From NCBI GenBank assembly GCA_964436855.1, contig CAYTED010000009.1:1-51288 (forward strand): a stretch of 51,288 nt of DNA. The letters run 5' to 3'. Under the pieces are notes generated by a model. It had not been told where the DNA came from and ran no database searches. It saw only the letters and a list, made by a program, of their open reading frames with translations. This DNA comes from an uncultured Bdellovibrionales bacterium. Its GTDB lineage: Bacteria; Patescibacteriota; Minisyncoccia; Moranbacterales; UBA1568. Below, piece by piece: positions 1 to 51,288 of the stretch (its first letter is position 1; every line of letters starts with the position of its first letter). The position numbers and the translations under genes are program-made.

Positions 1-2536
1 CATTACCGTAGAGGATGCCGTTACTTGTGAGAGTGGTTGCTCCGGTTCCTCCGTTGGCGACACCGATGGTAGAGCCATTCCACGTACCGCTCGTGATGGT
101 GCCGGTTGCGGTGATATCAGTGAGATTGCCTGTTGTGATGATAGTACCGGTAGCGTTGGGGATCGTAATCGTTCGATCGGCGGTTGGGTCCGTTACGGTG
201 AGAAGGGTTTCATTCGTATCAGCCGTTGCTCCTTCGAAGATGATGCCGGTTGTTCCGAAGATGGTATTACTTGCAGAGAGTGCCGGATCTCCTCCGATCG
301 TGGCGGTGTAGGCAAAAGACACGGTAGGAGTCCATCCTTCTCCGGCTGATCCGGTGATGGCGATACCGGTGCCTCCGGAGACATTGGCGACATAGTTCCC
401 GGTCGTATGGGTTCCGAGGATGATGAGATCCGTGAGTGAGGTTGCTCCGGTACCTCCGTTGGCGACAGAAAGCGTTCCCGCCGAAACAACACCACCGCTC
501 GCCGAGAGCGCACCGGAAAAACCCGTAAACGTAACACCGGAAAAAGTCGGACTCGATGTACTTGTCAAATGCTGTCCGGTATTGAATGCAAGCTGCGAAT
601 CACCGATCGAATCCGCTACAATCGCAAGCGATACCGCTGCGCTTTCCGAGCCCGATCCCGAAACGGAAATTTGCGAGTTTCCGGTAACTGTCGCAACATA
701 ATTGCCTACCGTATCTGTTCCGAGATTGACCGAATTCGCCCCGACCGCCGTAATACTCGAGAGATTTCCGGTTGTAATCACCGTTCCGCTCACATTCGGG
801 AAATTAATCGCGTTATCCGCAGTAGGGTCAATGACGCCAATGACAGTTTCAAACGTATCCGCCGTCAATCCTTCAAATTCGATGGTCGACGCGGAGACAT
901 CGAAATAAAACCCTTCGCCCACCACTGACCCGCCAAATGCGACATCATCGGTCGTATCCGTGAGATAGGTTACCGATCCGGTACTTGTCCAATCGCTTGT
1001 TCCTCCTGTTTTGTTCGAACACACCCATGTACTTGTTCCGGAATTCCACGCAAGCACTTGATCGTTCGAACACCCACCAAGCAAGCGAATGCCACCTGCC
1101 GTCGATTCGATACCGGAGTTTGACGATGTAGCGACCGTGGTTCCAGTCGTCGTCGCATCAATATCGAGTGTGATTGATCCGGAGCCATTCGTTACCGAAA
1201 TGCCATTCCCCGCCGTAATCGTCGCGAGCGAATATCCCGAGCCATTGCCAATCAAAAGTGATCCATTCGCTGCCGCCGATCCATCAAGTCCGGTTCCACC
1301 ACGTAATTCATCAAGGTACTGTTCCGAACCAAGCGACGCCACGCCACTCCAATACGTTGCGTACCCGGCCGTTCCTGTTCCTGCAAGTCCAGCTGAAAAA
1401 CTCGTACACTCCCAGACATTCGTCGCATCATTCCACGCAACTCCTTGACCATTCGCGCAACCCTGAAGAAGCGCCAGTTCGTTTGATCCCGCGCCGGCAA
1501 ATTCAAAACCGGAATTGCTCGAAGTCGATCCGGTACCATCGGCGGAATCAAGCAGATCGACCGCGATCGTCGGCGTCGCTCCTTCGCTTGATGCCGAACC
1601 ACTGATACCATTTCCGGCGGTAATCGTCGCGACATAATTTCCCACGGTATCGCTCCCGAGATTGATCAAATTCGTAAATGTTTGCGTTCCGGCAAAGGCG
1701 ATATTTCCCGTCATTGTCCCACCGGAAAGCGAGAGAAATGTCCCCGAACCACCAAGCGAAGAGAAGGTCAATCCGTCATTCGACAATTCCCACTGCGACG
1801 ACCCCGCGTTGTATCGCAATGCCGGTGCAGATGACGCACTCGAAACCGTCAGTGAAAAATTCTCTCCACCAAGACCCGTACCTGATCCGATGTTGAATGT
1901 CGTCTCGCTTGTTCCGGTATCGGTATTTTGTTGGTGAATGTCGTCAAATCGGGAATCATCTCCCGCCACAAGATCTCCGGATCCTTCACCGAATTTGAAA
2001 AATTTCTTCAAAAGTTTTCCACCCTTTCCAAGAAGCGGAATATTTCCTTCCGATTCCCCCGTCGTCGCGCCGTTCACATACCGCGCGTTGAGCGCAAACG
2101 GAACCGCGCCAATTCGTTTGCGCGGCACCATTTCCGAATCCTCGCCGATTCGAATACCGAGGTAGTAATCCTGTTCACTCGTATATAAACTCGTCGGAAA
2201 CGGTGTTGTTCCGCCAATAAACGCCCGAATAACTCCGTTTTCCACCTCGACTGTCTGCGTTTCTTCCCACACTCGACTTCCGGCATCCGCATTCGACGGA
2301 AAGGCGTCGGTTTCGTTCCGATCTGCAGTATAAAGCGCGAATCGGACCTCGTATGAGCCGCTTTTAATCGGCTTGTTCGATGAATCGTACAGCGAAAGCG
2401 CAACACTGATTTGGTTTGTGGATTGCCCAAACACGGGTCGAGGTATGCCCCACCACCCGAACATCATCCCGGCCGCTATCGCGACAATCAGGAAGGCAAA
2501 AAATTTTTTTCGGTTTTTATTTTCTACATATGCCAC
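1..2536 (-). CDS. Giant surface fibre/adhesin-like protein (>845 aa, 3' end beyond the window)
   Basis: Read by hand; absent from the ORF track because it has no stop in the window. GTG start at 2536 after an upstream in-frame TAA at 2582-2584. N-terminal TM/signal (KKFFAFLIVAIAAGMMFGWW), then YEVRFALY..VWEETQTVEVENG..LGIRIGEDSEMVPRKRIGAVPFALNA, then G/T/S/N-rich repeats (GNYVAT x3, FEGxTAD..DPTAD x2, VANGGTGAT x2). All long + strand shadow ORFs here share one frame, consistent with one antisense CDS. Confidence 0.9.
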   Translation of the reverse strand, partial: MAYVENKNRKKFFAFLIVAIAAGMMFGWWGIPRPVFGQSTNQISVALSLYDSSNKPIKSGSYEVRFALYTADRNETDAFPSNADAGSRVWEETQTVEVENGVIRAFIGGTTPFPTSLYTSEQDYYLGIRIGEDSEMVPRKRIGAVPFALNARYVNGATTGESEGNIPLLGKGGKLLKKFFKFGEGSGDLVAGDDSRFDDIHQQNTDTGTSETTFNIGSGTGLGGENFSLTVSSASSAPALRYNAGSSQWELSNDGLTFSSLGGSGTFLSLSGGTMTGNIAFAGTQTFTNLINLGSDTVGNYVATITAGNGISGSASSEGATPTIAVDLLDSADGTGSTSSNSGFEFAGAGSNELALLQGCANGQGVAWNDATNVWECTSFSAGLAGTGTAGYATYWSGVASLGSEQYLDELRGGTGLDGSAAANGSLLIGNGSGYSLATITAGNGISVTNGSGSITLDIDATTTGTTVATSSNSGIESTAGGIRLLGGCSNDQVLAWNSGTSTWVCSNKTGGTSDWTSTGSVTYLTDTTDDVAFGGSVVGEGFYFDVSASTIEFEGLTADTFETVIGVIDPTADNAINFPNVSGTVITTGNLSSITAVGANSVNLGTDTVGNYVATVTGNSQISVSGSGSESAAVSLAIVADSIGDSQLAFNTGQHLTSTSSPTFSGVTFTGFSGALSASGGVVSAGTLSVANGGTGATSLTDLIILGTHTTGNYVANVSGGTGIAITGSAGEGWTPTVSFAYTATIGGDPALSASNTIFGTTGIIFEGATADTNETLLTVTDPTADRTITIPNATGTIITTGNLTDITATGTITSGTWNGSTIGVANGGTGATTLTSNGILYGN

Positions 2537-2620
2537 ACGGTAGTTTTTACTCTCGATTTCACACCGGAAAATATTCTTGTATTATATCATACTTTTTTCG
2601 CTTTCTTCTCGAGTTTTCCG

Positions 2621-3319
2621 CTATTTTACCGCCCAAGAAAACACATCCTTCGCCGCGTTCGAAATCAAATCCACCAGCGAGACGTTTTTCGCGCCGGTAT
2701 ACACCGCATACGCATCGCTTTCCACTTCGTTTCCAAACCGGTCATACGCCTTGATCGTGTAGAGATAGGTGGTCGCCTGTTCGAGTCCGGAGATAATCGC
2801 TCCATGATTCGAGCTGTAGACTTCCTCGCTTACTTTTTTGTTGTTTTCAATGCGACTCTTCCCATAACGAACCTCGCCAAGCGTCGGTCGAGTCGTTTTC
2901 CATACCACGACAAGGCGGACATTCTTTCCACCTTTTTCCACCACGACTTCACTCCTGACGCCTTCGATTTTAAGATCATTCACATCGCGCGTATCGAGTA
3001 AAAAATCCGATTCGCCGCCGATTGCGATCTCGCCCGCGCGAAAGTTCTCGCTCGATGCCGAGGCGAGAAGCGCATTTGGCCGAACCTGCTCATCGGTTTC
3101 AGCAAGCACCTTTCCAACGGGTTCATCCGCTTGTCCGGTTACCGGAGCATCCGCTATGGGATGCGAAAAAAAACCGGAAAAAGAAAAACTCCGAGCGACT
3201 TGCACAGTCACGACTACGGCAAAAGAAACGAGAACGAAAAGAAGAGACAAAGAAAGAATTTTCGGAGCGTTTTTTTTGGGTTTTTGTGTTGATGATTCCA
3301 GTTGCAAAACGGAAGTCAT
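2621..3319 (-). CDS. Membrane-anchored fibronectin type III domain protein
   Basis: N-terminal TM; C-terminal WKTTRPTLGEVRYG...HGAIISGLEQATTYLYTIKAYD is a typical FN3 pattern. Confidence 0.75.
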   Translation of the reverse strand: MTSVLQLESSTQKPKKNAPKILSLSLLFVLVSFAVVVTVQVARSFSFSGFFSHPIADAPVTGQADEPVGKVLAETDEQVRPNALLASASSENFRAGEIAIGGESDFLLDTRDVNDLKIEGVRSEVVVEKGGKNVRLVVVWKTTRPTLGEVRYGKSRIENNKKVSEEVYSSNHGAIISGLEQATTYLYTIKAYDRFGNEVESDAYAVYTGAKNVSLVDLISNAAKDVFSWAVK

Positions 3320-3413
3320 AAAAACATCACTTTTTCAGCTTTTTTATCGGAAAAACATCCCCTTGATTCTAACACAAAAAAAAGAAAAAATCGACAAGTT
3401 TTCAAGAGAAAAG

Positions 3414-3422
3414 TTATCCACA
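3414..3422 (+). promoter_or_regulatory. Single consensus DnaA box (TTATCCACA) in a divergent intergenic region
   Basis: Exact 9-mer match; only one copy seen, so function is uncertain. Confidence 0.3.
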
Positions 3423-3533
3423 ATTTTGATGAAAAAAATTGCCTTTTTTAAGCCATTTTCATATACTGCGACCAGAGAGAATTCAGCATCGTGAATTTCT
3501 TTCAAAAAAAATCATAAGAAATACCTGAAATCT

Positions 3534-4628
3534 ATGCAGAAAAAAAATTGTTTTATCGTGATTTTGGCTGGCGGCACCGGCACGCGGCTCTGGCCCCTTT
3601 CGCGAAAGAAAAAACCGAAACAATTTCACACATTCGTTTCCGAAAAAACACTCATCCAAGAAACCTTCGACCGCGCGAGACTTGTCGTTCCCGAAAATCA
3701 CATCTTCGTCTCAACCGGCGAATCGCATATCCCGTTTGTCAAAGCGCAACTCCCATCTCTTCCGGAAGAAAATTTACTCATCGAGCCGGTCGGAAAAAAC
3801 ACCGCCCCGGCGATCGCTTTTATTGCGGCAATCTTTGCGCATCGTTTTCCCGGCGTCTCTGTTGCCACCATTGCCTCCGATCACGCGATCGAAAATACGG
3901 AGGAATTTTCCCGCTCACTTGATGCGGCGTTTTCGGCTCTTACAAGCCATTTCGAAGCACTCGTCACCATCGGTGTGAACCCGACGCGTCCCGACACGAA
4001 TTATGGCTATATTAAGATGGGAAATGAGATTGAGTCGAAAATCGCCGACACTCGACTATTTGAAATCGAACACTTCAAAGAAAAGCCCGACCAAAAAACC
4101 GCCGAAGAATACCTCGCGCACTTTGAGTATCTCTGGAATGCCGGATACTTTGTTTTTAAACCCGAATCCCTTCTCGCTTTACTCGGAAAATACGCCCCAC
4201 ATCTTTTCTCATTTGCAAACGATATCACCAAACTTTTGAAAAAAAATGTATCCGATCCGAAAGCATATCTCCCCCTCTTCGAGACACTCTCGCCGGAACC
4301 GATCGACACCGTTCTCGCCGAAAAACTCCCAAAAGAAAAACGTCTTGTTGTCCCAAGCGCATTGAAGTGGAGTGATGTCGGCGGCTGGCACACGCTCTAT
4401 GAATTTCTCTCCGAAAAGCACGGGGAAAGCGAGGTTATTCGCGGTGAACGGATCGATCTTGAAAGTAAAAATTGCCTCGTCTACGGCAATAAACGGCTTA
4501 TCGTTACTGCCGGGCTGAAGGATATCGTGATTGTTGACACGAATGACGCGCTCCTCATCGCCGACCGCGACATTCTTTCGCGCGATATGAAAAAACTCCT
4601 CGAAAAACTCCCAAACGAGAAAAGATAA
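3534..4628 (+). CDS. manC: Mannose-1-phosphate guanylyltransferase (monofunctional)
   Basis: ILAGGTGTRLWPLSRKKKPKQF, EPVGKNTAPAI, FKEKP, WNAGYF, WSDVGGW; no PMI domain. Confidence 0.93.
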   Translation: MQKKNCFIVILAGGTGTRLWPLSRKKKPKQFHTFVSEKTLIQETFDRARLVVPENHIFVSTGESHIPFVKAQLPSLPEENLLIEPVGKNTAPAIAFIAAIFAHRFPGVSVATIASDHAIENTEEFSRSLDAAFSALTSHFEALVTIGVNPTRPDTNYGYIKMGNEIESKIADTRLFEIEHFKEKPDQKTAEEYLAHFEYLWNAGYFVFKPESLLALLGKYAPHLFSFANDITKLLKKNVSDPKAYLPLFETLSPEPIDTVLAEKLPKEKRLVVPSALKWSDVGGWHTLYEFLSEKHGESEVIRGERIDLESKNCLVYGNKRLIVTAGLKDIVIVDTNDALLIADRDILSRDMKKLLEKLPNEKR

Positions 4629-4662
4629 CCATCAAAATCTCACGGTTGATTCAAAAAAATAC

Positions 4663-4698
4663 AAAAACAATCAAGATCAGATCTTGATTGTTTTTTTT
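4663..4698. terminator. Bidirectional intrinsic terminator between convergent genes
   Basis: 15-bp perfect inverted repeat AAAAACAATCAAGAT-cag-ATCTTGATTGTTTTT with A and T tails. Confidence 0.8.
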
Positions 4699-4723
4699 GG
4701 TAAAATGTAAGAGTATCCTTTCT

Positions 4724-5542
4724 TTACTCAAGCGTCTTCGACCAGGTACCATTTCTCGAATAATAGATATCTCCCGTCCCGGTACCTTCCTGATATTCGC
4801 AATATCCCAGTATGCCCGATTTGTCGCCGACACAGCGGAACTCCGGATATTTTACGATTCCCGAAGGACACCCGTATCCTACCGGGTACGACTGTAACGT
4901 TTCGGTCAAGACACTCGAGTTGCTCGTTGAAAAACTATACGGAAACCGGGTCATTTCGCAGGGAGTCATCCGATCCACGATCACCTGAAACGATCCCGAT
5001 GGTGTGAAGCTTGACGGGCATCGTATGGTAACATTATCCGATGTTCCACCCCATACCGTTTTCACATTGAACGATCCGTTACCACAAACGTCTTTCAAAA
5101 TATCGATGGCATTCCTTCCGAATTCCGGTGGTGGCGTACTTGCGCCTATTTTCGACAATACCCAATCCTTTGTGACGACGGTGTTTCCGGGATCAGTATC
5201 GACGGTCGAGTCGGATACGATTTTCCCTGAGACATCTAACTTGGCGTTCGGAGTTGTCGTGCCGATCCCGACATTTCCGTATCGAACGCTCAATCCAACC
5301 CCATTCGCGGTATCGATGATACTGTCGCCGTTCGTATCCCATCCGTAATTTAAAAGAACACCCCCGTCTTTTATTTGATAATTCTTATCCGCCGTGATCG
5401 GCGCCACGACATTACCTCCCGGTGGAGAAATGGTCGGATTTGTCCACGCTCTCACTTCGCGGATACCAAAGCCGACCAAGAGACCAAGGGCGACGACGGA
5501 GAGCCAATACGTCGATTGCTTCGAGAGAGATGCCGTTTGCAT
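4724..5542 (-). CDS. Secreted/surface protein with N-terminal AWTxPxxxPP motif (paralog of 9852..10682)
   Basis: Hydrophobic leader ending VRA/WTNPTISPPGGNVVAPI; GNVGIGTTTPNAKLDVSG repeat motif; Cys-rich C-terminus. Confidence 0.8.
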   Translation of the reverse strand: MQTASLSKQSTYWLSVVALGLLVGFGIREVRAWTNPTISPPGGNVVAPITADKNYQIKDGGVLLNYGWDTNGDSIIDTANGVGLSVRYGNVGIGTTTPNAKLDVSGKIVSDSTVDTDPGNTVVTKDWVLSKIGASTPPPEFGRNAIDILKDVCGNGSFNVKTVWGGTSDNVTIRCPSSFTPSGSFQVIVDRMTPCEMTRFPYSFSTSNSSVLTETLQSYPVGYGCPSGIVKYPEFRCVGDKSGILGYCEYQEGTGTGDIYYSRNGTWSKTLE

Positions 5543-5573
5543 ACAGTTACAACTTACGAATAAATATTATGAA

Positions 5574-5948
5574 TTATCGAATACGCTGGGTATTTTCCTG
5601 CATTTCTTGAAGAGTGTTTTGCTTGGAACCGCCATTCCCTCCCTCCTCTTTCGGAACCTGTGTCGTCGACTTCGATTTCTCTTCCGGCGGCTTCGGAGCA
5701 CTCAAATCGGAAACCTTGGACGCCGATTCGACGGAAATCGTTTCCTGCGAGAGTTGCTGTTGAGTTTCCGCTCGCGTGGCAATGGTATCTTCCTGCCCGG
5801 GCATCTTCTTTGTTTCTTGCGATGTTGTTCGCTCTCGCTTGAGCGAAAGCGCGACGATGACTATCGCGACGACCAAAATAAGAAGGAGAATAGCGAGGAG
5901 CCATTTCAGTTGCGGACGATCCAATGCCTGTGATTCTTTGACGAACAT
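5574..5948 (-). CDS. Small single-TM hypothetical protein
   Basis: One strong TM (WLLAILLLILVVAIVIVAL) followed by a polar low-complexity tail; collinear with neighbours. Confidence 0.7.
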   Translation of the reverse strand: MFVKESQALDRPQLKWLLAILLLILVVAIVIVALSLKRERTTSQETKKMPGQEDTIATRAETQQQLSQETISVESASKVSDLSAPKPPEEKSKSTTQVPKEEGGNGGSKQNTLQEMQENTQRIR

Positions 5949-6014
5949 ACTGTATGTAGCATAAGAGAGTTACACGACGAATATCAATACGCAGGGGGCA
6001 CGAAAGGAATTGGG

Positions 6015-7127
6015 TTACGGCGCGACTTCTTTCCAGTTATAGTCGCAATTTCTTGTCCCCGGGCAGGAAAGTCCGGTAGAAGCGCCACAGTTATCATCGT
6101 AGGTCCGCGCTTCGGAAGAACAGTAGGTATTGGTATCCGTCGCATAGAAACTACAGGATCGCGGGATACAGGAAACCACGGCCATCGCTTCGGATGTTTT
6201 TCCGTTATAAGTCGCCGTAATTTTTTCGCTTTTTGACGGGGTTCCGGTAAACGATGGTGCCGATACGGTTGTTGGGTTTGTCAAGGTGCTCGAAAGATTG
6301 ATTGCATTTGACGGATTATTGGTTTCCACCCACAAAACACTCGGCGCATTCGGATCGGTCGAACAGTTTCCGGTACCGTATTTTGCGGAAAGCGCGGTCG
6401 AAGCGCCGGCAAGCAGTGGGATGTCCGCTGTTCCTATTTTCCGTTCAAATGATCCTTCGCAAATCTTCAGGGTACCATCATATCCCGCCATACTCATTTC
6501 AAGATACCCAAGGTCGCCCGACCACGCAAAGGTACAGTTCGGATCGGTATTGCAATCCGGAAAAGTCGTCCGCCGGACTAATTTCGTAATCTCCGGGCCG
6601 TAGGCCGGTGCCACTGGAAGACCTGGGTTCTTACTTGAAAAGCTGATCCAGCCATCGTATCCGCCAGCATTATTTCCGGCTTGCGCCACAGAAACAATTC
6701 TCGCCCACCCGCGAAATTCGTTTCCGAGACGGCTCACTCCGCCCGCATCTCCGCTCGGACTTGTGCAATTTTGCGGTGCGACCACATATGTCGCGCAATG
6801 CAGATCCGGGCGATAATCGATCCAGCCATAATGCTCGCTCCAGACATATCCGGTACCAGTTACGAGACCATCGATTGCGGGTATGCTGATACCATATGTC
6901 GCGATAGACCCCGAACCGCATGATGGGTTGTCAATCGTATTATCCCCATTGGTATCGCAATCAAGATTATTCATACTGACCCACCCGATACCCTGATAGG
7001 AGTTATCAGTCGATGGTGTGCCACCCCATGACCAACCGACGATATTATCCGAAAGTCCAGCGTGCGCGGCGGACGGAGCACAAAATACAACCGCCACAAA
7101 CGCAAAAGAGAGAAGTATGCGTTTCAT
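6015..7127 (-). CDS. Secreted Cys-rich protein with GW/AWS...GWIS repeats (Parcubacteria-type surface protein)
   Basis: Signal peptide ending AHA; repeats GWSWGG..IGWVSM, GYVWSEHYGWID, GWARI..GWISF, AWSGDLGYL; paired cysteines. Confidence 0.8.
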   Translation of the reverse strand: MKRILLSFAFVAVVFCAPSAAHAGLSDNIVGWSWGGTPSTDNSYQGIGWVSMNNLDCDTNGDNTIDNPSCGSGSIATYGISIPAIDGLVTGTGYVWSEHYGWIDYRPDLHCATYVVAPQNCTSPSGDAGGVSRLGNEFRGWARIVSVAQAGNNAGGYDGWISFSSKNPGLPVAPAYGPEITKLVRRTTFPDCNTDPNCTFAWSGDLGYLEMSMAGYDGTLKICEGSFERKIGTADIPLLAGASTALSAKYGTGNCSTDPNAPSVLWVETNNPSNAINLSSTLTNPTTVSAPSFTGTPSKSEKITATYNGKTSEAMAVVSCIPRSCSFYATDTNTYCSSEARTYDDNCGASTGLSCPGTRNCDYNWKEVAP

Positions 7128-7141
7128 ATTTTTTCTTTTTA

Positions 7142-8095
7142 TTACAAACGACCGAGGAATTGTTCGAGTTCCTCTTTCGAATAAAATTCTATCACAACTC
7201 GCCCCCCCTTGCCAACGGGAACGATTTTCACCTTCGTCTTCAGTCGCTCCGCGAGCTCGTTTTCCTTTGCCGTTATTTCCGGATCCAAATTGTGCGATCG
7301 CCTCGTATGCGGTTTGACCGAAATTTCTCGCACTTTCGCCTCGGTTTCACGCACCGTCATACCGCCGGACACAATCATCTCAAAAAGCGCGCGTTGTTTT
7401 TCGGAATTTTCGATCGAAAGAAGCGCCTTCGCATGCCCCTCGGAAATCCGCCCCTCGATAATCGCGCGTTGGATTTCGATCGGGAGTGTGAGAAGCCGCA
7501 AGGCATTTGCAACCGCGCTCCGACTCTTTCCCATTTTTTTTGCAATTTCGTCCTGATGCAGACGAAACTCTTCAGCAAGCCGCAAATACGCCTTTGCTTC
7601 TTCGATCGGATTCAGATCGTGCCGCTGCACGTTTTCAATAATTGCAAGTTCGAGTTTTTCTTGCTCGTCCGCCTTCCGCACAATAGCCGGAATGGTTTTT
7701 AATTCAGCGCGCTTCGACGCCTGAAACCGCCGTTCCCCGGCAATAAGCTCGTATTGTCCGCCTGAAAGTTCCGTCACAACAATCGGCTGCAAAACACCAT
7801 GTTCACGAATCGATTCCGTGAGTTCCGCAAGTTTCGACTCATCGAATTTGAACCGTGGTTGATGTGGATTCGGAACAATCGAGTCGATCGGAATTTCAAG
7901 CGGCGTTCCCCTGCCCGCGCTTGTCATGGAACTCTCTTCCGTGTGAGGAAAAGCTTCCTCTTGTGGAAACGAAACAGCCGTTCCGGATGATTTTTTTTCC
8001 GGATACGAAAAGGGAGACCCTTTTGGGGTGGTATCATCTTTCCTTGGCGGAATAAGCGACGCGAGTCCGCGTCCGAGACCGTATTGAGCAGTCAT
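7142..8095 (-). CDS. parB: Chromosome partitioning protein ParB/Spo0J
   Basis: GLGRGLASLI, NPHQPR, GVLQPIVV, LIAGERRFQAS, ENVQRHDLNPIEEA, HTH. Confidence 0.96.
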   Translation of the reverse strand: MTAQYGLGRGLASLIPPRKDDTTPKGSPFSYPEKKSSGTAVSFPQEEAFPHTEESSMTSAGRGTPLEIPIDSIVPNPHQPRFKFDESKLAELTESIREHGVLQPIVVTELSGGQYELIAGERRFQASKRAELKTIPAIVRKADEQEKLELAIIENVQRHDLNPIEEAKAYLRLAEEFRLHQDEIAKKMGKSRSAVANALRLLTLPIEIQRAIIEGRISEGHAKALLSIENSEKQRALFEMIVSGGMTVRETEAKVREISVKPHTRRSHNLDPEITAKENELAERLKTKVKIVPVGKGGRVVIEFYSKEELEQFLGRL

Positions 8096-8097
8096 AA

Positions 8098-8132
8098 GAG
8101 AATAGAGAATAACGAATCACGAATCAAGAATA
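8098..8132. repeat. Period-7 tandem array (right arm of the four-helix-bundle cassette)
   Basis: gagaata gagaata acgaatc acgaatc aagaata. Confidence 0.75.
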
Positions 8133-8508
8133 CGTTTTTGACTTTTTAATCAAGCCACTTATGATCTTGTGCGTCAAAACATTTTGATCAGCGAGTTTCT
8201 GAAACTTTTCTTTTGTTAAAAATCCGACATCTCTTGCAATAAGCAATTGATTCTGGAGTTCCGTTAAAAATCTGTGCGCCATACTATAAAACTACACCTT
8301 CTCTTTGTAAGACTGTCTACTGAAACCTCCAGCAATATTCGAAGTTACCGAAACAGCACATCTTCTCATCTGATTTTGTAAGAGCGAAGATCTCTTTTTG
8401 TGGAAATAATTCAGTTTCTCTATACATCAGAATAACAAGTTTATGCCCTTCTTTCCATGCATCAAGATCAGTAAAAGATTGTATTGTTTTTTTCTTTTCT
8501 TGATTCAT
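8124..8508 (-). pseudogene. Four-helix-bundle protein (23S rRNA IVP / bAvd-like family), disrupted
   Basis: SFTDLDAWKEGHKL..FPQKEIFALT, then an extra A (acaaaatcag) shifts frame. The shifted frame reads NQMRRCAVSVTSNIAGGFSRQSYKEKV*FYSMA..TELQNQLLIARDVGFL..GLIKK, with an in-frame TAG at about 8292. Confidence 0.85.
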
Positions 8509-8570
8509 AATTCCTGATTCCCCATTCTTGATTCTTTATTCCTCATTCCTGATTCTTCATTCCTGATTCA
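8497..8570. repeat. Period-7 tandem array (10 units TTCnnnA)
   Basis: ttcttga ttcataa ttcctga ttcccca ttcttga ttcttta ttcctca ttcctga ttcttca ttcctga; overlaps the parA stop and the start of the bundle gene. Confidence 0.9.
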
Positions 8571-9334
8571 TCTCGCTCCCTTTCGACAATTTCCCGTGCT
8601 GCTTGTTTGTAGGCACGGGCACCCTTGGAAAACGCATCGAAATCGAGAATAGACTTTCCGAAACTCGGCGCTTCAGCAAGCCTGACCGATCGTGGCACGA
8701 CCGCTTCAAAAACCGGCCCCGGAAAATGCGACCGCACCTCGTTTACCACCTGTCGCGCCAAACGATTGCGACGATCAAAAAGGGTGCAAAGCGCTCCCAT
8801 AATTTTCAAATTCGGCTGCAAATGCTCACGCACGAGCTCTATCGTTCCAAGTAACTGCGAGAGCCCTTCGAGCGCATAGTATTCCGTCTGCACGGGAATC
8901 ACGACTTCGTCACTCGCAACAAGTCCATTCACCGTGAGAAGTCCGAGCGATGGCGGACTGTCGATCAAAATATAGTCATAATATGATCGAAGCTGTCGCA
9001 ATACATGATAGAGACGAAATTCCCGTCCCTCAAGATGCACCATTTCAATCTCCGCACCCGCAAGATCTTGCGCCGCGGGAATAAGATGAAGGTTTTCCGC
9101 CGGTGTCGAAACGACCAATTCCTTCGGATTAAGCCCAAGCACCATCGCGTGATAGAGATTTTTCTCGCGACTCCGCGCGTCCACTCCGAGTCCCGACGAG
9201 GCATTCCCCTGCGGATCAAGGTCCACAAGAAGTACTTTTTTTCCAAAATCCGCCAAGTACCGACCGATATTAATGGTGGTCGTCGTTTTCCCAACGCCAC
9301 CTTTTTGATTTACGAATGCGATGATTTTCGCCAT
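8543..9334 (-). CDS. parA: Chromosome partitioning ATPase ParA/Soj
   Basis: NQKGGVGKTTT deviant Walker A, DLDPQGNAS, IDSPPSLG, PVQTEYYALEGL, EAPSFG. Confidence 0.96.
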   Translation of the reverse strand: MAKIIAFVNQKGGVGKTTTTINIGRYLADFGKKVLLVDLDPQGNASSGLGVDARSREKNLYHAMVLGLNPKELVVSTPAENLHLIPAAQDLAGAEIEMVHLEGREFRLYHVLRQLRSYYDYILIDSPPSLGLLTVNGLVASDEVVIPVQTEYYALEGLSQLLGTIELVREHLQPNLKIMGALCTLFDRRNRLARQVVNEVRSHFPGPVFEAVVPRSVRLAEAPSFGKSILDFDAFSKGARAYKQAAREIVERERDESGMKNQE

Positions 9335-9342
9335 AATTTGCA

Positions 9343-9438
9343 GAAGAATAAAGAATCAGGAATCAAGAATTATGAATAAAACAAAAGATCCCCTTGAGAG
9401 CATTTCTTGATTCACTATTCTTGATTCTTAATTCCTCT
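9343..9438. repeat. Inverted pair of period-7 arrays (empty element) upstream of parA
   Basis: gaagaat aaagaat caggaat caagaat tatgaat ... ttcttga ttcacta ttcttga ttcttaa ttcctct. Confidence 0.85.
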
Positions 9439-9440
9439 CC

Positions 9441-9480
9441 ATTATAGGCGATTGACACGCCTTCGCCAATTTTCTATCCT
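9441..9480. promoter_or_regulatory. Overlapping divergent sigma70-type promoters (parA on -, tRNA-Leu on +)
   Basis: + strand TTGACA(9452-9457)-17 nt-TATCCT(9475-9480); - strand TTGGCG(9469-9464)-17 nt-TATAAT(9446-9441). Confidence 0.55.
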
Positions 9481-9513
9481 GATTCTGTGCTTGTGGCTTG
9501 AAGAAAGGAAAAA

Positions 9514-9600
9514 GCCCGGGTGGCGGAATTGGTAGACGCACGGGACTCAAAATCCCGCGATAGCAATATCATGAGAGTTCGATTCTCTCCTCGGGCACCA
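9514..9600 (+). tRNA. tRNA-Leu(CAA)
   Basis: Acceptor GCCCGGG/CTCGGGC-A-CCA, D-loop GGAATTGGTAGAC, anticodon loop CTCAAAA, long variable arm, T-loop GTTCGATT. Confidence 0.97.
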
Positions 9601-9611
9601 GCACAATATAC

Positions 9612-9718
9612 ACCAGGGTGATGTCAGGCGTGGCAAAATCCAATGATAGCAATATTATGAGAGTTTCTTGTCTGCCATACTGCAAGGCTGTAGGCGGAGA
9701 GTCTCTCCTTGGGTACAA
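9612..9718 (+). pseudogene. Degenerate second copy of tRNA-Leu interrupted by a hairpin
   Basis: ccagggtg, aaaatccaatgatagcaatattatgagagtt and tctctccttgggtac match segments of the adjacent tRNA; about 35 extra nt sit in the T-loop. Confidence 0.6.
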
Positions 9719-9810
9719 AAAGTTATCAGATTTTCACAGAGGTGCCTGCCTGCCAAGTAAGGCAAGGATCGTAATCTTTGACCAGCACGTTTCTCTCTTG
9801 TACTTAATGC

Positions 9811-9836
9811 CAAAAACCCCGCAGAAGCTGCGGGGG
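9811..9836 (-). terminator. Intrinsic terminator for the 9852..10682 gene
   Basis: CCCCGCAG-aag-CTGCGGGG hairpin followed by T5 on the minus strand. Confidence 0.7.
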
Positions 9837-9851
9837 CTATTAGTATAAATC

Positions 9852-10682
9852 TTACAATTGGCAATTGCTTGCTATTGAGCCACCAGGGATATCAACTTGT
9901 CTTGATACTTCATTATTCCGCGTTGCCGTAGGATCGGTAGATTTAAAAGAATATCCTCCATTGAGCATAAGTTGTGAGGGTGGCGGAAGAAAAATTTGTG
10001 CTGTTACAGCGGACTGCGCTGCCCAATACGTAAAGAAAACCATAATACCCTGTGGATTATAAATAACGAGCCTTAGCTCAGAGCCTACCGCAGAACTGCC
10101 TGCAGTACTTGCAATCCAACCATTATTTTTTGTTATAGAAGTTGTTAAAGGCACAGTGGAGGAAGAAGTAGCAGTAACGGATGAGCCATCACTTGCCACA
10201 GAAACACGTATACTCAATGGACCATGAGATGGAGTTGGTGGGAGAGTCTGGGTAATGGTTTTTCCGCCATAGGCTCTTGCAAGTCCAGAATCAGTATAGC
10301 AAGAATCGATACCATAGCTTCCTCCAGCTGCTTTTCTCCAGAAAAGGGGATTTCCTGGAATTGCTTGACAGGAAAGAATTACTCCACTGGAATCTTTCGC
10401 CATAAGCCCGGGGAGCGCGCCAAAAGGACAGGGAGCTCCTTCGATCGCAAGACCATTCACCTGAATCATCAACACCGCGAGATTTCCAAGCAATCCTAGT
10501 GACCCTTGTTTTATTTGATTGACGAAAGAGGTGGTAAGAGGCGCATCAACCACGCCACTCGGAGGGTCTTGCACCGGACTTGTCCATGCACGAACCACCT
10601 GCAATGAAAGACCGACCATAAGGCCAATAGCTGTCACACCGAGCCAGTAGGTTATTCGGCTCGAAAAAGATTTCTGTTGCAT
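9852..10682 (-). CDS. Secreted/surface protein, AWTxPxxxPP family, with a PilV-like Cys motif
   Basis: Leader TYWLGVTAIGLMVGLSLQVVRA/WTSPVQDPPSGVVDAPL parallels 4724..5542; contains GAPCPFGALPGLMAKDSSGVILSCQ..FWRKA; candidate extended -10 TGATATAAT at 10722-10714. Confidence 0.8.
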   Translation of the reverse strand: MQQKSFSSRITYWLGVTAIGLMVGLSLQVVRAWTSPVQDPPSGVVDAPLTTSFVNQIKQGSLGLLGNLAVLMIQVNGLAIEGAPCPFGALPGLMAKDSSGVILSCQAIPGNPLFWRKAAGGSYGIDSCYTDSGLARAYGGKTITQTLPPTPSHGPLSIRVSVASDGSSVTATSSSTVPLTTSITKNNGWIASTAGSSAVGSELRLVIYNPQGIMVFFTYWAAQSAVTAQIFLPPPSQLMLNGGYSFKSTDPTATRNNEVSRQVDIPGGSIASNCQL

Positions 10683-10749
10683 ATTTATTTTTCTTCTTTA
10701 ATGACTCGAGAAAATTATATCATTTACCAGTGACAAAAAAAAGCAATTG

Positions 10750-10980
10750 TCAATCCTTCATTGCTGAAAACCACTTCGATGGTCGTTTTTTTCTCAAGAA
10801 AGAGCCGAGAGCAAGGATCCCTCCAACAACAAAAACTCCAACCGTGTTCTGAAGAAGGTGTACAAATATATGTTCAGACACTTCATAGACCTCTTCATGT
10901 AGCCCGTGTGCGGATACAACAGAAATCGAAGTAAAAAAAGAGATCAGGAAAACACTGGTCGTTATAACATGTTTCTTCAT
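10750..10980 (-). CDS. Small hypothetical membrane protein (76 aa)
   Basis: MKKHVITTSVFLISFFTSISVVSAHG signal-like leader plus a second TM; start taken at an internal ATG of the track ORF. Confidence 0.45.
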   Translation of the reverse strand: MKKHVITTSVFLISFFTSISVVSAHGLHEEVYEVSEHIFVHLLQNTVGVFVVGGILALGSFLRKKRPSKWFSAMKD

Positions 10981-11034
10981 AAATGTTGCATCTATTACTA
11001 AACGAAGCGAGCGAAAAGAAATGCTGATTTTTTT

Positions 11035-11152
11035 CAAGCGAGTGCCGGTAAAATCGGGTGAACACTCCGCGGCTTGCCGCGGAAGGATTGGGTCCAGAGC
11101 TTGCCCGCCCGCAACGATTCGCGTAGCGATTCGGGCAGGCCCTGGGACCAAT
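11035..11152. repeat. Cluster of REP-like palindromes downstream of folD
   Basis: ccgcggcttgccgcgg hairpin, and ttgggtccag..cttgcccgcccgcaacgattcgcgtagcgattcgggcaggc..ctgggaccaa nested hairpin. Confidence 0.55.
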
Positions 11153-11172
11153 ACCCGTTATTTTTTTCTATT

Positions 11173-12006
11173 CTACCTCTCTTTCTTCGAAAGCGCCAAT
11201 ACCTTGCGCAAGAGGCAGGCAATCGTTACCGGACCGACGCCGCCGGGAACCGGAGAAAGAAACCCCGCTTTTTCGGAAACACTCTCCCGATCGACATCTC
11301 CTACCACGTTGCCATCCACCTTCGAAATTCCCCCATCAAGCAGCATCGCACCCTCGGTGATATCGCTCGCCGAGAGAAGTTTTGGGATACCGCAGGCGGT
11401 TATAATCACGCCTGCATTTCGCAAACGATCATCTGTTTTCTGTAAGCGATCCGGAGAAATCACGATCATTTCCATTCCCTCATTTTCACACGCCTTTCGC
11501 ATCACCGCTCCAAAATAATCCGAATTCGCGAGAATCACTCCGGAAAGTCCGTCGAGTGTTCGCCCCGAAGAGCGAGCGAGTTCGAGAAGCGCCTCGGGAA
11601 ACACCGGGATTTTCCCTGTACCCCCCGAAAGAAACGCCTTAATATTATCCCGATGAAATCCGTCCGCATCTTTTTTGGGGTCGATCGCCGATATGATTGC
11701 ATCCGTATCAAGCCCATCCGGAAGCGGCACCTGAACAATAATTCCGTGAATATTTTCCCGACGATTGAGTTCTTCTATCGTCCCGATAATTTCTTCCTCG
11801 CGCGTCGATTCCGAAAACAAAAATTTCTCAAAACGAATGCCAGCGTCGCTCGCCGCTTTTTCTTTCAGGCCTACATACAGGTGCGATGCCGGATCGTTCC
11901 CCACAAGAAGAACCGCAAGTCCGGGCGCGGTGTTACGCAGAGAAATTTCCGCCTTCACATTGGCAAGAATTTTTTGCGCTATCGGTTTTCCGGAAAGAAT
12001 TTCCAT
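11173..12006 (-). CDS. folD: Bifunctional methylene-THF dehydrogenase/cyclohydrolase
   Basis: PGLAVLLVG..ASHLYVGLKEK, GIIVQVPLP, KDADGF, GDVD, SPVPGGVGPVTIACL; start set at MEILSGK. Confidence 0.93.
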   Translation of the reverse strand: MEILSGKPIAQKILANVKAEISLRNTAPGLAVLLVGNDPASHLYVGLKEKAASDAGIRFEKFLFSESTREEEIIGTIEELNRRENIHGIIVQVPLPDGLDTDAIISAIDPKKDADGFHRDNIKAFLSGGTGKIPVFPEALLELARSSGRTLDGLSGVILANSDYFGAVMRKACENEGMEMIVISPDRLQKTDDRLRNAGVIITACGIPKLLSASDITEGAMLLDGGISKVDGNVVGDVDRESVSEKAGFLSPVPGGVGPVTIACLLRKVLALSKKER

Positions 12007-12025
12007 AACAAAAAAACGCCTACGC

Positions 12026-12793
12026 TTACCAAACAATGAATAAAAAGAATATTGCGACAACTATCCGATACGCGCCGAACAGGAGAAAAGTATGGGTTTT
12101 GATAAAACGCAGCAAGAATCGTATCGCCACAAGCGCCACCGCAAACGAAACAAGAAATCCCACTCCGAGAAGCTCCCACTCCGTCGATACAAAAGATCTT
12201 CCGTTTTTCAGAAGATCGTACGCCGTCGCAACAATCATCGTTGGAACCGCGAGGAGAAAAGAAAACTCCACGATCGCTTCACGCTTCATTCCCAAAAACA
12301 ATCCTCCGACAATAGTCGCCGCCGAACGCGACACGCCGGGGACAATGGAGATCGCCTGAAACAATCCGAGCTTCACCGCCATCCCGTACGGCATCATCGC
12401 AAGATCGACAAGCGCTTCTTCTTTTTCGCGATGCCACTTCTCAAACAAGACGAGCGCCACTCCTCCGATAAAAAGCGATGCCACCACGACAAGCGGCGAT
12501 CCAAGCAGATGTTTCACGGTTTTATAAAAAAGAAATCCGATCATACCCGTCGGCACAAACGCCACCGCCAACCGTTTGAGAATTTCGATATTCAAAAACC
12601 GACTCCGACCATACCATACTATTACCGAGAGAATCGCTCCGAGTTGAATCGCAATTTCAAACGATTTTGTAAACGCGTCATCCGAGATGCCAATCAGGCT
12701 TGAGGCGAGAATCATATGTCCGGTCGAAGAAACCGGAAAAAACTCCGTCAGCCCCTCAACGATACCAAGAATGATTGCCTGAAAAAAATCCAT
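12026..12793 (-). CDS. uppP: Undecaprenyl-diphosphatase
   Basis: GIVEGLTEFFPVSSTGH, PGVSRSAATI, EFSFLLAVP, FGAYRI. Confidence 0.96.
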   Translation of the reverse strand: MDFFQAIILGIVEGLTEFFPVSSTGHMILASSLIGISDDAFTKSFEIAIQLGAILSVIVWYGRSRFLNIEILKRLAVAFVPTGMIGFLFYKTVKHLLGSPLVVVASLFIGGVALVLFEKWHREKEEALVDLAMMPYGMAVKLGLFQAISIVPGVSRSAATIVGGLFLGMKREAIVEFSFLLAVPTMIVATAYDLLKNGRSFVSTEWELLGVGFLVSFAVALVAIRFLLRFIKTHTFLLFGAYRIVVAIFFLFIVW

Positions 12794-12868
12794 ACTCTCG
12801 AAAAAACAGTTATCGAAACATTCATTTTTCTTATCTCTCGTTTTCTCTTTTCTGTATTCTTGCGGTCT

Positions 12869-13540
12869 TTAAAACAGGCTCGCCGTCGGCTTTGCCCCAA
12901 CGAGAGGCGCGTGCTCGTTTTTCACCGACTCAAGCAGATCCTTTTGTCCGTGCAATTCCGCGATTTTTTTCCAATCCCTGAATTCCGGATACTTTTCAAG
13001 CTCTTTCTCGATCACCTCAACCGTAACACGCACATCTCCCGCCGCCGTATGCGCAGCCGTATGCGCTTCTCCGCAAAAAAGTTTATATGCCGCCGAGAGA
13101 TTCCGCGCCGATACCATATCGCGCGGCACGACTTTATGATAGAGCACTTTTCCGTCGAGAATCCGTTTCGTCGTAAAATCGAAATTTTTTCCCACAGTCG
13201 CGAATTCCGCCCGCAAAAACGGAAGGTCGAACCCAATCACATTGAACCCGCCGACATCCGCCCCGTCAAACACACTCCACAATTCAAATGAGAGCGACGC
13301 GAAACTCGGCGCGTCTTTCACGTCTTCATCCGTAATGCCATTGATCCGCGATGCTTCTTCAGGAATGGGACGTCCCGGGTTAATCCGATGCACCTTTGCA
13401 AGAATTTCTCCATTCGGATAAATCTTCTCGTATCCGATTTCCACCATTTTATCTTCTCCAATTTCAAGCCCTGTTGTTTCTAGGTCAAAAATCACGAGCG
13501 GTCGAGAAAGCGGAAGAAGCTCCGGAATAATGGATTGCAT
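12869..13540 (-). CDS. DEDDh 3'-5' exonuclease (DNA polymerase III epsilon-like)
   Basis: VIFDLETTG, FNVIGFDLPFL, HTAAGD; start set at MQSIIP. Confidence 0.88.
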   Translation of the reverse strand: MQSIIPELLPLSRPLVIFDLETTGLEIGEDKMVEIGYEKIYPNGEILAKVHRINPGRPIPEEASRINGITDEDVKDAPSFASLSFELWSVFDGADVGGFNVIGFDLPFLRAEFATVGKNFDFTTKRILDGKVLYHKVVPRDMVSARNLSAAYKLFCGEAHTAAHTAAGDVRVTVEVIEKELEKYPEFRDWKKIAELHGQKDLLESVKNEHAPLVGAKPTASLF

Positions 13541-13696
13541 ACTTATGAATATACGTTTATCATTCAATGTTTTCCATTCTCGCACATATTTCTCTTTTCT
13601 TCCATTGTCTCCGCTTGCTTCCCTTTCACTTTTCCTTTTTTCTTTCTCTGCGCCGGTTTCGAGGAATTTTCTCTTTTCTCAACTCCCTGCTTTCCT

Positions 13697-15562
13697 TTAC
13701 TCCACCGTAACGCTCTTTGCAAGGTTGCGCGGTTTATCGATGTCGTACCCGCGTTCCAGCGCGACATAGTAAGCAAAGAGTTGGAGCGGAAGCGCGGCAA
13801 GTATCGGATTGAGCATCTCTCTTGTTTTTGGGATGAAAAATGTATCTGTCGCCTTCTTTTGTATCGCCATATCTCCCTCGGTCGCAATCGCGAACACTTT
13901 CCCGCCGCGCGCAAGCACCTCTTCGATCCCGCTCATATTCTTCTCGTAGACGCTGTCTTTCGGAACTATTCCTATCACACACATATCATCGTCGACGAGC
14001 GCGATCGGCCCGTGCTTCATCTCGCCCGTCGGATACCCTTGTGCCGGCACATAGGCGATCTCTTTTATTTTGAGCGCGCCCTCAAGTGCAAGCGGGAAAT
14101 TATGTATCCGTCCGAGATACATATATTGCATCGTTTTCGCGTATTTTTTCGCGAGCGCTCTGATCGTCTCCGCTTGCGTGAGAATTTTTTCCATTTGTTT
14201 CGGAATCTTTTCGATTGCTTTTACTGCCTGTTTTATTTTCTCCGCCGATAATCCGCGATCTTTCCCGAGAAAAACCGCAAGGAGCGAGAAAATCGCGAGC
14301 TGCGAGGTGAATGCCTTGGTCGAAGCGACACTGATCTCCGGTCCCGCATGGCAATACATCCCGGCATTCGTTTCACGTGCGATACTCGACCCGACAACAT
14401 TGACAATTCCAATCGTGAGCGCCCCTTGTCGTTTTGCCTCTCGAAGCGCTGCAAGCGTATCAGCTGTTTCTCCGGATTGCGACACGGCAATAACAGCGGT
14501 TCTCTTATCAAGAATCGGTTTTCGATATCGGAATTCCGATGCTGTCTCGACTTCGGTCGGAATACGCGCGAGCTCTTCGATCATATATTCCGCGACCAAT
14601 CCCGAATGGTATGATGTCCCGCATGAAACAATCACGATACGATTGATCGATCGCAGTTTTCTCTCAATCGATTTCAATCCACCCAGTCGCACCGAACCTT
14701 CTTTCACGAGAAGCCTCCCTCGAAGCGCGTCGGCAAATGTCCGCGGCTGCTCGAAAATTTCCTTCAGCATAAAATGCGGGTACTCGCCCTTTCCTGATGC
14801 CGTGGATGCAGGGTCGATATCGATGGAATCCTTCTTTCTTTCCTTTCCCGAACGGGTTTTCACAACAAACGATCCGCTTTCGATCGACGCCTGCTCGTAG
14901 TCGTCAAGATACACCGCTTTTCGGATATTTCCCGACATTGCCGAGACATCGGATGCGATACAGATTCCCTCCTTGCCGATTCCGATTACAAGCGGACTCG
15001 AGAGTCGCGCCGCACACAACTTCCCCGGTTCATCCGCCGAAAGCGCGACAATGCCGTACGCGCCGCGAAGTTTCTTTATCGCTTTCCCAAACGCCTCTTC
15101 GAAATTTTTTTCTCCTCGCGCATATTCTTCTTCGATCAGGTGCGCGATCACTTCGGTATCCGTTTCCGATCGGAATCGATGCCCCTTTCGTTCAAGCTCT
15201 TCTTTCAGTTCCCGATAATTTTCGATAATGCCATTGTGTACAATCGCTATTTTTCCACTGCAATCGATATGCGGATGCGCGTTTTTTTCCGATGGTTTCC
15301 CATGGGTCGCCCACCGTGTGTGTGCGATGCCGATACATCCTCCTATATCGGACGGTAATTTTTCTTCAAGATTGACGACTTTCCCTGATGATTTCACCAC
15401 CCGCATTCGATTTTTTGGATCTCGAATTTTGACTTTTGATTTTTGATGTTCAAGAACAGCAATACCGGCGGAATCATACCCGCGATACTCGAGTCGCTTG
15501 AGTCCCTCGATGAGAAACGCCTTCGCCGGTTTTTTCCCGACATAGCCCACAATGCCACACAT
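13697..15562 (-). CDS. glmS: Glutamine--fructose-6-phosphate aminotransferase
   Basis: MCGIVG, LEYRGYDSAG, HTRWATHG, SQSGETADT, EGALKIKE, DKPRNLAKSVTVE. Confidence 0.98.
   Translation of the reverse strand: MCGIVGYVGKKPAKAFLIEGLKRLEYRGYDSAGIAVLEHQKSKVKIRDPKNRMRVVKSSGKVVNLEEKLPSDIGGCIGIAHTRWATHGKPSEKNAHPHIDCSGKIAIVHNGIIENYRELKEELERKGHRFRSETDTEVIAHLIEEEYARGEKNFEEAFGKAIKKLRGAYGIVALSADEPGKLCAARLSSPLVIGIGKEGICIASDVSAMSGNIRKAVYLDDYEQASIESGSFVVKTRSGKERKKDSIDIDPASTASGKGEYPHFMLKEIFEQPRTFADALRGRLLVKEGSVRLGGLKSIERKLRSINRIVIVSCGTSYHSGLVAEYMIEELARIPTEVETASEFRYRKPILDKRTAVIAVSQSGETADTLAALREAKRQGALTIGIVNVVGSSIARETNAGMYCHAGPEISVASTKAFTSQLAIFSLLAVFLGKDRGLSAEKIKQAVKAIEKIPKQMEKILTQAETIRALAKKYAKTMQYMYLGRIHNFPLALEGALKIKEIAYVPAQGYPTGEMKHGPIALVDDDMCVIGIVPKDSVYEKNMSGIEEVLARGGKVFAIATEGDMAIQKKATDTFFIPKTREMLNPILAALPLQLFAYYVALERGYDIDKPRNLAKSVTVE
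15413..15447. repeat. Period-7 array inside glmS
   Basis: ttttgga tctcgaa ttttgac ttttgat ttttgat; encodes the HQKSKVKIRDPKN loop. Confidence 0.55.
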
Positions 15563-15636
15563 ATTTTTGAAGAATCAACGATTGAGAATCCTTGAGAAAA
15601 ATTACCAAACGGAAAACATTTCTGCGTACCAACCCC

Positions 15637-16263
15637 CTACCCCTTTTTCAGCATATCAATAATACTACTCAAGGTGTCCGTATGATACCGCGCGAAACAT
15701 TCAGCACAATCATCATCACTCCCTGCGCGCAACAGATGTACACTTTGTATAGAAGGATTTTTTTGTGGAAGAGAAAAGTAACTTTTGTGATCATCGACAA
15801 ATATCACATCCTCATCTGCCTCCATCACTTTTTCAATAATGTCCCACTTGCTTTCATTTGTCACCAATACCTGTTCGACCGATCGATCAAGTCCCGACCC
15901 TCTTATTTTCGTGCTTTGAAATTCAGCGTCACCAAATGTCAAAATAATCCGCTCATGCTCTGACACACCATCAAGAAACTCCCTCACTTCATCAAAGACA
16001 AACCTTTCCCCGTCTGCAGTGATATCACGAAGCAGCTTCGCAAAAGATCGTTTTGATGCTGCCGGCGCAAGCATTCGCAAAATCTTTTCGTGACGTTCGG
16101 GAGAATAGAGATATCCACTCATTCCATCTCCTCTTGCAAAGTACGTCCTTGATTGCTCGTATATTTCTTTTGAAATTCCTTCCGTCTCAAGTTTTTCTTG
16201 AGACAATCGAAGGACCGCATCCAGATCGTACAGTGTTCGATCAAACTCAAGAAATATCTTCAT
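15637..16263 (-). CDS. HAD-superfamily hydrolase-like protein
   Basis: Motif I variant EFDRTLYD, ILTFGDAEFQSTKI, VIFVDD. Confidence 0.7.
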   Translation of the reverse strand: MKIFLEFDRTLYDLDAVLRLSQEKLETEGISKEIYEQSRTYFARGDGMSGYLYSPERHEKILRMLAPAASKRSFAKLLRDITADGERFVFDEVREFLDGVSEHERIILTFGDAEFQSTKIRGSGLDRSVEQVLVTNESKWDIIEKVMEADEDVIFVDDHKSYFSLPQKNPSIQSVHLLRAGSDDDCAECFARYHTDTLSSIIDMLKKG

Positions 16264-16266
16264 ACT

Positions 16267-19155
16267 CTACACCACGATACTCACGAGTTTTCCGGGCACG
16301 ATGATTACTTTTCGGATTTCTTTTCCATCCGTGTGTTGCTTTACTTTTTCGCTTGCAAGCGCCGACTGACGAAGTTCCTCATCCGAAGCATTGGCCGAGA
16401 GGCTGAGGCGATCACGCACTTTTCCATTTACCTGTACGACTATTTCCACCTCCTCGACAATAATTTTTTTCTTGTCCCACTGCGGCCACTCCCCAAGAAA
16501 AATCGATTTTTTGTTGCCAAGTTTTTCCCACAATTCTTCGGCGATATGCGGAGCGAAAGGAGATAAAAGAAACAAAAGTGTTGCGTAATTTTCTTTACTC
16601 AGCATTGTTTCTTTCTCCATCGCATTGACCAAAATCATAAGCGAGCTCACCGCGGTATTGAATTTGAATTCTTCGATATCTTCCGTGACTTTTTTGATCG
16701 TTTGATGCAACAGACTTTCAAGACCTTTGCCCTTAGCTTTTGAGCTTCTCTTTTCAACCCTGTCTTGTAGTTTCCACACTTTTTCCAAGAACCGGCGCGC
16801 GCCAACGACACCCTCCGTATTCCAGGCAATGTTTTGCGTAAACGGCCCCAAAAACATTTCGTATATACGGAGCGAATCGGCTCCAAGCTCTTCGATAATA
16901 TCATCCGGATTGATCACATTGCCGTATCGCTTCGACATTTTTCTGCCATCAGAGGCAAGGATAAGTCCGACATAGACCAAACGCTTGAACGGCTCTTTCC
17001 CCGAAACAACACCGACATCAAAGAGAAATTTGTGCCAAAATCGAGCATAGAGCAAATGACGAGTCGCGTGTTCCGCGCCACCAACATAGAGATCGACCGG
17101 CATAAAAGCGGCTTCTTTCTTTTTGTTGACGAGCGCTTTTTTGTTGTCCGGATCGATATAGCGAAGATAGTACCAAGAAGACCCCGCCCACTGCGGCATG
17201 GTATTTGTTTCGCGACGAGCGGGCCCTTTGCATTTCGGGCACTTTGTCTTCACCCACCGTTCTATGCTCGCAAGCGGAGACTCTCCGGTACCCGTTGGCT
17301 CGTACGATCGCACGTTTGGAAGAATCACCGGCAAGTCTTGTTCCGGAACCGGCACGGCGCCGCACTTTTCGCAATGAACGATGGGGATCGGCTCTCCCCA
17401 ATAGCGTTGCCGAGAAAACACCCAGTCGCGCATTTTGTAATTCACCGATTTTTTCCCGAGCTTTTTTTTCTCAAGCCACTGTATCATTTTTTCTCGTGCC
17501 TCTGCCGATCGAAGTCCCGTAAAATCCCCGGAATCAATGAGCACTCCATCTCCGGTATATATTTCTTCCTTGCTACGAAAAACTCGCCACATGAAAGCAT
17601 GGTGCGTACCAAGTTGAGAGATATCTCCGACACGATCAAGCGGCTCCCAAAATAACTCATGCGTATCATGTTCTTCATCAGAAAGACCCTCTCGTTCCAT
17701 GTCCTTCAAGGAGGCGACAAACACTATATCTCGATCACAACAATTCACCCCTTTTCTTTCTTTGAATCCATGACCATACAATGCTGGAATAAGTATTCTT
17801 TCGATAGCAATATTTTTGTACCCGGTCTCCTCTTGAATTTCTCGAACGATTGCTTCTTCCGGATCTTCTCCCTTCTCAATTCCTCCTCCAGGAAAAACAC
17901 AAGTTCCTCCTTGTTTGCGGCGCAAGATAATCGTCTTTTTTTTCTCCGGATCAAGAACAATTGCCGTGACACAATCTTTTGACGTTGTCTCTTTGTCTTC
18001 TCTTGGGGTACACTCTCCCTTCATAACAATATAAGGCGCTACCGTCTGCACAGTAGGCAAGTCGTATTTCTTTGCAAAAACAGCGTCTCGTTCGTCATGT
18101 GCCGGAACCGCCATTACCGCGCCGGTACCATAATTTCCCAATACATAATCCGCGACAAAAATCGGCACGCCCTTGCCGGTAAACGGATTAACCGCTTCTA
18201 TTCCTTCCAGTTGTATGCCGGTTTTTTCTTTTCCAAGTTCGGTCCGCTCGAGCTCTGATTTCTTTTTTGTTTTCTCGATATATTTGCGAACCGCTTTGTT
18301 ACCTGGATGCGTTGCCTCCCATTCCGACACCAATGGATGTTCCGGCGCCACCACCACAGAGGTACAGCCAAAAATCGTATCGATTCTTGTCGTAAAAACT
18401 TCGAGGAATTGATTTTCTTTTTGATTCTGAGTACTGGCATTTCGATCCGTCAACGAAAATCGTACCATCGCCCCCTCGCTTCGTCCGATCCAATTTTTTT
18501 GTTGCGTAACAATAGACTCCTCCCATTGGAGCTCCTTTGAATCAAGATCTCGCAGCAATCGATCAGCATATCGCGTCATTCGCAACATCCACTGACGCAT
18601 CGGTCGTTTTTCCACCTCGCTCCCACAGCGCTCACACAGACCGTTTTCCAAATCCTCATTGGCAAGACCGGTCTGGCAAGAAGGGCACCAATTGATCGGC
18701 TCATGCGATTCGTATGCCAATCCTTTTTTGTAGAGTTGAAGGAAAATCCACTGCGTCCATCGATAGAATTCGGGGTCGGTCGTATTGATTTCTCGATTCC
18801 AGTCATAGGTAAACCCGATTTTTTCCAATTGTTTTTTGAACGTAGCGACATTCTTTTTTACCGCAATACTCGGGTGGACGTGATTTTTTATCGCATAGTT
18901 TTCTGCAGGAAGACCAAACGCATCCCAACCCATCGGATGCAATACGCCGTACCCCTGCATTTGCTTCATACGAGCAACGACATCGGTCGCGATATATCCC
19001 TTTGGATGCCCCACATGAAGACCCGCCCCCGAAGGGTACGGAAACATATCAAGCACATAAAATTTCTTTTTCCGCGCATACTGGCGATAGATTCCTTTTT
19101 TCTCCCAAATCTTTTGCCATTTCTTTTCGATTGACTGAGCGCGATACGGTTTCAT
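16267..19155 (-). CDS. leuS: Leucine--tRNA ligase with an internal Nudix domain
   Basis: MFPYPSGAGLHVGH, GWDAFGLPAEN, DWVFSRQRYWGEPIP, KMSKR; Nudix box at about 17816-17890; start set at MKPYRAQ. Confidence 0.96.
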   Translation of the reverse strand: MKPYRAQSIEKKWQKIWEKKGIYRQYARKKKFYVLDMFPYPSGAGLHVGHPKGYIATDVVARMKQMQGYGVLHPMGWDAFGLPAENYAIKNHVHPSIAVKKNVATFKKQLEKIGFTYDWNREINTTDPEFYRWTQWIFLQLYKKGLAYESHEPINWCPSCQTGLANEDLENGLCERCGSEVEKRPMRQWMLRMTRYADRLLRDLDSKELQWEESIVTQQKNWIGRSEGAMVRFSLTDRNASTQNQKENQFLEVFTTRIDTIFGCTSVVVAPEHPLVSEWEATHPGNKAVRKYIEKTKKKSELERTELGKEKTGIQLEGIEAVNPFTGKGVPIFVADYVLGNYGTGAVMAVPAHDERDAVFAKKYDLPTVQTVAPYIVMKGECTPREDKETTSKDCVTAIVLDPEKKKTIILRRKQGGTCVFPGGGIEKGEDPEEAIVREIQEETGYKNIAIERILIPALYGHGFKERKGVNCCDRDIVFVASLKDMEREGLSDEEHDTHELFWEPLDRVGDISQLGTHHAFMWRVFRSKEEIYTGDGVLIDSGDFTGLRSAEAREKMIQWLEKKKLGKKSVNYKMRDWVFSRQRYWGEPIPIVHCEKCGAVPVPEQDLPVILPNVRSYEPTGTGESPLASIERWVKTKCPKCKGPARRETNTMPQWAGSSWYYLRYIDPDNKKALVNKKKEAAFMPVDLYVGGAEHATRHLLYARFWHKFLFDVGVVSGKEPFKRLVYVGLILASDGRKMSKRYGNVINPDDIIEELGADSLRIYEMFLGPFTQNIAWNTEGVVGARRFLEKVWKLQDRVEKRSSKAKGKGLESLLHQTIKKVTEDIEEFKFNTAVSSLMILVNAMEKETMLSKENYATLLFLLSPFAPHIAEELWEKLGNKKSIFLGEWPQWDKKKIIVEEVEIVVQVNGKVRDRLSLSANASDEELRQSALASEKVKQHTDGKEIRKVIIVPGKLVSIVV

Positions 19156-19220
19156 ACGATTGATTCCATTAAAAAAACAAAGAATATCCTTTATCATAGC
19201 CGAAAAATCTCTCTTTTGGC

Positions 19221-19253
19221 AAGAAAAAACCCGATTACTCGGGTCTTTTTTCT
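19221..19253 (-). terminator. Intrinsic terminator after the DUF4349 gene
   Basis: ACCCGA-ttac-TCGGGT hairpin with flanking A/T tracts. Confidence 0.65.
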
Positions 19254-19265
19254 TGATATATCTTT

Positions 19266-20294
19266 TTATTTCTTTTCCTGAAAGAATCGGCTCATTAATT
19301 TTCGGACCAGTCTGTAAACACCATACAAGAGCACACCGTAAATGAGGATAAGCGGGAGTCCGACGATGACGAATATAATCGCTCCCATTGCAAGTTTCCC
19401 AAGATTTCCAAAGAGCGTTTGAATTGCTTCCTTGATTACTTCCCATGGGCGAAGCGATGACTTTCCGGAGACAATCTTAGCATCTTCTTGGAAAGATACG
19501 GTGATCGTCGCCATATCGGTTTGCGAAGAAAGATATCGGAGCTGTCCTTCGAGCGACTCAATCTCTCCGCGAACCACTCCAAGCTCCCTTGTAACATCGA
19601 TCACGTCGCCTATCTTCTCCGCTTTTCCAAGGAGCGCCTGCAATGATTCTTCTTGCGCTCGTTTATTCTTCAATCGCGCCGAAAGGTCAATATACTGCGC
19701 CGTCACATCTGATCCGGATGTGTTCTCATTTATTACTTGCGTTGCAATACTTCGCACCTCGCGCATCACGCCATCAAACTCCGCAACCGGAACTTTCAGC
19801 ATAACCACCCCTGATTTTTCCCTGTTTCCGTACGAGGAAACATTGCTCGATGCCACCTCTCCGGAAAATTTCTTGGCGATGTCCTGGAGTTTCGTTAGTG
19901 TTTCATCCGCGTTCTTCACGCGAATATCAAATTGTCCGTTTTTGATGATTTTTTTATCTGTCTCCGGAGCCTGTGCGTACCCATCGTTCATCATCACCGG
20001 CACGCCGGCATCCGATGACACCGCATTTTCTCTTTCATTGAAAATTTCCCGCCTCATCATCTTCTCCTGCGGCGTAACCGCTCCCGCATTCTCATTGCGG
20101 GTGTCGTCGTCAAATCGGGGACCATCCATCATTACGGACGGATTCATCATTCCCCCGCGACCACTCCACATCTTGCGCGCGGTCAATGCGCCTACCGCGG
20201 CCAAAAGGAGACTTGCGATAAAAATCCCAACAAGTATCCATAATGCCCACTTCACAACCTTCTGAAGCATTGTCGGCGATATTGTATTGTGCAT
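19266..20294 (-). CDS. DUF4349-like membrane protein
   Basis: N-terminal TM, KKIIKNGQFDIRV, DVTAQYIDLSARLKN, IESLEGQLRYL, C-terminal TM; alternative start at 20270. Confidence 0.82.
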   Translation of the reverse strand: MHNTISPTMLQKVVKWALWILVGIFIASLLLAAVGALTARKMWSGRGGMMNPSVMMDGPRFDDDTRNENAGAVTPQEKMMRREIFNERENAVSSDAGVPVMMNDGYAQAPETDKKIIKNGQFDIRVKNADETLTKLQDIAKKFSGEVASSNVSSYGNREKSGVVMLKVPVAEFDGVMREVRSIATQVINENTSGSDVTAQYIDLSARLKNKRAQEESLQALLGKAEKIGDVIDVTRELGVVRGEIESLEGQLRYLSSQTDMATITVSFQEDAKIVSGKSSLRPWEVIKEAIQTLFGNLGKLAMGAIIFVIVGLPLILIYGVLLYGVYRLVRKLMSRFFQEKK

Positions 20295-20308
20295 ATTTTT
20301 TTCTGAGT

Positions 20309-20689
20309 TTAATGAAGCACTTCCTTCACGATATCGACCGCCTTTTGCGGTGTTGTAAAGGCTTTTACGAGATAAAATCGTGTCGCATCGAGTCCGCCGA
20401 CTTTTTTCAGCATTCCGTCATCATCGAGATTTGAGAGCACAACAACCGGAATTGTTTTCAATACATCGTCATTTTTCAATTCTTTGAGCACTTCGACACC
20501 GTCTTTTATCGGCATTTGAATATCGAGAAGCACGATATCCGGTCGTTTGTCGCGGATGACTTGCATCCCCTCTTCTCCATTGGTCGCCGTTACGATATCG
20601 AATCCACTTTGAACGAATTTCCGTTGATACATATCTCGGATATTTTCGTCATCATCTACGATGCAGACAAGTTTTCCAACCGGTGTCAT
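20309..20689 (-). CDS. Single-domain response regulator (receiver)
   Basis: IVDDD, LLDIQMPIKDG (phospho-Asp), LSN, YLVK. Confidence 0.9.
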   Translation of the reverse strand: MTPVGKLVCIVDDDENIRDMYQRKFVQSGFDIVTATNGEEGMQVIRDKRPDIVLLDIQMPIKDGVEVLKELKNDDVLKTIPVVVLSNLDDDGMLKKVGGLDATRFYLVKAFTTPQKAVDIVKEVLH

Positions 20690-20695
20690 ATTTTT

Positions 20696-21268
20696 TTATT
20701 TTGCAATTTCGAAGAAAAACGAGCTCTTCACTTCGAGGAGTTTTTCCATCGCCGGAGTCCCATCGGCTGAAAGAATTTTCATTTTGGCTTCGGTCGCGCG
20801 ATCGATAATCGCTCGCAACTCTTCTGATGAGAAAATCTTTTCTTCATGATACCCGAGAAAAAGAGTCGTAATTTCCCGAAGATACTCGATAAACATTTGC
20901 ACTTCCGGTTCCGGATACATTTGGAGCAGCTTATTGGCGACATCGTTCACATCCGAGAGCGTGGTCGCAAGCGACTGAAATTGTCCATATACGCCCTCAA
21001 GCACCCGACGTTCAATCCCAAGCGCTTCCGACATCATATGCATCTCCGTCTCAATCATCTCCTTCTTCAGTTGCGATCCGTTTTCGTGTCGCGGTCCCGC
21101 TTCGACAAAAAACTTCTCCATCGACTCAAGATACGTCACAAACGAATCCAATTCTTCGTAATGGTATTTTTCGCGGAGACGATTCGCCACGAGTTCGATA
21201 TTTTTGATCTGCTTTTGCTCCGGCCGACCTTCTAAGAGTTTTTTGATGATATTTTTCTCGAATGTCAT
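20696..21268 (-). CDS. Hypothetical helical protein
   Basis: 190-aa ORF tightly packed between atpC and the receiver gene; no motif recognised. Confidence 0.65.
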   Translation of the reverse strand: MTFEKNIIKKLLEGRPEQKQIKNIELVANRLREKYHYEELDSFVTYLESMEKFFVEAGPRHENGSQLKKEMIETEMHMMSEALGIERRVLEGVYGQFQSLATTLSDVNDVANKLLQMYPEPEVQMFIEYLREITTLFLGYHEEKIFSSEELRAIIDRATEAKMKILSADGTPAMEKLLEVKSSFFFEIAK

Positions 21269-21293
21269 AGTGAAATCAGTATATCACATCTTG

Positions 21294-21737
21294 TCATTCC
21301 GGAAGACCGATGCCGTGCCTGCTATGGTGTTTTTTCGCTACACGAACACGCGCCAGCTCTTTTTCGAGTATGGCTGCGACACGTGCGTATTCTTCATCAT
21401 CGGCCCGCACGCGTTCTTGCATAATTTTTTCCGCTTCTCTTCGCGCCTTTTCCGCCCGAGCAAGATCAATTTCTTCGGCTCGCTCGGCAGTATCCGCCAA
21501 GATTACCAACGTATTGTTGTGAAATTCCACAAATCCTCCGGAAGTCGCAATCATCTTCCCCTCCTCTTCCGCGTTTCCGCGAAGAAAAATCTCACCCGCT
21601 TTCAGAGCGCCGATATATGGGATGTGATGCGGAAGAAGCGTTACCTCTCCACCCTCAACCGGAAGTGTTACCTGATATACCTCTTGTTCAAAGACAGTTT
21701 TTTCCGGTGTTACCACCTTGAGATTTATATGTACCAT
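21294..21737 (-). CDS. atpC: F1Fo ATP synthase epsilon
   Basis: LKVVTPEK, GEVTLLPHHIP, SGGFVE, ILADTAERAEEID. Confidence 0.95.
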   Translation of the reverse strand: MVHINLKVVTPEKTVFEQEVYQVTLPVEGGEVTLLPHHIPYIGALKAGEIFLRGNAEEEGKMIATSGGFVEFHNNTLVILADTAERAEEIDLARAEKARREAEKIMQERVRADDEEYARVAAILEKELARVRVAKKHHSRHGIGLPE

Positions 21738-21749
21738 AACCTTAGAAGA

Positions 21750-21833
21750 TTTTAGATTTATGATTTTAGATTTACGAATCAGAAACTCTTTCTTAAGACT
21801 TATTCATAAATCTTACATCTTCAATCATAAATC
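21750..21833. repeat. Inverted pair of period-7 arrays at the atpD/atpC junction
   Basis: ttttaga tttatga ttttaga tttacga ... tcataaa tcttaca tcttcaa tcataaa. Confidence 0.85.
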
Positions 21834-21867
21834 ACTCCCGCCAATAATAACAAAACAAAGAATACGA

Positions 21868-23268
<1,401 letters not shown>

Positions 23269-23272
23269 TCAA

Positions 23273-23335
23273 TTTAAGATTTATGATTTAAGATTTAAGA
23301 ATATTCCTAAATCGTAAATCGTACTTCATAAATCA
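23273..23335. repeat. Inverted pair of period-7 arrays upstream of atpD
   Basis: tttaaga tttatga tttaaga tttaaga ... taaatcg taaatcg tacttca taaatca. Confidence 0.85.
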
Positions 23336-23877
23336 TTTTCTTCTCTCTATAAACCCGATTTTTTGTTTCGGCTTGCTCTCTTCTTTCAAGAGCTGTCTCA
23401 ACACATCAAACACCGTTTTGAATTGCTTATCGTACTTTCGTTCCATTACCTCTATCTTCTTTCGGAACGCATCATGCGTCGCGAGCATATTTCGCAATTG
23501 CACAAACGTACGCATGATCTGAATATTTACCGCAATCGCCCGCTTGCTTTTGAGTATGCTTGAGAGCATTGCTACTCCGGATTCCGTAAAGGCATATGCA
23601 TTAGTCTTCCTCCATGTCTTTTCTGAGCCTCAATTCCACTTGAGGTCACAATTTGTGACCTCAAGATTTCCATTTCACGATCAAGAAGCTGAAACATGAA
23701 GTCCTGTGGGAATCGCTCGCTATTACGCTTGACTGCTTGAATCAACACCTTCGTCTCCACCTCGTAGAGCTCTGCCAAATCGGAATCAAGCATGACCTTT
23801 TCGCCACGCAGCCAAAAAATCCGCTTCTCAATATGTGCATTTGGAATCACACTCATTGTCTCTTTTTTCTTATTCAT
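23333..23877 (-). pseudogene. ORF6N-domain DNA-binding protein, frameshifted, inserted in the atp operon
   Basis: KRIFWLRGEKVMLDSDLAELYEVETKVLIQAVKRNSERFPQDFMFQL..HGGR, frameshift near 23603, then AYAFTESGVAMLSSILKSKRAIAVNIQIMRTF..KIGF. A period-7 arm lies at 23874-23901. Confidence 0.85.
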
Positions 23878-23911
23878 AAATCTAAAATCATAAGTCTTCA
23901 ATCTCGTTTCG

Positions 23912-24808
23912 CTAGCGCGAAACGGCCGCCATGCCAGCGGAGAGCTCGGCGATTTCCTGCGTGATCTTTCCTTGGCGAATCTGATTGTATGCGAGCGTGA
24001 GATCTGCCACCATTTCCTTTCCTGCATCCGTCGCATTTCGCATTGCCATCATTCGCGCCGCTTCCTGTGAGGCGTTTGATTCGAGTATGGCATGATAAAT
24101 CTCCATCTCAAGCAGTCGCGGAATCATTTTCCAGAGTACTTTTTTCGGCGACGGCTCAATCACGTATTCCGCACGCACAACACGCGTTTTGATTGCGCCG
24201 TGATCAATCTCGTGAAGCGTTTTCTGCACATCCTTTTCCACGACCGGAAGGAGCGCCCGGACTTTTACTTCTTGCGAAAGCATGGATTTGAAATCGGTGT
24301 AAATCATAACGACACGATCGATACGCTTCGACTCGAATTCCTCAATAAGAATTTTCGCGATCGGTCGCATCATCTCCACCTTCGGCGTTCCAAGGGCATC
24401 CGGAAACGAGGCGATGATTTCTCCATTGAACCGACGCACCGACGTTTCCGCCTTTTTCCCGATGGTGACGAATACCGAACCTCTCTCCTTATCTTCTTTC
24501 AGAGTCTGTCGGAGTTTTTTCACGATCTGTGAATTAAATGCGCCGCAAAGTCCGCGATTCGAGGAAATCACAACGTAGAGTTGCTTCCGAATCAGTCGCT
24601 CCGAAAGAAGCGGGTGCTGTTCGAATTTCTGCAACACGGACAACTGGTGCAGGAGGTCAATCACGCTCTTTGCATAGGGACGGATTGCCAGAACCTGCGA
24701 TACGGCTTTGCGCATTTTGACAGCCGAAATCATTTCCATCGCGCGGGTGATTTTCCCGGTGGCTTTCACTCCCTTTATTCGACGTCGAATGTCTCGTACT
24801 GATGCCAT
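23912..24808 (-). CDS. atpG: F1Fo ATP synthase gamma
   Basis: KITRAMEMIS, SNRGLCGAFN, ARMMAMRNATD, RQGKITQEIAE. Confidence 0.98.
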   Translation of the reverse strand: MASVRDIRRRIKGVKATGKITRAMEMISAVKMRKAVSQVLAIRPYAKSVIDLLHQLSVLQKFEQHPLLSERLIRKQLYVVISSNRGLCGAFNSQIVKKLRQTLKEDKERGSVFVTIGKKAETSVRRFNGEIIASFPDALGTPKVEMMRPIAKILIEEFESKRIDRVVMIYTDFKSMLSQEVKVRALLPVVEKDVQKTLHEIDHGAIKTRVVRAEYVIEPSPKKVLWKMIPRLLEMEIYHAILESNASQEAARMMAMRNATDAGKEMVADLTLAYNQIRQGKITQEIAELSAGMAAVSR

Positions 24809-24813
24809 AATTG

Positions 24814-24892
24814 CAAGAATTATGTAATGAAGAATTGCGAATCAAGAATTTCTTTATCTTAGGCTTGATTCTTAATTCCTGATTCTTTATTC
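24814..24892. repeat. Inverted pair of period-7 arrays at the atpA/atpG junction
   Basis: GAAT cores about 7 nt apart (24820-24849), then ATTC cores at 24871, 24878, 24885, 24892. Confidence 0.8.
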
Positions 24893-24914
24893 TTCCCTGT
24901 TTAAAGGAAAAAAC

Positions 24915-26432
24915 TTATGCTATCTGAAATCCCGGTTTGAAAGCAGCGATATGCTTCTTCAACATTTCCTCCACTTCCGGCGTGAGCGCGCGTTCTTTTA
25001 TGATCGCCTCAAGCGCCTCTTTCCCCGTTGTTTCAAAATATACAAAGAATTCTTTTTCAAATCGTCCGAGATTTTCTACTTTCACATCGTCGAGATGTCC
25101 GCGGGTAAGCGCGTAGAGAATCGCGACTTCTTTTTCGACCGGAAGCGGTGCATACTGCGGTTGTTTGAGGATTTCCACCGCGCGGCGTCCACGTTCGATC
25201 AAGAGGCGAGTTTTTTCATCCAAGTCCGATCCGAACTGCGCAAACGCTTCGAGTTCGCGGAACTGCGCGAGATCGAGGCGAAGCGTTCCCGCAACTTGCT
25301 TCATCGCCTTAATCTGCGCCGCCGAACCGACGCGCGATACCGAGAGTCCCACATTTAAAGCCGGACGAATCCCTTTATAAAACAAATCCGATTCGAGGTA
25401 AATCTGCCCATCGGTAATGGAAATAACGTTTGTCGGGATATACGCCGACACATCGCCCGCCTGCGTCTCAATAATCGGAAGCGCCGTAAGTGATCCGCCA
25501 CCGAAATCTTTATTCAGTTTCGCGCTCCGTTCAAGAAGTCGTGAATGGAGGTAAAACACGTCGCCCGGATACGCCTCGCGTCCCGGCGGACGACGGAGAA
25601 TGAGTGAAATCTGCCGATAGGCGACCGCATGCTTCGAGAGATCGTCGTAAATCACAAGAACATCCTTTCCTTGATCCATAAAAAATTCCCCCATCGCGCA
25701 GCCCGCGTAAGGAGCGATAAACGAAAGCGCCGCCGCTTCCGATGCACCCGCCACCACAACCGTTGTATATTCCATCGCGCCGGACTTTTCGAGCTCCGCG
25801 ACAATACGCGCGACTTTCGATTCCTTCTGACCTACCGCGACGTAAATACAAACGACATTTTGCCCTTTCTGATTGATAATCGTGTCGATTGCGATTGCCG
25901 TCTTTCCCGTTTGACGATCGCCAATAATAAGCTCTCGCTGTCCGCGTCCGATCGGAATAAGCGCATCGATCGCCTTGATACCGGTCTGAAGCGGCTGATT
26001 CACCGACTGGCGCGTAATTACGCCCGGTGCGATTTTTTCGACCGGATAAAATTTTTCCGCCTCGATTTTCCCCTTACCATCGATCGCCTCGCCAAGCGCA
26101 TTCACCACACGCCCAATGACCTTTTCCGATACCGGAACGGAAAGGATGCGTCCGGTTGATTTCGCCGTCATTCCTTCTTTGATATCCCCCGTCTCACCAA
26201 GAAGCATCACACCGACTTCCCCCTCTTCCAAGTTCAAAGCGACACCATATGAAGCGCCTTCGCCCACCGGCGAATCGAACTCGATCATTTCCGATGCCAT
26301 CGCCTCGGAAAGTCCCGAAACGCGCGCGACGCCATCACCAACTTCGAGTACGGTACCGATCGCCTCCACCTTCGGCTCGTGATGAAATTCCGCGATCTGC
26401 TTCTTCAGTTCTTCAATAAGGGTATTGCTCAT
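24915..26432 (-). CDS. atpA: F1Fo ATP synthase alpha
   Basis: [31 protein letters not shown]. Confidence 0.99.
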
Positions 26433-26443
26433 ACAATTTTTTC

Positions 26444-26508
26444 CAGAATGTAGAATTTAGAATCTAGAATATTGATTGCTCGACATTCCAGATTCAAGAC
26501 TCCAAATC
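26444..26508. repeat. Inverted pair of period-7 arrays at the atpH/atpA junction
   Basis: cagaatg tagaatt tagaatc tagaata ... cattcca gattcaa gactcca. Confidence 0.75.
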
Positions 26509-26886
26509 TTTCTTCAGTGCCCGAACTTTTGCCGAAAGGGATGCATCGTACAGAAATTCACCGCTACGCAATCGAGCACCGCCAATGAGACTCGGATCAG
26601 TGACAAATCGCGCAAGAATATTTTTTCCCTGAAATAATTTTCCAGCCTTAGACTCAAGTTTCTTTTGAGTCGATGTATCAGGATCAAATGCGGTCGCGAT
26701 CTCCACCTCGACACTCCCGGAAGCAACCTTTTGCATGTGTTCCGCCTGCGCAAGAATTGCCGAGAGCTTTCTCATCTCGCCCCTCCGCGAAAGCCATGCC
26801 AAAAATTGCTCTTTGATTTCCTTATCTCCTCCTTTTTCTGAAAGTTCGAGGAGAACCTTTGCGTATTGTTTCGTACTCAATCGCAT
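26494..26886 (-). CDS. atpH: F1Fo ATP synthase delta (short form, 130 aa)
   Basis: QYAKVL near the N-terminus, DPSLIGGARLRSGEFLYDASL; operon position. Confidence 0.88.
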   Translation of the reverse strand: MRLSTKQYAKVLLELSEKGGDKEIKEQFLAWLSRRGEMRKLSAILAQAEHMQKVASGSVEVEIATAFDPDTSTQKKLESKAGKLFQGKNILARFVTDPSLIGGARLRSGEFLYDASLSAKVRALKKDLES

Positions 26887-26928
26887 ACTGTATACTACTC
26901 GATTACTCGACGCCGAAACTCTCTCATC

Positions 26929-27432
26929 TTACTCTCCTTCTTTTTCGATCAGTTCTTTTTCCCTTGTACTGCTCATTTTTTCCTTGAGAATCTTCTCGAC
27001 CGCAAGAACGACCGTCTCGGAAAGCTCTCGTTTCGCTTGTTCGATCATCCGTGCTCGATCATCCGCGAGTTTCATATCGGCATCCGCGAGGAGTTTTTTT
27101 ACCCGTTCTTCGGTTTCAGCAATTTTTGCCGCGTCACGTTCCTTTCCTGCTTCAGCCGCCTCGGCGAGGAGTTTCTTTGCATCACTTCGTGCTGATGCGA
27201 GGGCTTCTTTTTCCTTTTCCTCTATTTCTTTCAGTCGCTTTTCCGCACGCTCGGCATCTTTCAGTCCTTTCTCAATTTTTGTTGAACGTTCGTCCATCAT
27301 GGCAAGCATCGGCCGATAGGCGAACTTTTTCAAAACAAAAAAAAGGATGAAGAAATTCACCACCTGCGCCAAAAGTAACCTTCCATCGATACCAAGATTT
27401 GCGAGCGCTTCCATGGACGTAAAACTGAGCAA
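26929..27432 (-). CDS. atpF: F1Fo ATP synthase subunit b
   Basis: LLAQVVNFFILFFVLKKFAYRP TM plus coiled coil; alternative start at 27414. Confidence 0.95.
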   Translation of the reverse strand: MLSFTSMEALANLGIDGRLLLAQVVNFFILFFVLKKFAYRPMLAMMDERSTKIEKGLKDAERAEKRLKEIEEKEKEALASARSDAKKLLAEAAEAGKERDAAKIAETEERVKKLLADADMKLADDRARMIEQAKRELSETVVLAVEKILKEKMSSTREKELIEKEGE

Positions 27433-27435
27433 TAA

Positions 27436-27826
<391 letters not shown>

Positions 27827-27828
27827 AC

Positions 27829-28584
27829 TCAATGCTCCGCCGGCACCGTCGCCATCTTCAAAAACACCGCCGTGAGCATCGCGAACACCGTCGCCTGAAT
27901 CAATCCCACAAACACCTCGAGTGCGAGAAATGGGAGTGGTACGATATACGGCACCAAATGCAGCATCACGGTCAAAAGAATTTCCCCGGCAAATACGTTT
28001 CCGAACAATCGAAAGGCAAAAGAAAGAATTTTTGCAATTTCCGAAACAAGCTCAAGCGCCCCCATAGCCGTCCCAAGCACATAGGGTTTTTTCCATGGCG
28101 CAATAAGAAATTTCGCCGCATATCCGCGTACTCCCAATGCAAGAATGCCTGTTATTTGAATGACGATCACGACCGCGAGCGAGAGTCCAAGTGTAAAATT
28201 GAGATCGGCCGAGGTGCTGCGTAAAAATGGAATAATCGTCGCGTGACCCGCTTCTCCCTCATGAAGCAATCCCACCGTTCCCAGCCCCGGCAAAAGCCCC
28301 GCCCAATTGGAAAAAAGAATAAACAAAAAAATGGTCGCGATAAGCGGAAAAAATTTTCGCGCCATCGAACGATCCTGCATAATGCCTTCGAGGAGATTGA
28401 GAATACTGTCAAAAACAATTTCGAGAAGATTTTGCGCGCCGCGCGGCACCTCGCTCCACCGAGAAAGCGCCCGCTGCGTGAGAAAAATAAGAAACACGCT
28501 CACAATCGCGCCGATCAAAAGCGCATTGGTTATAGGGAGCGCACCCAAGAGAAAGAGTTGTTCCGCAGCAATGGAAATTTCCAT
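27829..28584 (-). CDS. atpB: F1Fo ATP synthase subunit a
   Basis: NWAGLLPG, TSADLNFT, SFAFRLFGNVFAGE, QATVFAMLT. Confidence 0.97.
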   Translation of the reverse strand: MEISIAAEQLFLLGALPITNALLIGAIVSVFLIFLTQRALSRWSEVPRGAQNLLEIVFDSILNLLEGIMQDRSMARKFFPLIATIFLFILFSNWAGLLPGLGTVGLLHEGEAGHATIIPFLRSTSADLNFTLGLSLAVVIVIQITGILALGVRGYAAKFLIAPWKKPYVLGTAMGALELVSEIAKILSFAFRLFGNVFAGEILLTVMLHLVPYIVPLPFLALEVFVGLIQATVFAMLTAVFLKMATVPAEH

Positions 28585-28673
28585 ACTTTTGATTTTGAAT
28601 ACAGAAAAGGGCGTTTCGTCGCCCCAAAACGCCTTCTATTGTACAGCAAAAAAAGAAAGAGTCAATCGCACAT

Positions 28674-29009
28674 TTATTGAAGCGTATCGGATCCACGCTC
28701 AGTATCACCAGAAAACTCATCTACCAAAGAATCTCTTTCTGCTTTTAACTGTGCTAAAATTTGTTCATGAATTTTCCGGAGAGAGGCTTCTTGTGGCATG
28801 TTTTGAAGATTCTTTTCCGCCGTCAAAATCTTTTCACTGAGTCCTTCGAGTTTTTGAGTGTATAACTTCACTCGCTCTATTTTTTCTGTTGCCTTTTTGA
28901 CATCCAAATCAGCCTCAATACCTTCCCGAATTCCAGCGTCTGGACGCTTTGCATGTTCACGTGCCTCAGCAGCGTCAACTCTTCTCTGTATTTCACCCTC
29001 AATTCCCAT
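28674..29009 (-). CDS. Hypothetical coiled-coil protein
   Basis: 111-aa AT-richer ORF collinear with neighbours; no motif. Confidence 0.55.
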   Translation of the reverse strand: MGIEGEIQRRVDAAEAREHAKRPDAGIREGIEADLDVKKATEKIERVKLYTQKLEGLSEKILTAEKNLQNMPQEASLRKIHEQILAQLKAERDSLVDEFSGDTERGSDTLQ

Positions 29010-29025
29010 ATATTTTTCACAATAA

Positions 29026-29289
29026 TTATGCGACTTTTCTCAGATCATCTTCTTTTGGAATTTCAGAACTTCTCTTTTTTGAAAACAGATTTTTAAATCC
29101 TTCAATCAGATTTTCTGTTGCTGGTTTTTTTTCACCGGAAAATCCTGCAATTGGATTGTCCGGATGTACAAATCCGGGTGATATAGAATTCGCCTCCGAT
29201 AGCACAACGCCATCCCCTCCCTTCGGCTTTTCTGGGTCCGGTTTTGACCTTGGTCGCTCCCAGCTTGAAAAATTAAAAGCTTCTCCCAT
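29026..29289 (-). CDS. Hypothetical protein
   Basis: 87-aa ORF with an AAGGAA RBS; no motif. Confidence 0.5.
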   Translation of the reverse strand: MGEAFNFSSWERPRSKPDPEKPKGGDGVVLSEANSISPGFVHPDNPIAGFSGEKKPATENLIEGFKNLFSKKRSSEIPKEDDLRKVA

Positions 29290-29321
29290 ATGATTTCCTT
29301 ACAGATTCCCCCTCTACTCTA

Positions 29322-30188
29322 TCAAATTTTCATCTTCTTGAACACTTTTTGTGCCGTCCCCTCCACGGTTTTTTCAAGCGCTTCTTTCGAAATGCCTTTT
29401 ATTTCCCCGATTTTCTCGGCGACCAGCGTTACATATGCCGGCTCATTTCGACTCCCGCGATGAGTTTGAGGAGCGAGATACGGGCAATCTGTTTCGGTCA
29501 GCATTCGATCGACCGGAATATCTTTGACGGTTTTTGCAAGATCATCTTTTGTGCCCCGCAAGGAACTCTTTACCGGGTACGTGATATTTCCGGTAAAGGA
29601 AAAAAATACATTTGGAAGTTCAAGAAATTTTTTCGTTACTTCAGTATCGCCCACATAACAGTGCAATACCAAGGACTGTTCCGCCTGTTCTGAACCCACC
29701 CCCTCTTCTCGTATCATTTCATACAAATCCTGATAGGCATCATCTGTCCCAATGGAGGGGCGGCAGTGAATAATCATCGGGAGACTGCTTTCAAGAGCCA
29801 GTCTTTTCTGCACGAGAAAACCTTCTTTTTGAACATCCTTTTCTTCATCAGTAATCGGTTTTTCCGGATTGCGGGAGAAATAATCCAAACCACATTCGCC
29901 GATCGCCCGGACTTTTGGATGAGCGACCAACGTTTTCAATTCACCGATCCATTCATTGCGTTGACGCTCTTCTTTTGCCGTATCAAGGAGATATTCGTGT
30001 GGATGAATACCGACACTTGCAAAGACACCTTCGTATCGCTCGGCACAATCGATCGCTTTTTTACTTTCCTCAATATCCGTTCCGATCGAAAGAATATGTG
30101 AAACGCCAGCCTCACGTGCGCGGCGTATCACTTCGTCACGATCCTGATCAAATTCTGAAAAATGAATATGCGCGTGTGCGTCGATCAT
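29322..30188 (-). CDS. tatD: TatD family DNase
   Basis: DAHAH, GIHPHE, IGECGLDY, IHCR, HCY, ETDCPYLAP. Confidence 0.93.
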   Translation of the reverse strand: MIDAHAHIHFSEFDQDRDEVIRRAREAGVSHILSIGTDIEESKKAIDCAERYEGVFASVGIHPHEYLLDTAKEERQRNEWIGELKTLVAHPKVRAIGECGLDYFSRNPEKPITDEEKDVQKEGFLVQKRLALESSLPMIIHCRPSIGTDDAYQDLYEMIREEGVGSEQAEQSLVLHCYVGDTEVTKKFLELPNVFFSFTGNITYPVKSSLRGTKDDLAKTVKDIPVDRMLTETDCPYLAPQTHRGSRNEPAYVTLVAEKIGEIKGISKEALEKTVEGTAQKVFKKMKI

Positions 30189-30258
30189 AGAGCGACATCA
30201 AGAATTATGAAATAAGGGACAGGAATTTTTTCGTGCTCCGTGAAGGGAAGTTCTTGAT

Positions 30259-31695
30259 TCAAGATTCCTTATTTTCAATACGCCGAAAAAGCGGCTCGAC
30301 CTTCCTCTCTACAATCGCTTGTGTTATTTTTTCAGCGGTTTCCGGAAGAAACGACTGCAGGCAAAATCCGATCTCGGCAAGCGTTTCGAGATATTCCGTC
30401 ATAACCCGCTCAAATTTCTCGACATCGGACTTGGCAAGTTCCCACGGTTTTTCTTCGGCAATTTTTTTGTCGAGCATGCGCGTTTGATCCATGATCCATT
30501 CGAGTGCTTCGGTCAAACGATAAGCCTGTAGGTGATCCAAAAATATTTTTGGAAATTCTCTTGATGTGGAATATTCGAAAGGATTTTTCATTCGCTCAGA
30601 GAGCTTTATCACTCGAGACACGACATTCCCGAGACCGTTTGCGAGATCAGCATGGTATTTTTCGGTCATCCGTTCCCAAGAAATATCAATATCTTCTCCA
30701 AATGGCGCGGCAGCCAACAGCAAATATCGCGCTCCGTCGATCCCAAATTTTTCGACCACTTCATCCGGACCGATGACATTCCCGAGTGATTTGGACATTT
30801 TTTTTCCGGCATTGGTGATATGTCCATGAATGAGAATTTTTTTCGATGGTTTCATTCCCGCTGAAAGAAGCATCGCCTGCCACATCGCGGATTGTTGGCG
30901 AAGATTGTCTTTTCCGGCAATTTGTACGCCCGGCCAAAATTTTTCCAGACGCTCCTCATCCGCAGGCCATCCAAGTGTCGAGATATAGTTGACGAGTGCG
31001 TCAAACCACACGTACATCACGTGCTCGGGATCATCGGGAACCGGAATCCCCCACGGCATCTTCCGAGAAAGACGGGAGACACTGAAATCCTGCAATCCGC
31101 GCTCGACAAATGAATGGATTTCATTCATTCGTTTTTCGGGAAATACAAAATCAGGATTTTTTTGATAGAGCGCGAGGAGTGATTCCTCGAATTTCGAGAA
31201 TCGGAAAAAGTAGTTCTCCTCCTCGACAATTTCAATCTCACGATTGGGATGATCCGGACACTTTCCATCTATCAATTCTGAATCCGTTTTTTCGAGCTCG
31301 CAACCGACGCAATATTTCATTTCATACTGTTTTTTGTAGATGTCGCCGTTTGCGAGACATTTCCGCCAAAATGCTTGCGCCGCTTCGATATGGTGCGCAT
31401 CGGTGGTGCGGACAAAATTGGTATAGCTGATATTGAGGAGCGACTTCAAATTCCGGAAATGCTCCGACATTTCGTCGCAAAATTCCTGCGGCGTCATATC
31501 TTTCTTTTTTGCTTCCTCGTAAATCTTCACGCCATGTTCGTCGGTACCGATATTGAAAATCACATCATTTCCAAGCAGTCGCTCAAAACGCGCGATGACA
31601 TCGGCTTGCACGGCTTCAAGCGCAAAGCCAATATGTGGCTTTCCGTTTACATACGGAAGCGTGGTGGTGATATAAAATGGTTTCATAGCAATCAA
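30259..31695 (-). CDS. metG: Methionine--tRNA ligase (no C-terminal tRNA-binding appendix)
   Basis: YVNGKPHIGF, GTDEHG, YVWFDALVNY, KMSKSLGN. Confidence 0.96.
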   Translation of the reverse strand: MIAMKPFYITTTLPYVNGKPHIGFALEAVQADVIARFERLLGNDVIFNIGTDEHGVKIYEEAKKKDMTPQEFCDEMSEHFRNLKSLLNISYTNFVRTTDAHHIEAAQAFWRKCLANGDIYKKQYEMKYCVGCELEKTDSELIDGKCPDHPNREIEIVEEENYFFRFSKFEESLLALYQKNPDFVFPEKRMNEIHSFVERGLQDFSVSRLSRKMPWGIPVPDDPEHVMYVWFDALVNYISTLGWPADEERLEKFWPGVQIAGKDNLRQQSAMWQAMLLSAGMKPSKKILIHGHITNAGKKMSKSLGNVIGPDEVVEKFGIDGARYLLLAAAPFGEDIDISWERMTEKYHADLANGLGNVVSRVIKLSERMKNPFEYSTSREFPKIFLDHLQAYRLTEALEWIMDQTRMLDKKIAEEKPWELAKSDVEKFERVMTEYLETLAEIGFCLQSFLPETAEKITQAIVERKVEPLFRRIENKES

Positions 31696-31755
31696 TTCTT
31701 CACTCCTTACTATCCCACTTCTTTATCCCTTTTTCAAGGGATTTTCCGAGTGGTA

Positions 31756-31784
31756 TTGACATTTTGTATATTTAAGTGTATAAT
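31756..31784 (+). promoter_or_regulatory. Perfect consensus sigma70 promoter
   Basis: TTGACA(31756-31761)-17 nt-TATAAT(31779-31784). Confidence 0.85.
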
Positions 31785-31823
31785 AGAAAACAGTACCATC
31801 AACAACCAAGGAGGGAGGAGGGG

Positions 31824-31970
31824 ATGTTGGGAAAAGCGATTAAATTCGTCGAAGAACAGCTCGACGAGATCGACGGACACCACCCGTCTGGGGTATCACA
31901 ATTCCTGTTTGCCATCTTGATGGCAGCGGGATTCATCGCACTCTGCCTAATTGGCGGGGTGTTCCCCTGA
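31824..31970 (+). CDS. Small membrane protein (48 aa)
   Basis: GGAGGGAGGAGGGG directly before the ATG; MLGKAIKFVEEQLDEIDGHHPSGVSQFLFAILMAAGFIALCLIGGVFP has one C-terminal TM; own promoter and terminator. Confidence 0.7.
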   Translation: MLGKAIKFVEEQLDEIDGHHPSGVSQFLFAILMAAGFIALCLIGGVFP

Positions 31971-31985
31971 CCAGTACTGTACTCG

Positions 31986-32011
31986 CCCGGTTGCACACGC
32001 GACCGGGTTTT
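31986..32011 (+). terminator. Intrinsic terminator
   Basis: CCCGGTTGC-acac-GCGACCGGG-TTTT. Confidence 0.75.
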
Positions 32012-32688
32012 CATTTTTTCTCAAAAACAATCACCGTAAATTCCCCTTTGACTGTCTGCTCGTTCTCTTGGTAGTGCGAGATGACATCGGAAAGAGTTCC
32101 TCTCTGCAACTCCTCGAAGAGCTTGGTGAGTTCGCGGCCGACAATCACTTCTTTTGATGGCGTGAGCGACTGGAGCAGTGCGAGATTTTTCAGCACGCGG
32201 TGCGGCGACTCATAGTATATGACCGGTATTTCTGAAGCGGCCACCTTTTTGAAAAATGTTTCCCGGCCTTTTTTGTGTGGCGGAAATCCAAGGAAAAGAA
32301 ATTCCCGCATATCAATCCCGGCAACCGATACGAGCGTCGTGAGCGCCGACACTCCCGGAATAGGAACGACGTTTACCTGATTCTCACTCGCGAGCGAAAC
32401 CAGTTTGTTTCCCGGATCGGAGAGTCCGGGCGTTCCCGCGTCAGATACAAATGCCAAGCGCTCACCATTTTTCATCCGATCAACAAGGTGCTGTAATTTT
32501 GTGCTGTCGGTGTGTTCGTGGCACGAGATGAGTGGTTTTTTGATCTGATAGTGAGCAAGGAGCTTCCCCGTTACGCGAGTATCTTCACACAAAATAGCAT
32601 CAACACTTTTCAGTGTCTCGAGCGCGCGAAGGGTGATATCGGAAAGATTACCAATAGGAGTAGCGACGATGGAGAGGGTGCCAGACAT
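32011..32688 (-). CDS. rsmI: 16S rRNA (cytidine1402-2'-O)-methyltransferase
   Basis: VATPIGNLSDITLRAL, CEDTRVT, VSDAGTPGLSDPG, YESPHR, RELTKLFEE, KGEF; start set at MSGTL. Confidence 0.95.
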   Translation of the reverse strand: MSGTLSIVATPIGNLSDITLRALETLKSVDAILCEDTRVTGKLLAHYQIKKPLISCHEHTDSTKLQHLVDRMKNGERLAFVSDAGTPGLSDPGNKLVSLASENQVNVVPIPGVSALTTLVSVAGIDMREFLFLGFPPHKKGRETFFKKVAASEIPVIYYESPHRVLKNLALLQSLTPSKEVIVGRELTKLFEELQRGTLSDVISHYQENEQTVKGEFTVIVFEKK

Positions 32689-32690
32689 AG

Positions 32691-32788
32691 TCAATTTTGA
32701 ATTTTGAATTTCCAATTTTGAATGAAATTCGAAAATTGAATGTTTAAAAATTGAATCAAAAGTCAACATTAAAAATTTAAAATTATTC
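32691..32788. repeat. Inverted pair of period-7 arrays upstream of rsmI
   Basis: tcaattt tgaattt tgaattt ccaattt tgaatga aattcga aaattga...; closely resembles the 27733 element. Confidence 0.8.
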
Positions 32789-33811
32789 GACGCTACGTCG
32801 AATCAAAATGTCTTCCACAAATACCGAGAGCATCATTGTGAGCGGTACTGCAAGAATAATACCAAGCGGTCCGGCGAGTTCGAGTCCGACTAAAATCGCG
32901 ATAATGAGCGCGACCGGACTCAAGTCCGCCGAACGTTTCATTACCTGCGGCGCGATGATATGTGCCTCCATCTGATGCGCGACGATATAAAAAAGAAGCG
33001 CGGCGATACCGAGTCCGGGCGAGACGAGCAGCCCGAAAATCACCGCCGGAAATCCCGCAAGCACCGGACCGATATAGGGAAGTATTTCCATCAATCCGCC
33101 AAAAAGCGCGATCGCAAACGCATACGGCACCCCAAGAAACGAGAGACCGATAAAGTAAATCGAAAACGCGATGACCATCAGAAGAAGCTGTCCAAACAAC
33201 CACTGACTCACCTTACCCTGCATGCGAAACGCAATCGAAAGCGCGTGCTCGTGATATTTCTTCGGCGCGAGCATCAGGAAAAACTTTTCGATTCCTTTTT
33301 CCTCAAGCGAGAGATACAGCGCGAGGAAAAAATATCCGATGAAATGAATAAGCCCCTGAAAGAGATTCACCGTCGTCGTAAAGAGATTACTTACCCAACT
33401 CGTTACCGCCGATGCGCTGTTCTGAAACAGGGCTTCTTTTTGAAAATCAATCCCAAGTCCCTGAAGCGATGACTCCAGCCCTTCGAGAAATATTGAGAGC
33501 CGCTTCGCGTGATCCGGCCACTGGAAAACGAATTGCCGCAACTCATTCAAGAAAATCGGAACGAAGACCGTAAGAAGTGTTATTCCACCAAGAAGAAGCA
33601 AGACATAAACGATAATCACCGAGGCGGTCCGGGAAAGTTTGAGTCGTTCTAATTTTCTGATAGCCGGGCCAAACGCCGCCGCTGTCAGAAGCGCAAGAAG
33701 CACCACCAAAACAACATCCCGCAGAAGATAGAGCGCGAATACTCCCGCGACGAGCATCGCCGCGCGGATGAGGAGCTTGGTACCTACTTCGACTTGTTCG
33801 TTAAGGATCAT
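32783..33811 (-). CDS. AI-2E family transporter (PerM-like)
   Basis: Multi-TM; EILPYIGP, HQMEAHIIAPQVM, GPLGIILAVP. Confidence 0.9.
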   Translation of the reverse strand: MILNEQVEVGTKLLIRAAMLVAGVFALYLLRDVVLVVLLALLTAAAFGPAIRKLERLKLSRTASVIIVYVLLLLGGITLLTVFVPIFLNELRQFVFQWPDHAKRLSIFLEGLESSLQGLGIDFQKEALFQNSASAVTSWVSNLFTTTVNLFQGLIHFIGYFFLALYLSLEEKGIEKFFLMLAPKKYHEHALSIAFRMQGKVSQWLFGQLLLMVIAFSIYFIGLSFLGVPYAFAIALFGGLMEILPYIGPVLAGFPAVIFGLLVSPGLGIAALLFYIVAHQMEAHIIAPQVMKRSADLSPVALIIAILVGLELAGPLGIILAVPLTMMLSVFVEDILIRRSVE

Positions 33812-33844
33812 AATTTCGAAAATACTACATTTATACCCCTTCCC

Positions 33845-34241
33845 TGTCATTCCCGCGAAGGCGGGAATCCAGTTACCACAAGGCTTTTATCGGATCAAGT
33901 CAAAATACAGATCATTCCATTTCGGATTTTTTTCTTCAATAAGACGTATTTTCCATGCCCTGTTCCATTTTTTCATTTGCTTCTCTCTCAAGAGGGCGCT
34001 CCTGATATCACTCGTTTGTTCGTAATACACCAACTTGTCTACGCCATATTCTTTTGTAAATCCGTCAGCTTTTTTATTCTTATGTTCCCAGATACGCTTT
34101 AGTAAGTCCGAGGTTACACCGATATAGAGCGTGCCATTCCGATCACTCGCGAGAATATATACGACGTACTGTTTTTCATTCATTCATTTTTCTCTCTATC
34201 AAATTTGTGACATCTGGATTCCCGCCTTCGCGGGAATGACA
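33845..34241. mobile_element. GIY-YIG cassette bounded by a perfect 28-bp inverted REP-like pair
   Basis: TGTCATTCCCGCGAAGGCGGGAATCCAG (33845-33872) and its exact reverse complement (34214-34241); each copy is itself a hairpin. Confidence 0.8.
33887..34183 (-). CDS. Small GIY-YIG nuclease
   Basis: YVVYILASDRNGTLYIGVTSDLLKRIWEHK..LVYYE..ALLREKQMKKWNRAWKIRLIEEKNPKWNDL. Confidence 0.93.
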   Translation of the reverse strand: MNEKQYVVYILASDRNGTLYIGVTSDLLKRIWEHKNKKADGFTKEYGVDKLVYYEQTSDIRSALLREKQMKKWNRAWKIRLIEEKNPKWNDLYFDLIR

Positions 34242-34246
34242 GCCCC

Positions 34247-34274
34247 TTATTCTTTATTCTTTATTCTTTATTCC
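34247..34274. repeat. Period-7 array (ttattct x3 + ttattcc)
   Basis: Abuts the GIY-YIG inverted repeat and overlaps the peptidase stop codon. Confidence 0.75.
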
Positions 34275-35539
34275 ACATTCAATATTCTCAAAAACCCTGC
34301 CTTGTTTGTATGCGGACCAATGATCGCGAGGTTAAGTTTCTTTCTTGTGAAAATATCTTTCGCAACACGAAGCACATCGTCTGCCGTCACCTTATCGATC
34401 AGTTTCCGTTTTTCTTTCGGGAGAACAATTTCGTTTCGCGAAATCTCCTGTCCTACAAGGTACTCGATTACATCGTCGGATCCCTCAAAACTCATCGCGA
34501 GTTTGCCTTTGAGATATTCTTTTGCTTTTTTCAGTTCGTCCTCGTCTATTTTTTCTGTCGCGATTTTCTTGTATTCGGCAAGGATCACCTCAATAGTCTT
34601 TTCAAGATTTTCGTGTTCCACTCCCGCTTGCGTCGCGAGGTATCCGGCGTCATGAAACGTATCAACAGAAGTATGCACGCTATATGCAAGCCCGCGACGT
34701 TCGCGCACTTCAATGAAAAGACGAGACGACATACCACCCCCAAGAATCGCTGCGAGCACCGAGAGGACATACCTGTCCTTGTGATGCATATCGTATGCCC
34801 GAACACCGAGGATCATATGCGTTTGATCGGTTTTCTTTTCTTGAATGAACAGCTCGGGTTTCGACTGTCGATCGATCGCTTTTTTGGTCGTCGGTCGTTT
34901 GCCGTGGCCGATATGTCCGAATCGCTTCTCGATTTCTTTTTTCATTTTCTTCGGATCGAATTTTCCGGCGATACCCACCACCATATTTTCCGAAACATAT
35001 CCGCGCTTCATATACCGCACAAAATCCGCACGCTTGAATGATTTGATATTTTCTTTTGTTCCAATAATTTCCCATCCAAGCGGCGTATCACCATAGAGGT
35101 GTCGTTCCCACAGATCGCCAATATGTCGCATCGGCATATCCTCGTACATATTGAGTTCCTGCAGGATTGTTCCGCTTTCTCGATCGATTTCCTCTTGTTC
35201 CAGTTTTGCGTTGAGAAAAATATCCGAAACAACATCGAGCGCCGTCTCGGCATGATGCTGCTCCACCTTGGCATAGTATCCGGTATATTCTTTTCCGGTA
35301 AAAGCATTGTACTCCGCGCCGACACCGTCGAGCTCTTTACTGATATCGAGCGCGGTCGGACGCTTGGCGGTCCCTTTGAACATCATGTGCTCGAGAAAGT
35401 GCGCAATTCCATTTTCTTTGCGTGTTTCGTAGCGCGATCCGACACCGGTCATGACAAGCACCGTCACCGTCTCCGTATCCTGCATCGGCGCGAGAATAAT
35501 CCGCAAACCGTTTTTCAGTGCATGTTTTTTGTAGTTCAT
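34268..35539 (-). CDS. M16 family (pitrilysin-like) zinc peptidase
   Basis: GIAHFLEHMMFKGT (HxxEH), YNAFTGKEYT, GGGMSSRLFIEVRERRGLAY; start set at MNYKK. Confidence 0.93.
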   Translation of the reverse strand: MNYKKHALKNGLRIILAPMQDTETVTVLVMTGVGSRYETRKENGIAHFLEHMMFKGTAKRPTALDISKELDGVGAEYNAFTGKEYTGYYAKVEQHHAETALDVVSDIFLNAKLEQEEIDRESGTILQELNMYEDMPMRHIGDLWERHLYGDTPLGWEIIGTKENIKSFKRADFVRYMKRGYVSENMVVGIAGKFDPKKMKKEIEKRFGHIGHGKRPTTKKAIDRQSKPELFIQEKKTDQTHMILGVRAYDMHHKDRYVLSVLAAILGGGMSSRLFIEVRERRGLAYSVHTSVDTFHDAGYLATQAGVEHENLEKTIEVILAEYKKIATEKIDEDELKKAKEYLKGKLAMSFEGSDDVIEYLVGQEISRNEIVLPKEKRKLIDKVTADDVLRVAKDIFTRKKLNLAIIGPHTNKAGFLRILNVE

Positions 35540-35546
35540 AGATACA

Positions 35547-35580
35547 GAAGAATAAAGAATTAAGAATGAAGAATGAAATA
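35547..35580. repeat. Period-7 array upstream of the peptidase
   Basis: gaagaat aaagaat taagaat gaagaat. Confidence 0.75.
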
Positions 35581-35809
35581 TAACCAATAATACCTATTTT
35601 ATCAATAGCATTCAGAGTAATTTGACCTTTTCTTCTTCTTTCATTACATTAACGGCAATGAGGAGGAAAGGCAATCCCAATCGCTAGTTCGGTGTCGACA
35701 AGAAGCATCATCTCGATACCGTTTTCCAAATCTTTCCGAACAGAACCGGTTTCCATCCAAAAAAGTCCCCTTGGAAAAGATTCTGGTCTCTTATCTCATT
35801 TGCGATAGC

Positions 35810-36205
35810 CTATGGCGGGGCGCAAATACAAAGGCGCTTACGAGATTCTCGTAGCGCCTTTAACTTTTTTTTACCGTCCTTTCTTCGGTGTTGTATTCTC
35901 CACTGTCGAGGGAAATAACGGTATCGCTTCGCAAGGAAATACACTGCTTCTTGATAGGATAGATAATTGTACTCCTTCAAGAAATCAACCACCCTGCCAT
36001 GCGCCCCACAGCTGAAGCAGTGGTAAAACCGTTTGTGTGCTGTCACTGTAAACGATGGGGATTGTTCCGAATGAAAAGGACAAAGTCCGTAAAATTCAGC
36101 TCGATTACCCCTTTTCCTCTGCTTTAATGGGATAAAGTCACGAATAACATCAACGATATTCACCTTATCGAGTAGCTCATCAACATATTCCCGTCTCAAA
36201 GCCAT
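35810..36205 (-). CDS. Standalone DnaG-type CHC2 zinc-finger protein
   Basis: LLDKVNIVDVI..GLCPFHSEQSPSFTV..FYHCFSCGAHGRVVDFL..LSYQEAVYFLA; GAGGAGG RBS before the ATG at 36205; no TOPRIM domain follows. Confidence 0.85.
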   Translation of the reverse strand: MALRREYVDELLDKVNIVDVIRDFIPLKQRKRGNRAEFYGLCPFHSEQSPSFTVTAHKRFYHCFSCGAHGRVVDFLKEYNYLSYQEAVYFLAKRYRYFPRQWRIQHRRKDGKKKLKALRESRKRLCICAPP

Positions 36206-36235
36206 GACTCTCCTCCTCGAAAGAACTTGAGTCAA

Positions 36236-36264
36236 GTTATATCAACCAACACGTAGAGTGTCAA
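36236..36264 (-). promoter_or_regulatory. Near-consensus sigma70 promoter for the zinc-finger gene
   Basis: TTGACA(36264-36259)-17 nt-TATAAC(36241-36236) with TGn extension. Confidence 0.75.
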
Positions 36265-36293
36265 CGGAATCCTAAAACAAGTACAAGAAAGAA

Positions 36294-37706
36294 TTACTTC
36301 AGACTTTCAGAACAGTAACGCCGAAGCTCACCTACTGAAACCCGCTCCTGCTTCATCGTGTCGCGGTCGCGGACGGTAACGGTATCTTTGAGATCAGCGT
36401 TTTCCCCTTGACCGAGCGTATCGAAATCAATGGTCACACAGTACGGTGTCCCGATCTCGTCTTGCCTTCGATAGCGCTTGCCGACATTGCCATTATCGTC
36501 AAACTCGACGCGAAAATCTTTTTTCAAAGCTTGATAGATCTCTCGCGCCTTCGCCACGAGCTCGGGTTTATTCTTGAGGAGTGGAAAGACTGCTACTTGC
36601 ACCGGCGCGAGTTTCTTCGGGAATTTCAAAACTACCCGTATGTCTTCATCGGAAATTTTTTCTTCCGTATAGGCATCCGTGAGCACCGCGAGGAACGTGC
36701 GATCCACACCCACGGAAGTCTCCACGATCCACGGCATATACTTCTCGTTCGTCTGCGGATCGCGATACGAGAGATCGACGCCCGAAAACTTCGAATGCTG
36801 CGAGAGATCATAATCACTCCGGTTGTGGATTCCTTCAAGCTCTTTGAATCCAAATGGAAACTTATATTCGATATCCCACGCCGCCTTCGCATAGAAGACG
36901 AGATTTTCATGCTCGTGCCAACGAAGATTCTCTTCCTTTAATCCAAGATCGAGATAATACTGCCATCGTTTCTTCCGCCACTCTTCATACACATCCGCGG
37001 CAACAGAAGGATGTACAAAATACTGCATCTCCATCTGCTCAAACTCACGCTTTCGGAAAATAAACTGCCGGGCGGTAATCTCATTCCGAAACGCTTTCCC
37101 GATCTGCGCAATACCAAACGGAATCTTCACGCGGCTCGAATCCAATACGTTTTTATAATTCACATAAATCCCCTGACACGTTTCACCACGGAGATAGGTT
37201 GGGTTTTCATTCCAATCACCAGTAAAGTTTCCCAAATTTGACTTCACTAATAGATTGAATTTCTTTGCATCGGAAAAATTTTTATTCCCACACTTCGGAC
37301 ATTTTACTTTGTCGCGAACCGAATCAAACAGCTTATTGATTTCTTCTTCGGTCATTTTCTCATCCGCAAAAATTTCCGCTTCTTCAAGTAAGTGATCGAC
37401 GCGCACTCTCGTATGACACTCTTTGCACTCCGCAAGCGGATCGGCAAATCCACCAACATGCCCCGATGCTTCCCATACTTTGGGATGCATAAAGATGGCG
37501 CTGTCGAGTCCGACAATATTGTCATGATCATAGACCATCGCCTTCCACCATGCTTCGCGAATATTCTTGGCAAGCTCCACTCCATACGGACCAAAATCAT
37601 ACACTGCCGCGAAACCGCCATAGATTTCTGATGATGGATAAATAAACCCGCGACGCTTGCAGAGCGACACGATTTTTTCCATGAGATCTCCTTTTTGTTC
37701 AGCCAT
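36294..37706 (-). CDS. glyQS: Glycine--tRNA ligase, alpha2 (glyQS) type
   Basis: LCKRRGFIYPSSEIYGG, YLRGETCQGI, GKAFRNEIT..FIFRKREFEQME, ELEGIHNR, YRRQDEIGTPYCVT. Confidence 0.96.
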   Translation of the reverse strand: MAEQKGDLMEKIVSLCKRRGFIYPSSEIYGGFAAVYDFGPYGVELAKNIREAWWKAMVYDHDNIVGLDSAIFMHPKVWEASGHVGGFADPLAECKECHTRVRVDHLLEEAEIFADEKMTEEEINKLFDSVRDKVKCPKCGNKNFSDAKKFNLLVKSNLGNFTGDWNENPTYLRGETCQGIYVNYKNVLDSSRVKIPFGIAQIGKAFRNEITARQFIFRKREFEQMEMQYFVHPSVAADVYEEWRKKRWQYYLDLGLKEENLRWHEHENLVFYAKAAWDIEYKFPFGFKELEGIHNRSDYDLSQHSKFSGVDLSYRDPQTNEKYMPWIVETSVGVDRTFLAVLTDAYTEEKISDEDIRVVLKFPKKLAPVQVAVFPLLKNKPELVAKAREIYQALKKDFRVEFDDNGNVGKRYRRQDEIGTPYCVTIDFDTLGQGENADLKDTVTVRDRDTMKQERVSVGELRRYCSESLK

Positions 37707-37788
37707 AATTTTTGAAATGTTTTTAACTCAATTTCCTTTCAAATCTACCCTTTCACAAGCCAAAAGTCAAAAGGGAAAGAAAGTTTTT

Positions 37789-38982
37789 TTATTTCTTCAA
37801 ACGATCCATCAATCGCGCATAAAAACGGAGATTGTGCAGTGAAGCAAGACCCAGCGCAAGTGGTTCACCTACACGAAAAAGATGCCGGAGATAGGCTTTC
37901 GTATAATTTCTACACAATTCACAGTCACAGGTTTCATCAATTGGAGTGAAGTCTTCTTTGAACTGCTCATTGTTGATATTCAAAGTTGAATAAAATTCGA
38001 ATTTTGAATTTTGAATTTCGGTTGAATTTCTCATTTCTAATTTCTCTAATTCTGAATTGATTCGAAATTCAGGATTCGAAATTAAACATTGCGCTTGTTT
38101 GTCATTCATGACAAACAAGCGGCCGTGCCTTCCTTCTCTTGTCGGGATCACGCAGTCAAACATATCCCATCCGAGAGAATGACACCGAACGATATCCGAA
38201 GGCGTCCCGATACCGAGCGCAAATCGCGGTTTGTCTTCGGGGATATATAACGCCGTTTTTTCAAGGATTTCCTCCAGAAAATTCCCCTCTTCATCAATAT
38301 GTCGGCCGCCGAATCCATATCCATCAAAACCGATTGCGATCAATGCTTCCGCACAGCGCTTGCGTTCTTCGACGATCATCCCTCCTTGGACCACGGCAAA
38401 CAAAAGCGGCTTGTCTTTTTCCGAATATCCACGTTTGGTAATTTGCTGTTCGTATTCCGCCTTGCATCGCTTTGCCCAACGAATAGTCCGATCGACGGCC
38501 TGCACAATTTCTTCCTTCGGCGCATCGTTTGGACGCGGATCGTCGAGACACACCATCATATCGACACCGAGATCGAATTGAATCTCGATCGATCGCTCGG
38601 GAGTGAGGAGATATTTCGATCCATCAAGTACCGATTTGAATTCCGCTCCCTCTTCGGTGATCTTTCCCATTTCCGGATTTTTGTGAATGAGCGAATAGAC
38701 TTGGTATCCGCCGGAATCGGAAAGAGTCGGTCGATTCCAGTGCATAAATTGATGAACGCCGTTTGTTCGAGCAATCAATTGCTCACCGGGTTGCAACATC
38801 AAATGATACGTATTCACCACGAGTGCCTCGATACCAACTTTTTCAAGTTCCTCCGGCGTCACTCCACGCACCGAGGCACGTGTCGCGTCCGGCATAAAAA
38901 ACGGGGTCGAGAGGACTCCGTTTCTTGTGATAAGTTCGCCATACCGGCGACCTTCTTTTTGTGAAACGATGTGAAAACTCAT
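37789..38982 (-). CDS. tgt: tRNA-guanine transglycosylase with a repeat-derived insertion
   Basis: DSGGYQ, VQGG, DMFDCVIPTR, CDCELC..HN zinc site. Confidence 0.93.
   Translation of the reverse strand: MSFHIVSQKEGRRYGELITRNGVLSTPFFMPDATRASVRGVTPEELEKVGIEALVVNTYHLMLQPGEQLIARTNGVHQFMHWNRPTLSDSGGYQVYSLIHKNPEMGKITEEGAEFKSVLDGSKYLLTPERSIEIQFDLGVDMMVCLDDPRPNDAPKEEIVQAVDRTIRWAKRCKAEYEQQITKRGYSEKDKPLLFAVVQGGMIVEERKRCAEALIAIGFDGYGFGGRHIDEEGNFLEEILEKTALYIPEDKPRFALGIGTPSDIVRCHSLGWDMFDCVIPTREGRHGRLFVMNDKQAQCLISNPEFRINSELEKLEMRNSTEIQNSKFEFYSTLNINNEQFKEDFTPIDETCDCELCRNYTKAYLRHLFRVGEPLALGLASLHNLRFYARLMDRLKK
37996..38083. repeat. Period-7 array inserted in frame in tgt
   Basis: cgaattt tgaattt tgaattt ... 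atttctc atttcta atttctc ... ttcgaaa ttcagga ttcgaaa; encodes ISNPEFRINSELEKLEMRNSTEIQNSKFE. Confidence 0.8.
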
Positions 38983-40865
38983 TTTTTTACTCGATACGCG
39001 CTTGTCGGAATTTTCTCATCTTCCGGAAGTGCGGTAGTCTTTGCATCGCGTTCGATTTTGACCGGTGTCCCGACAAAAGTATCTTTTCCGGAAAAAACGG
39101 CGCGATTCATCAATCGTACTTCTTTATCTTTCTCATCCGGACCCGGAAGAATCGCGACTTGCACCGTCACTTCCCGAACCGCCACTTCGGATGCCGCTTG
39201 ATACGAACCGATATTCCAGATCAATTCATTTGTCCGATCATTAAATGTTACCGATTCCGAATCGGGAGAAATTTTCCCCGTAAAACGAACTCCCGACGGA
39301 AGCGCCGCAACAACCTTTGCATCCGAAAGATCATTGAGCGATGTCGAAAGTCGGAATGTGAGATCATAGGTCGTCTGCACGCCGACTTCCGGAGGTACCG
39401 GTCCCGTATTCCAGATCGGTCCGTCATAGTACCGTCCTTTCACCTGAAAATCAATAGAGGAATTGAGCCGTACCAGTACCGTGTCGGATGCGATCACTTT
39501 GTTTGATCCGGACGGCGTGGGGATATCCGGACTATCGACTCGCGCCACAGTCCGAATACCCAAGTGCGTTCCCGCTTTCGGAGAGACGTTTTCATACACC
39601 GGGACGGAAAATGTTACTTCACCCATCTCTCCCGGATCAAGAACCGAAAGCTCCGGAATATCCGACGCTCGCCAGATAAGTTTTTTCTCTGCGAGATTGA
39701 AGTATCCGTTTTCCCGACGCAGCCGTGAAAAATCAAGGATCGAGGTATCGAATTCAACCGTAACAATCGCATCGCGCAATCCCTGCGCGCTTTCATTTCG
39801 ATATACCACTCGATAGAGAAGTTCTCGTCCGAGATCGATCGATGTATTTTCTCCGACCCCATTCACTGTTTGCGCAATCGAAAGCGGGGAAGAAACAATT
39901 TTTGTCGTCCGATCCCGTGAGGTAAGCGCGAGGAATGTCCCGTCTCCCTGTAAGTGCCCGATCGATGCGCCAAATCGCTTCACGTCGTCGCGATTCCCGG
40001 AAATTGTTCCGGAAATTCTGATCTTTCCACCGACTTTTGAAGCCAGGTCCCCAAGGTACCAGATCGAATTTCCTTCCGACGGACTCGGATCCGAAGTAAC
40101 GAATGTGAATCCTTCCGGAAAATCCGCCTTCACGCGAACATTGGAAAATTCATCATCGCTTTCATTGCCATAATCAATCAAGTACTCGACCGTATTGCCT
40201 TTTGCCGCCTCGATCGGCGCCGTCACTTCAAGCGAAAGCGGCGAGGTGAGGACATTGACGCCAAAACGACTGGTTGATTCGAGCCGACTCCCCACACCAC
40301 TTGGCTCGTACTGCAATTTCGCATCGATATAATTCACCGTTCCTTCGGCGGAAAAAAACTTGCCCGAGATATAAGAACGGGAAGTGGATCGGGACGATAT
40401 TTCTCCAAGCGGGAGAATCGCTTCGCGACCAGACACCTTCCAATTCCCATTGGCATCCGGACGAAAATCCTCCGGATACGAGAGAACAAGCTCGGCGTTT
40501 TTCAGGTTTACCCAATTGTCGTTGGTGTACGAAATGGAAAATGTAATCGATTCCGCCGCGGCGACCGACTTCGGTCCGTCGATCACGGCCATTACACGCG
40601 CATCATCGAATATTTTCGCTCGAACCAAAAAAGCGAGCGCGGCAAGCAAGAGAACACCAAGCGTGGCGAATCCGATCATTATCCACTTCCGTCGTTTTTT
40701 AAATTTCTCCTCAAGGTCGACAATCGTCGGCGCGGCTTCTTTTGTCCAATCGGCATCGCCAAATGCGTCCGGCTTGATATCCGTATGCTCCGTCATCGAT
40801 ACATCGACCTTTTTTGTTTCAAACCCGCGCGAATGAATTTTCGCGTTCAAATCCTCAAGTGGCAT
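38979..40865 (-). CDS. Membrane-anchored multi-Ig-like (DUF11-like) surface protein
   Basis: Single TM after KKRRK; repeated beta-rich domains (VEYLIDYGN..NVRVKADFPEGFTFVTSDP; IWNIG). Confidence 0.75.
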   Translation of the reverse strand: MPLEDLNAKIHSRGFETKKVDVSMTEHTDIKPDAFGDADWTKEAAPTIVDLEEKFKKRRKWIMIGFATLGVLLLAALAFLVRAKIFDDARVMAVIDGPKSVAAAESITFSISYTNDNWVNLKNAELVLSYPEDFRPDANGNWKVSGREAILPLGEISSRSTSRSYISGKFFSAEGTVNYIDAKLQYEPSGVGSRLESTSRFGVNVLTSPLSLEVTAPIEAAKGNTVEYLIDYGNESDDEFSNVRVKADFPEGFTFVTSDPSPSEGNSIWYLGDLASKVGGKIRISGTISGNRDDVKRFGASIGHLQGDGTFLALTSRDRTTKIVSSPLSIAQTVNGVGENTSIDLGRELLYRVVYRNESAQGLRDAIVTVEFDTSILDFSRLRRENGYFNLAEKKLIWRASDIPELSVLDPGEMGEVTFSVPVYENVSPKAGTHLGIRTVARVDSPDIPTPSGSNKVIASDTVLVRLNSSIDFQVKGRYYDGPIWNTGPVPPEVGVQTTYDLTFRLSTSLNDLSDAKVVAALPSGVRFTGKISPDSESVTFNDRTNELIWNIGSYQAASEVAVREVTVQVAILPGPDEKDKEVRLMNRAVFSGKDTFVGTPVKIERDAKTTALPEDEKIPTSAYRVKK

Positions 40866-40895
40866 AGCGTTTTTCTTTTCTTCAGTATATCACGA

Positions 40896-41615
40896 TTATT
40901 TGCCGATCCACTCAAACAATCGCCGAACTGCGAGCGACACTTCTCGGAGTGATCGATCGTCGGTCGAAATTTTTCCGATATGTTCGAGTTTATTCGCAAG
41001 GAAAATCCGGAGGAGTTTTACCGCCGGAGCACCGATTGGAACCGCTTGCGCGCCATTTTTCGAATGTATCGACGACACCACTCCACCCGCCGATGGACTA
41101 AAAAACAACCGATCGGTTTCAGACAGTCGTTCCCCTGATGCCGCGCAGACATTTGCCTCGATCCGGTATCCCAAATGATCGAGAAACTGCACGAGAAACG
41201 CTTCGACAAGAAGTGGGATCTTCTCCGGCCTCGACACCGACATCGTATTCGCGAGCAAGAGAAATTTTTCAAGCAGCGAAAAAAGATATTCGTCCCGCTC
41301 TTCGAATCCAACTTGCTTCTCGACACTTCCGATTGTTTTCAGTATCGAAAAAATCGTTTCCGGATGTTTTCGAATGTTTGAAAACGACTCTTCTGCGATC
41401 GCGCCGGAAATATTCCCCCGTCCTTTCCCTTTTTGCACCGAAAGAGAAACGGCATTGAATGTTTCCAATTGGCTCGCGAGTTTCGCTTCCGGCTTCCGCA
41501 CACCCTTTGCGACGAGCGACAACTTCCCCGCCTCTTTCGTATACACCGTATACAATCGATCGGTCTCTCCGATTTCTTTCTTCTTCAGGATGATGGCGGT
41601 GTAGCGATATTCCAT
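40896..41615 (-). CDS. recO: DNA repair protein RecO
   Basis: AIILKKKEIGETDRLYTVYTKEAGKLSLVAKGVRKPEAKL, LGYRI..C..SG..FFSPSAGGVV. Confidence 0.92.
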   Translation of the reverse strand: MEYRYTAIILKKKEIGETDRLYTVYTKEAGKLSLVAKGVRKPEAKLASQLETFNAVSLSVQKGKGRGNISGAIAEESFSNIRKHPETIFSILKTIGSVEKQVGFEERDEYLFSLLEKFLLLANTMSVSRPEKIPLLVEAFLVQFLDHLGYRIEANVCAASGERLSETDRLFFSPSAGGVVSSIHSKNGAQAVPIGAPAVKLLRIFLANKLEHIGKISTDDRSLREVSLAVRRLFEWIGK

Positions 41616-41619
41616 GCGT

Positions 41620-41658
41620 TAAATGTCAAAATCCAAATTTCAAATGTCAAATCAAATC
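41620..41658. repeat. Period-7 array upstream of recO
   Basis: taaatgt caaaatc caaattt caaatgt caaatca. Confidence 0.7.
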
Positions 41659-41681
41659 ACAGTGATTAAAATACGCAAGAC

Positions 41682-42200
41682 TTACGTGCCAATAAACTCC
41701 AATGCTTCAATCACAAGTTCATCCAAAGGTTTCGACATATCCAGCACGGTTTTTGAATCTGGCATCACAGAGTAATCAAAATTTGTCAGCTGCCAACTAC
41801 GATCGAAATTTTGGTGCGAATGATGCCGCTCTCGTTCACGAAATCTCCGCACATGCTCCGTGTCATCAGCGAGTTCACAGATAACTACACGCATATCTGC
41901 CCCAAGTTCATTTTTCCAACGCTCGAATATCCCCGGATTCGAAGGATGATTGAATGGTGCCTCCACGATAATATCAACACCGGTCTTAATAGCCTCTTCG
42001 GAAAAATGAAAAAGGAGCTCCATTGAATACATTCCTGTTTTCTTGCTCTCCTCCAGGTTTCTCCCTTCCAAAAGATCAAAGAGTCGCTCCTTAATCGTGT
42101 CCTTATGGAAGCAAACGATATTGAGTCTCTTTGAAAGTTCCGTTGATAAAGTTGTCTTCCCTACCCCTGCCTGTCCACAAATAACAATCACTTTACTCAT
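41682..42200 (-). CDS. P-loop NTPase/kinase (AAA_33-like)
   Basis: VICGQAGVGKTTLS, KDTIKE, IIVEAPF; start set at MSKV. Confidence 0.8.
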   Translation of the reverse strand: MSKVIVICGQAGVGKTTLSTELSKRLNIVCFHKDTIKERLFDLLEGRNLEESKKTGMYSMELLFHFSEEAIKTGVDIIVEAPFNHPSNPGIFERWKNELGADMRVVICELADDTEHVRRFRERERHHSHQNFDRSWQLTNFDYSVMPDSKTVLDMSKPLDELVIEALEFIGT

Positions 42201-42210
42201 ACCTTTTCTC

Positions 42211-43227
42211 TTAACGTTTTGATGCGAGACCGAGCTGAACAATTTTATCAATAAATTCCTCAAAGCTCATTCCCATTGCACGCACTTCTTTCGGACAAAT
42301 ACTCGCCGCCGTCATACCAGGCAATGTATTGATTTCAAGAAAATAAACCTTGCCATCCGCTTCGGAGAGTATGAAATCCGAACGCGTGAGACCCGCGCAA
42401 CCAAGCGCCTGGTGCGCGAGCAAAGCATACTGCTCCACTGCCTTCGTTTCTTTTTTGCTTAGTGGAGCAGGACAAATTTCTTCCGTCTGTTTCGAAAAAT
42501 ACTTCGCCTGATAATCGAAAAATTCCGCGTTATGCACCACGATCTCTACCGGGGGGAGCGGTTGTATTTCTTCTTCCGTATTCCCGAGTACCCCACATGA
42601 CAACTCCCTCCCCTTCACGTACTGCTGAATCACTACCTCCTCGCCTTCACAAAATGCGTCTCCTAGTGCTTTGCTAAATTGCGACCACTTCTTTACGAGC
42701 GTAATACCCACGCTTGATCTGGCATCATTGGGCTTTACGACACAAGGAATGTTTATCCCATTTTTCTTCATTTCTTTTTTCGCTGCCGATTCATTTTTTG
42801 AAGAGAGTTTCACGGTTCGAGGAACAACCATCCCGCAGTGGGACAGAAATTCCGAACAGCGATATTTATCCATTCCCATCGCGCTCGACAATACCCCCGA
42901 TCCTGTATAAGGCATACCGAGCCACTCAAAAAGCGCCTGCGCTCGTCCATCTTCTCCAAACGCACCATGCAGAGCGATAAAAAATATATCCGCATTTTTC
43001 TGGAATACTTTTTTCTCCGGAAACTCACCCGACCAGATTTTCTTCGATTTCTTCTCCGGGGCATTTCGCCATTCCCACGTATCCGTCTTCGTCACTTCAA
43101 GAAATGAGACGTCATATTTTTTCTCAAGGCGCTTCAAACCCTCGAACACTTGCGTGCCCGTTTTCAACGATATTTCCCGCTCATTCGATGACCCTCCTGC
43201 CACCACCGCCGCCCGTATTTTTTTCAT
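42211..43227 (-). CDS. ddl: D-alanine--D-alanine ligase
   Basis: GGSSNEREISL, ALHGAFGEDG, PYTGSGVLSSAMGMDK, SSVG, FFDYQAKY, LEINTLPGMT. Confidence 0.96.
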   Translation of the reverse strand: MKKIRAAVVAGGSSNEREISLKTGTQVFEGLKRLEKKYDVSFLEVTKTDTWEWRNAPEKKSKKIWSGEFPEKKVFQKNADIFFIALHGAFGEDGRAQALFEWLGMPYTGSGVLSSAMGMDKYRCSEFLSHCGMVVPRTVKLSSKNESAAKKEMKKNGINIPCVVKPNDARSSVGITLVKKWSQFSKALGDAFCEGEEVVIQQYVKGRELSCGVLGNTEEEIQPLPPVEIVVHNAEFFDYQAKYFSKQTEEICPAPLSKKETKAVEQYALLAHQALGCAGLTRSDFILSEADGKVYFLEINTLPGMTAASICPKEVRAMGMSFEEFIDKIVQLGLASKR

Positions 43228-43234
43228 AAGCGTT

Positions 43235-43558
43235 TTAATGAGATTCGTTCTTCACTCTCTCTTCAAGCTCCGTCATCGTTTTCGAGAATTCTTTCTCAAG
43301 ATCAATATCATAATGCTGCGCGATCGAAAGAAGAGACCACAAGCAATCGGAAAGTTCATGCGCAAGCTTTTCGTCAGTATTTTCGATACCCCGCATCCCT
43401 TCTTTGGCGGTAATAATCTTATTAAGATCGCCGACGTCGCCTACAAATCCTTGCGTAAGCTCATTAATATTCCATGACCTTCCATACTCTTTCTTTTCTA
43501 GCTCTGCATAGAGCGTCCGTACATGATGAGCTTTTTCAATTATTTCCTTGAATTCCAT
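43235..43558 (-). CDS. MazG-like NTP pyrophosphohydrolase
   Basis: FVGDVGDL..LAHELSDCLWSLLSIAQHYDIDLE; start set at MEFKE. Confidence 0.82.
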   Translation of the reverse strand: MEFKEIIEKAHHVRTLYAELEKKEYGRSWNINELTQGFVGDVGDLNKIITAKEGMRGIENTDEKLAHELSDCLWSLLSIAQHYDIDLEKEFSKTMTELEERVKNESH

Positions 43559-43562
43559 AGGA

Positions 43563-46500
43563 TTATTTTGAACGATTAAGCTGAAATGAAAAATCTTCAC
43601 CTTCAATCTCGAGAGTTTCATTATACTCCGCGTTTTCAAGTTCTCCGTTTTTCACCTCGGTGGCGAGGATTTCCCTCCCGATCATCTCACCGAACATTTC
43701 GAATACTTTTTCTTTGCCTTGATAGCCAAGAACAATTCTATCACTCACCTCAAATCCTGCTTTCTTTCGGCCCTCCTGGATTGCACGGATGATTTCGCGA
43801 GCATCGCCCTCAAGTTTGAGTTCTTCGGTGATTTTAACATCTAATGAGATCATTTCTTTGAGATCTTTCTCAACAAGAATAGTTTTTACATTTAATTCCT
43901 CTAAAATAACCCCTTCTAATTCTTTTGTAGCAATTGGAGCCATAAGTATCACAGCCCCCAAGGGTTGTCTCACTTTAATACCTGCTTTCGCTCTAAGCTC
44001 TAATCCTTTACTAATAATATATCGTACAGCCTCCATTTCTGAATTAAGATCTTCATCAATCAGCTGTTCGTCTGTTTCTGGCCAATCTGCAAGATGTACT
44101 GACTCAGGATCCTTCGACTCGCCGACTCGCTCAGGATGACAAGCAGAGCTTGTCAGATTCCGATACATTTCCTCGGCGAGGAATGGCGTGAATGGTGCCA
44201 TCAGTTTCGAAAGCGTTGCGAGCACAGTATACAAGGTCTGATACGCTTGCTCTTTATCATCGTCATTTTCGTTTTTCCAAAATCTTTTGCGGCTGCGACG
44301 AATGTACCAATTCGAAAGATTATCAATGAATGGCATGAAGAGACGAGTCGCCTTGGCAAGTTCATAGCACTCCATCGCATTGTTTACATCTCGAATTAAT
44401 ATATGTAATTCGGAAAGCATCCAACGATCAAGGAGATTCTTCGACGGCTCGGCGGCCTCCTTCGGAGTCCACTGATCAATCTCTGCATACATCATGAAAA
44501 ACGAATATGAATTCCAGAGCATACGAAACACATTGCGTGATGTTTCTGAGAGATCTCGCTCTGAGAAATTAAGGTTTTCTGCTGCCACGATCGGTGAAGA
44601 CAAGAGATAGAAACGCAGTGCATCTGCACCATATTTGTTCACAATCTCCATCGGATCCGGGTAGTTCTTGAGCTTCTTCGACATCTTCTTCCCGTCTTCC
44701 GCAAGCACTATGCCGTTTACAATCACATTTTTGAAAGCAACACTATCCCTGATCGCTGTACCGATCACGTGCTGGTAGTAGAACCACGCACGCGTCTGAT
44801 CGACGCCCTCGGCGATGAAGTCGGCCGGAAAGCTCTTTTCGAAGTGCTCCGTATTTTCAAATGGATAGTGCTCCTGCGCGTACGGCATCGAACCGGAATC
44901 AAACCAGGTATCAAGCACATCCGGAATGCGCTTCATCGTTCCGTTACATTCTTCACAAGTGACAGTGATTTCATCGACGATATGCTTATGCAGATCTTCC
45001 ACTTTCTTTCCACTCGCCTTTTCCAATTCAGCAACAGAACCAAAAACAACAATGTGTCCACATCCCTGTTCCATGTTCCCTGTTCCATGTTCTATGCCAT
45101 TGCATTTCCAAATCGGCATCACCGATGCCCAATAGCGTTGACGGCTGATCGACCAATCACGTGCGCCTTCGAGCCATTTGCCGAATCGCCCTTCTTTGAT
45201 GTGTTCCGGTGACCAACGGATATCCTTCGCGAGATCGAGCATCTTTTCCTTGATCTTCGTCACCGAGACAAACCACGACGACGTCGCATAGTTGAGAAGC
45301 GGCGTATCGCAGCGCCAGCAGTGCGGATAGCTGTGCTCATATTTTTCTTTTGAAAAAAGGAGTCCATTGTGCGCAAGGTATTTGATAATTTCAACATCCA
45401 TTTCCTGCGGATTTTCTCTTGGCTTCACTGGTTTGCCAGCGAAATCAGTTACTTCTTCCTTCATCGCTCCATCCATCTTCACATGCTGCACAAATGGAAG
45501 ATTCTTTTCCTTGCCAAGATTCATGTCGTCCTCACCAAACGCTGGTGCAATATGCACCACACCTGTTCCATCCTCTGTCGTCACAAAATCCGCAGCATAG
45601 ATCTTCCATCCATTTTCATGATTCGGGAGCGTTGTATCTTTTGAATAATAATCAAAGAGCGGCTTATAGGATTTTCCGACAAGATCAGCGCCTTTAAGCT
45701 CTCGAATAACTTCTGGCTGCGTATTCCGAAAGCCACTTGCATGTTTTCCGTTTATAATGTGCCTCCCATGGCGAAGATCTTCCTTCATTTTTTCAAAGGA
45801 AATTTTAGAAAGAATGGTATATTCTTCTTTAGATTTAACCTCGGAATTAACATTCGCAACAGAATCATCCTCGTTTTGAACCCATGAGTCCTTTACAAGG
45901 ACATATTCAATATCCTCCCCTACTGCCAAAGCGACGTTCCCTGGCAGGGTCCAAGGCGTCGTTGTCCATGCCAAAATATACGTCTTTTCTTCGTTTTCTG
46001 TTGACTGTTCATTGTTCTCTGTTAACTGAAATTTCGCCACCGCCGAGAGATCCTTCACATCCTGATACCCCTCACTTACTTCTTGCTGACTCAAAGTCGT
46101 CTCACAGCGTGGACAAATATGCATCGAGCGATAGCTTTCATAGATGAGCCCCTTGTCCCAGAGCTCCCTGAAGACCCACCATACGCTCTCCATATATTCC
46201 TTGTCCATGGTGCGATAGGCATTTTTCATGTCCGCCCAGCGGCCGATACGCGGGATCACTTTCTCCCATTCGGCGGCATACTCGAGCACCGTCGATCGAC
46301 AGAATTCATTGAACTTCGCTACGCCCATCGCTTCGATATCTTTCTTGTGTTTGATGCCAAGTTCCTTCTCTGCGATGTTTTCGATCGGCAATCCATGACA
46401 GTCCCATCCCCATTTCCGCTCCACCTGGAATCCTTTCATAGACCAGAATCGCGGCACCGCATCCTTAATCACGCTCGCGACGATATGCCCATAGTGAGGC

Positions 46501-46658
46501 AACCCCGTCGCAAACGGAGGCCCATCATTGAAACTATACTTCGGTTTTCCCGCGCGATGCTCCACCGACTTCTCGAAAATCTTCTGCTCATCCCAAAATT
46601 TGAGGATCTCCTCCTCCATTTTCGGAAAATTCATCTTCGGATCAACTTTTTTGAACAT
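43563..46658 (-). CDS. ileS: Isoleucine--tRNA ligase, type 2 (eukaryote-like)
   Basis: DGPPFATGLPHYGH, GWDCHGLP, WTTTPWTLPGN, DWSISRQRYW, KMSKK, LSNWYIRRSR; start set at MFKKV. Confidence 0.96.
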   Translation of the reverse strand: MFKKVDPKMNFPKMEEEILKFWDEQKIFEKSVEHRAGKPKYSFNDGPPFATGLPHYGHIVASVIKDAVPRFWSMKGFQVERKWGWDCHGLPIENIAEKELGIKHKKDIEAMGVAKFNEFCRSTVLEYAAEWEKVIPRIGRWADMKNAYRTMDKEYMESVWWVFRELWDKGLIYESYRSMHICPRCETTLSQQEVSEGYQDVKDLSAVAKFQLTENNEQSTENEEKTYILAWTTTPWTLPGNVALAVGEDIEYVLVKDSWVQNEDDSVANVNSEVKSKEEYTILSKISFEKMKEDLRHGRHIINGKHASGFRNTQPEVIRELKGADLVGKSYKPLFDYYSKDTTLPNHENGWKIYAADFVTTEDGTGVVHIAPAFGEDDMNLGKEKNLPFVQHVKMDGAMKEEVTDFAGKPVKPRENPQEMDVEIIKYLAHNGLLFSKEKYEHSYPHCWRCDTPLLNYATSSWFVSVTKIKEKMLDLAKDIRWSPEHIKEGRFGKWLEGARDWSISRQRYWASVMPIWKCNGIEHGTGNMEQGCGHIVVFGSVAELEKASGKKVEDLHKHIVDEITVTCEECNGTMKRIPDVLDTWFDSGSMPYAQEHYPFENTEHFEKSFPADFIAEGVDQTRAWFYYQHVIGTAIRDSVAFKNVIVNGIVLAEDGKKMSKKLKNYPDPMEIVNKYGADALRFYLLSSPIVAAENLNFSERDLSETSRNVFRMLWNSYSFFMMYAEIDQWTPKEAAEPSKNLLDRWMLSELHILIRDVNNAMECYELAKATRLFMPFIDNLSNWYIRRSRKRFWKNENDDDKEQAYQTLYTVLATLSKLMAPFTPFLAEEMYRNLTSSACHPERVGESKDPESVHLADWPETDEQLIDEDLNSEMEAVRYIISKGLELRAKAGIKVRQPLGAVILMAPIATKELEGVILEELNVKTILVEKDLKEMISLDVKITEELKLEGDAREIIRAIQEGRKKAGFEVSDRIVLGYQGKEKVFEMFGEMIGREILATEVKNGELENAEYNETLEIEGEDFSFQLNRSK
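44107..44141. repeat. REP-like palindrome in frame in ileS (CHPERVGESKDP)
   Basis: Minus strand TGTCATCCTGAGCGAGTCGGCGAGTCGAAGGATCC; starts with the same TGTCAT tag as the GIY-YIG repeats. Confidence 0.6.
45064..45098. repeat. Period-7 array inside ileS
   Basis: ccctgtt ccatgtt ccctgtt ccatgtt ctatgcc (GIEHGTGNMEQG). Confidence 0.8.
45996..46028. repeat. Period-7 array inside ileS
   Basis: ttctgtt gactgtt cattgtt ctctgtt (LTENNEQSTENE). Confidence 0.75.
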
Positions 46659-46662
46659 ATTA

Positions 46663-47085
46663 TTACTCAATATTATCTTGTAACTTTTTCTTGATCGCCT
46701 GCAGTAATTCTGAAGAAAGTTGAAAATGCTTATCCGTTTTCCAGTTATGTCCCCACTCTTCATCAATAAACTTCACTCCCTCGAAAACTCTTTCCGAGGA
46801 ATAGCGAGGAACAATATGCCCGTGCAAATGCCTCGTTTCATTTCCCAAAAAAGCATAGTTCATCCAATCCGCTTGAAATGTTTTTTCAAGAGCATTCTTC
46901 ATTTCTGGAAGGATCTGAAAAAGCTCTTCTTGTTCTTCTTTTGTCGCATCCGTTAAATCCAAAGCATCTTCTCGTTTACACCAAAGTACACTGCGCCCCA
47001 AATACCCCTGATTGGTATGTACCAACCATATCCAGTATTGGTAATCTTTTACAATATTTTGTGAGTAATCTTCAATATCTGACAT
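46663..47085 (-). CDS. HIT family hydrolase
   Basis: NYAFLGNETRHLHGHIVPRY (HxHxH triad). Confidence 0.88.
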   Translation of the reverse strand: MSDIEDYSQNIVKDYQYWIWLVHTNQGYLGRSVLWCKREDALDLTDATKEEQEELFQILPEMKNALEKTFQADWMNYAFLGNETRHLHGHIVPRYSSERVFEGVKFIDEEWGHNWKTDKHFQLSSELLQAIKKKLQDNIE

Positions 47086-47109
47086 ATATTAATCTGTAAA
47101 AATTATGAA

Positions 47110-47353
47110 TAAAAACAAAAAATCCCTAACACAAAAAATCGTGCTAAGGACGTTTGAAAAAATCAAAACGTGGTACCACCTTAATTTTAGTAACTCGTAA
47201 TCGGTAATCGGTAATCAGGGCTTAAATACTCCAGTGACCGGCTACTCATTACAAATTACCCTTATTCCTGCTGTTACGGGCTTACCCGGCGAAGTCTAAT
47301 CATGCGAAAGCACTTTCTTTCCGCAGCTCCGGAGTGATCGCTCCTTCATCGCC
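47110..47353 (-). ncRNA. T-box riboswitch (Ile, AUC specifier) with ultrashort Stem I and intrinsic terminator
   Basis: Minus strand: Stem I GGCGAUGAAGGAG-CG-AUC-A-CUCCGGAGCU (AUC at 47338-47336); Stem II with an AGAA/UAGA internal loop; CGGGUAAGCCCGUAACAGC; antiterminator AAGG-UGGUACC-ACG..CGU-CCUU; terminator UCCUUAGCAC..GUGUUAGGGA-U6. Confidence 0.9.
47190..47261. repeat. Inverted pair of period-7 arrays inside T-box Stem III
   Basis: gtaactc gtaatcg gtaatcg gtaatca ... gtgaccg gctactc attacaa attaccc. Confidence 0.75.
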
Positions 47354-47400
47354 TTTCAAAATTGTATCCTTACATTACCACGAAAAATCAAAAAAATCAA

Positions 47401-47994
47401 TTATTCTCCCCTCCACACCACCTCGGTACAACTCCCCTGTTTCGGATACCATCCCGTTGCCGAAACACCCGGTGCCTCGCCAACAATAATACCGTGCAGC
47501 TGTTCAAGCGGATCGCCGTGCGAGACAATAACCACGGTTTTCCCGGCATAGTATTTCGAAAGATCCCGAAGAAAACTCGAGAGACGCGAACGCATATCGA
47601 GAAAACTTTCCACGCCATCTTCTTCGTCCGGAACGATACGTGTTTCCGGCTCCGGATATTTTTTGAAAAAAAGCTCGATCGGTCGCTCATTGAAAATCCC
47701 AAGTCCCGTTTCATGAAGACGATCATCAATCAAAACCGGCACACCAGTCGCCTCGGAAATAACAGTCGCCGTTTCGCGCGTGCGAACAAACGGCGAACTG
47801 ATAATCGCGTCGATTTTTCGCCCTGCGAGTCTTTTCGCCACTTCGCGAATCTGCGCTTTTCCTTTTTTGGTCAGATGTCGTTCGGTAATTTCAGGCTGTG
47901 AGGACCCAACCCCAAGCACATTATGCTCCGCCTCGCCGTGTCGAACCAAAAAAAGAGTCATCGCGCCTCCTAATTCCGTTTTTTCCATATTCAT
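47401..47994 (-). CDS. Histidine phosphatase (PGM-like) family protein
   Basis: LFLVRHGEAEHN, SSPFVRTRETA, RLHE, IVSHGD. Confidence 0.9.
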   Translation of the reverse strand: MNMEKTELGGAMTLFLVRHGEAEHNVLGVGSSQPEITERHLTKKGKAQIREVAKRLAGRKIDAIISSPFVRTRETATVISEATGVPVLIDDRLHETGLGIFNERPIELFFKKYPEPETRIVPDEEDGVESFLDMRSRLSSFLRDLSKYYAGKTVVIVSHGDPLEQLHGIIVGEAPGVSATGWYPKQGSCTEVVWRGE

Positions 47995-48009
47995 TAACTT
48001 CCCGAAACA

Positions 48010-48132
48010 CTATCCTATCAAACGAGAAATATCGATACCGATCGCGATCACAAGAACAAGCACAAGCGGCGCAAGCACCTTGAACGCAAAAAAAACAATC
48101 TCCGTATCAATCGGCCGTTTCTTCTTCGGCAT
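48010..48132 (-). CDS. Small membrane protein (40 aa)
   Basis: Read by hand: MPKKKRPIDTEIVFFAFKVLAPLVLVLVIAIGIDISRLIG; basic N-terminus plus TM; fills the argS-phosphatase gap in operon orientation. Confidence 0.45.
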   Translation of the reverse strand: MPKKKRPIDTEIVFFAFKVLAPLVLVLVIAIGIDISRLIG

Positions 48133-48223
48133 AATTTTTCTTTTTGTTTTTATCTTCCGGATTACTTTATTTTAGTATAACAGACTTCTTTCTCATTTCT
48201 ATTCTCTCGCCTCCTCCTCATTA

Positions 48224-49837
48224 TCACATCTTCTCCGGCGCAGAAACACCGATCAATCGAAGCGTCTCATTAAGAACAATTTTTACCCCTAAAACAAGCT
48301 TCAGTCGCGCCATTGAAACCTCCTTATTCTCCTCATCGATCACGCGACACGCGTCATAGAAAGAATGCAGCTTGTCCGCCAATCGAATCGCAAACTGCGG
48401 CAACCGATGCACTGAAAAATCCCTCGATGTCTCTTCGATCATTTCCGGAAAATGAAGGAGTTCTTGCAACAGCGCGCGCTCTTTTTCGTGCGTGAGAAGG
48501 AGGGAATCGCCCGCTCTGCTCACCCCTGCCTCTTCCGCCTTTCTCAAAATACTCGCGAGTCGCGCATGAGCGTATTGGACATAAAACACCGGGTTTTTGG
48601 CAGAATGTTCCTTCGCCAGACCAAGATCAAAATTCATGTGCGTATCAGGCGAGTACATCAAGAAGAAAAATCGCGCCACGTCATGCCCGACGGTGTCGAT
48701 CAATTCATCGACGGTTACCACGTTTCCGGCCCGTTTCGACATTCTGACTTCCTTTCCATCTCGCATGAGCCGCACAAGCTGAACAATATTGAATCGTATC
48801 TCCCCCGAAAAGCCGAGCGCCTTGGCCGCCGCCTCGAATCGAGTCACATAGCCGTGATGATCCGCTCCCCATGTTTCGATCAGCATCGAAAACCCCCGCT
48901 CAATTTTGTATAAAATATATCCACAGTCCGACGCGAAATATGTCTTTGCACCATCTTGCTTCACGAGCACGCGATCTTTGTCATCGCCGAAATCCGTCGA
49001 CCGGAACCACAGCGCTCCTTCGTTTTCATATGTCAGATTTTTTTCTTTCAAAACATCAATCGCTCGATCGACACACCCTCCTTGTATCAAATCTTTTTTC
49101 TCTGAAACAAAGGTATCAAATTGAATACGCATTTTTTCTTCAAGCGTCTTTTTGATCATTTCATCCATCACCAGCTCGGCCGCCTTTTCTCCGACCTCTC
49201 TCGCTTCGAGTTTGGATATTTCGTCTTTCAACTTTTCGTTGAACGTATCGATATATTCCCCTCCGTACACTGCTTCCGCATCTTTCAATACGCTGTGTCC
49301 GAGTTTTATCACCTGTTCTCCGCCGTCGTTCACATAGTATTCATTGGTTACGCTGCATCCTGTCTTGCGCAATACCCTTGAGAGTGCGTCACCAAAAAAT
49401 CCTCCGCGTCCATTTCCGAGATGAAGCGGTCCGGTCGGATTGGCTGAGACGAACTCATTATTGATCTTTTTTCCGGCACCGATCTCGGAACTTCCAAACG
49501 CGCTTCCTTTTGCAAGTACTTCCTCAAGGACGCCGCCGAGTGCTCTCTGCGAAAGAGAAATATTCAAATGTCCGGGCCCGGCCACTTCGATTTTTTCAAA
49601 AACATTCTGAGATTCTGTGTCCGTTACAAGCCCTTCTCTTATTTTTTCTGCGATTTCTCTCGGATTCTTCCCTGCTTGTTGTGAAAGTATCAGGGCGATA
49701 TTTGACGTATATTCTCCGAATTGATCATCCTTGGGCCGTTCGACACGGATTTCCGGAATATCAAAAAGAGGAAGACCTTTCGCCTTCTGAAGGTTTTGGA
49801 TCACCGATTGAATATTTTTTTCAAGCATTTGTTTCAT
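48224..49837 (-). CDS. argS: Arginine--tRNA ligase
   Basis: EFVSANPTGPLHLGNGRGG (HIGH variant), EYYVNDGG, WGADHHGY, MSKRAG, YVQYAHARLASI; start uncertain (49837 or 49849). Confidence 0.96.
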   Translation of the reverse strand: MKQMLEKNIQSVIQNLQKAKGLPLFDIPEIRVERPKDDQFGEYTSNIALILSQQAGKNPREIAEKIREGLVTDTESQNVFEKIEVAGPGHLNISLSQRALGGVLEEVLAKGSAFGSSEIGAGKKINNEFVSANPTGPLHLGNGRGGFFGDALSRVLRKTGCSVTNEYYVNDGGEQVIKLGHSVLKDAEAVYGGEYIDTFNEKLKDEISKLEAREVGEKAAELVMDEMIKKTLEEKMRIQFDTFVSEKKDLIQGGCVDRAIDVLKEKNLTYENEGALWFRSTDFGDDKDRVLVKQDGAKTYFASDCGYILYKIERGFSMLIETWGADHHGYVTRFEAAAKALGFSGEIRFNIVQLVRLMRDGKEVRMSKRAGNVVTVDELIDTVGHDVARFFFLMYSPDTHMNFDLGLAKEHSAKNPVFYVQYAHARLASILRKAEEAGVSRAGDSLLLTHEKERALLQELLHFPEMIEETSRDFSVHRLPQFAIRLADKLHSFYDACRVIDEENKEVSMARLKLVLGVKIVLNETLRLIGVSAPEKM

Positions 49838-49893
49838 ACTCCGAATCATAGCCGAAAAAAGCCAAAAAGGGAAGGTTTGGGAAAGTGATACCA

Positions 49894-49922
49894 TTGACAT
49901 TTCCAGTCATTTTTGGTATAAA
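49894..49922 (+). promoter_or_regulatory. Near-consensus sigma70 promoter
   Basis: TTGACA(49894-49899)-17 nt-TATAAA(49917-49922) with TGn extension. Confidence 0.75.
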
Positions 49923-49971
49923 GGAATGTCCGGGTATTCCGGTCGATCCTCTTTTTACAAGGGAGATTATC

Positions 49972-50790
49972 ATGCACCTGAACAAAATTTTGGCTGTGCT
50001 TGTGGCCGTGGTGCTGGTGAGTGCTTTTCCGGGCGTTTCGGCGGCCGGGGAAGATACTCAACTACAAATTGATCCAGATGACCTTGCCAGGATCTATGTT
50101 ACAACATGGGAAAAGCTGCTACCTCTTCACTCTACGGAGTGTATGAGGCTAGCGATAAAGAATACTGGCCAACCCATCACTTGCAATGTACTGCAAGAGT
50201 CTCGCTTTCAATTTAGTTTCCAGGACTTTACGTTCGTTTCCAAGAAATACTGGGAGCCCTATTCCGTCCAACAGGGAGATAAAGGAGTGAAGATCCGAGA
50301 AATAAAAGGAGGTCCGATTCACACTGAATTGAGTGAACTTCCCCTCCTCATTGAAGTTTGTTTCTTTCTCTTTATCTCCATTGAAAGCATTGGGAGGCAC
50401 AAAGCATATCTTTGGACACTCTGCGGCGGCGTCTTCGCTGCAGCGGTGCTCGGAGGAATAGTCGGCATGAAGACTGACTTGATTGGCGGTCTGCTTATGG
50501 GACTGCTTACCGGTGGGTTCGCTTCAGTGGCTGCTATAACCCTTGCGCCCTCTAGAATACCCCCCAGGCGTGGTCGTCTTGTTTACGGGTTTTTCAGTCT
50601 ATCCGCCGCATCTGTTACCATGTGGGCTGGTGCGGTTGCCGGTATGATTACTGGCACCTCCGGCTGGATAGAGGGTGGGATGAACGAGTATCTTCTCTTC
50701 CTCGCCCTCCTCTCGGCGGCAGGTCTCGCCCTCCGCTGGGTGATCAGTCAGTACCTGGCTCGTCGGGAAATTCCCAACGCGCCGTCCTGA
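49972..50790 (+). CDS. Hypothetical membrane protein (signal peptide, small extracellular domain, several TMs)
   Basis: AAGGGAG RBS before ATG CAC; signal peptide ending VSAA; a Cys pair; Gly/Ala-rich C-terminal TM helices. Confidence 0.75.
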   Translation: MHLNKILAVLVAVVLVSAFPGVSAAGEDTQLQIDPDDLARIYVTTWEKLLPLHSTECMRLAIKNTGQPITCNVLQESRFQFSFQDFTFVSKKYWEPYSVQQGDKGVKIREIKGGPIHTELSELPLLIEVCFFLFISIESIGRHKAYLWTLCGGVFAAAVLGGIVGMKTDLIGGLLMGLLTGGFASVAAITLAPSRIPPRRGRLVYGFFSLSAASVTMWAGAVAGMITGTSGWIEGGMNEYLLFLALLSAAGLALRWVISQYLARREIPNAPS

Positions 50791-50802
50791 TAGGCGCCCT
50801 TG

Positions 50803-50838
50803 AACCGGGGTCGACAGACATCTGTCCCCCGGTTTTTT
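50803..50838 (+). terminator. Intrinsic terminator
   Basis: AACCGGGG-tc-GACAGA-ca-TCTGTC-CCCCGGTT followed by a T run. Confidence 0.8.
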
Positions 50839-50941
50839 CATTTTTGTTTTACTATATTTAAAAAAATCTCACTATCTGCAATATGCTCGCTCAAAAACCC
50901 CTCTTGCTCCTTCATACTCGATACTTCATACTAGAAGCGCT

Positions 50942-51288
50942 ATGACTACTATTGCACAGAATAAAAGAGCCGGGTTCGATCATGCCCTCGGAGATCACTA
51001 CGAGGCGGGTTTGGTATTGACCGGAAACGAGGTAAAGAGTGTCAAAACCGGTCACGCAAGCCTCAAAGGAAGCTTTGTGACGGTGAAAGGAAACGAACTT
51101 GTTCTCACCAATGCTCTTATTCCCCGATACAAACACGCCCACAAAGACACTTCTCACTCCGACACCCGCCCCCGAAAACTTCTCCTCAAACGTTCCGAAA
51201 TCCGCTCATTGATCGGAAAATCCCGAACGGAAGGCTTGACATTGGTGCCTATTCGATTGTACACTAAGGGTCAGCTCGTGAAGCTTGA
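50942..51288 (+). CDS. smpB: SsrA-binding protein (3' end beyond the window)
   Basis: Read by hand: MTTIAQNKRAGFDH..YEAGLVLTGNEVKSVKTG..SLKGSFV..RPRKLLLKRSEI..GLTLVPIRLYTK. Confidence 0.95.
   Translation, partial: MTTIAQNKRAGFDHALGDHYEAGLVLTGNEVKSVKTGHASLKGSFVTVKGNELVLTNALIPRYKHAHKDTSHSDTRPRKLLLKRSEIRSLIGKSRTEGLTLVPIRLYTKGQLVKL

Follow-up and report, generated by a model that had tools for sequence, protein, structure and literature searches.

We analyzed a 51,288-nt stretch of DNA (the window) from a host that belongs to Candidatus Moranbacteria (Patescibacteria, CPR). Arrays of 7-nt units are scattered through its atp genes, its parA-parB region, and several other protein genes. The features are listed below, all on the minus strand (-); z scores compare folding with shuffled sequence, 4HB denotes four-helix bundle, and names beginning with L denote loci compared with the window.

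8090-8135 (-), 4HB-cassette 3' arm with ~5 NNNATTC units; its end falls at the parB ATG (8095)
8124-8508 (-), 4HB (PF05635 / S23p / Avd-like) pseudogene, 1-nt insertion near 8377 and TAG at 8294
8497-8572 (-), 5' arm of the 4HB cassette, ~10 units reading GAATNNN on the mRNA, 98% identity with the L174 arm; overlaps the parA stop and last ~9 codons and contains the 4HB ATG (8508)
9341-9437 (-), empty GAAT/ATTC hairpin in the parA leader, dG -34.2, z -4.25
15415-15455 (-), CAAAANT array translated in a variable loop of GlmS
21745-21835 (-), empty hairpin between atpD and atpC, GATTTAN / NTAAATC arms, z -3.96
23267-23337 (-), hairpin lying between atpD and the ORF6N pseudogene, arms of GATTTAN type, z -3.82, ending 10 nt before the atpD ATG
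23333-23877 (-), ORF6N-domain gene broken in two by a frameshift; L081 and L082 carry it as one 176-aa gene
23874-23905 (-), solitary 5'-type arm, GATTTNN, 6 nt past the atpG stop
24814-24896 (-), empty GAAT/ATTC hairpin between atpA and atpG, z -4.05, ending 5 nt before the atpG ATG
26440-26520 (-), empty hairpin between atpH and atpA, AGAATNT arms, z -3.28
27735-27829 (-), empty hairpin from the atpB stop, GAATTTT / AAAATTC arms, z -4.26
32684-32785 (-), AATTTTG-type periodic element between the AI-2E transporter and TP-methylase genes, pairing at shuffle level
33844-34242 (-), GIY-YIG element, gene at 33887-34183 within perfect 29-bp inverted repeats
34240-34288 (-), solitary arm of four GAATAAA units at the stop codon of the M16 peptidase gene
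35542-35590 (-), solitary array of ATTC type that stops 2 nt short of the M16 peptidase ATG (35539)
37989-38100 (-), periodic element in the tRNA-guanine transglycosylase (TGT) gene, a 39-aa in-frame insertion (aa 293-331)
41618-41656 (-), solitary array, GACATTT/GATTTNG in mRNA sense (AAATGTC on the plus strand), stopping 2 nt short of the recO ATG
45057-45101 (-), GAACAKG array in IleRS, translated as an 11-aa insertion
45990-46028 (-), NAACAGN array in IleRS, translated as an 8-aa insertion
47190-47261 (-), GTAATNN / NNATTAC hairpin, inserted so as to add ~53 nt to stem III of the T-box leader at 47143-47358

When at least 15/21 matches were required, 23 segments of the window had a lag of 7, compared with a mean of 0.53 and a maximum of 3 in second-order Markov shuffles. 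The remaining lags gave 0-7 segments, save lag 14 (16 segments), a harmonic of lag 7. At a threshold of at least 18/21, lag 7 gave 8 segments, every other lag except 14 gave none, and the shuffles gave none (n = 50). TRF recovered the identical sites. The periodicity of 7 is genuine and specific, and no other period is enriched. A first-pass annotation had proposed at least 18 such arrays in 51 kb; each of its 18 coordinates is an array, and the counts above show an excess over shuffled sequence. Its AT-rich background is not correct overall, as GC content is 44-53%.

The elements lie between co-directional genes, at 5 of the 7 atp junctions and between parA and parB, and also in the parA leader and the T-box stem. 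The 5' arms begin within ~30 nt of the upstream stop codon, and the 3' arms stop 2-10 nt short of the downstream ATG. The hairpin at 9341-9437 fills the parA leader, starting just past a TATAAT box and leaving 6 nt before the ATG. The elements are indeed concentrated at stop/start junctions, as first described, but those at 15413 (GlmS), 37996 (TGT), and 45064 and 45996 (IleRS) are in-frame coding insertions, and the presumed gene-junction array at 47190 sits in the T-box leader, which scored below the Rfam gathering score. The TGT loop with the insertion ranges from 5 to about 70 aa among 24 Moranbacteria homologues. These in-CDS elements are contrary to what an mRNA-processing signal, the other role first suggested, would predict.

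The same junctions exist in alternate states. A check of relatives found tight, hairpin-only, and filled states at parA-parB, at the atp junctions, and between the M16 peptidase and AI-2E transporter genes, in agreement with the filled/empty polymorphism anticipated earlier. At the M16 stop, where the window has its solitary arm, the L083 junction is occupied by a 4HB cassette whose arms are GTAT/ATAC. The solitary arm at 23874-23905 is orthologous to an arm in the empty junction of L083 and L084, and the parA-leader hairpin has orthologues built from other units in L174-L176. We searched the empty hairpins for 4HB remnants and found none, so the empty elements, first read as scars, may be independent of the cassettes.

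Precise stop-to-start placement and occupancy of the atp junctions could point to a host regulatory device, in which intercistronic signals for stability, processing, or coupling adjust subunit stoichiometry (as for atp) in a REP/BIME-like manner and 4HB genes are later passengers. The parA-leader hairpin, whose position is kept in four genomes, and the constrained stem length of the elements would suit such a device, as would the absence of Shine-Dalgarno motifs in this host, where structure near starts matters. We nevertheless consider this explanation distinctly improbable. In L001, L005, and L006 (AtpG identity 64-70%), the atp junctions are mostly tight (about 3-80 nt) with few or no arrays, and the atpD-atpC hairpin is absent in L081 and has other unit classes in L083 and L085. 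Element sequences are not conserved among relatives, and elements also occur within coding sequences and carry decaying genes.

Six of the eight two-armed sites in the window fold more stably than all 200 of their shuffles (z -3.3 to -4.3). The proposal that inverted arms fold as hairpins was upheld at 9341-9437, 21745-21835, 23267-23337, 24814-24896, 26440-26520, and 27735-27829, with 0/200 shuffles as stable in each case. The elements at 32684-32785 (z +0.1) and 37989-38100 (z -0.7) are periodic, yet fold no better than shuffles. Sense and antisense folds were similarly stable (17:13 and 37:23, not significant), with no strand asymmetry at the RNA level; the folds therefore give no sign of RNA-level selection on the coding strand, and the hairpin may form at the DNA level. 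No heptamer hairpin was called as an intrinsic terminator (a GC-rich stem followed by a U run); the window has 23 terminator-like sites, against 17.2 ± 3.9 in shuffles. With Rfam 15 covariance models, only a tRNA-Leu reached the gathering score in the window, and nothing did in the loci of seven relatives.

Arrays of this kind might also be a mutational by-product, that is, heptamer microsatellites formed by polymerase slippage in neutral stretches and turned into hairpins by quasi-palindrome template switching, with no element, mobility, or function, the 4HB gene simply sharing neutral spacers. In the account of Mrazek 2007 relayed in PMC4679880 and PMC4692102, heptamers exceed expectation more than any other long simple repeat in many bacteria, and slippage is put forward as the cause. 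The arrays inside coding loops and the equal strands agree with such an origin. Indels of 7 and 21 nt separate otherwise identical cassettes, which corresponds to whole-unit changes in copy number. Unit classes vary greatly among sites and genomes, even between close relatives at one junction, and periods of 8-10 occur in relatives; this diversity fits in situ repeat evolution as well as it fits mobility. We regard a purely mutational origin as unlikely, as it leaves unexplained several properties of the 4HB cassettes.

Among 71 analyzable metagenomic relatives, heptamer arrays (best lag 7) were present on both flanks of the 4HB gene in all 71 loci. With an array called at ≥20/28 lag-7 matches, 65 upstream (92%) and 53 downstream (75%) 4HB flanks qualified, compared with 24 of 1089 control windows (2%), a difference that slippage in shared spacers does not account for. 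The expected enrichment beside 4HB genes was thus far stronger than the single enclosed gene in the window had indicated. Short-period arrays also flank 5 of 5 intact 4HB genes in atp loci, the intact L174 copy, and 7 of 8 copies on cyanobacterial and Bacteroidota plasmids; period-7/8 arrays lie beside the 4HB genes of Nostoc, Riemerella, Picosynechococcus, Pseudanabaena, and Stanieria plasmids. For both the 5' and the 3' side, 49 of 63 cassettes have arms of 4-5 units, and the same GAAT/ATTC arms accompany this 4HB clade into many contexts; both are likewise unexpected of neutral microsatellites. The 4HB reading frame both starts and stops within the arms, with the ATG in the last GAATNNN units. 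Genes next to the cassettes run in the same direction in 83% of cases upstream and 79% downstream, and in 36 of 38 the 5' arm is no more than 26 nt to either side of the upstream stop.

The pair at 8098/8497 does enclose a 4HB gene, as first reported, but one frameshift and one TAG make it a pseudogene. It gives two Pfam half-matches (E = 2e-4 and 2.7e-3), and three-frame translation shows the breaks; its orthologue in L174 is an intact 127-aa protein annotated PF05635. The cassette between parA and parB is a fresh pseudogene. Its arms and gene are 97-98% identical to those of L174, whereas the corresponding values are 85% for parA, 83% for parB, and 80% for the empty hairpin of the parA leader, and the jump in identity has sharp boundaries at the arm ends. 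A similar excess of cassette over flank identity was seen in L093, L094, L098, and L106. Judged from these comparisons, the higher identity of the cassette than of its flanking genes argues for a mobile unit that would be exchanged among lineages faster than host genes diverge; a mutational by-product leaves both the excess and its boundaries unexplained. No transposase was found in the 51-kb window, nor any target-site duplication, which is not readable beside slippage-prone arms.

The arms of a cassette change together. Their cores are GAAT/ATTC in 46 cassettes, GTAT/ATAC in 16, and mixed in 1 (Fisher p = 5e-14; counts without phylogeny correction), and consensus units agree within a locus in 35 of 60 cases, compared with 23% between loci. 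The arm-arm duplex of the 71 metagenomic cassettes has a median energy of -47 kcal/mol, against -30 for shuffled arms. Sequence comparison of the arms also sustained the view that the core differs among sites and matches within a site.

Within each array the core is conserved and the tail positions vary, which would also be expected if the units were sites for an oligomeric binder, either the pentameric 4HB protein or an S1-, Csp-, or HutP-like RNA binder, with the hairpin secondary. The 4HB copy of L083 is homologous to PDB 2GSC (E = 3e-20), a homologue described as a homopentamer (PMC4990558), and arms of 4-5 units suit a pentamer. Solitary arrays at 35542 and 41618 lie directly upstream of start codons, a placement shared with Beggiatoa and Nostoc arrays, for which a binding protein was postulated. 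We find this very unlikely, because a single sequence-specific binder could not read GAAT, GATTT, AATTTTG, GTAAT, and GAACAG cores in one genome. The 4HB gene is defective in both the window and L083, yet the arms are retained, and compensatory change on both arms indicates pairing.

Carriage of small cargo genes, as originally proposed, holds for the 4HB gene only. The GIY-YIG cassette is a separate element outside the heptamer family; it has inverted repeats of its own and merely adjoins a heptamer arm. Arrays do adjoin ORF6N, but the gene is frameshifted and lies on differing sides of the orthologous arm across genomes; it is cargo at an atpG-atpD hot spot. Of the earlier label of an IVS/MITE-like selfish element, the IVS likeness stands in part. 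The MITE assignment was rejected: there are no near-identical copies, only the unit type is common, and loops and tails differ.

Taken together, the period-7 arrays probably serve as arms in a family of hairpin insertion elements of the IVS type. A full-length element consists of a 5' arm of about 4-5 heptamers, a 4HB gene, and a complementary 3' arm, and short elements are two arms with a small loop. The elements occupy transcribed places that tolerate insertion: at intercistronic junctions, in a 5' leader, at a T-box stem tip, and in in-frame surface loops of proteins. By analogy with the 23S rRNA IVS, the two arms may anneal on the transcript as a stem of ~28-35 bp, bringing the stop of the upstream gene close to the start of the downstream one. 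Cleavage of this stem by RNase III might then remove the insert and divide the operon mRNA; alternatively, the stem may be melted by the ribosome terminating at the upstream stop. Either would make the insertion nearly harmless to the host operon. Cutting within the TGT coding sequence would be harmful, and the TGT element folds no better than shuffles. The heptamer period most likely reflects unit-wise replication slippage, through which the stem would grow while remaining pairable in several registers. Arms change by whole units, with cores shifting jointly on both arms (GAAT/ATTC to GTAT/ATAC) and complementarity presumably kept by selection or template switching.

Several known systems share features with these elements. 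Ogata et al. in 2000 reportedly described Rickettsia palindromic elements (RPEs) as selfish palindromic DNA inserted in frame in protein genes, and in RNA genes, and translated as surface loops. The TGT, IleRS, and GlmS insertions of the window are likewise translated as extra surface loops. RPEs form families of 100-150 bp with conserved sequence; they are not tandem heptamers and carry no gene.

REP/BIME and REPIN elements of Proteobacteria (PMC3116915) are also palindromic and intercistronic, form mRNA hairpins, spread through genomes, and evolve rapidly. They differ in having a conserved genome-wide sequence and a RAYT transposase, and lack 7-nt periodicity and 4HB cargo. We found no REP consensus common to all elements and no RAYT gene in the 51-kb window. 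The Avd protein that accompanies diversity-generating retroelements (PF05635-like; PMC10053308) and the cassette protein are members of one four-helix-bundle superfamily; unlike in Avd systems, no reverse transcriptase or template/variable repeat lies beside the cassettes in the window.

Intergenic heptamers (cyanobacterial STRR, Beggiatoaceae TAACTGA, Nostoc TTTTGAA/GACYAAT, and Xanthomonas GGGAATC) share the period of 7 and the intergenic bias (PMC4679880, PMC4692102, bioRxiv 10.1101/2022.06.06.494920). Their arrays stop a few nt before starts, vary in copy number, and occasionally occur in ORFs, as here. Head-to-tail 7-nt units exceed chance expectation in the window, as in STRR/LSSR. Some units are shared: GAATTTT of the window equals Nostoc TTTTGAA, and CAACTGA-type units in L012, L015, and L019 resemble TAACTGA. 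In contrast, intergenic heptamers are described as repeating, in direct orientation, one unit or a few units used across the genome (such as CCCCAGT or TAACTGA), with inverted pairs rare (1 of 170 sets, BOGUAY), whereas at least six unit classes occur within 51 kb here. No link of intergenic heptamers to 4HB genes is known from published work.

A close parallel is the 23S IVS of Coxiella burnetii, Leptospira, and Brucella (PMC4990558), which shares a stem of ~28 bp from complementary termini, an often decaying PF05635 ORF in the loop, and tandem heptamers of variable copy number at the ORF start, and which is regarded as selfish. That of C. burnetii has a 28-bp stem, a decaying S23p ORF, and 2-3 tandem GACAGAT heptamers, variable in number, and RNase III cuts at the first heptamer repeat, at the S23p start (PMC4990558). 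The cassettes likewise have complementary termini with a long stem and a PF05635 ORF in the loop, while most window elements are ORF-less. The IVS lies in helix 25 or 45 of 23S rRNA; no rRNA gene was found in the window with Rfam, and the elements here lie between protein genes, in leaders, and in ORFs, with arms of 4-10 units on both sides and many copies per 51 kb. RNase III excision was shown for the IVS; for the heptamer hairpins we infer such processing by analogy. An rRNA-type selfish insert seems to have colonized ordinary operons.

Genes of the same family (23S_rRNA_IVP) occur within cas operons, e.g., between cmr2 and cmr3, and were read as possibly CRISPR-associated (PMC3936711). Like the cassettes, they are wedged between co-directional genes, and the two cas-embedded copies that we inspected (L170 and L173) have period-7/8 flanking arrays, which suggests selfish insertion instead. 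More tentatively, and with less than even confidence, 4HB genes with tandem-repeat inverted arms could form one cross-phylum class of mobile hairpins, of which the rRNA IVS would be the rRNA-resident subset, the intergenic heptamers of cyanobacteria and giant sulfur bacteria the ORF-less derivatives, and the pentameric 4HB protein the arm-binding factor. Such a class would span CPR, Cyanobacteriota, Bacteroidota, and Gammaproteobacteria, and an arm-binding 4HB protein would promote spread or control RNase III cleavage.

The first-pass annotation described arrays of degenerate 7-nt units throughout the window, and their period proved to be real. We scanned the window with a 21-nt sliding window at thresholds of at least 15 and at least 18 matches, comparing lags and using second-order Markov shuffles as a control. 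At the lower threshold, lag 7 yielded 23 segments, compared with 0-7 for other lags, 16 for the harmonic lag 14, and a shuffle mean of 0.53. At the higher threshold, lag 7 yielded 8 segments, the remaining lags none except lag 14, and 50 shuffles none. TRF recovered the same arrays. A strict period-7 rule was nevertheless rejected because relatives show the identical architecture at periods 8, 9, and 10, which argues against a 7-specific reader.

Eight window sites consist of two arms with reverse-complementary units. The proposal that such arms fold as RNA hairpins held for six of the eight (z = -3.3 to -4.3, with 0 of 200 dinucleotide shuffles equally stable); it did not hold for 32684-32785 or for the element inside TGT. 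Comparison of sense and antisense folding and of G-U counts revealed no asymmetry, either in the array hairpins (17:13) or in cassettes, in which arms enclose a four-helix-bundle (4HB) gene (37:23, p = 0.35). Structure at the DNA level is therefore possible. When same-class hairpins were aligned within the window for paralogy, likeness was limited to the low-complexity units and was not decisive; that hairpins lacking an ORF are plain microsatellites is a live alternative. Another is that they are a host-regulatory device. At gathering score, no Rfam family accounted for the hairpins, or for the long ORF-less atpG|atpD spacers, in the window and seven relatives' loci. Terminator and sigma-70 promoter scans of 21000-35700 showed no enrichment and did not call the heptamer hairpins.

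Judged by its AtpG, TGT, and ParB homologues, the contig is from Candidatus Moranbacteria (Patescibacteria/CPR). Nearly all window genes lie on the minus strand, including parB, parA, glmS, LeuRS, the atpBEFHAGDC operon, MetRS, an AI-2E transporter, an M16 peptidase, TGT, recO, Ddl, IleRS, and ArgRS. Host coding sequence makes up ~87% of the window, and GC content is 44-53%, so the window is not AT-rich overall. Shine-Dalgarno motifs are nearly absent at gene starts, and A-rich runs precede start codons (e.g., aaaaaatATG); translation initiation is therefore largely Shine-Dalgarno-independent. An argument about the arms based on this motif was dropped: genes after arms lack it, but so does almost every window gene. 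LeuRS (16267-19446, minus strand) carries a NUDIX hydrolase domain inserted behind its editing domain (residues 492-622). The 3' half of tRNA-Leu(CAA) (9514-9600) is partly duplicated ~50 nt downstream, at about 9640-9690 (caaaatcc..gatagcaatat.atgagagtt), possibly a scar left by an integrative element.

Empty pairs, without a 4HB gene, had been placed at stop/start junctions, and the atp operon bears this out, with five of its seven junctions occupied by elements. In the mRNA sense, 5' arms start within ~30 nt of the upstream stop codon, some overlapping the last codons (arm units encode the last ~9 codons of parA), and most 3' arms stop 2-10 nt short of the downstream ATG. Elements also occupy leaders. 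One hairpin spans the parA leader from the TATAAT box to the start codon, and another lies within a T-box leader:

47143-47358, minus strand: T-box leader (RF00230, 52 bits, E = 2e-10) with a heptamer hairpin as a ~53-nt insertion in stem III
46663-47085, minus strand: HIT-domain ORF downstream of the leader
43563-46766, minus strand: IleRS, downstream of the leader

The T-box score falls below the gathering score of 93, partly because of the insertion. Four arrays in the window are translated: two in IleRS, as 8- and 11-aa insertions relative to PDB 8c8v; one in TGT, as a 39-aa insertion; and one in a loop of GlmS. Across 24 Moranbacteria homologues (62-75% identity), the TGT loop ranges from 5 to about 70 residues, and its variable peptides clearly derive from heptamer repeats. 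A second hypervariable TGT loop insertion, GPARNATPASNALRSNADWYSVAG, occurs in homologues P0146 and P0174 (alignment A6, columns 98-122) and resembles the translation of a GC-rich repeat element.

Similar arrays were seen elsewhere. An AAATGYC/AAATCCA-type array in two unrelated metagenomic loci (L102, 2934-3043; L105, 3044-3153) closely resembles the recO-upstream array at 41618-41656. Inverted heptamer-array pairs also lie near atp genes at L050 4054-4146 and at L070 2663-2780 and 4650-4737, on two high-GC contigs labelled Gammaproteobacteria (GC 0.59-0.60), so the architecture extends beyond Patescibacteria.

One pair in the window was said to enclose a 4HB gene. PF05635 homology confirms the family, but the gene is not intact:

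8497-8572 and 8090-8135: arms enclosing a PF05635 pseudogene (one frameshift, one TAG)

A jackhmmer search of relatives' atp loci yielded one fragment and five intact 4HB copies, numbers too small for statistics. All five intact genes were bracketed by inverted periodic arms with a site-specific unit (GTAT, ACAACTN/GTTGTAA, AAAAATG, and a period-10 unit). We then scanned metagenomes with a two-sequence 4HB alignment, a five-sequence alignment being too divergent to work. The scan returned 80 loci, of which 71 were analysable. The best lag was 7 on both flanks in 71/71. At least 20/28 matches were reached by 65 upstream and 53 downstream flanks, compared with 24 of 1,089 control windows from the same loci, supporting the suggested enrichment of arrays beside 4HB genes. 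Median arm-arm duplex energy across the 71 cassettes was -47 kcal/mol vs -30 for shuffled sequence. The arm cores show compensatory change: GAAT/ATTC occurred in 46 cassettes, GTAT/ATAC in 16, one mixed class once, and the other never (Fisher p = 5e-14, on counts that ignore kinship). Variable tail positions likewise agreed more often within a locus than between loci. On each side, arms of 4-5 units were present in 49 of 63 cassettes. In 36 of 38 cases the cassette lay behind the stop codon of a gene in the same orientation, and the 4HB start and stop codons sit within the arms. A tblastn search of empty hairpins in the window and 85 loci found no 4HB remnants.

Comparison with relatives revealed both length change and turnover. 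Otherwise identical cassettes differ by arm indels of 7 or 21 nt, that is, by whole units. Relatives at 82-84% AtpG identity have hairpins of different units, or none, in the same atp junctions. Junction gaps across 35 loci are of three kinds: tight at 3-50 nt, hairpin-sized at ~110-160 nt, and filled at 260-2272 nt. A hot spot is atpG|atpD: the window, L002, L081, and L082 have a frameshifted ORF6N gene there, the junction is empty in each of L083-L085, and further loci have other small genes in it. Relatives also have small ORFs for predicted membrane proteins inside atp junctions, on the opposite strand: at atpG|atpD in L003 (11004-11357), L010 (11180-11527), and L012 (11098-11433), and at atpB|atpE in L021 (6153-6398). 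Downstream of the atp operon, the close relatives L081 (15465-16869) and L082 (15393-16331) encode an RVT_1 reverse transcriptase, adjoined in L081 by a bAvd-like gene; this region looks like a diversity-generating retroelement.

The filled and empty states expected of an inserting element were found at parA|parB. In L174, the closest relative (ParB 86%), the 4HB is intact (127 aa) and shares the window's arms, and the hairpins of L175 and L176 are empty and belong to other classes. Between the window and L174, arms and 4HB are 97-98% identical, compared with 85% for parA, 83% for parB, 71-74% for further genes, and 80% for the empty parA-leader hairpin; identity drops sharply at the arm ends. 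Cassette identity also exceeds flank identity in L093, L094, L098, and L106; the downstream neighbour is not always the same. This contrast, with its sharp boundaries, is the pattern given by a recently exchanged, site-preferring mobile unit, not by neutral in situ repeats. At M16|AI-2E, L083 has a 4HB cassette, and the window has a GAATAAA arm and a GIY-YIG gene:

33844-34242: GIY-YIG gene with perfect 29-bp inverted repeats (CTGTCATTCCCGCGAAGGCGGGAATCCAG), each a GC-rich hairpin

Bounded by these repeats of its own, the GIY-YIG cassette does not belong to the heptamer family, whose arms had been noted to abut it. Its type of inverted-repeat hairpin is a second, unrelated junction element family. 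Similar hairpins of the form GTCATTCC...GGAATGAC occupy atp junctions of L012, L015, and L020.

We propose that the arms would pair on the transcript and that the stem would be an RNase III substrate, as in rRNA intervening sequences (IVSs), or be melted by the terminating ribosome; cut or melted, the insert would leave neighbouring genes undisturbed. The periodicity is probably a slippage product, by which stems would grow and stay pairable in several registers. The earlier IVS-like reading is partly supported, and is sharpened to a mobile unit with a 4HB gene and complementary heptamer arms, whose RNase III step would follow by analogy. In this reading, the window elements unite rRNA IVS elements and heptamer repeats, living in the operons of a CPR bacterium.

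Three puzzles have stood apart for ~30 years: rRNA IVSs with their S23p/4HB ORFs, the dominance of heptanucleotides in the intergenic repeats of some bacteria, and PF05635 in odd places, e.g., between cas genes. Our results suggest that they are faces of one kind of selfish hairpin cassette, for which any spacer that is transcribed can serve as a home. On that view, a 4HB gene in an operon should not be taken for a functional partner of its neighbours, CPR operon mRNAs may be cut or structured at nearly every junction, and the elements make new protein loops in essential enzymes. They also offer a recognisable signature for CPR genome annotation.

A tblastn search of plasmids with the 4HB protein gave 35 records, mostly from Nostocales and Riemerella, whose phyla are those known for heptamer repeats. 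Period-7/8 arrays flank seven of eight inspected copies. The arrays of Nostoc ATCC 53789, Riemerella, and Picosynechococcus (cas10|4HB|cmr3) are inverted; those of Pseudanabaena (cas6|4HB|cas4) are direct. In the literature searched, no report of heptamer repeats in Patescibacteria or of a 4HB-repeat link outside Coxiella was found, nor did any paper describe IVS-like cassettes of 4HB and heptamer arms in mRNA junctions. Earlier work noted 23S_rRNA_IVP genes lying between cas genes and tentatively took them as CRISPR-associated (PMC3936711), and insertions in CPR rRNA genes are known to harbour 23S_rRNA_IVP ORFs (PMC11270868). Among long simple repeats, those with a heptanucleotide unit rank first in abundance in several phyla; they often stop just before start codons and have neither an established function nor a reported 4HB link (PMC4679880, PMC4692102, bioRxiv 2022.06.06.494920). 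In Coxiella, the 23S IVS is a selfish element of 428 nt whose termini form a 28-bp stem and whose S23p ORF is decaying; just upstream of its ATG lie 2-3 tandem GACAGAT heptamers, their copy number strain-dependent, and the RNase III cut falls at the first of them (PMC4990558). The cassette stems described here, at 28-35 bp (4-5 units), are like that of the Coxiella IVS.

Follow-up and report, generated by a model that had tools for sequence, protein, structure and literature searches.

A predicted tRNA-Ile T-box leader with an ultrashort Stem I and an intrinsic terminator ahead of an ileS operon in a CPR bacterium

The intergenic region of 315 nt that separates a His_Phos_1 phosphatase gene from a HIT-like gene, in the 51,288-nt stretch of DNA analyzed here (the window), holds a complete T-box leader on the minus strand (47353..47111), which is predicted with considerable confidence to be a tRNA-Ile-responsive riboswitch placing the HIT-like/ileS operon under transcription attenuation. 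The leader joins a Class III decoding half to a Class I-type expression half, and it has neither the long Stem I that characterizes the latter class nor the SD sequestrator that characterizes the former.

Architecture of the leader

All the elements expected of a T-box leader were located, in the following positions:

47372..47400, minus strand: promoter-like site, putative, with TTGATT (47400..47395), a 17-nt spacer and TAATGT (47377..47372)
47325..47353, minus strand: ultrashort (Class III) Stem I, GGCGAUGAAGGAG-CGAUCA-CUCCGGAGCU
47336..47338, minus strand: Specifier AUC (Ile codon), followed by a conserved purine, A, at 47335
47289..47324, minus strand: Stem II, with lower helix GCGGA/UUCGC, S-turn AAGAA + UUAGA and a short upper hairpin
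47269..47288, minus strand: Stem IIA/B pseudoknot region, CGGG-UAAG-CCCG, then UAACAGCA
47189..47261, minus strand: Stem III, 73 nt, fold of -25.0 kcal/mol
47169..47186, minus strand: T-box sequence AAUUAAGGUGGUACCACG, with the bulge UGGUACC at 47178..47172
47145..47183, minus strand: antiterminator, with helix A1 UAAGG/CCUUA, a 7-nt bulge and helix A2 ACGUUU/AAACGU; -8.0 kcal/mol
47122..47151, minus strand: terminator hairpin GUCCUUAGCACGA-UUUU-UUGUGUUAGGGAU, 13 bp, -16.9 kcal/mol; picked up by the consensus scan as well
47111..47122, minus strand: U-run UUUUUUGUUUUU, 12 nt, ending 25 nt before the start codon

The search with RF00230 proposed in a preliminary description of this DNA, carried out as a permissive scan of 46900..47600, returned a match to the full model (1-219) at 47358..47143 (-), with 52.0 bits and E = 1.9e-10, in which the sole large deviation is the replacement of 76 model positions of the distal Stem I by 6 nt. 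The absence of the distal Stem I keeps the score below the gathering score of RF00230 (93 bits in the Rfam copy used), while the E-value is still highly significant; the leader is therefore invisible to default annotation, and the default Rfam scan of the whole window reported a tRNA only and no T-box leader. The fold of the entire leader (z = -3.4) is more stable than that of any of 200 shuffles, and the T-box core at 47186..47169 is the only one in the window. On the grounds of its sequence and structure the leader is assigned to the T-boxes, and the independent Rfam E-value, the fold z-score and the compensatory changes in homologous leaders confirm that it is more than a chance resemblance.

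In the decoding module, Stem I is reduced to a K-turn (GC / GAUGA...GGA / GC), a helix of 4-5 bp and the 6-nt apical loop CGAUCA. AUC-A, with ileS downstream, stands in Stem I above the K-turn strands GAUGA / GGA; AUC followed by a purine occupies the identical loop position in 58 related leaders. The preliminary description had placed AUC in the terminal loop of a compact Stem I, and had recognized a loop-E-like motif in Stem II and a IIA/B-like segment after it, which correspond to the apical-loop AUC at 47338..47336, the S-turn AAGAA/UUAGA and the IIA/B region at 47288..47269, respectively. The decoding modules of 34 leaders were aligned, and their pairing was compared with that of slid partners and of shuffles; standard pairs are formed in 89.8% of the cells, against at most 46% after sliding, and the observed covariation score was unmatched by any shuffle. 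Compensatory changes were detected at 5/5 pairs of the Stem I upper helix in these 34 leaders, and likewise at every one of the five pairs in the lower helix of Stem II (97.6% paired), the letters of the S-turn being invariant or nearly so. The third IIB pair (90-103 in alignment A3) also covaries (GC, GU, AU, CG, UA); IIA and two IIB pairs were preset by the search pattern and hence carry no covariation information.

The expression platform agrees with the earlier reading of a canonical antiterminator in competition with a terminator. Helices A1 and A2 form around the bulge at 47178..47172, whose UGGU is complementary to the tRNA 3' end ACCA, and in 24 relatives the antiterminator pairs are formed in 99.5% of cases, compared with at most 50% when slid, with a sequence that is almost invariant; a near-invariant T-box core is usual for T-boxes. 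The 7 nt GUCCUUA (47151..47145) are common to the terminator and the antiterminator, which are thus mutually exclusive, and the U-run that follows ends 25 nt from the ATG of the HIT-like gene, as had been described. The stabilities in the window (-8.0 and -16.9 kcal/mol, respectively) resemble the TBDB averages for transcriptional T-boxes, of -7.4 kcal/mol for the antiterminator and -19.5 kcal/mol for the terminator (PMC7778990).

The terminator itself is rich in A and U, contains three G-U pairs and has a U-rich loop, and the consensus scan found 1 where 0.7 are expected in shuffles; because the scan finds about as many in shuffled sequence, it is the context and the conservation of the terminator, and not the scan, that support it. 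In 24/24 close leaders, a hairpin of 7-13 bp (-7 to -17 kcal/mol) begins within the antiterminator 3' strand, at CCUUA, and its distal arms vary yet stay complementary (GCAC/GUGU, UGCA/UGCA, AACACA/UGUGUU, CUCCG/CGGGG). This pairing was judged by per-sequence folds instead of column covariation, since the register of the 3' arms is not constant from one sequence to the next.

In the window, the 5' arm of the expanded Stem III reads GGUAAU/UUGUAAU/GAGUAG and the 3' arm consists of three GAUUACC units followed by GAGUUAC, with a period of 7 in both arms (p = 0.02 and 0.003); the TRF array GTAATCG x 2.9 at 47197..47216 corresponds to the 3' arm. Across the family, the distance between IIA/B and the T-box is multimodal (14-19, 24-37, 42-63 and 77-98 nt), and of the 25 leaders with at least 60 nt, ten, the window leader among them, have significant period-7/8 repeats on both sides of the stem, and several others have them on one side. 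The repeat units are genome-specific (GUUUGUG, AGCUUNU, AACUAGC, GUUUUUA/CGAACUA, GUAUUAU, GGUAAUC), and the repeat-built Stem III folds are blocks of 6 bp with single mismatches between them. A dispersed or mobile repeat was considered as the source of the Stem III expansion and ruled out, since the GATTACC unit was not found in the window outside Stem III, and relatives have equally long stems made of other units. The period-7 inverted element of the preliminary description is real as regards its period, detected by TRF and in both arms, but it is not an inserted element: a long Stem III of 7-8-nt repeats is a trait of this leader clade.

Upstream of the K-turn, the promoter-like site is weak and falls below detection by the consensus scan; nevertheless, TTGATT-17-TAnnnT occurs at an equal distance from the K-turn in the relatives L081, L083, L085 and L087, and the transcript would start near UACAAU (47366..47361).

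The ileS locus and its host

The genes around the leader, all on the minus strand, are the following:

49900..48224, minus strand: ArgRS gene
47994..47401, minus strand: His_Phos_1 phosphatase gene, upstream of the leader
46663..47085, minus strand: HIT-like gene, predicted first regulated gene, 140 aa, with the motif HLHGHIVP (Pfam PF01230, E = 1.8e-8)
43563..46658, minus strand: ileS, type 2 (MupA/B-like, with the DUF5915 C-terminal domain), 1031 aa, assigned by its Pfam domains

The HIT-like protein had no match in the NCBIfam search. The IleRS scores 931.6 bits against TIGR00392 (cut-off 621.4) and is a bona fide ileS product, whose start is most likely the ATG at 46658, 4 nt past the HIT stop codon; the two genes form a tight operon, 4 nt apart, with ileS in second place. 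The ATG of the HIT-like gene is at 47085, and the end of the terminator hairpin is 36 nt from it. Inspection of the leader and of the upstream sequence revealed no SD sequence before the start codon of either the HIT-like gene or ileS, and in the window an SD-like 4-mer precedes 6/52 long ORFs, against a background of 10%, that is, without SD enrichment. The plus-strand reading of 47110..47353 was discarded, as its ORFs (47334..47489 and 47362..47901) are antisense to His_Phos_1 and spurious.

The closest relatives of the IleRS belong to Candidatus Moranbacteria/Moraniibacteriota, with at most 73% identity, so the CPR context assigned to this DNA in the preliminary description holds for the host. 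The gene in first position behind the leader differs between relatives, being HIT-like in the window, 23S_rRNA_IVP or others elsewhere, or none; the HIT-like gene was rejected as a conserved partner, since the HIT genes located close to ileS in L081 and L088 are not its orthologues. A gene for tRNA-Ile(GAU) was not found in the window, whose sole tRNA is tRNA-Leu(CAA), nor in 60 related loci; the tRNA-Ile present on related contigs is only the UAU isoacceptor, apparently with U73. The tRNA-Ile of this organism is presumed here, from general knowledge, to have the GAU anticodon and A73.

Related leaders in CPR genomes and metagenomes

Related leaders were collected from three samples: (a) 80 type-2 ileS loci from GTDB species genomes; (b) the contigs encoding the seven closest IleRS proteins; and (c) metagenome contigs containing the exact pattern TAGA-N6-CGGG-N3-GCCCGTAA-N-AGC, with 80 of at least 120 matching stretches listed. 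This pattern corresponds to the Stem II-3'/IIA segment, and is independent of Stem I and of the expression platform. In total, 91 leaders were classified with a covariance model (R1) built from the alignment together with manual parses; a misassignment of Class IV leaders in alignment A4, caused by a pseudo-apical loop, was corrected by a pairing filter and manual parses. What appeared to be a tandem T-box in L125 is really one leader with an insertion of about 190 nt in Stem II.

Six of the seven contigs of the closest IleRS proteins contain the leader (L081/82, L083-L087), in all of them with a common terminator, CCUUAGCAC...GUGUUAAGG, and a U-run. Stem I is ultrashort in L085 and L087, as in the window, and 'intermediate' in L081, L083, L084 and L086, with a mini-hairpin of about 20 nt above a side-bulge Specifier. 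Among the GTDB loci, an AUC(A) apical loop together with a hairpin and U-run was detected in L001 (Parcubacteria), in L025, L043 and L054 (Saccharimonadia), in L035, and, after parsing of its Stem I, in the Moraniibacteriota locus L004, homologous leaders upstream of ileS being present in L001, L002, L004, L025, L031, L040, L043 and L054. Type-2 ileS loci of Dehalococcoidales, Thermoflexus and Clostridia (L047, L066, L075, L064) have a canonical long Stem I. Model R1 finds the module in 6/21 CPR-labelled GTDB loci and in L002, L035 and L040, whose lineage labels are uninformative or doubtful; the other 15/21 are without it, and no T-box was found in L088, a close IleRS relative with the same gene order. 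The apical-loop module is thus widespread but patchy in CPR. Its lack in L088 and in most of the sampled CPR ileS loci implies that the T-box is dispensable, a point against the attenuation reading.

Among the 91 classified leaders, from CPR genomes and the metagenome matches listed, 58 are apical-loop Ile leaders, with AUC in the loop as in the window. A hairpin and U-run follow the T-box in 48 of the 52 whose downstream sequence was long enough for assessment, compared with 9/62 (15%) in the coding-DNA control. The criterion was a hairpin of -5 kcal/mol or lower that runs into a U-run no more than 190 nt from the T-box, and the control was taken 500 nt further on. The terminator-bearing leaders have a median GC of 0.40, and the four without terminator comprise the high-GC L155 and the low-GC L096, L121 and L141. 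The high-GC Class IV leaders L107 and L146 have no terminator and end in a classical SD sequestrator, ...CACAAGGACGAAACAUG; these two and L155 look actinobacterial. Regarding the hybrid of an ultrashort module and a terminator advanced in the preliminary description, both halves are therefore confirmed, but the combination recurs well beyond this genome: many Parcubacteria/Moranbacteria and Saccharimonadia genomes, as well as metagenomes, have it as their usual leader before ileS.

In low-GC contigs, the apical-loop design is also located ahead of aspS, valS and a gene for PEP carboxylase, and the bulge follows the Specifier: UGGU accompanies Ile in 52/52 and Val in 3/3 leaders, and UGGC is present in 6/7 AspRS leaders, with UGGU in L131. 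The discriminator base is A73 in tRNA-Ile and tRNA-Val and G73 in tRNA-Asp, and this match of Specifier and UGGN to the discriminator bases supports the idea that leaders of this class may really sense tRNA. None of 18 such leaders reaches the Rfam gathering score for the T-box and, because of this, Rfam-based riboswitch censuses would under-count regulation in CPR, leaving a gap in annotation.

Relation to known T-box classes, mode of control and origin

Ultrashort ileS T-boxes were reportedly described by Sherwood et al. in 2015 from Actinobacteria (Mycobacterium smegmatis, M. tuberculosis and Nocardia farcinica). The window leader resembles these Class III T-boxes in a short Stem I that lacks the distal double-T-loop platform, in the AUC and purine presented in an apical loop of 5-6 nt above a K-turn, in the Stem II S-turn and the IIA/B pseudoknot, both of which T-boxes need if they have no platform, in the UGGU bulge and a type-2 ileS downstream, and in a common sequence signature covering the Stem II 3' strand and IIA. 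It differs from them in having an intrinsic terminator and U-run in the place of the SD sequestrator described for the class, in its host, a low-GC CPR bacterium without SD usage, in the 73-nt Stem III with heptad repeats, and in the HIT-like gene located between leader and ileS. With the Class I T-boxes of Firmicutes (Bacillus subtilis tyrS type, RF00230) it shares the competition between antiterminator and terminator, the U-run and similar relative stabilities, as well as the K-turn, Stem II S-turn, IIA/B and Stem III, but it lacks about 76 nt of Stem I, which in those T-boxes hold the specifier internal loop, an AG bulge and the distal loop stacking on the tRNA elbow. Several close relatives are of the Class IV ileS type of Actinomyces odontolyticus (PMC10482949), and have the rest of the leader in common with the window, which is without the Class IV mini-hairpin, having lost it or never had it; in the window clade, both forms are terminator-type.

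In the four-class scheme, Classes III and IV are said to act 'mostly' on translation initiation (PMC10482949). Control by SD sequestration is attributed to the ultrashort class in 10.1101/2023.02.28.530422 and in a 2026 review (PMC12990946), and the literature covered, which extends to 2026, describes ultrashort T-boxes as translational and found only with ileS; complexes of a Class III ileS T-box have been solved (structures 6UFG/6UFM, cited in PMC7583486). According to a kinetic argument, a T-box that acts during transcription depends on its Stem I platform to capture the tRNA quickly enough (PMC7583486). The window leader has no such platform, an observation contrary to the attenuation reading favored here. 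The earlier assessment that an ultrashort module with a terminator is atypical agrees with these sources (PMC7583486, PMC10482949, bioRxiv 10.1101/2023.02.28.530422), and 'mostly' in PMC10482949 hints that a few terminator-type cases may have been reported before. TBDB restricted the search with its translational model to Actinobacteria and to those Rfam hits whose Stem I is truncated (PMC7778990), and some CPR leaders may be stored there under the translational label. Among the papers searched, which extend to 2026, none was found that combines T-boxes with Patescibacteria/CPR lineages.

The analysis shows the elements of the leader, the incompatibility of its two alternative hairpins, and how these elements are conserved and covary; the promoter, the binding of tRNA and the read-through response are inferred, and the proposed sequence of events is as follows. 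Transcription would start about 10-15 nt upstream of the K-turn and, once the nascent decoding module has folded, the Specifier AUC in the apical loop would pair with the GAU anticodon of tRNA-Ile, the duplex being clamped by the docked Stem II S-turn and the stacked IIA/B pseudoknot, as in the solved Class III ileS complexes of Actinobacteria, while the tRNA elbow would make no contact with a Stem I platform. With uncharged tRNA, pairing of the 3' ACCA with UGGU would stabilize the weak antiterminator (-8 kcal/mol) and allow read-through into the operon; with the tRNA charged or absent, GUCCUUA would be drawn into the terminator, the more stable of the two structures (-17 kcal/mol), which would end transcription in the U-run, at about 47111. 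Translational control is implausible, in view of the lack of an SD before the HIT-like gene and ileS and of SD enrichment in the genome. Sequestration would have no target in a genome without SD usage, which may offer a simple rationale for the use of a terminator; this should be taken as a suggestion, because the Saccharimonadia leaders carry SDs yet use terminators.

Regarding its origin, the leader could have been imported recently and horizontally, in one block with the type-2 ileS, from an actinobacterial-type donor, with a terminator later replacing the sequestrator. The modules of CPR and of the high-GC, Actinobacteria-like leaders do have UAGA-N6-CGGG-N3-GCCCGUAA-N-AGC in common, a signature that indicates a common ancestry of the decoding module, and in both cases they precede a type-2 ileS. 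Import as a block is nonetheless unlikely, considering that the design spans deeply separated CPR classes (Paceibacteria-type and Saccharimonadia-type), with a platform variant in each, that it also serves aspS, valS and the PEP carboxylase gene in low-GC contigs, that it is patchy among close IleRS relatives, and that the first gene behind it varies. The co-acquisition with the type 2 ileS proposed in the preliminary description is likewise unsupported, on account of the patchy presence (absence from L088 and from 15/21 CPR-labelled loci), of the long-Stem-I T-boxes carried by Chloroflexi and Clostridia type-2 ileS, and of the use of the design for Asp and Val. The spread, the other genes served, the patchiness and the varying first gene speak instead for a long-standing presence that was lost repeatedly, or even for transfer in the reverse direction.

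It is very improbable that the element is a decaying or inert T-box remnant, acting as a constitutive terminator or as the 3' end of the His_Phos_1 transcript while the operon is driven otherwise. CPR genomes are reduced, the element is absent from L088 and from most sampled CPR ileS loci, and its promoter is weak, as such a remnant would have it; yet all the conserved T-box motifs are intact, compensatory changes keep the helices across dozens of diverged leaders, and the Specifier and the UGGN base follow the identity of the downstream gene. Moreover, the 25 nt between U-run and AUG are too short for a second promoter, so that constitutive termination would leave an essential gene unexpressed. 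Scarcely tenable is an actinobacterial-like reading in which the 3' hairpin would prevent translation initiation as a sequestrator and the U-run would be fortuitous, for although the type of decoding module and its sequence pattern are common to the SD-sequestering high-GC leaders L107 and L146, and L115, L142 and L148, with GGAG in the 3' arm and AUG 6 nt past the U-run, allow that mixed control may exist in the family, there is no SD-like sequence in the 36 nt between the hairpin and the AUG, the U-run ends 25 nt before it and is kept in 48/52 leaders against 15% in the control, and the genome makes no use of SDs.

The transcription attenuation preferred here would bear on the rule that transcriptional T-boxes need a long Stem I platform, according to which tRNA has to be captured before RNA polymerase reaches the terminator, platform-less T-boxes being limited to the slower, reversible control of translation. 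With a large natural class in which a platform-less module is coupled to a terminator, this rule becomes open to direct testing, using an RNA of about 250 nt. It would also mean that genome-reduced CPR bacteria, largely without SD-led initiation in the case studied here, still monitor the charging of tRNA-Ile and probably, in related contigs, that of tRNA-Asp and tRNA-Val. Platform-less T-boxes are in use as engineering scaffolds (bioRxiv 10.1101/2023.02.28.530422), and a transcriptional version widens this toolbox.

A broader proposal can be put forward only tentatively, and is somewhat more likely to fail than to hold: that apical-loop (Class III/IV) modules with a terminator may be the main, as yet undescribed T-box type of Patescibacteria, which would have radiated to aspS, valS and PEP carboxylase genes and would act co-transcriptionally without a platform, the concertedly evolving heptad Stem III of one large clade having a function of its own, for instance as a transcriptional delay or a protein-binding rod. 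The length of Stem III was also considered as a kinetic substitute for the platform and rejected as a general rule, given that the ultrashort terminator leaders of Saccharimonadia type have no Stem III and a spacer of 14-19 nt.

Specifiers other than Ile in the apical-loop design

According to the published accounts covered, every ultrashort T-box is an ileS regulator; among the related leaders, the apical-loop (Class III-like) design, with the Specifier in the terminal loop of a short Stem I, also serves amino acids besides Ile. L-numbers denote related loci (L001–L080, GTDB type-2 ileS loci; L081–L088, contigs with the closest IleRS; the others, metagenome contigs), and UGGN is the segment complementary to the tRNA 3′ end.

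Specifier loop, UGGN segment and downstream gene
GAC, UGGC: L123, L143, L149, L152, L157, L164; archaeal-type AspRS (L131, with UGGU, also in this Asp group)
GAC, UGGU: L113, L126; archaeal-type PEP carboxylase (PEPcase_2)
GUC, UGGU: L129, L139, L090; ValRS

The ValRS-like ORF of L139 (1026 aa) begins about 25 nt past the U-run of the leader and appears, by eye, to carry a histidine-phosphatase-like insertion (...DLKRATESANYAF...).

Stem III and the terminator

In ten loci (window 47189–47261; L085, L091, L098, L101, L125, L134, L135, L167 and L168), both Stem III arms are composed of tandem 7–8-nt repeats, which pair as 6-bp blocks with single mismatches between them; the repeat unit is a different one in each genome, which implies that the two arms evolve in concert. 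Stem III is absent from the Saccharimonadia-type leaders (L114, L137, L138, L153 and L166; also L025, L043 and L054), where IIA/B lies 14–19 nt from the T-box, which reads GAUGGUACC, and the 5′ arm of the terminator starts 5′ of the T-box sequence, enclosing the whole antiterminator.

In L115, L142 and L148 (also L113, L126 and L133), the terminator 3′ arm contains GGAG (GGAGAGCGGAUUUUUUAUG) and only 6 nt separate the U-run from the start codon, so that a single hairpin could both terminate transcription and mask a ribosome-binding site. Across the whole window, Shine-Dalgarno-like 4-mers are not enriched 5′ of long ORFs (6 of 52 ORFs of at least 150 aa, against a 10% background, the start being crudely assigned as the first ATG).

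Genes around the leader and ileS

The gene between leader and ileS varies among the window and its close relatives (L081–L088).

Intervening gene
Window, 46663–47085 (−): HIT-like
L081, L087: 23S_rRNA_IVP family
L083: 139-aa membrane-like protein
L086: 368-aa protein, no family given
L084, L085, L001: none

The window HIT-like protein has the HxHxH motif alone in common with the HIT genes that lie near ileS in L081 and L088, the latter locus having ArgRS, His_Phos, HIT and ileS and lacking a T-box. Directly upstream in the window, on the same strand, lie two further genes.

47401–47994 (−): His_Phos_1 phosphatase
48224–49900 (−): ArgRS

Neither a T-box core nor a decoding module (Stem I, Stem II and IIA/B) was found upstream of this ArgRS.

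Unusual single loci

The leader at 868–1260 of L125, at first sight two tandem decoding modules, is a single T-box whose Stem I is ultrashort and whose Stem II holds an insertion of about 190 nt. The L167 contig, which bears an ileS T-box reading UGGU, also carries a tRNA-Ile (8101–8174) with anticodon UAU and, apparently, a U discriminator, differing from the GAU isoacceptor that is the expected ligand.
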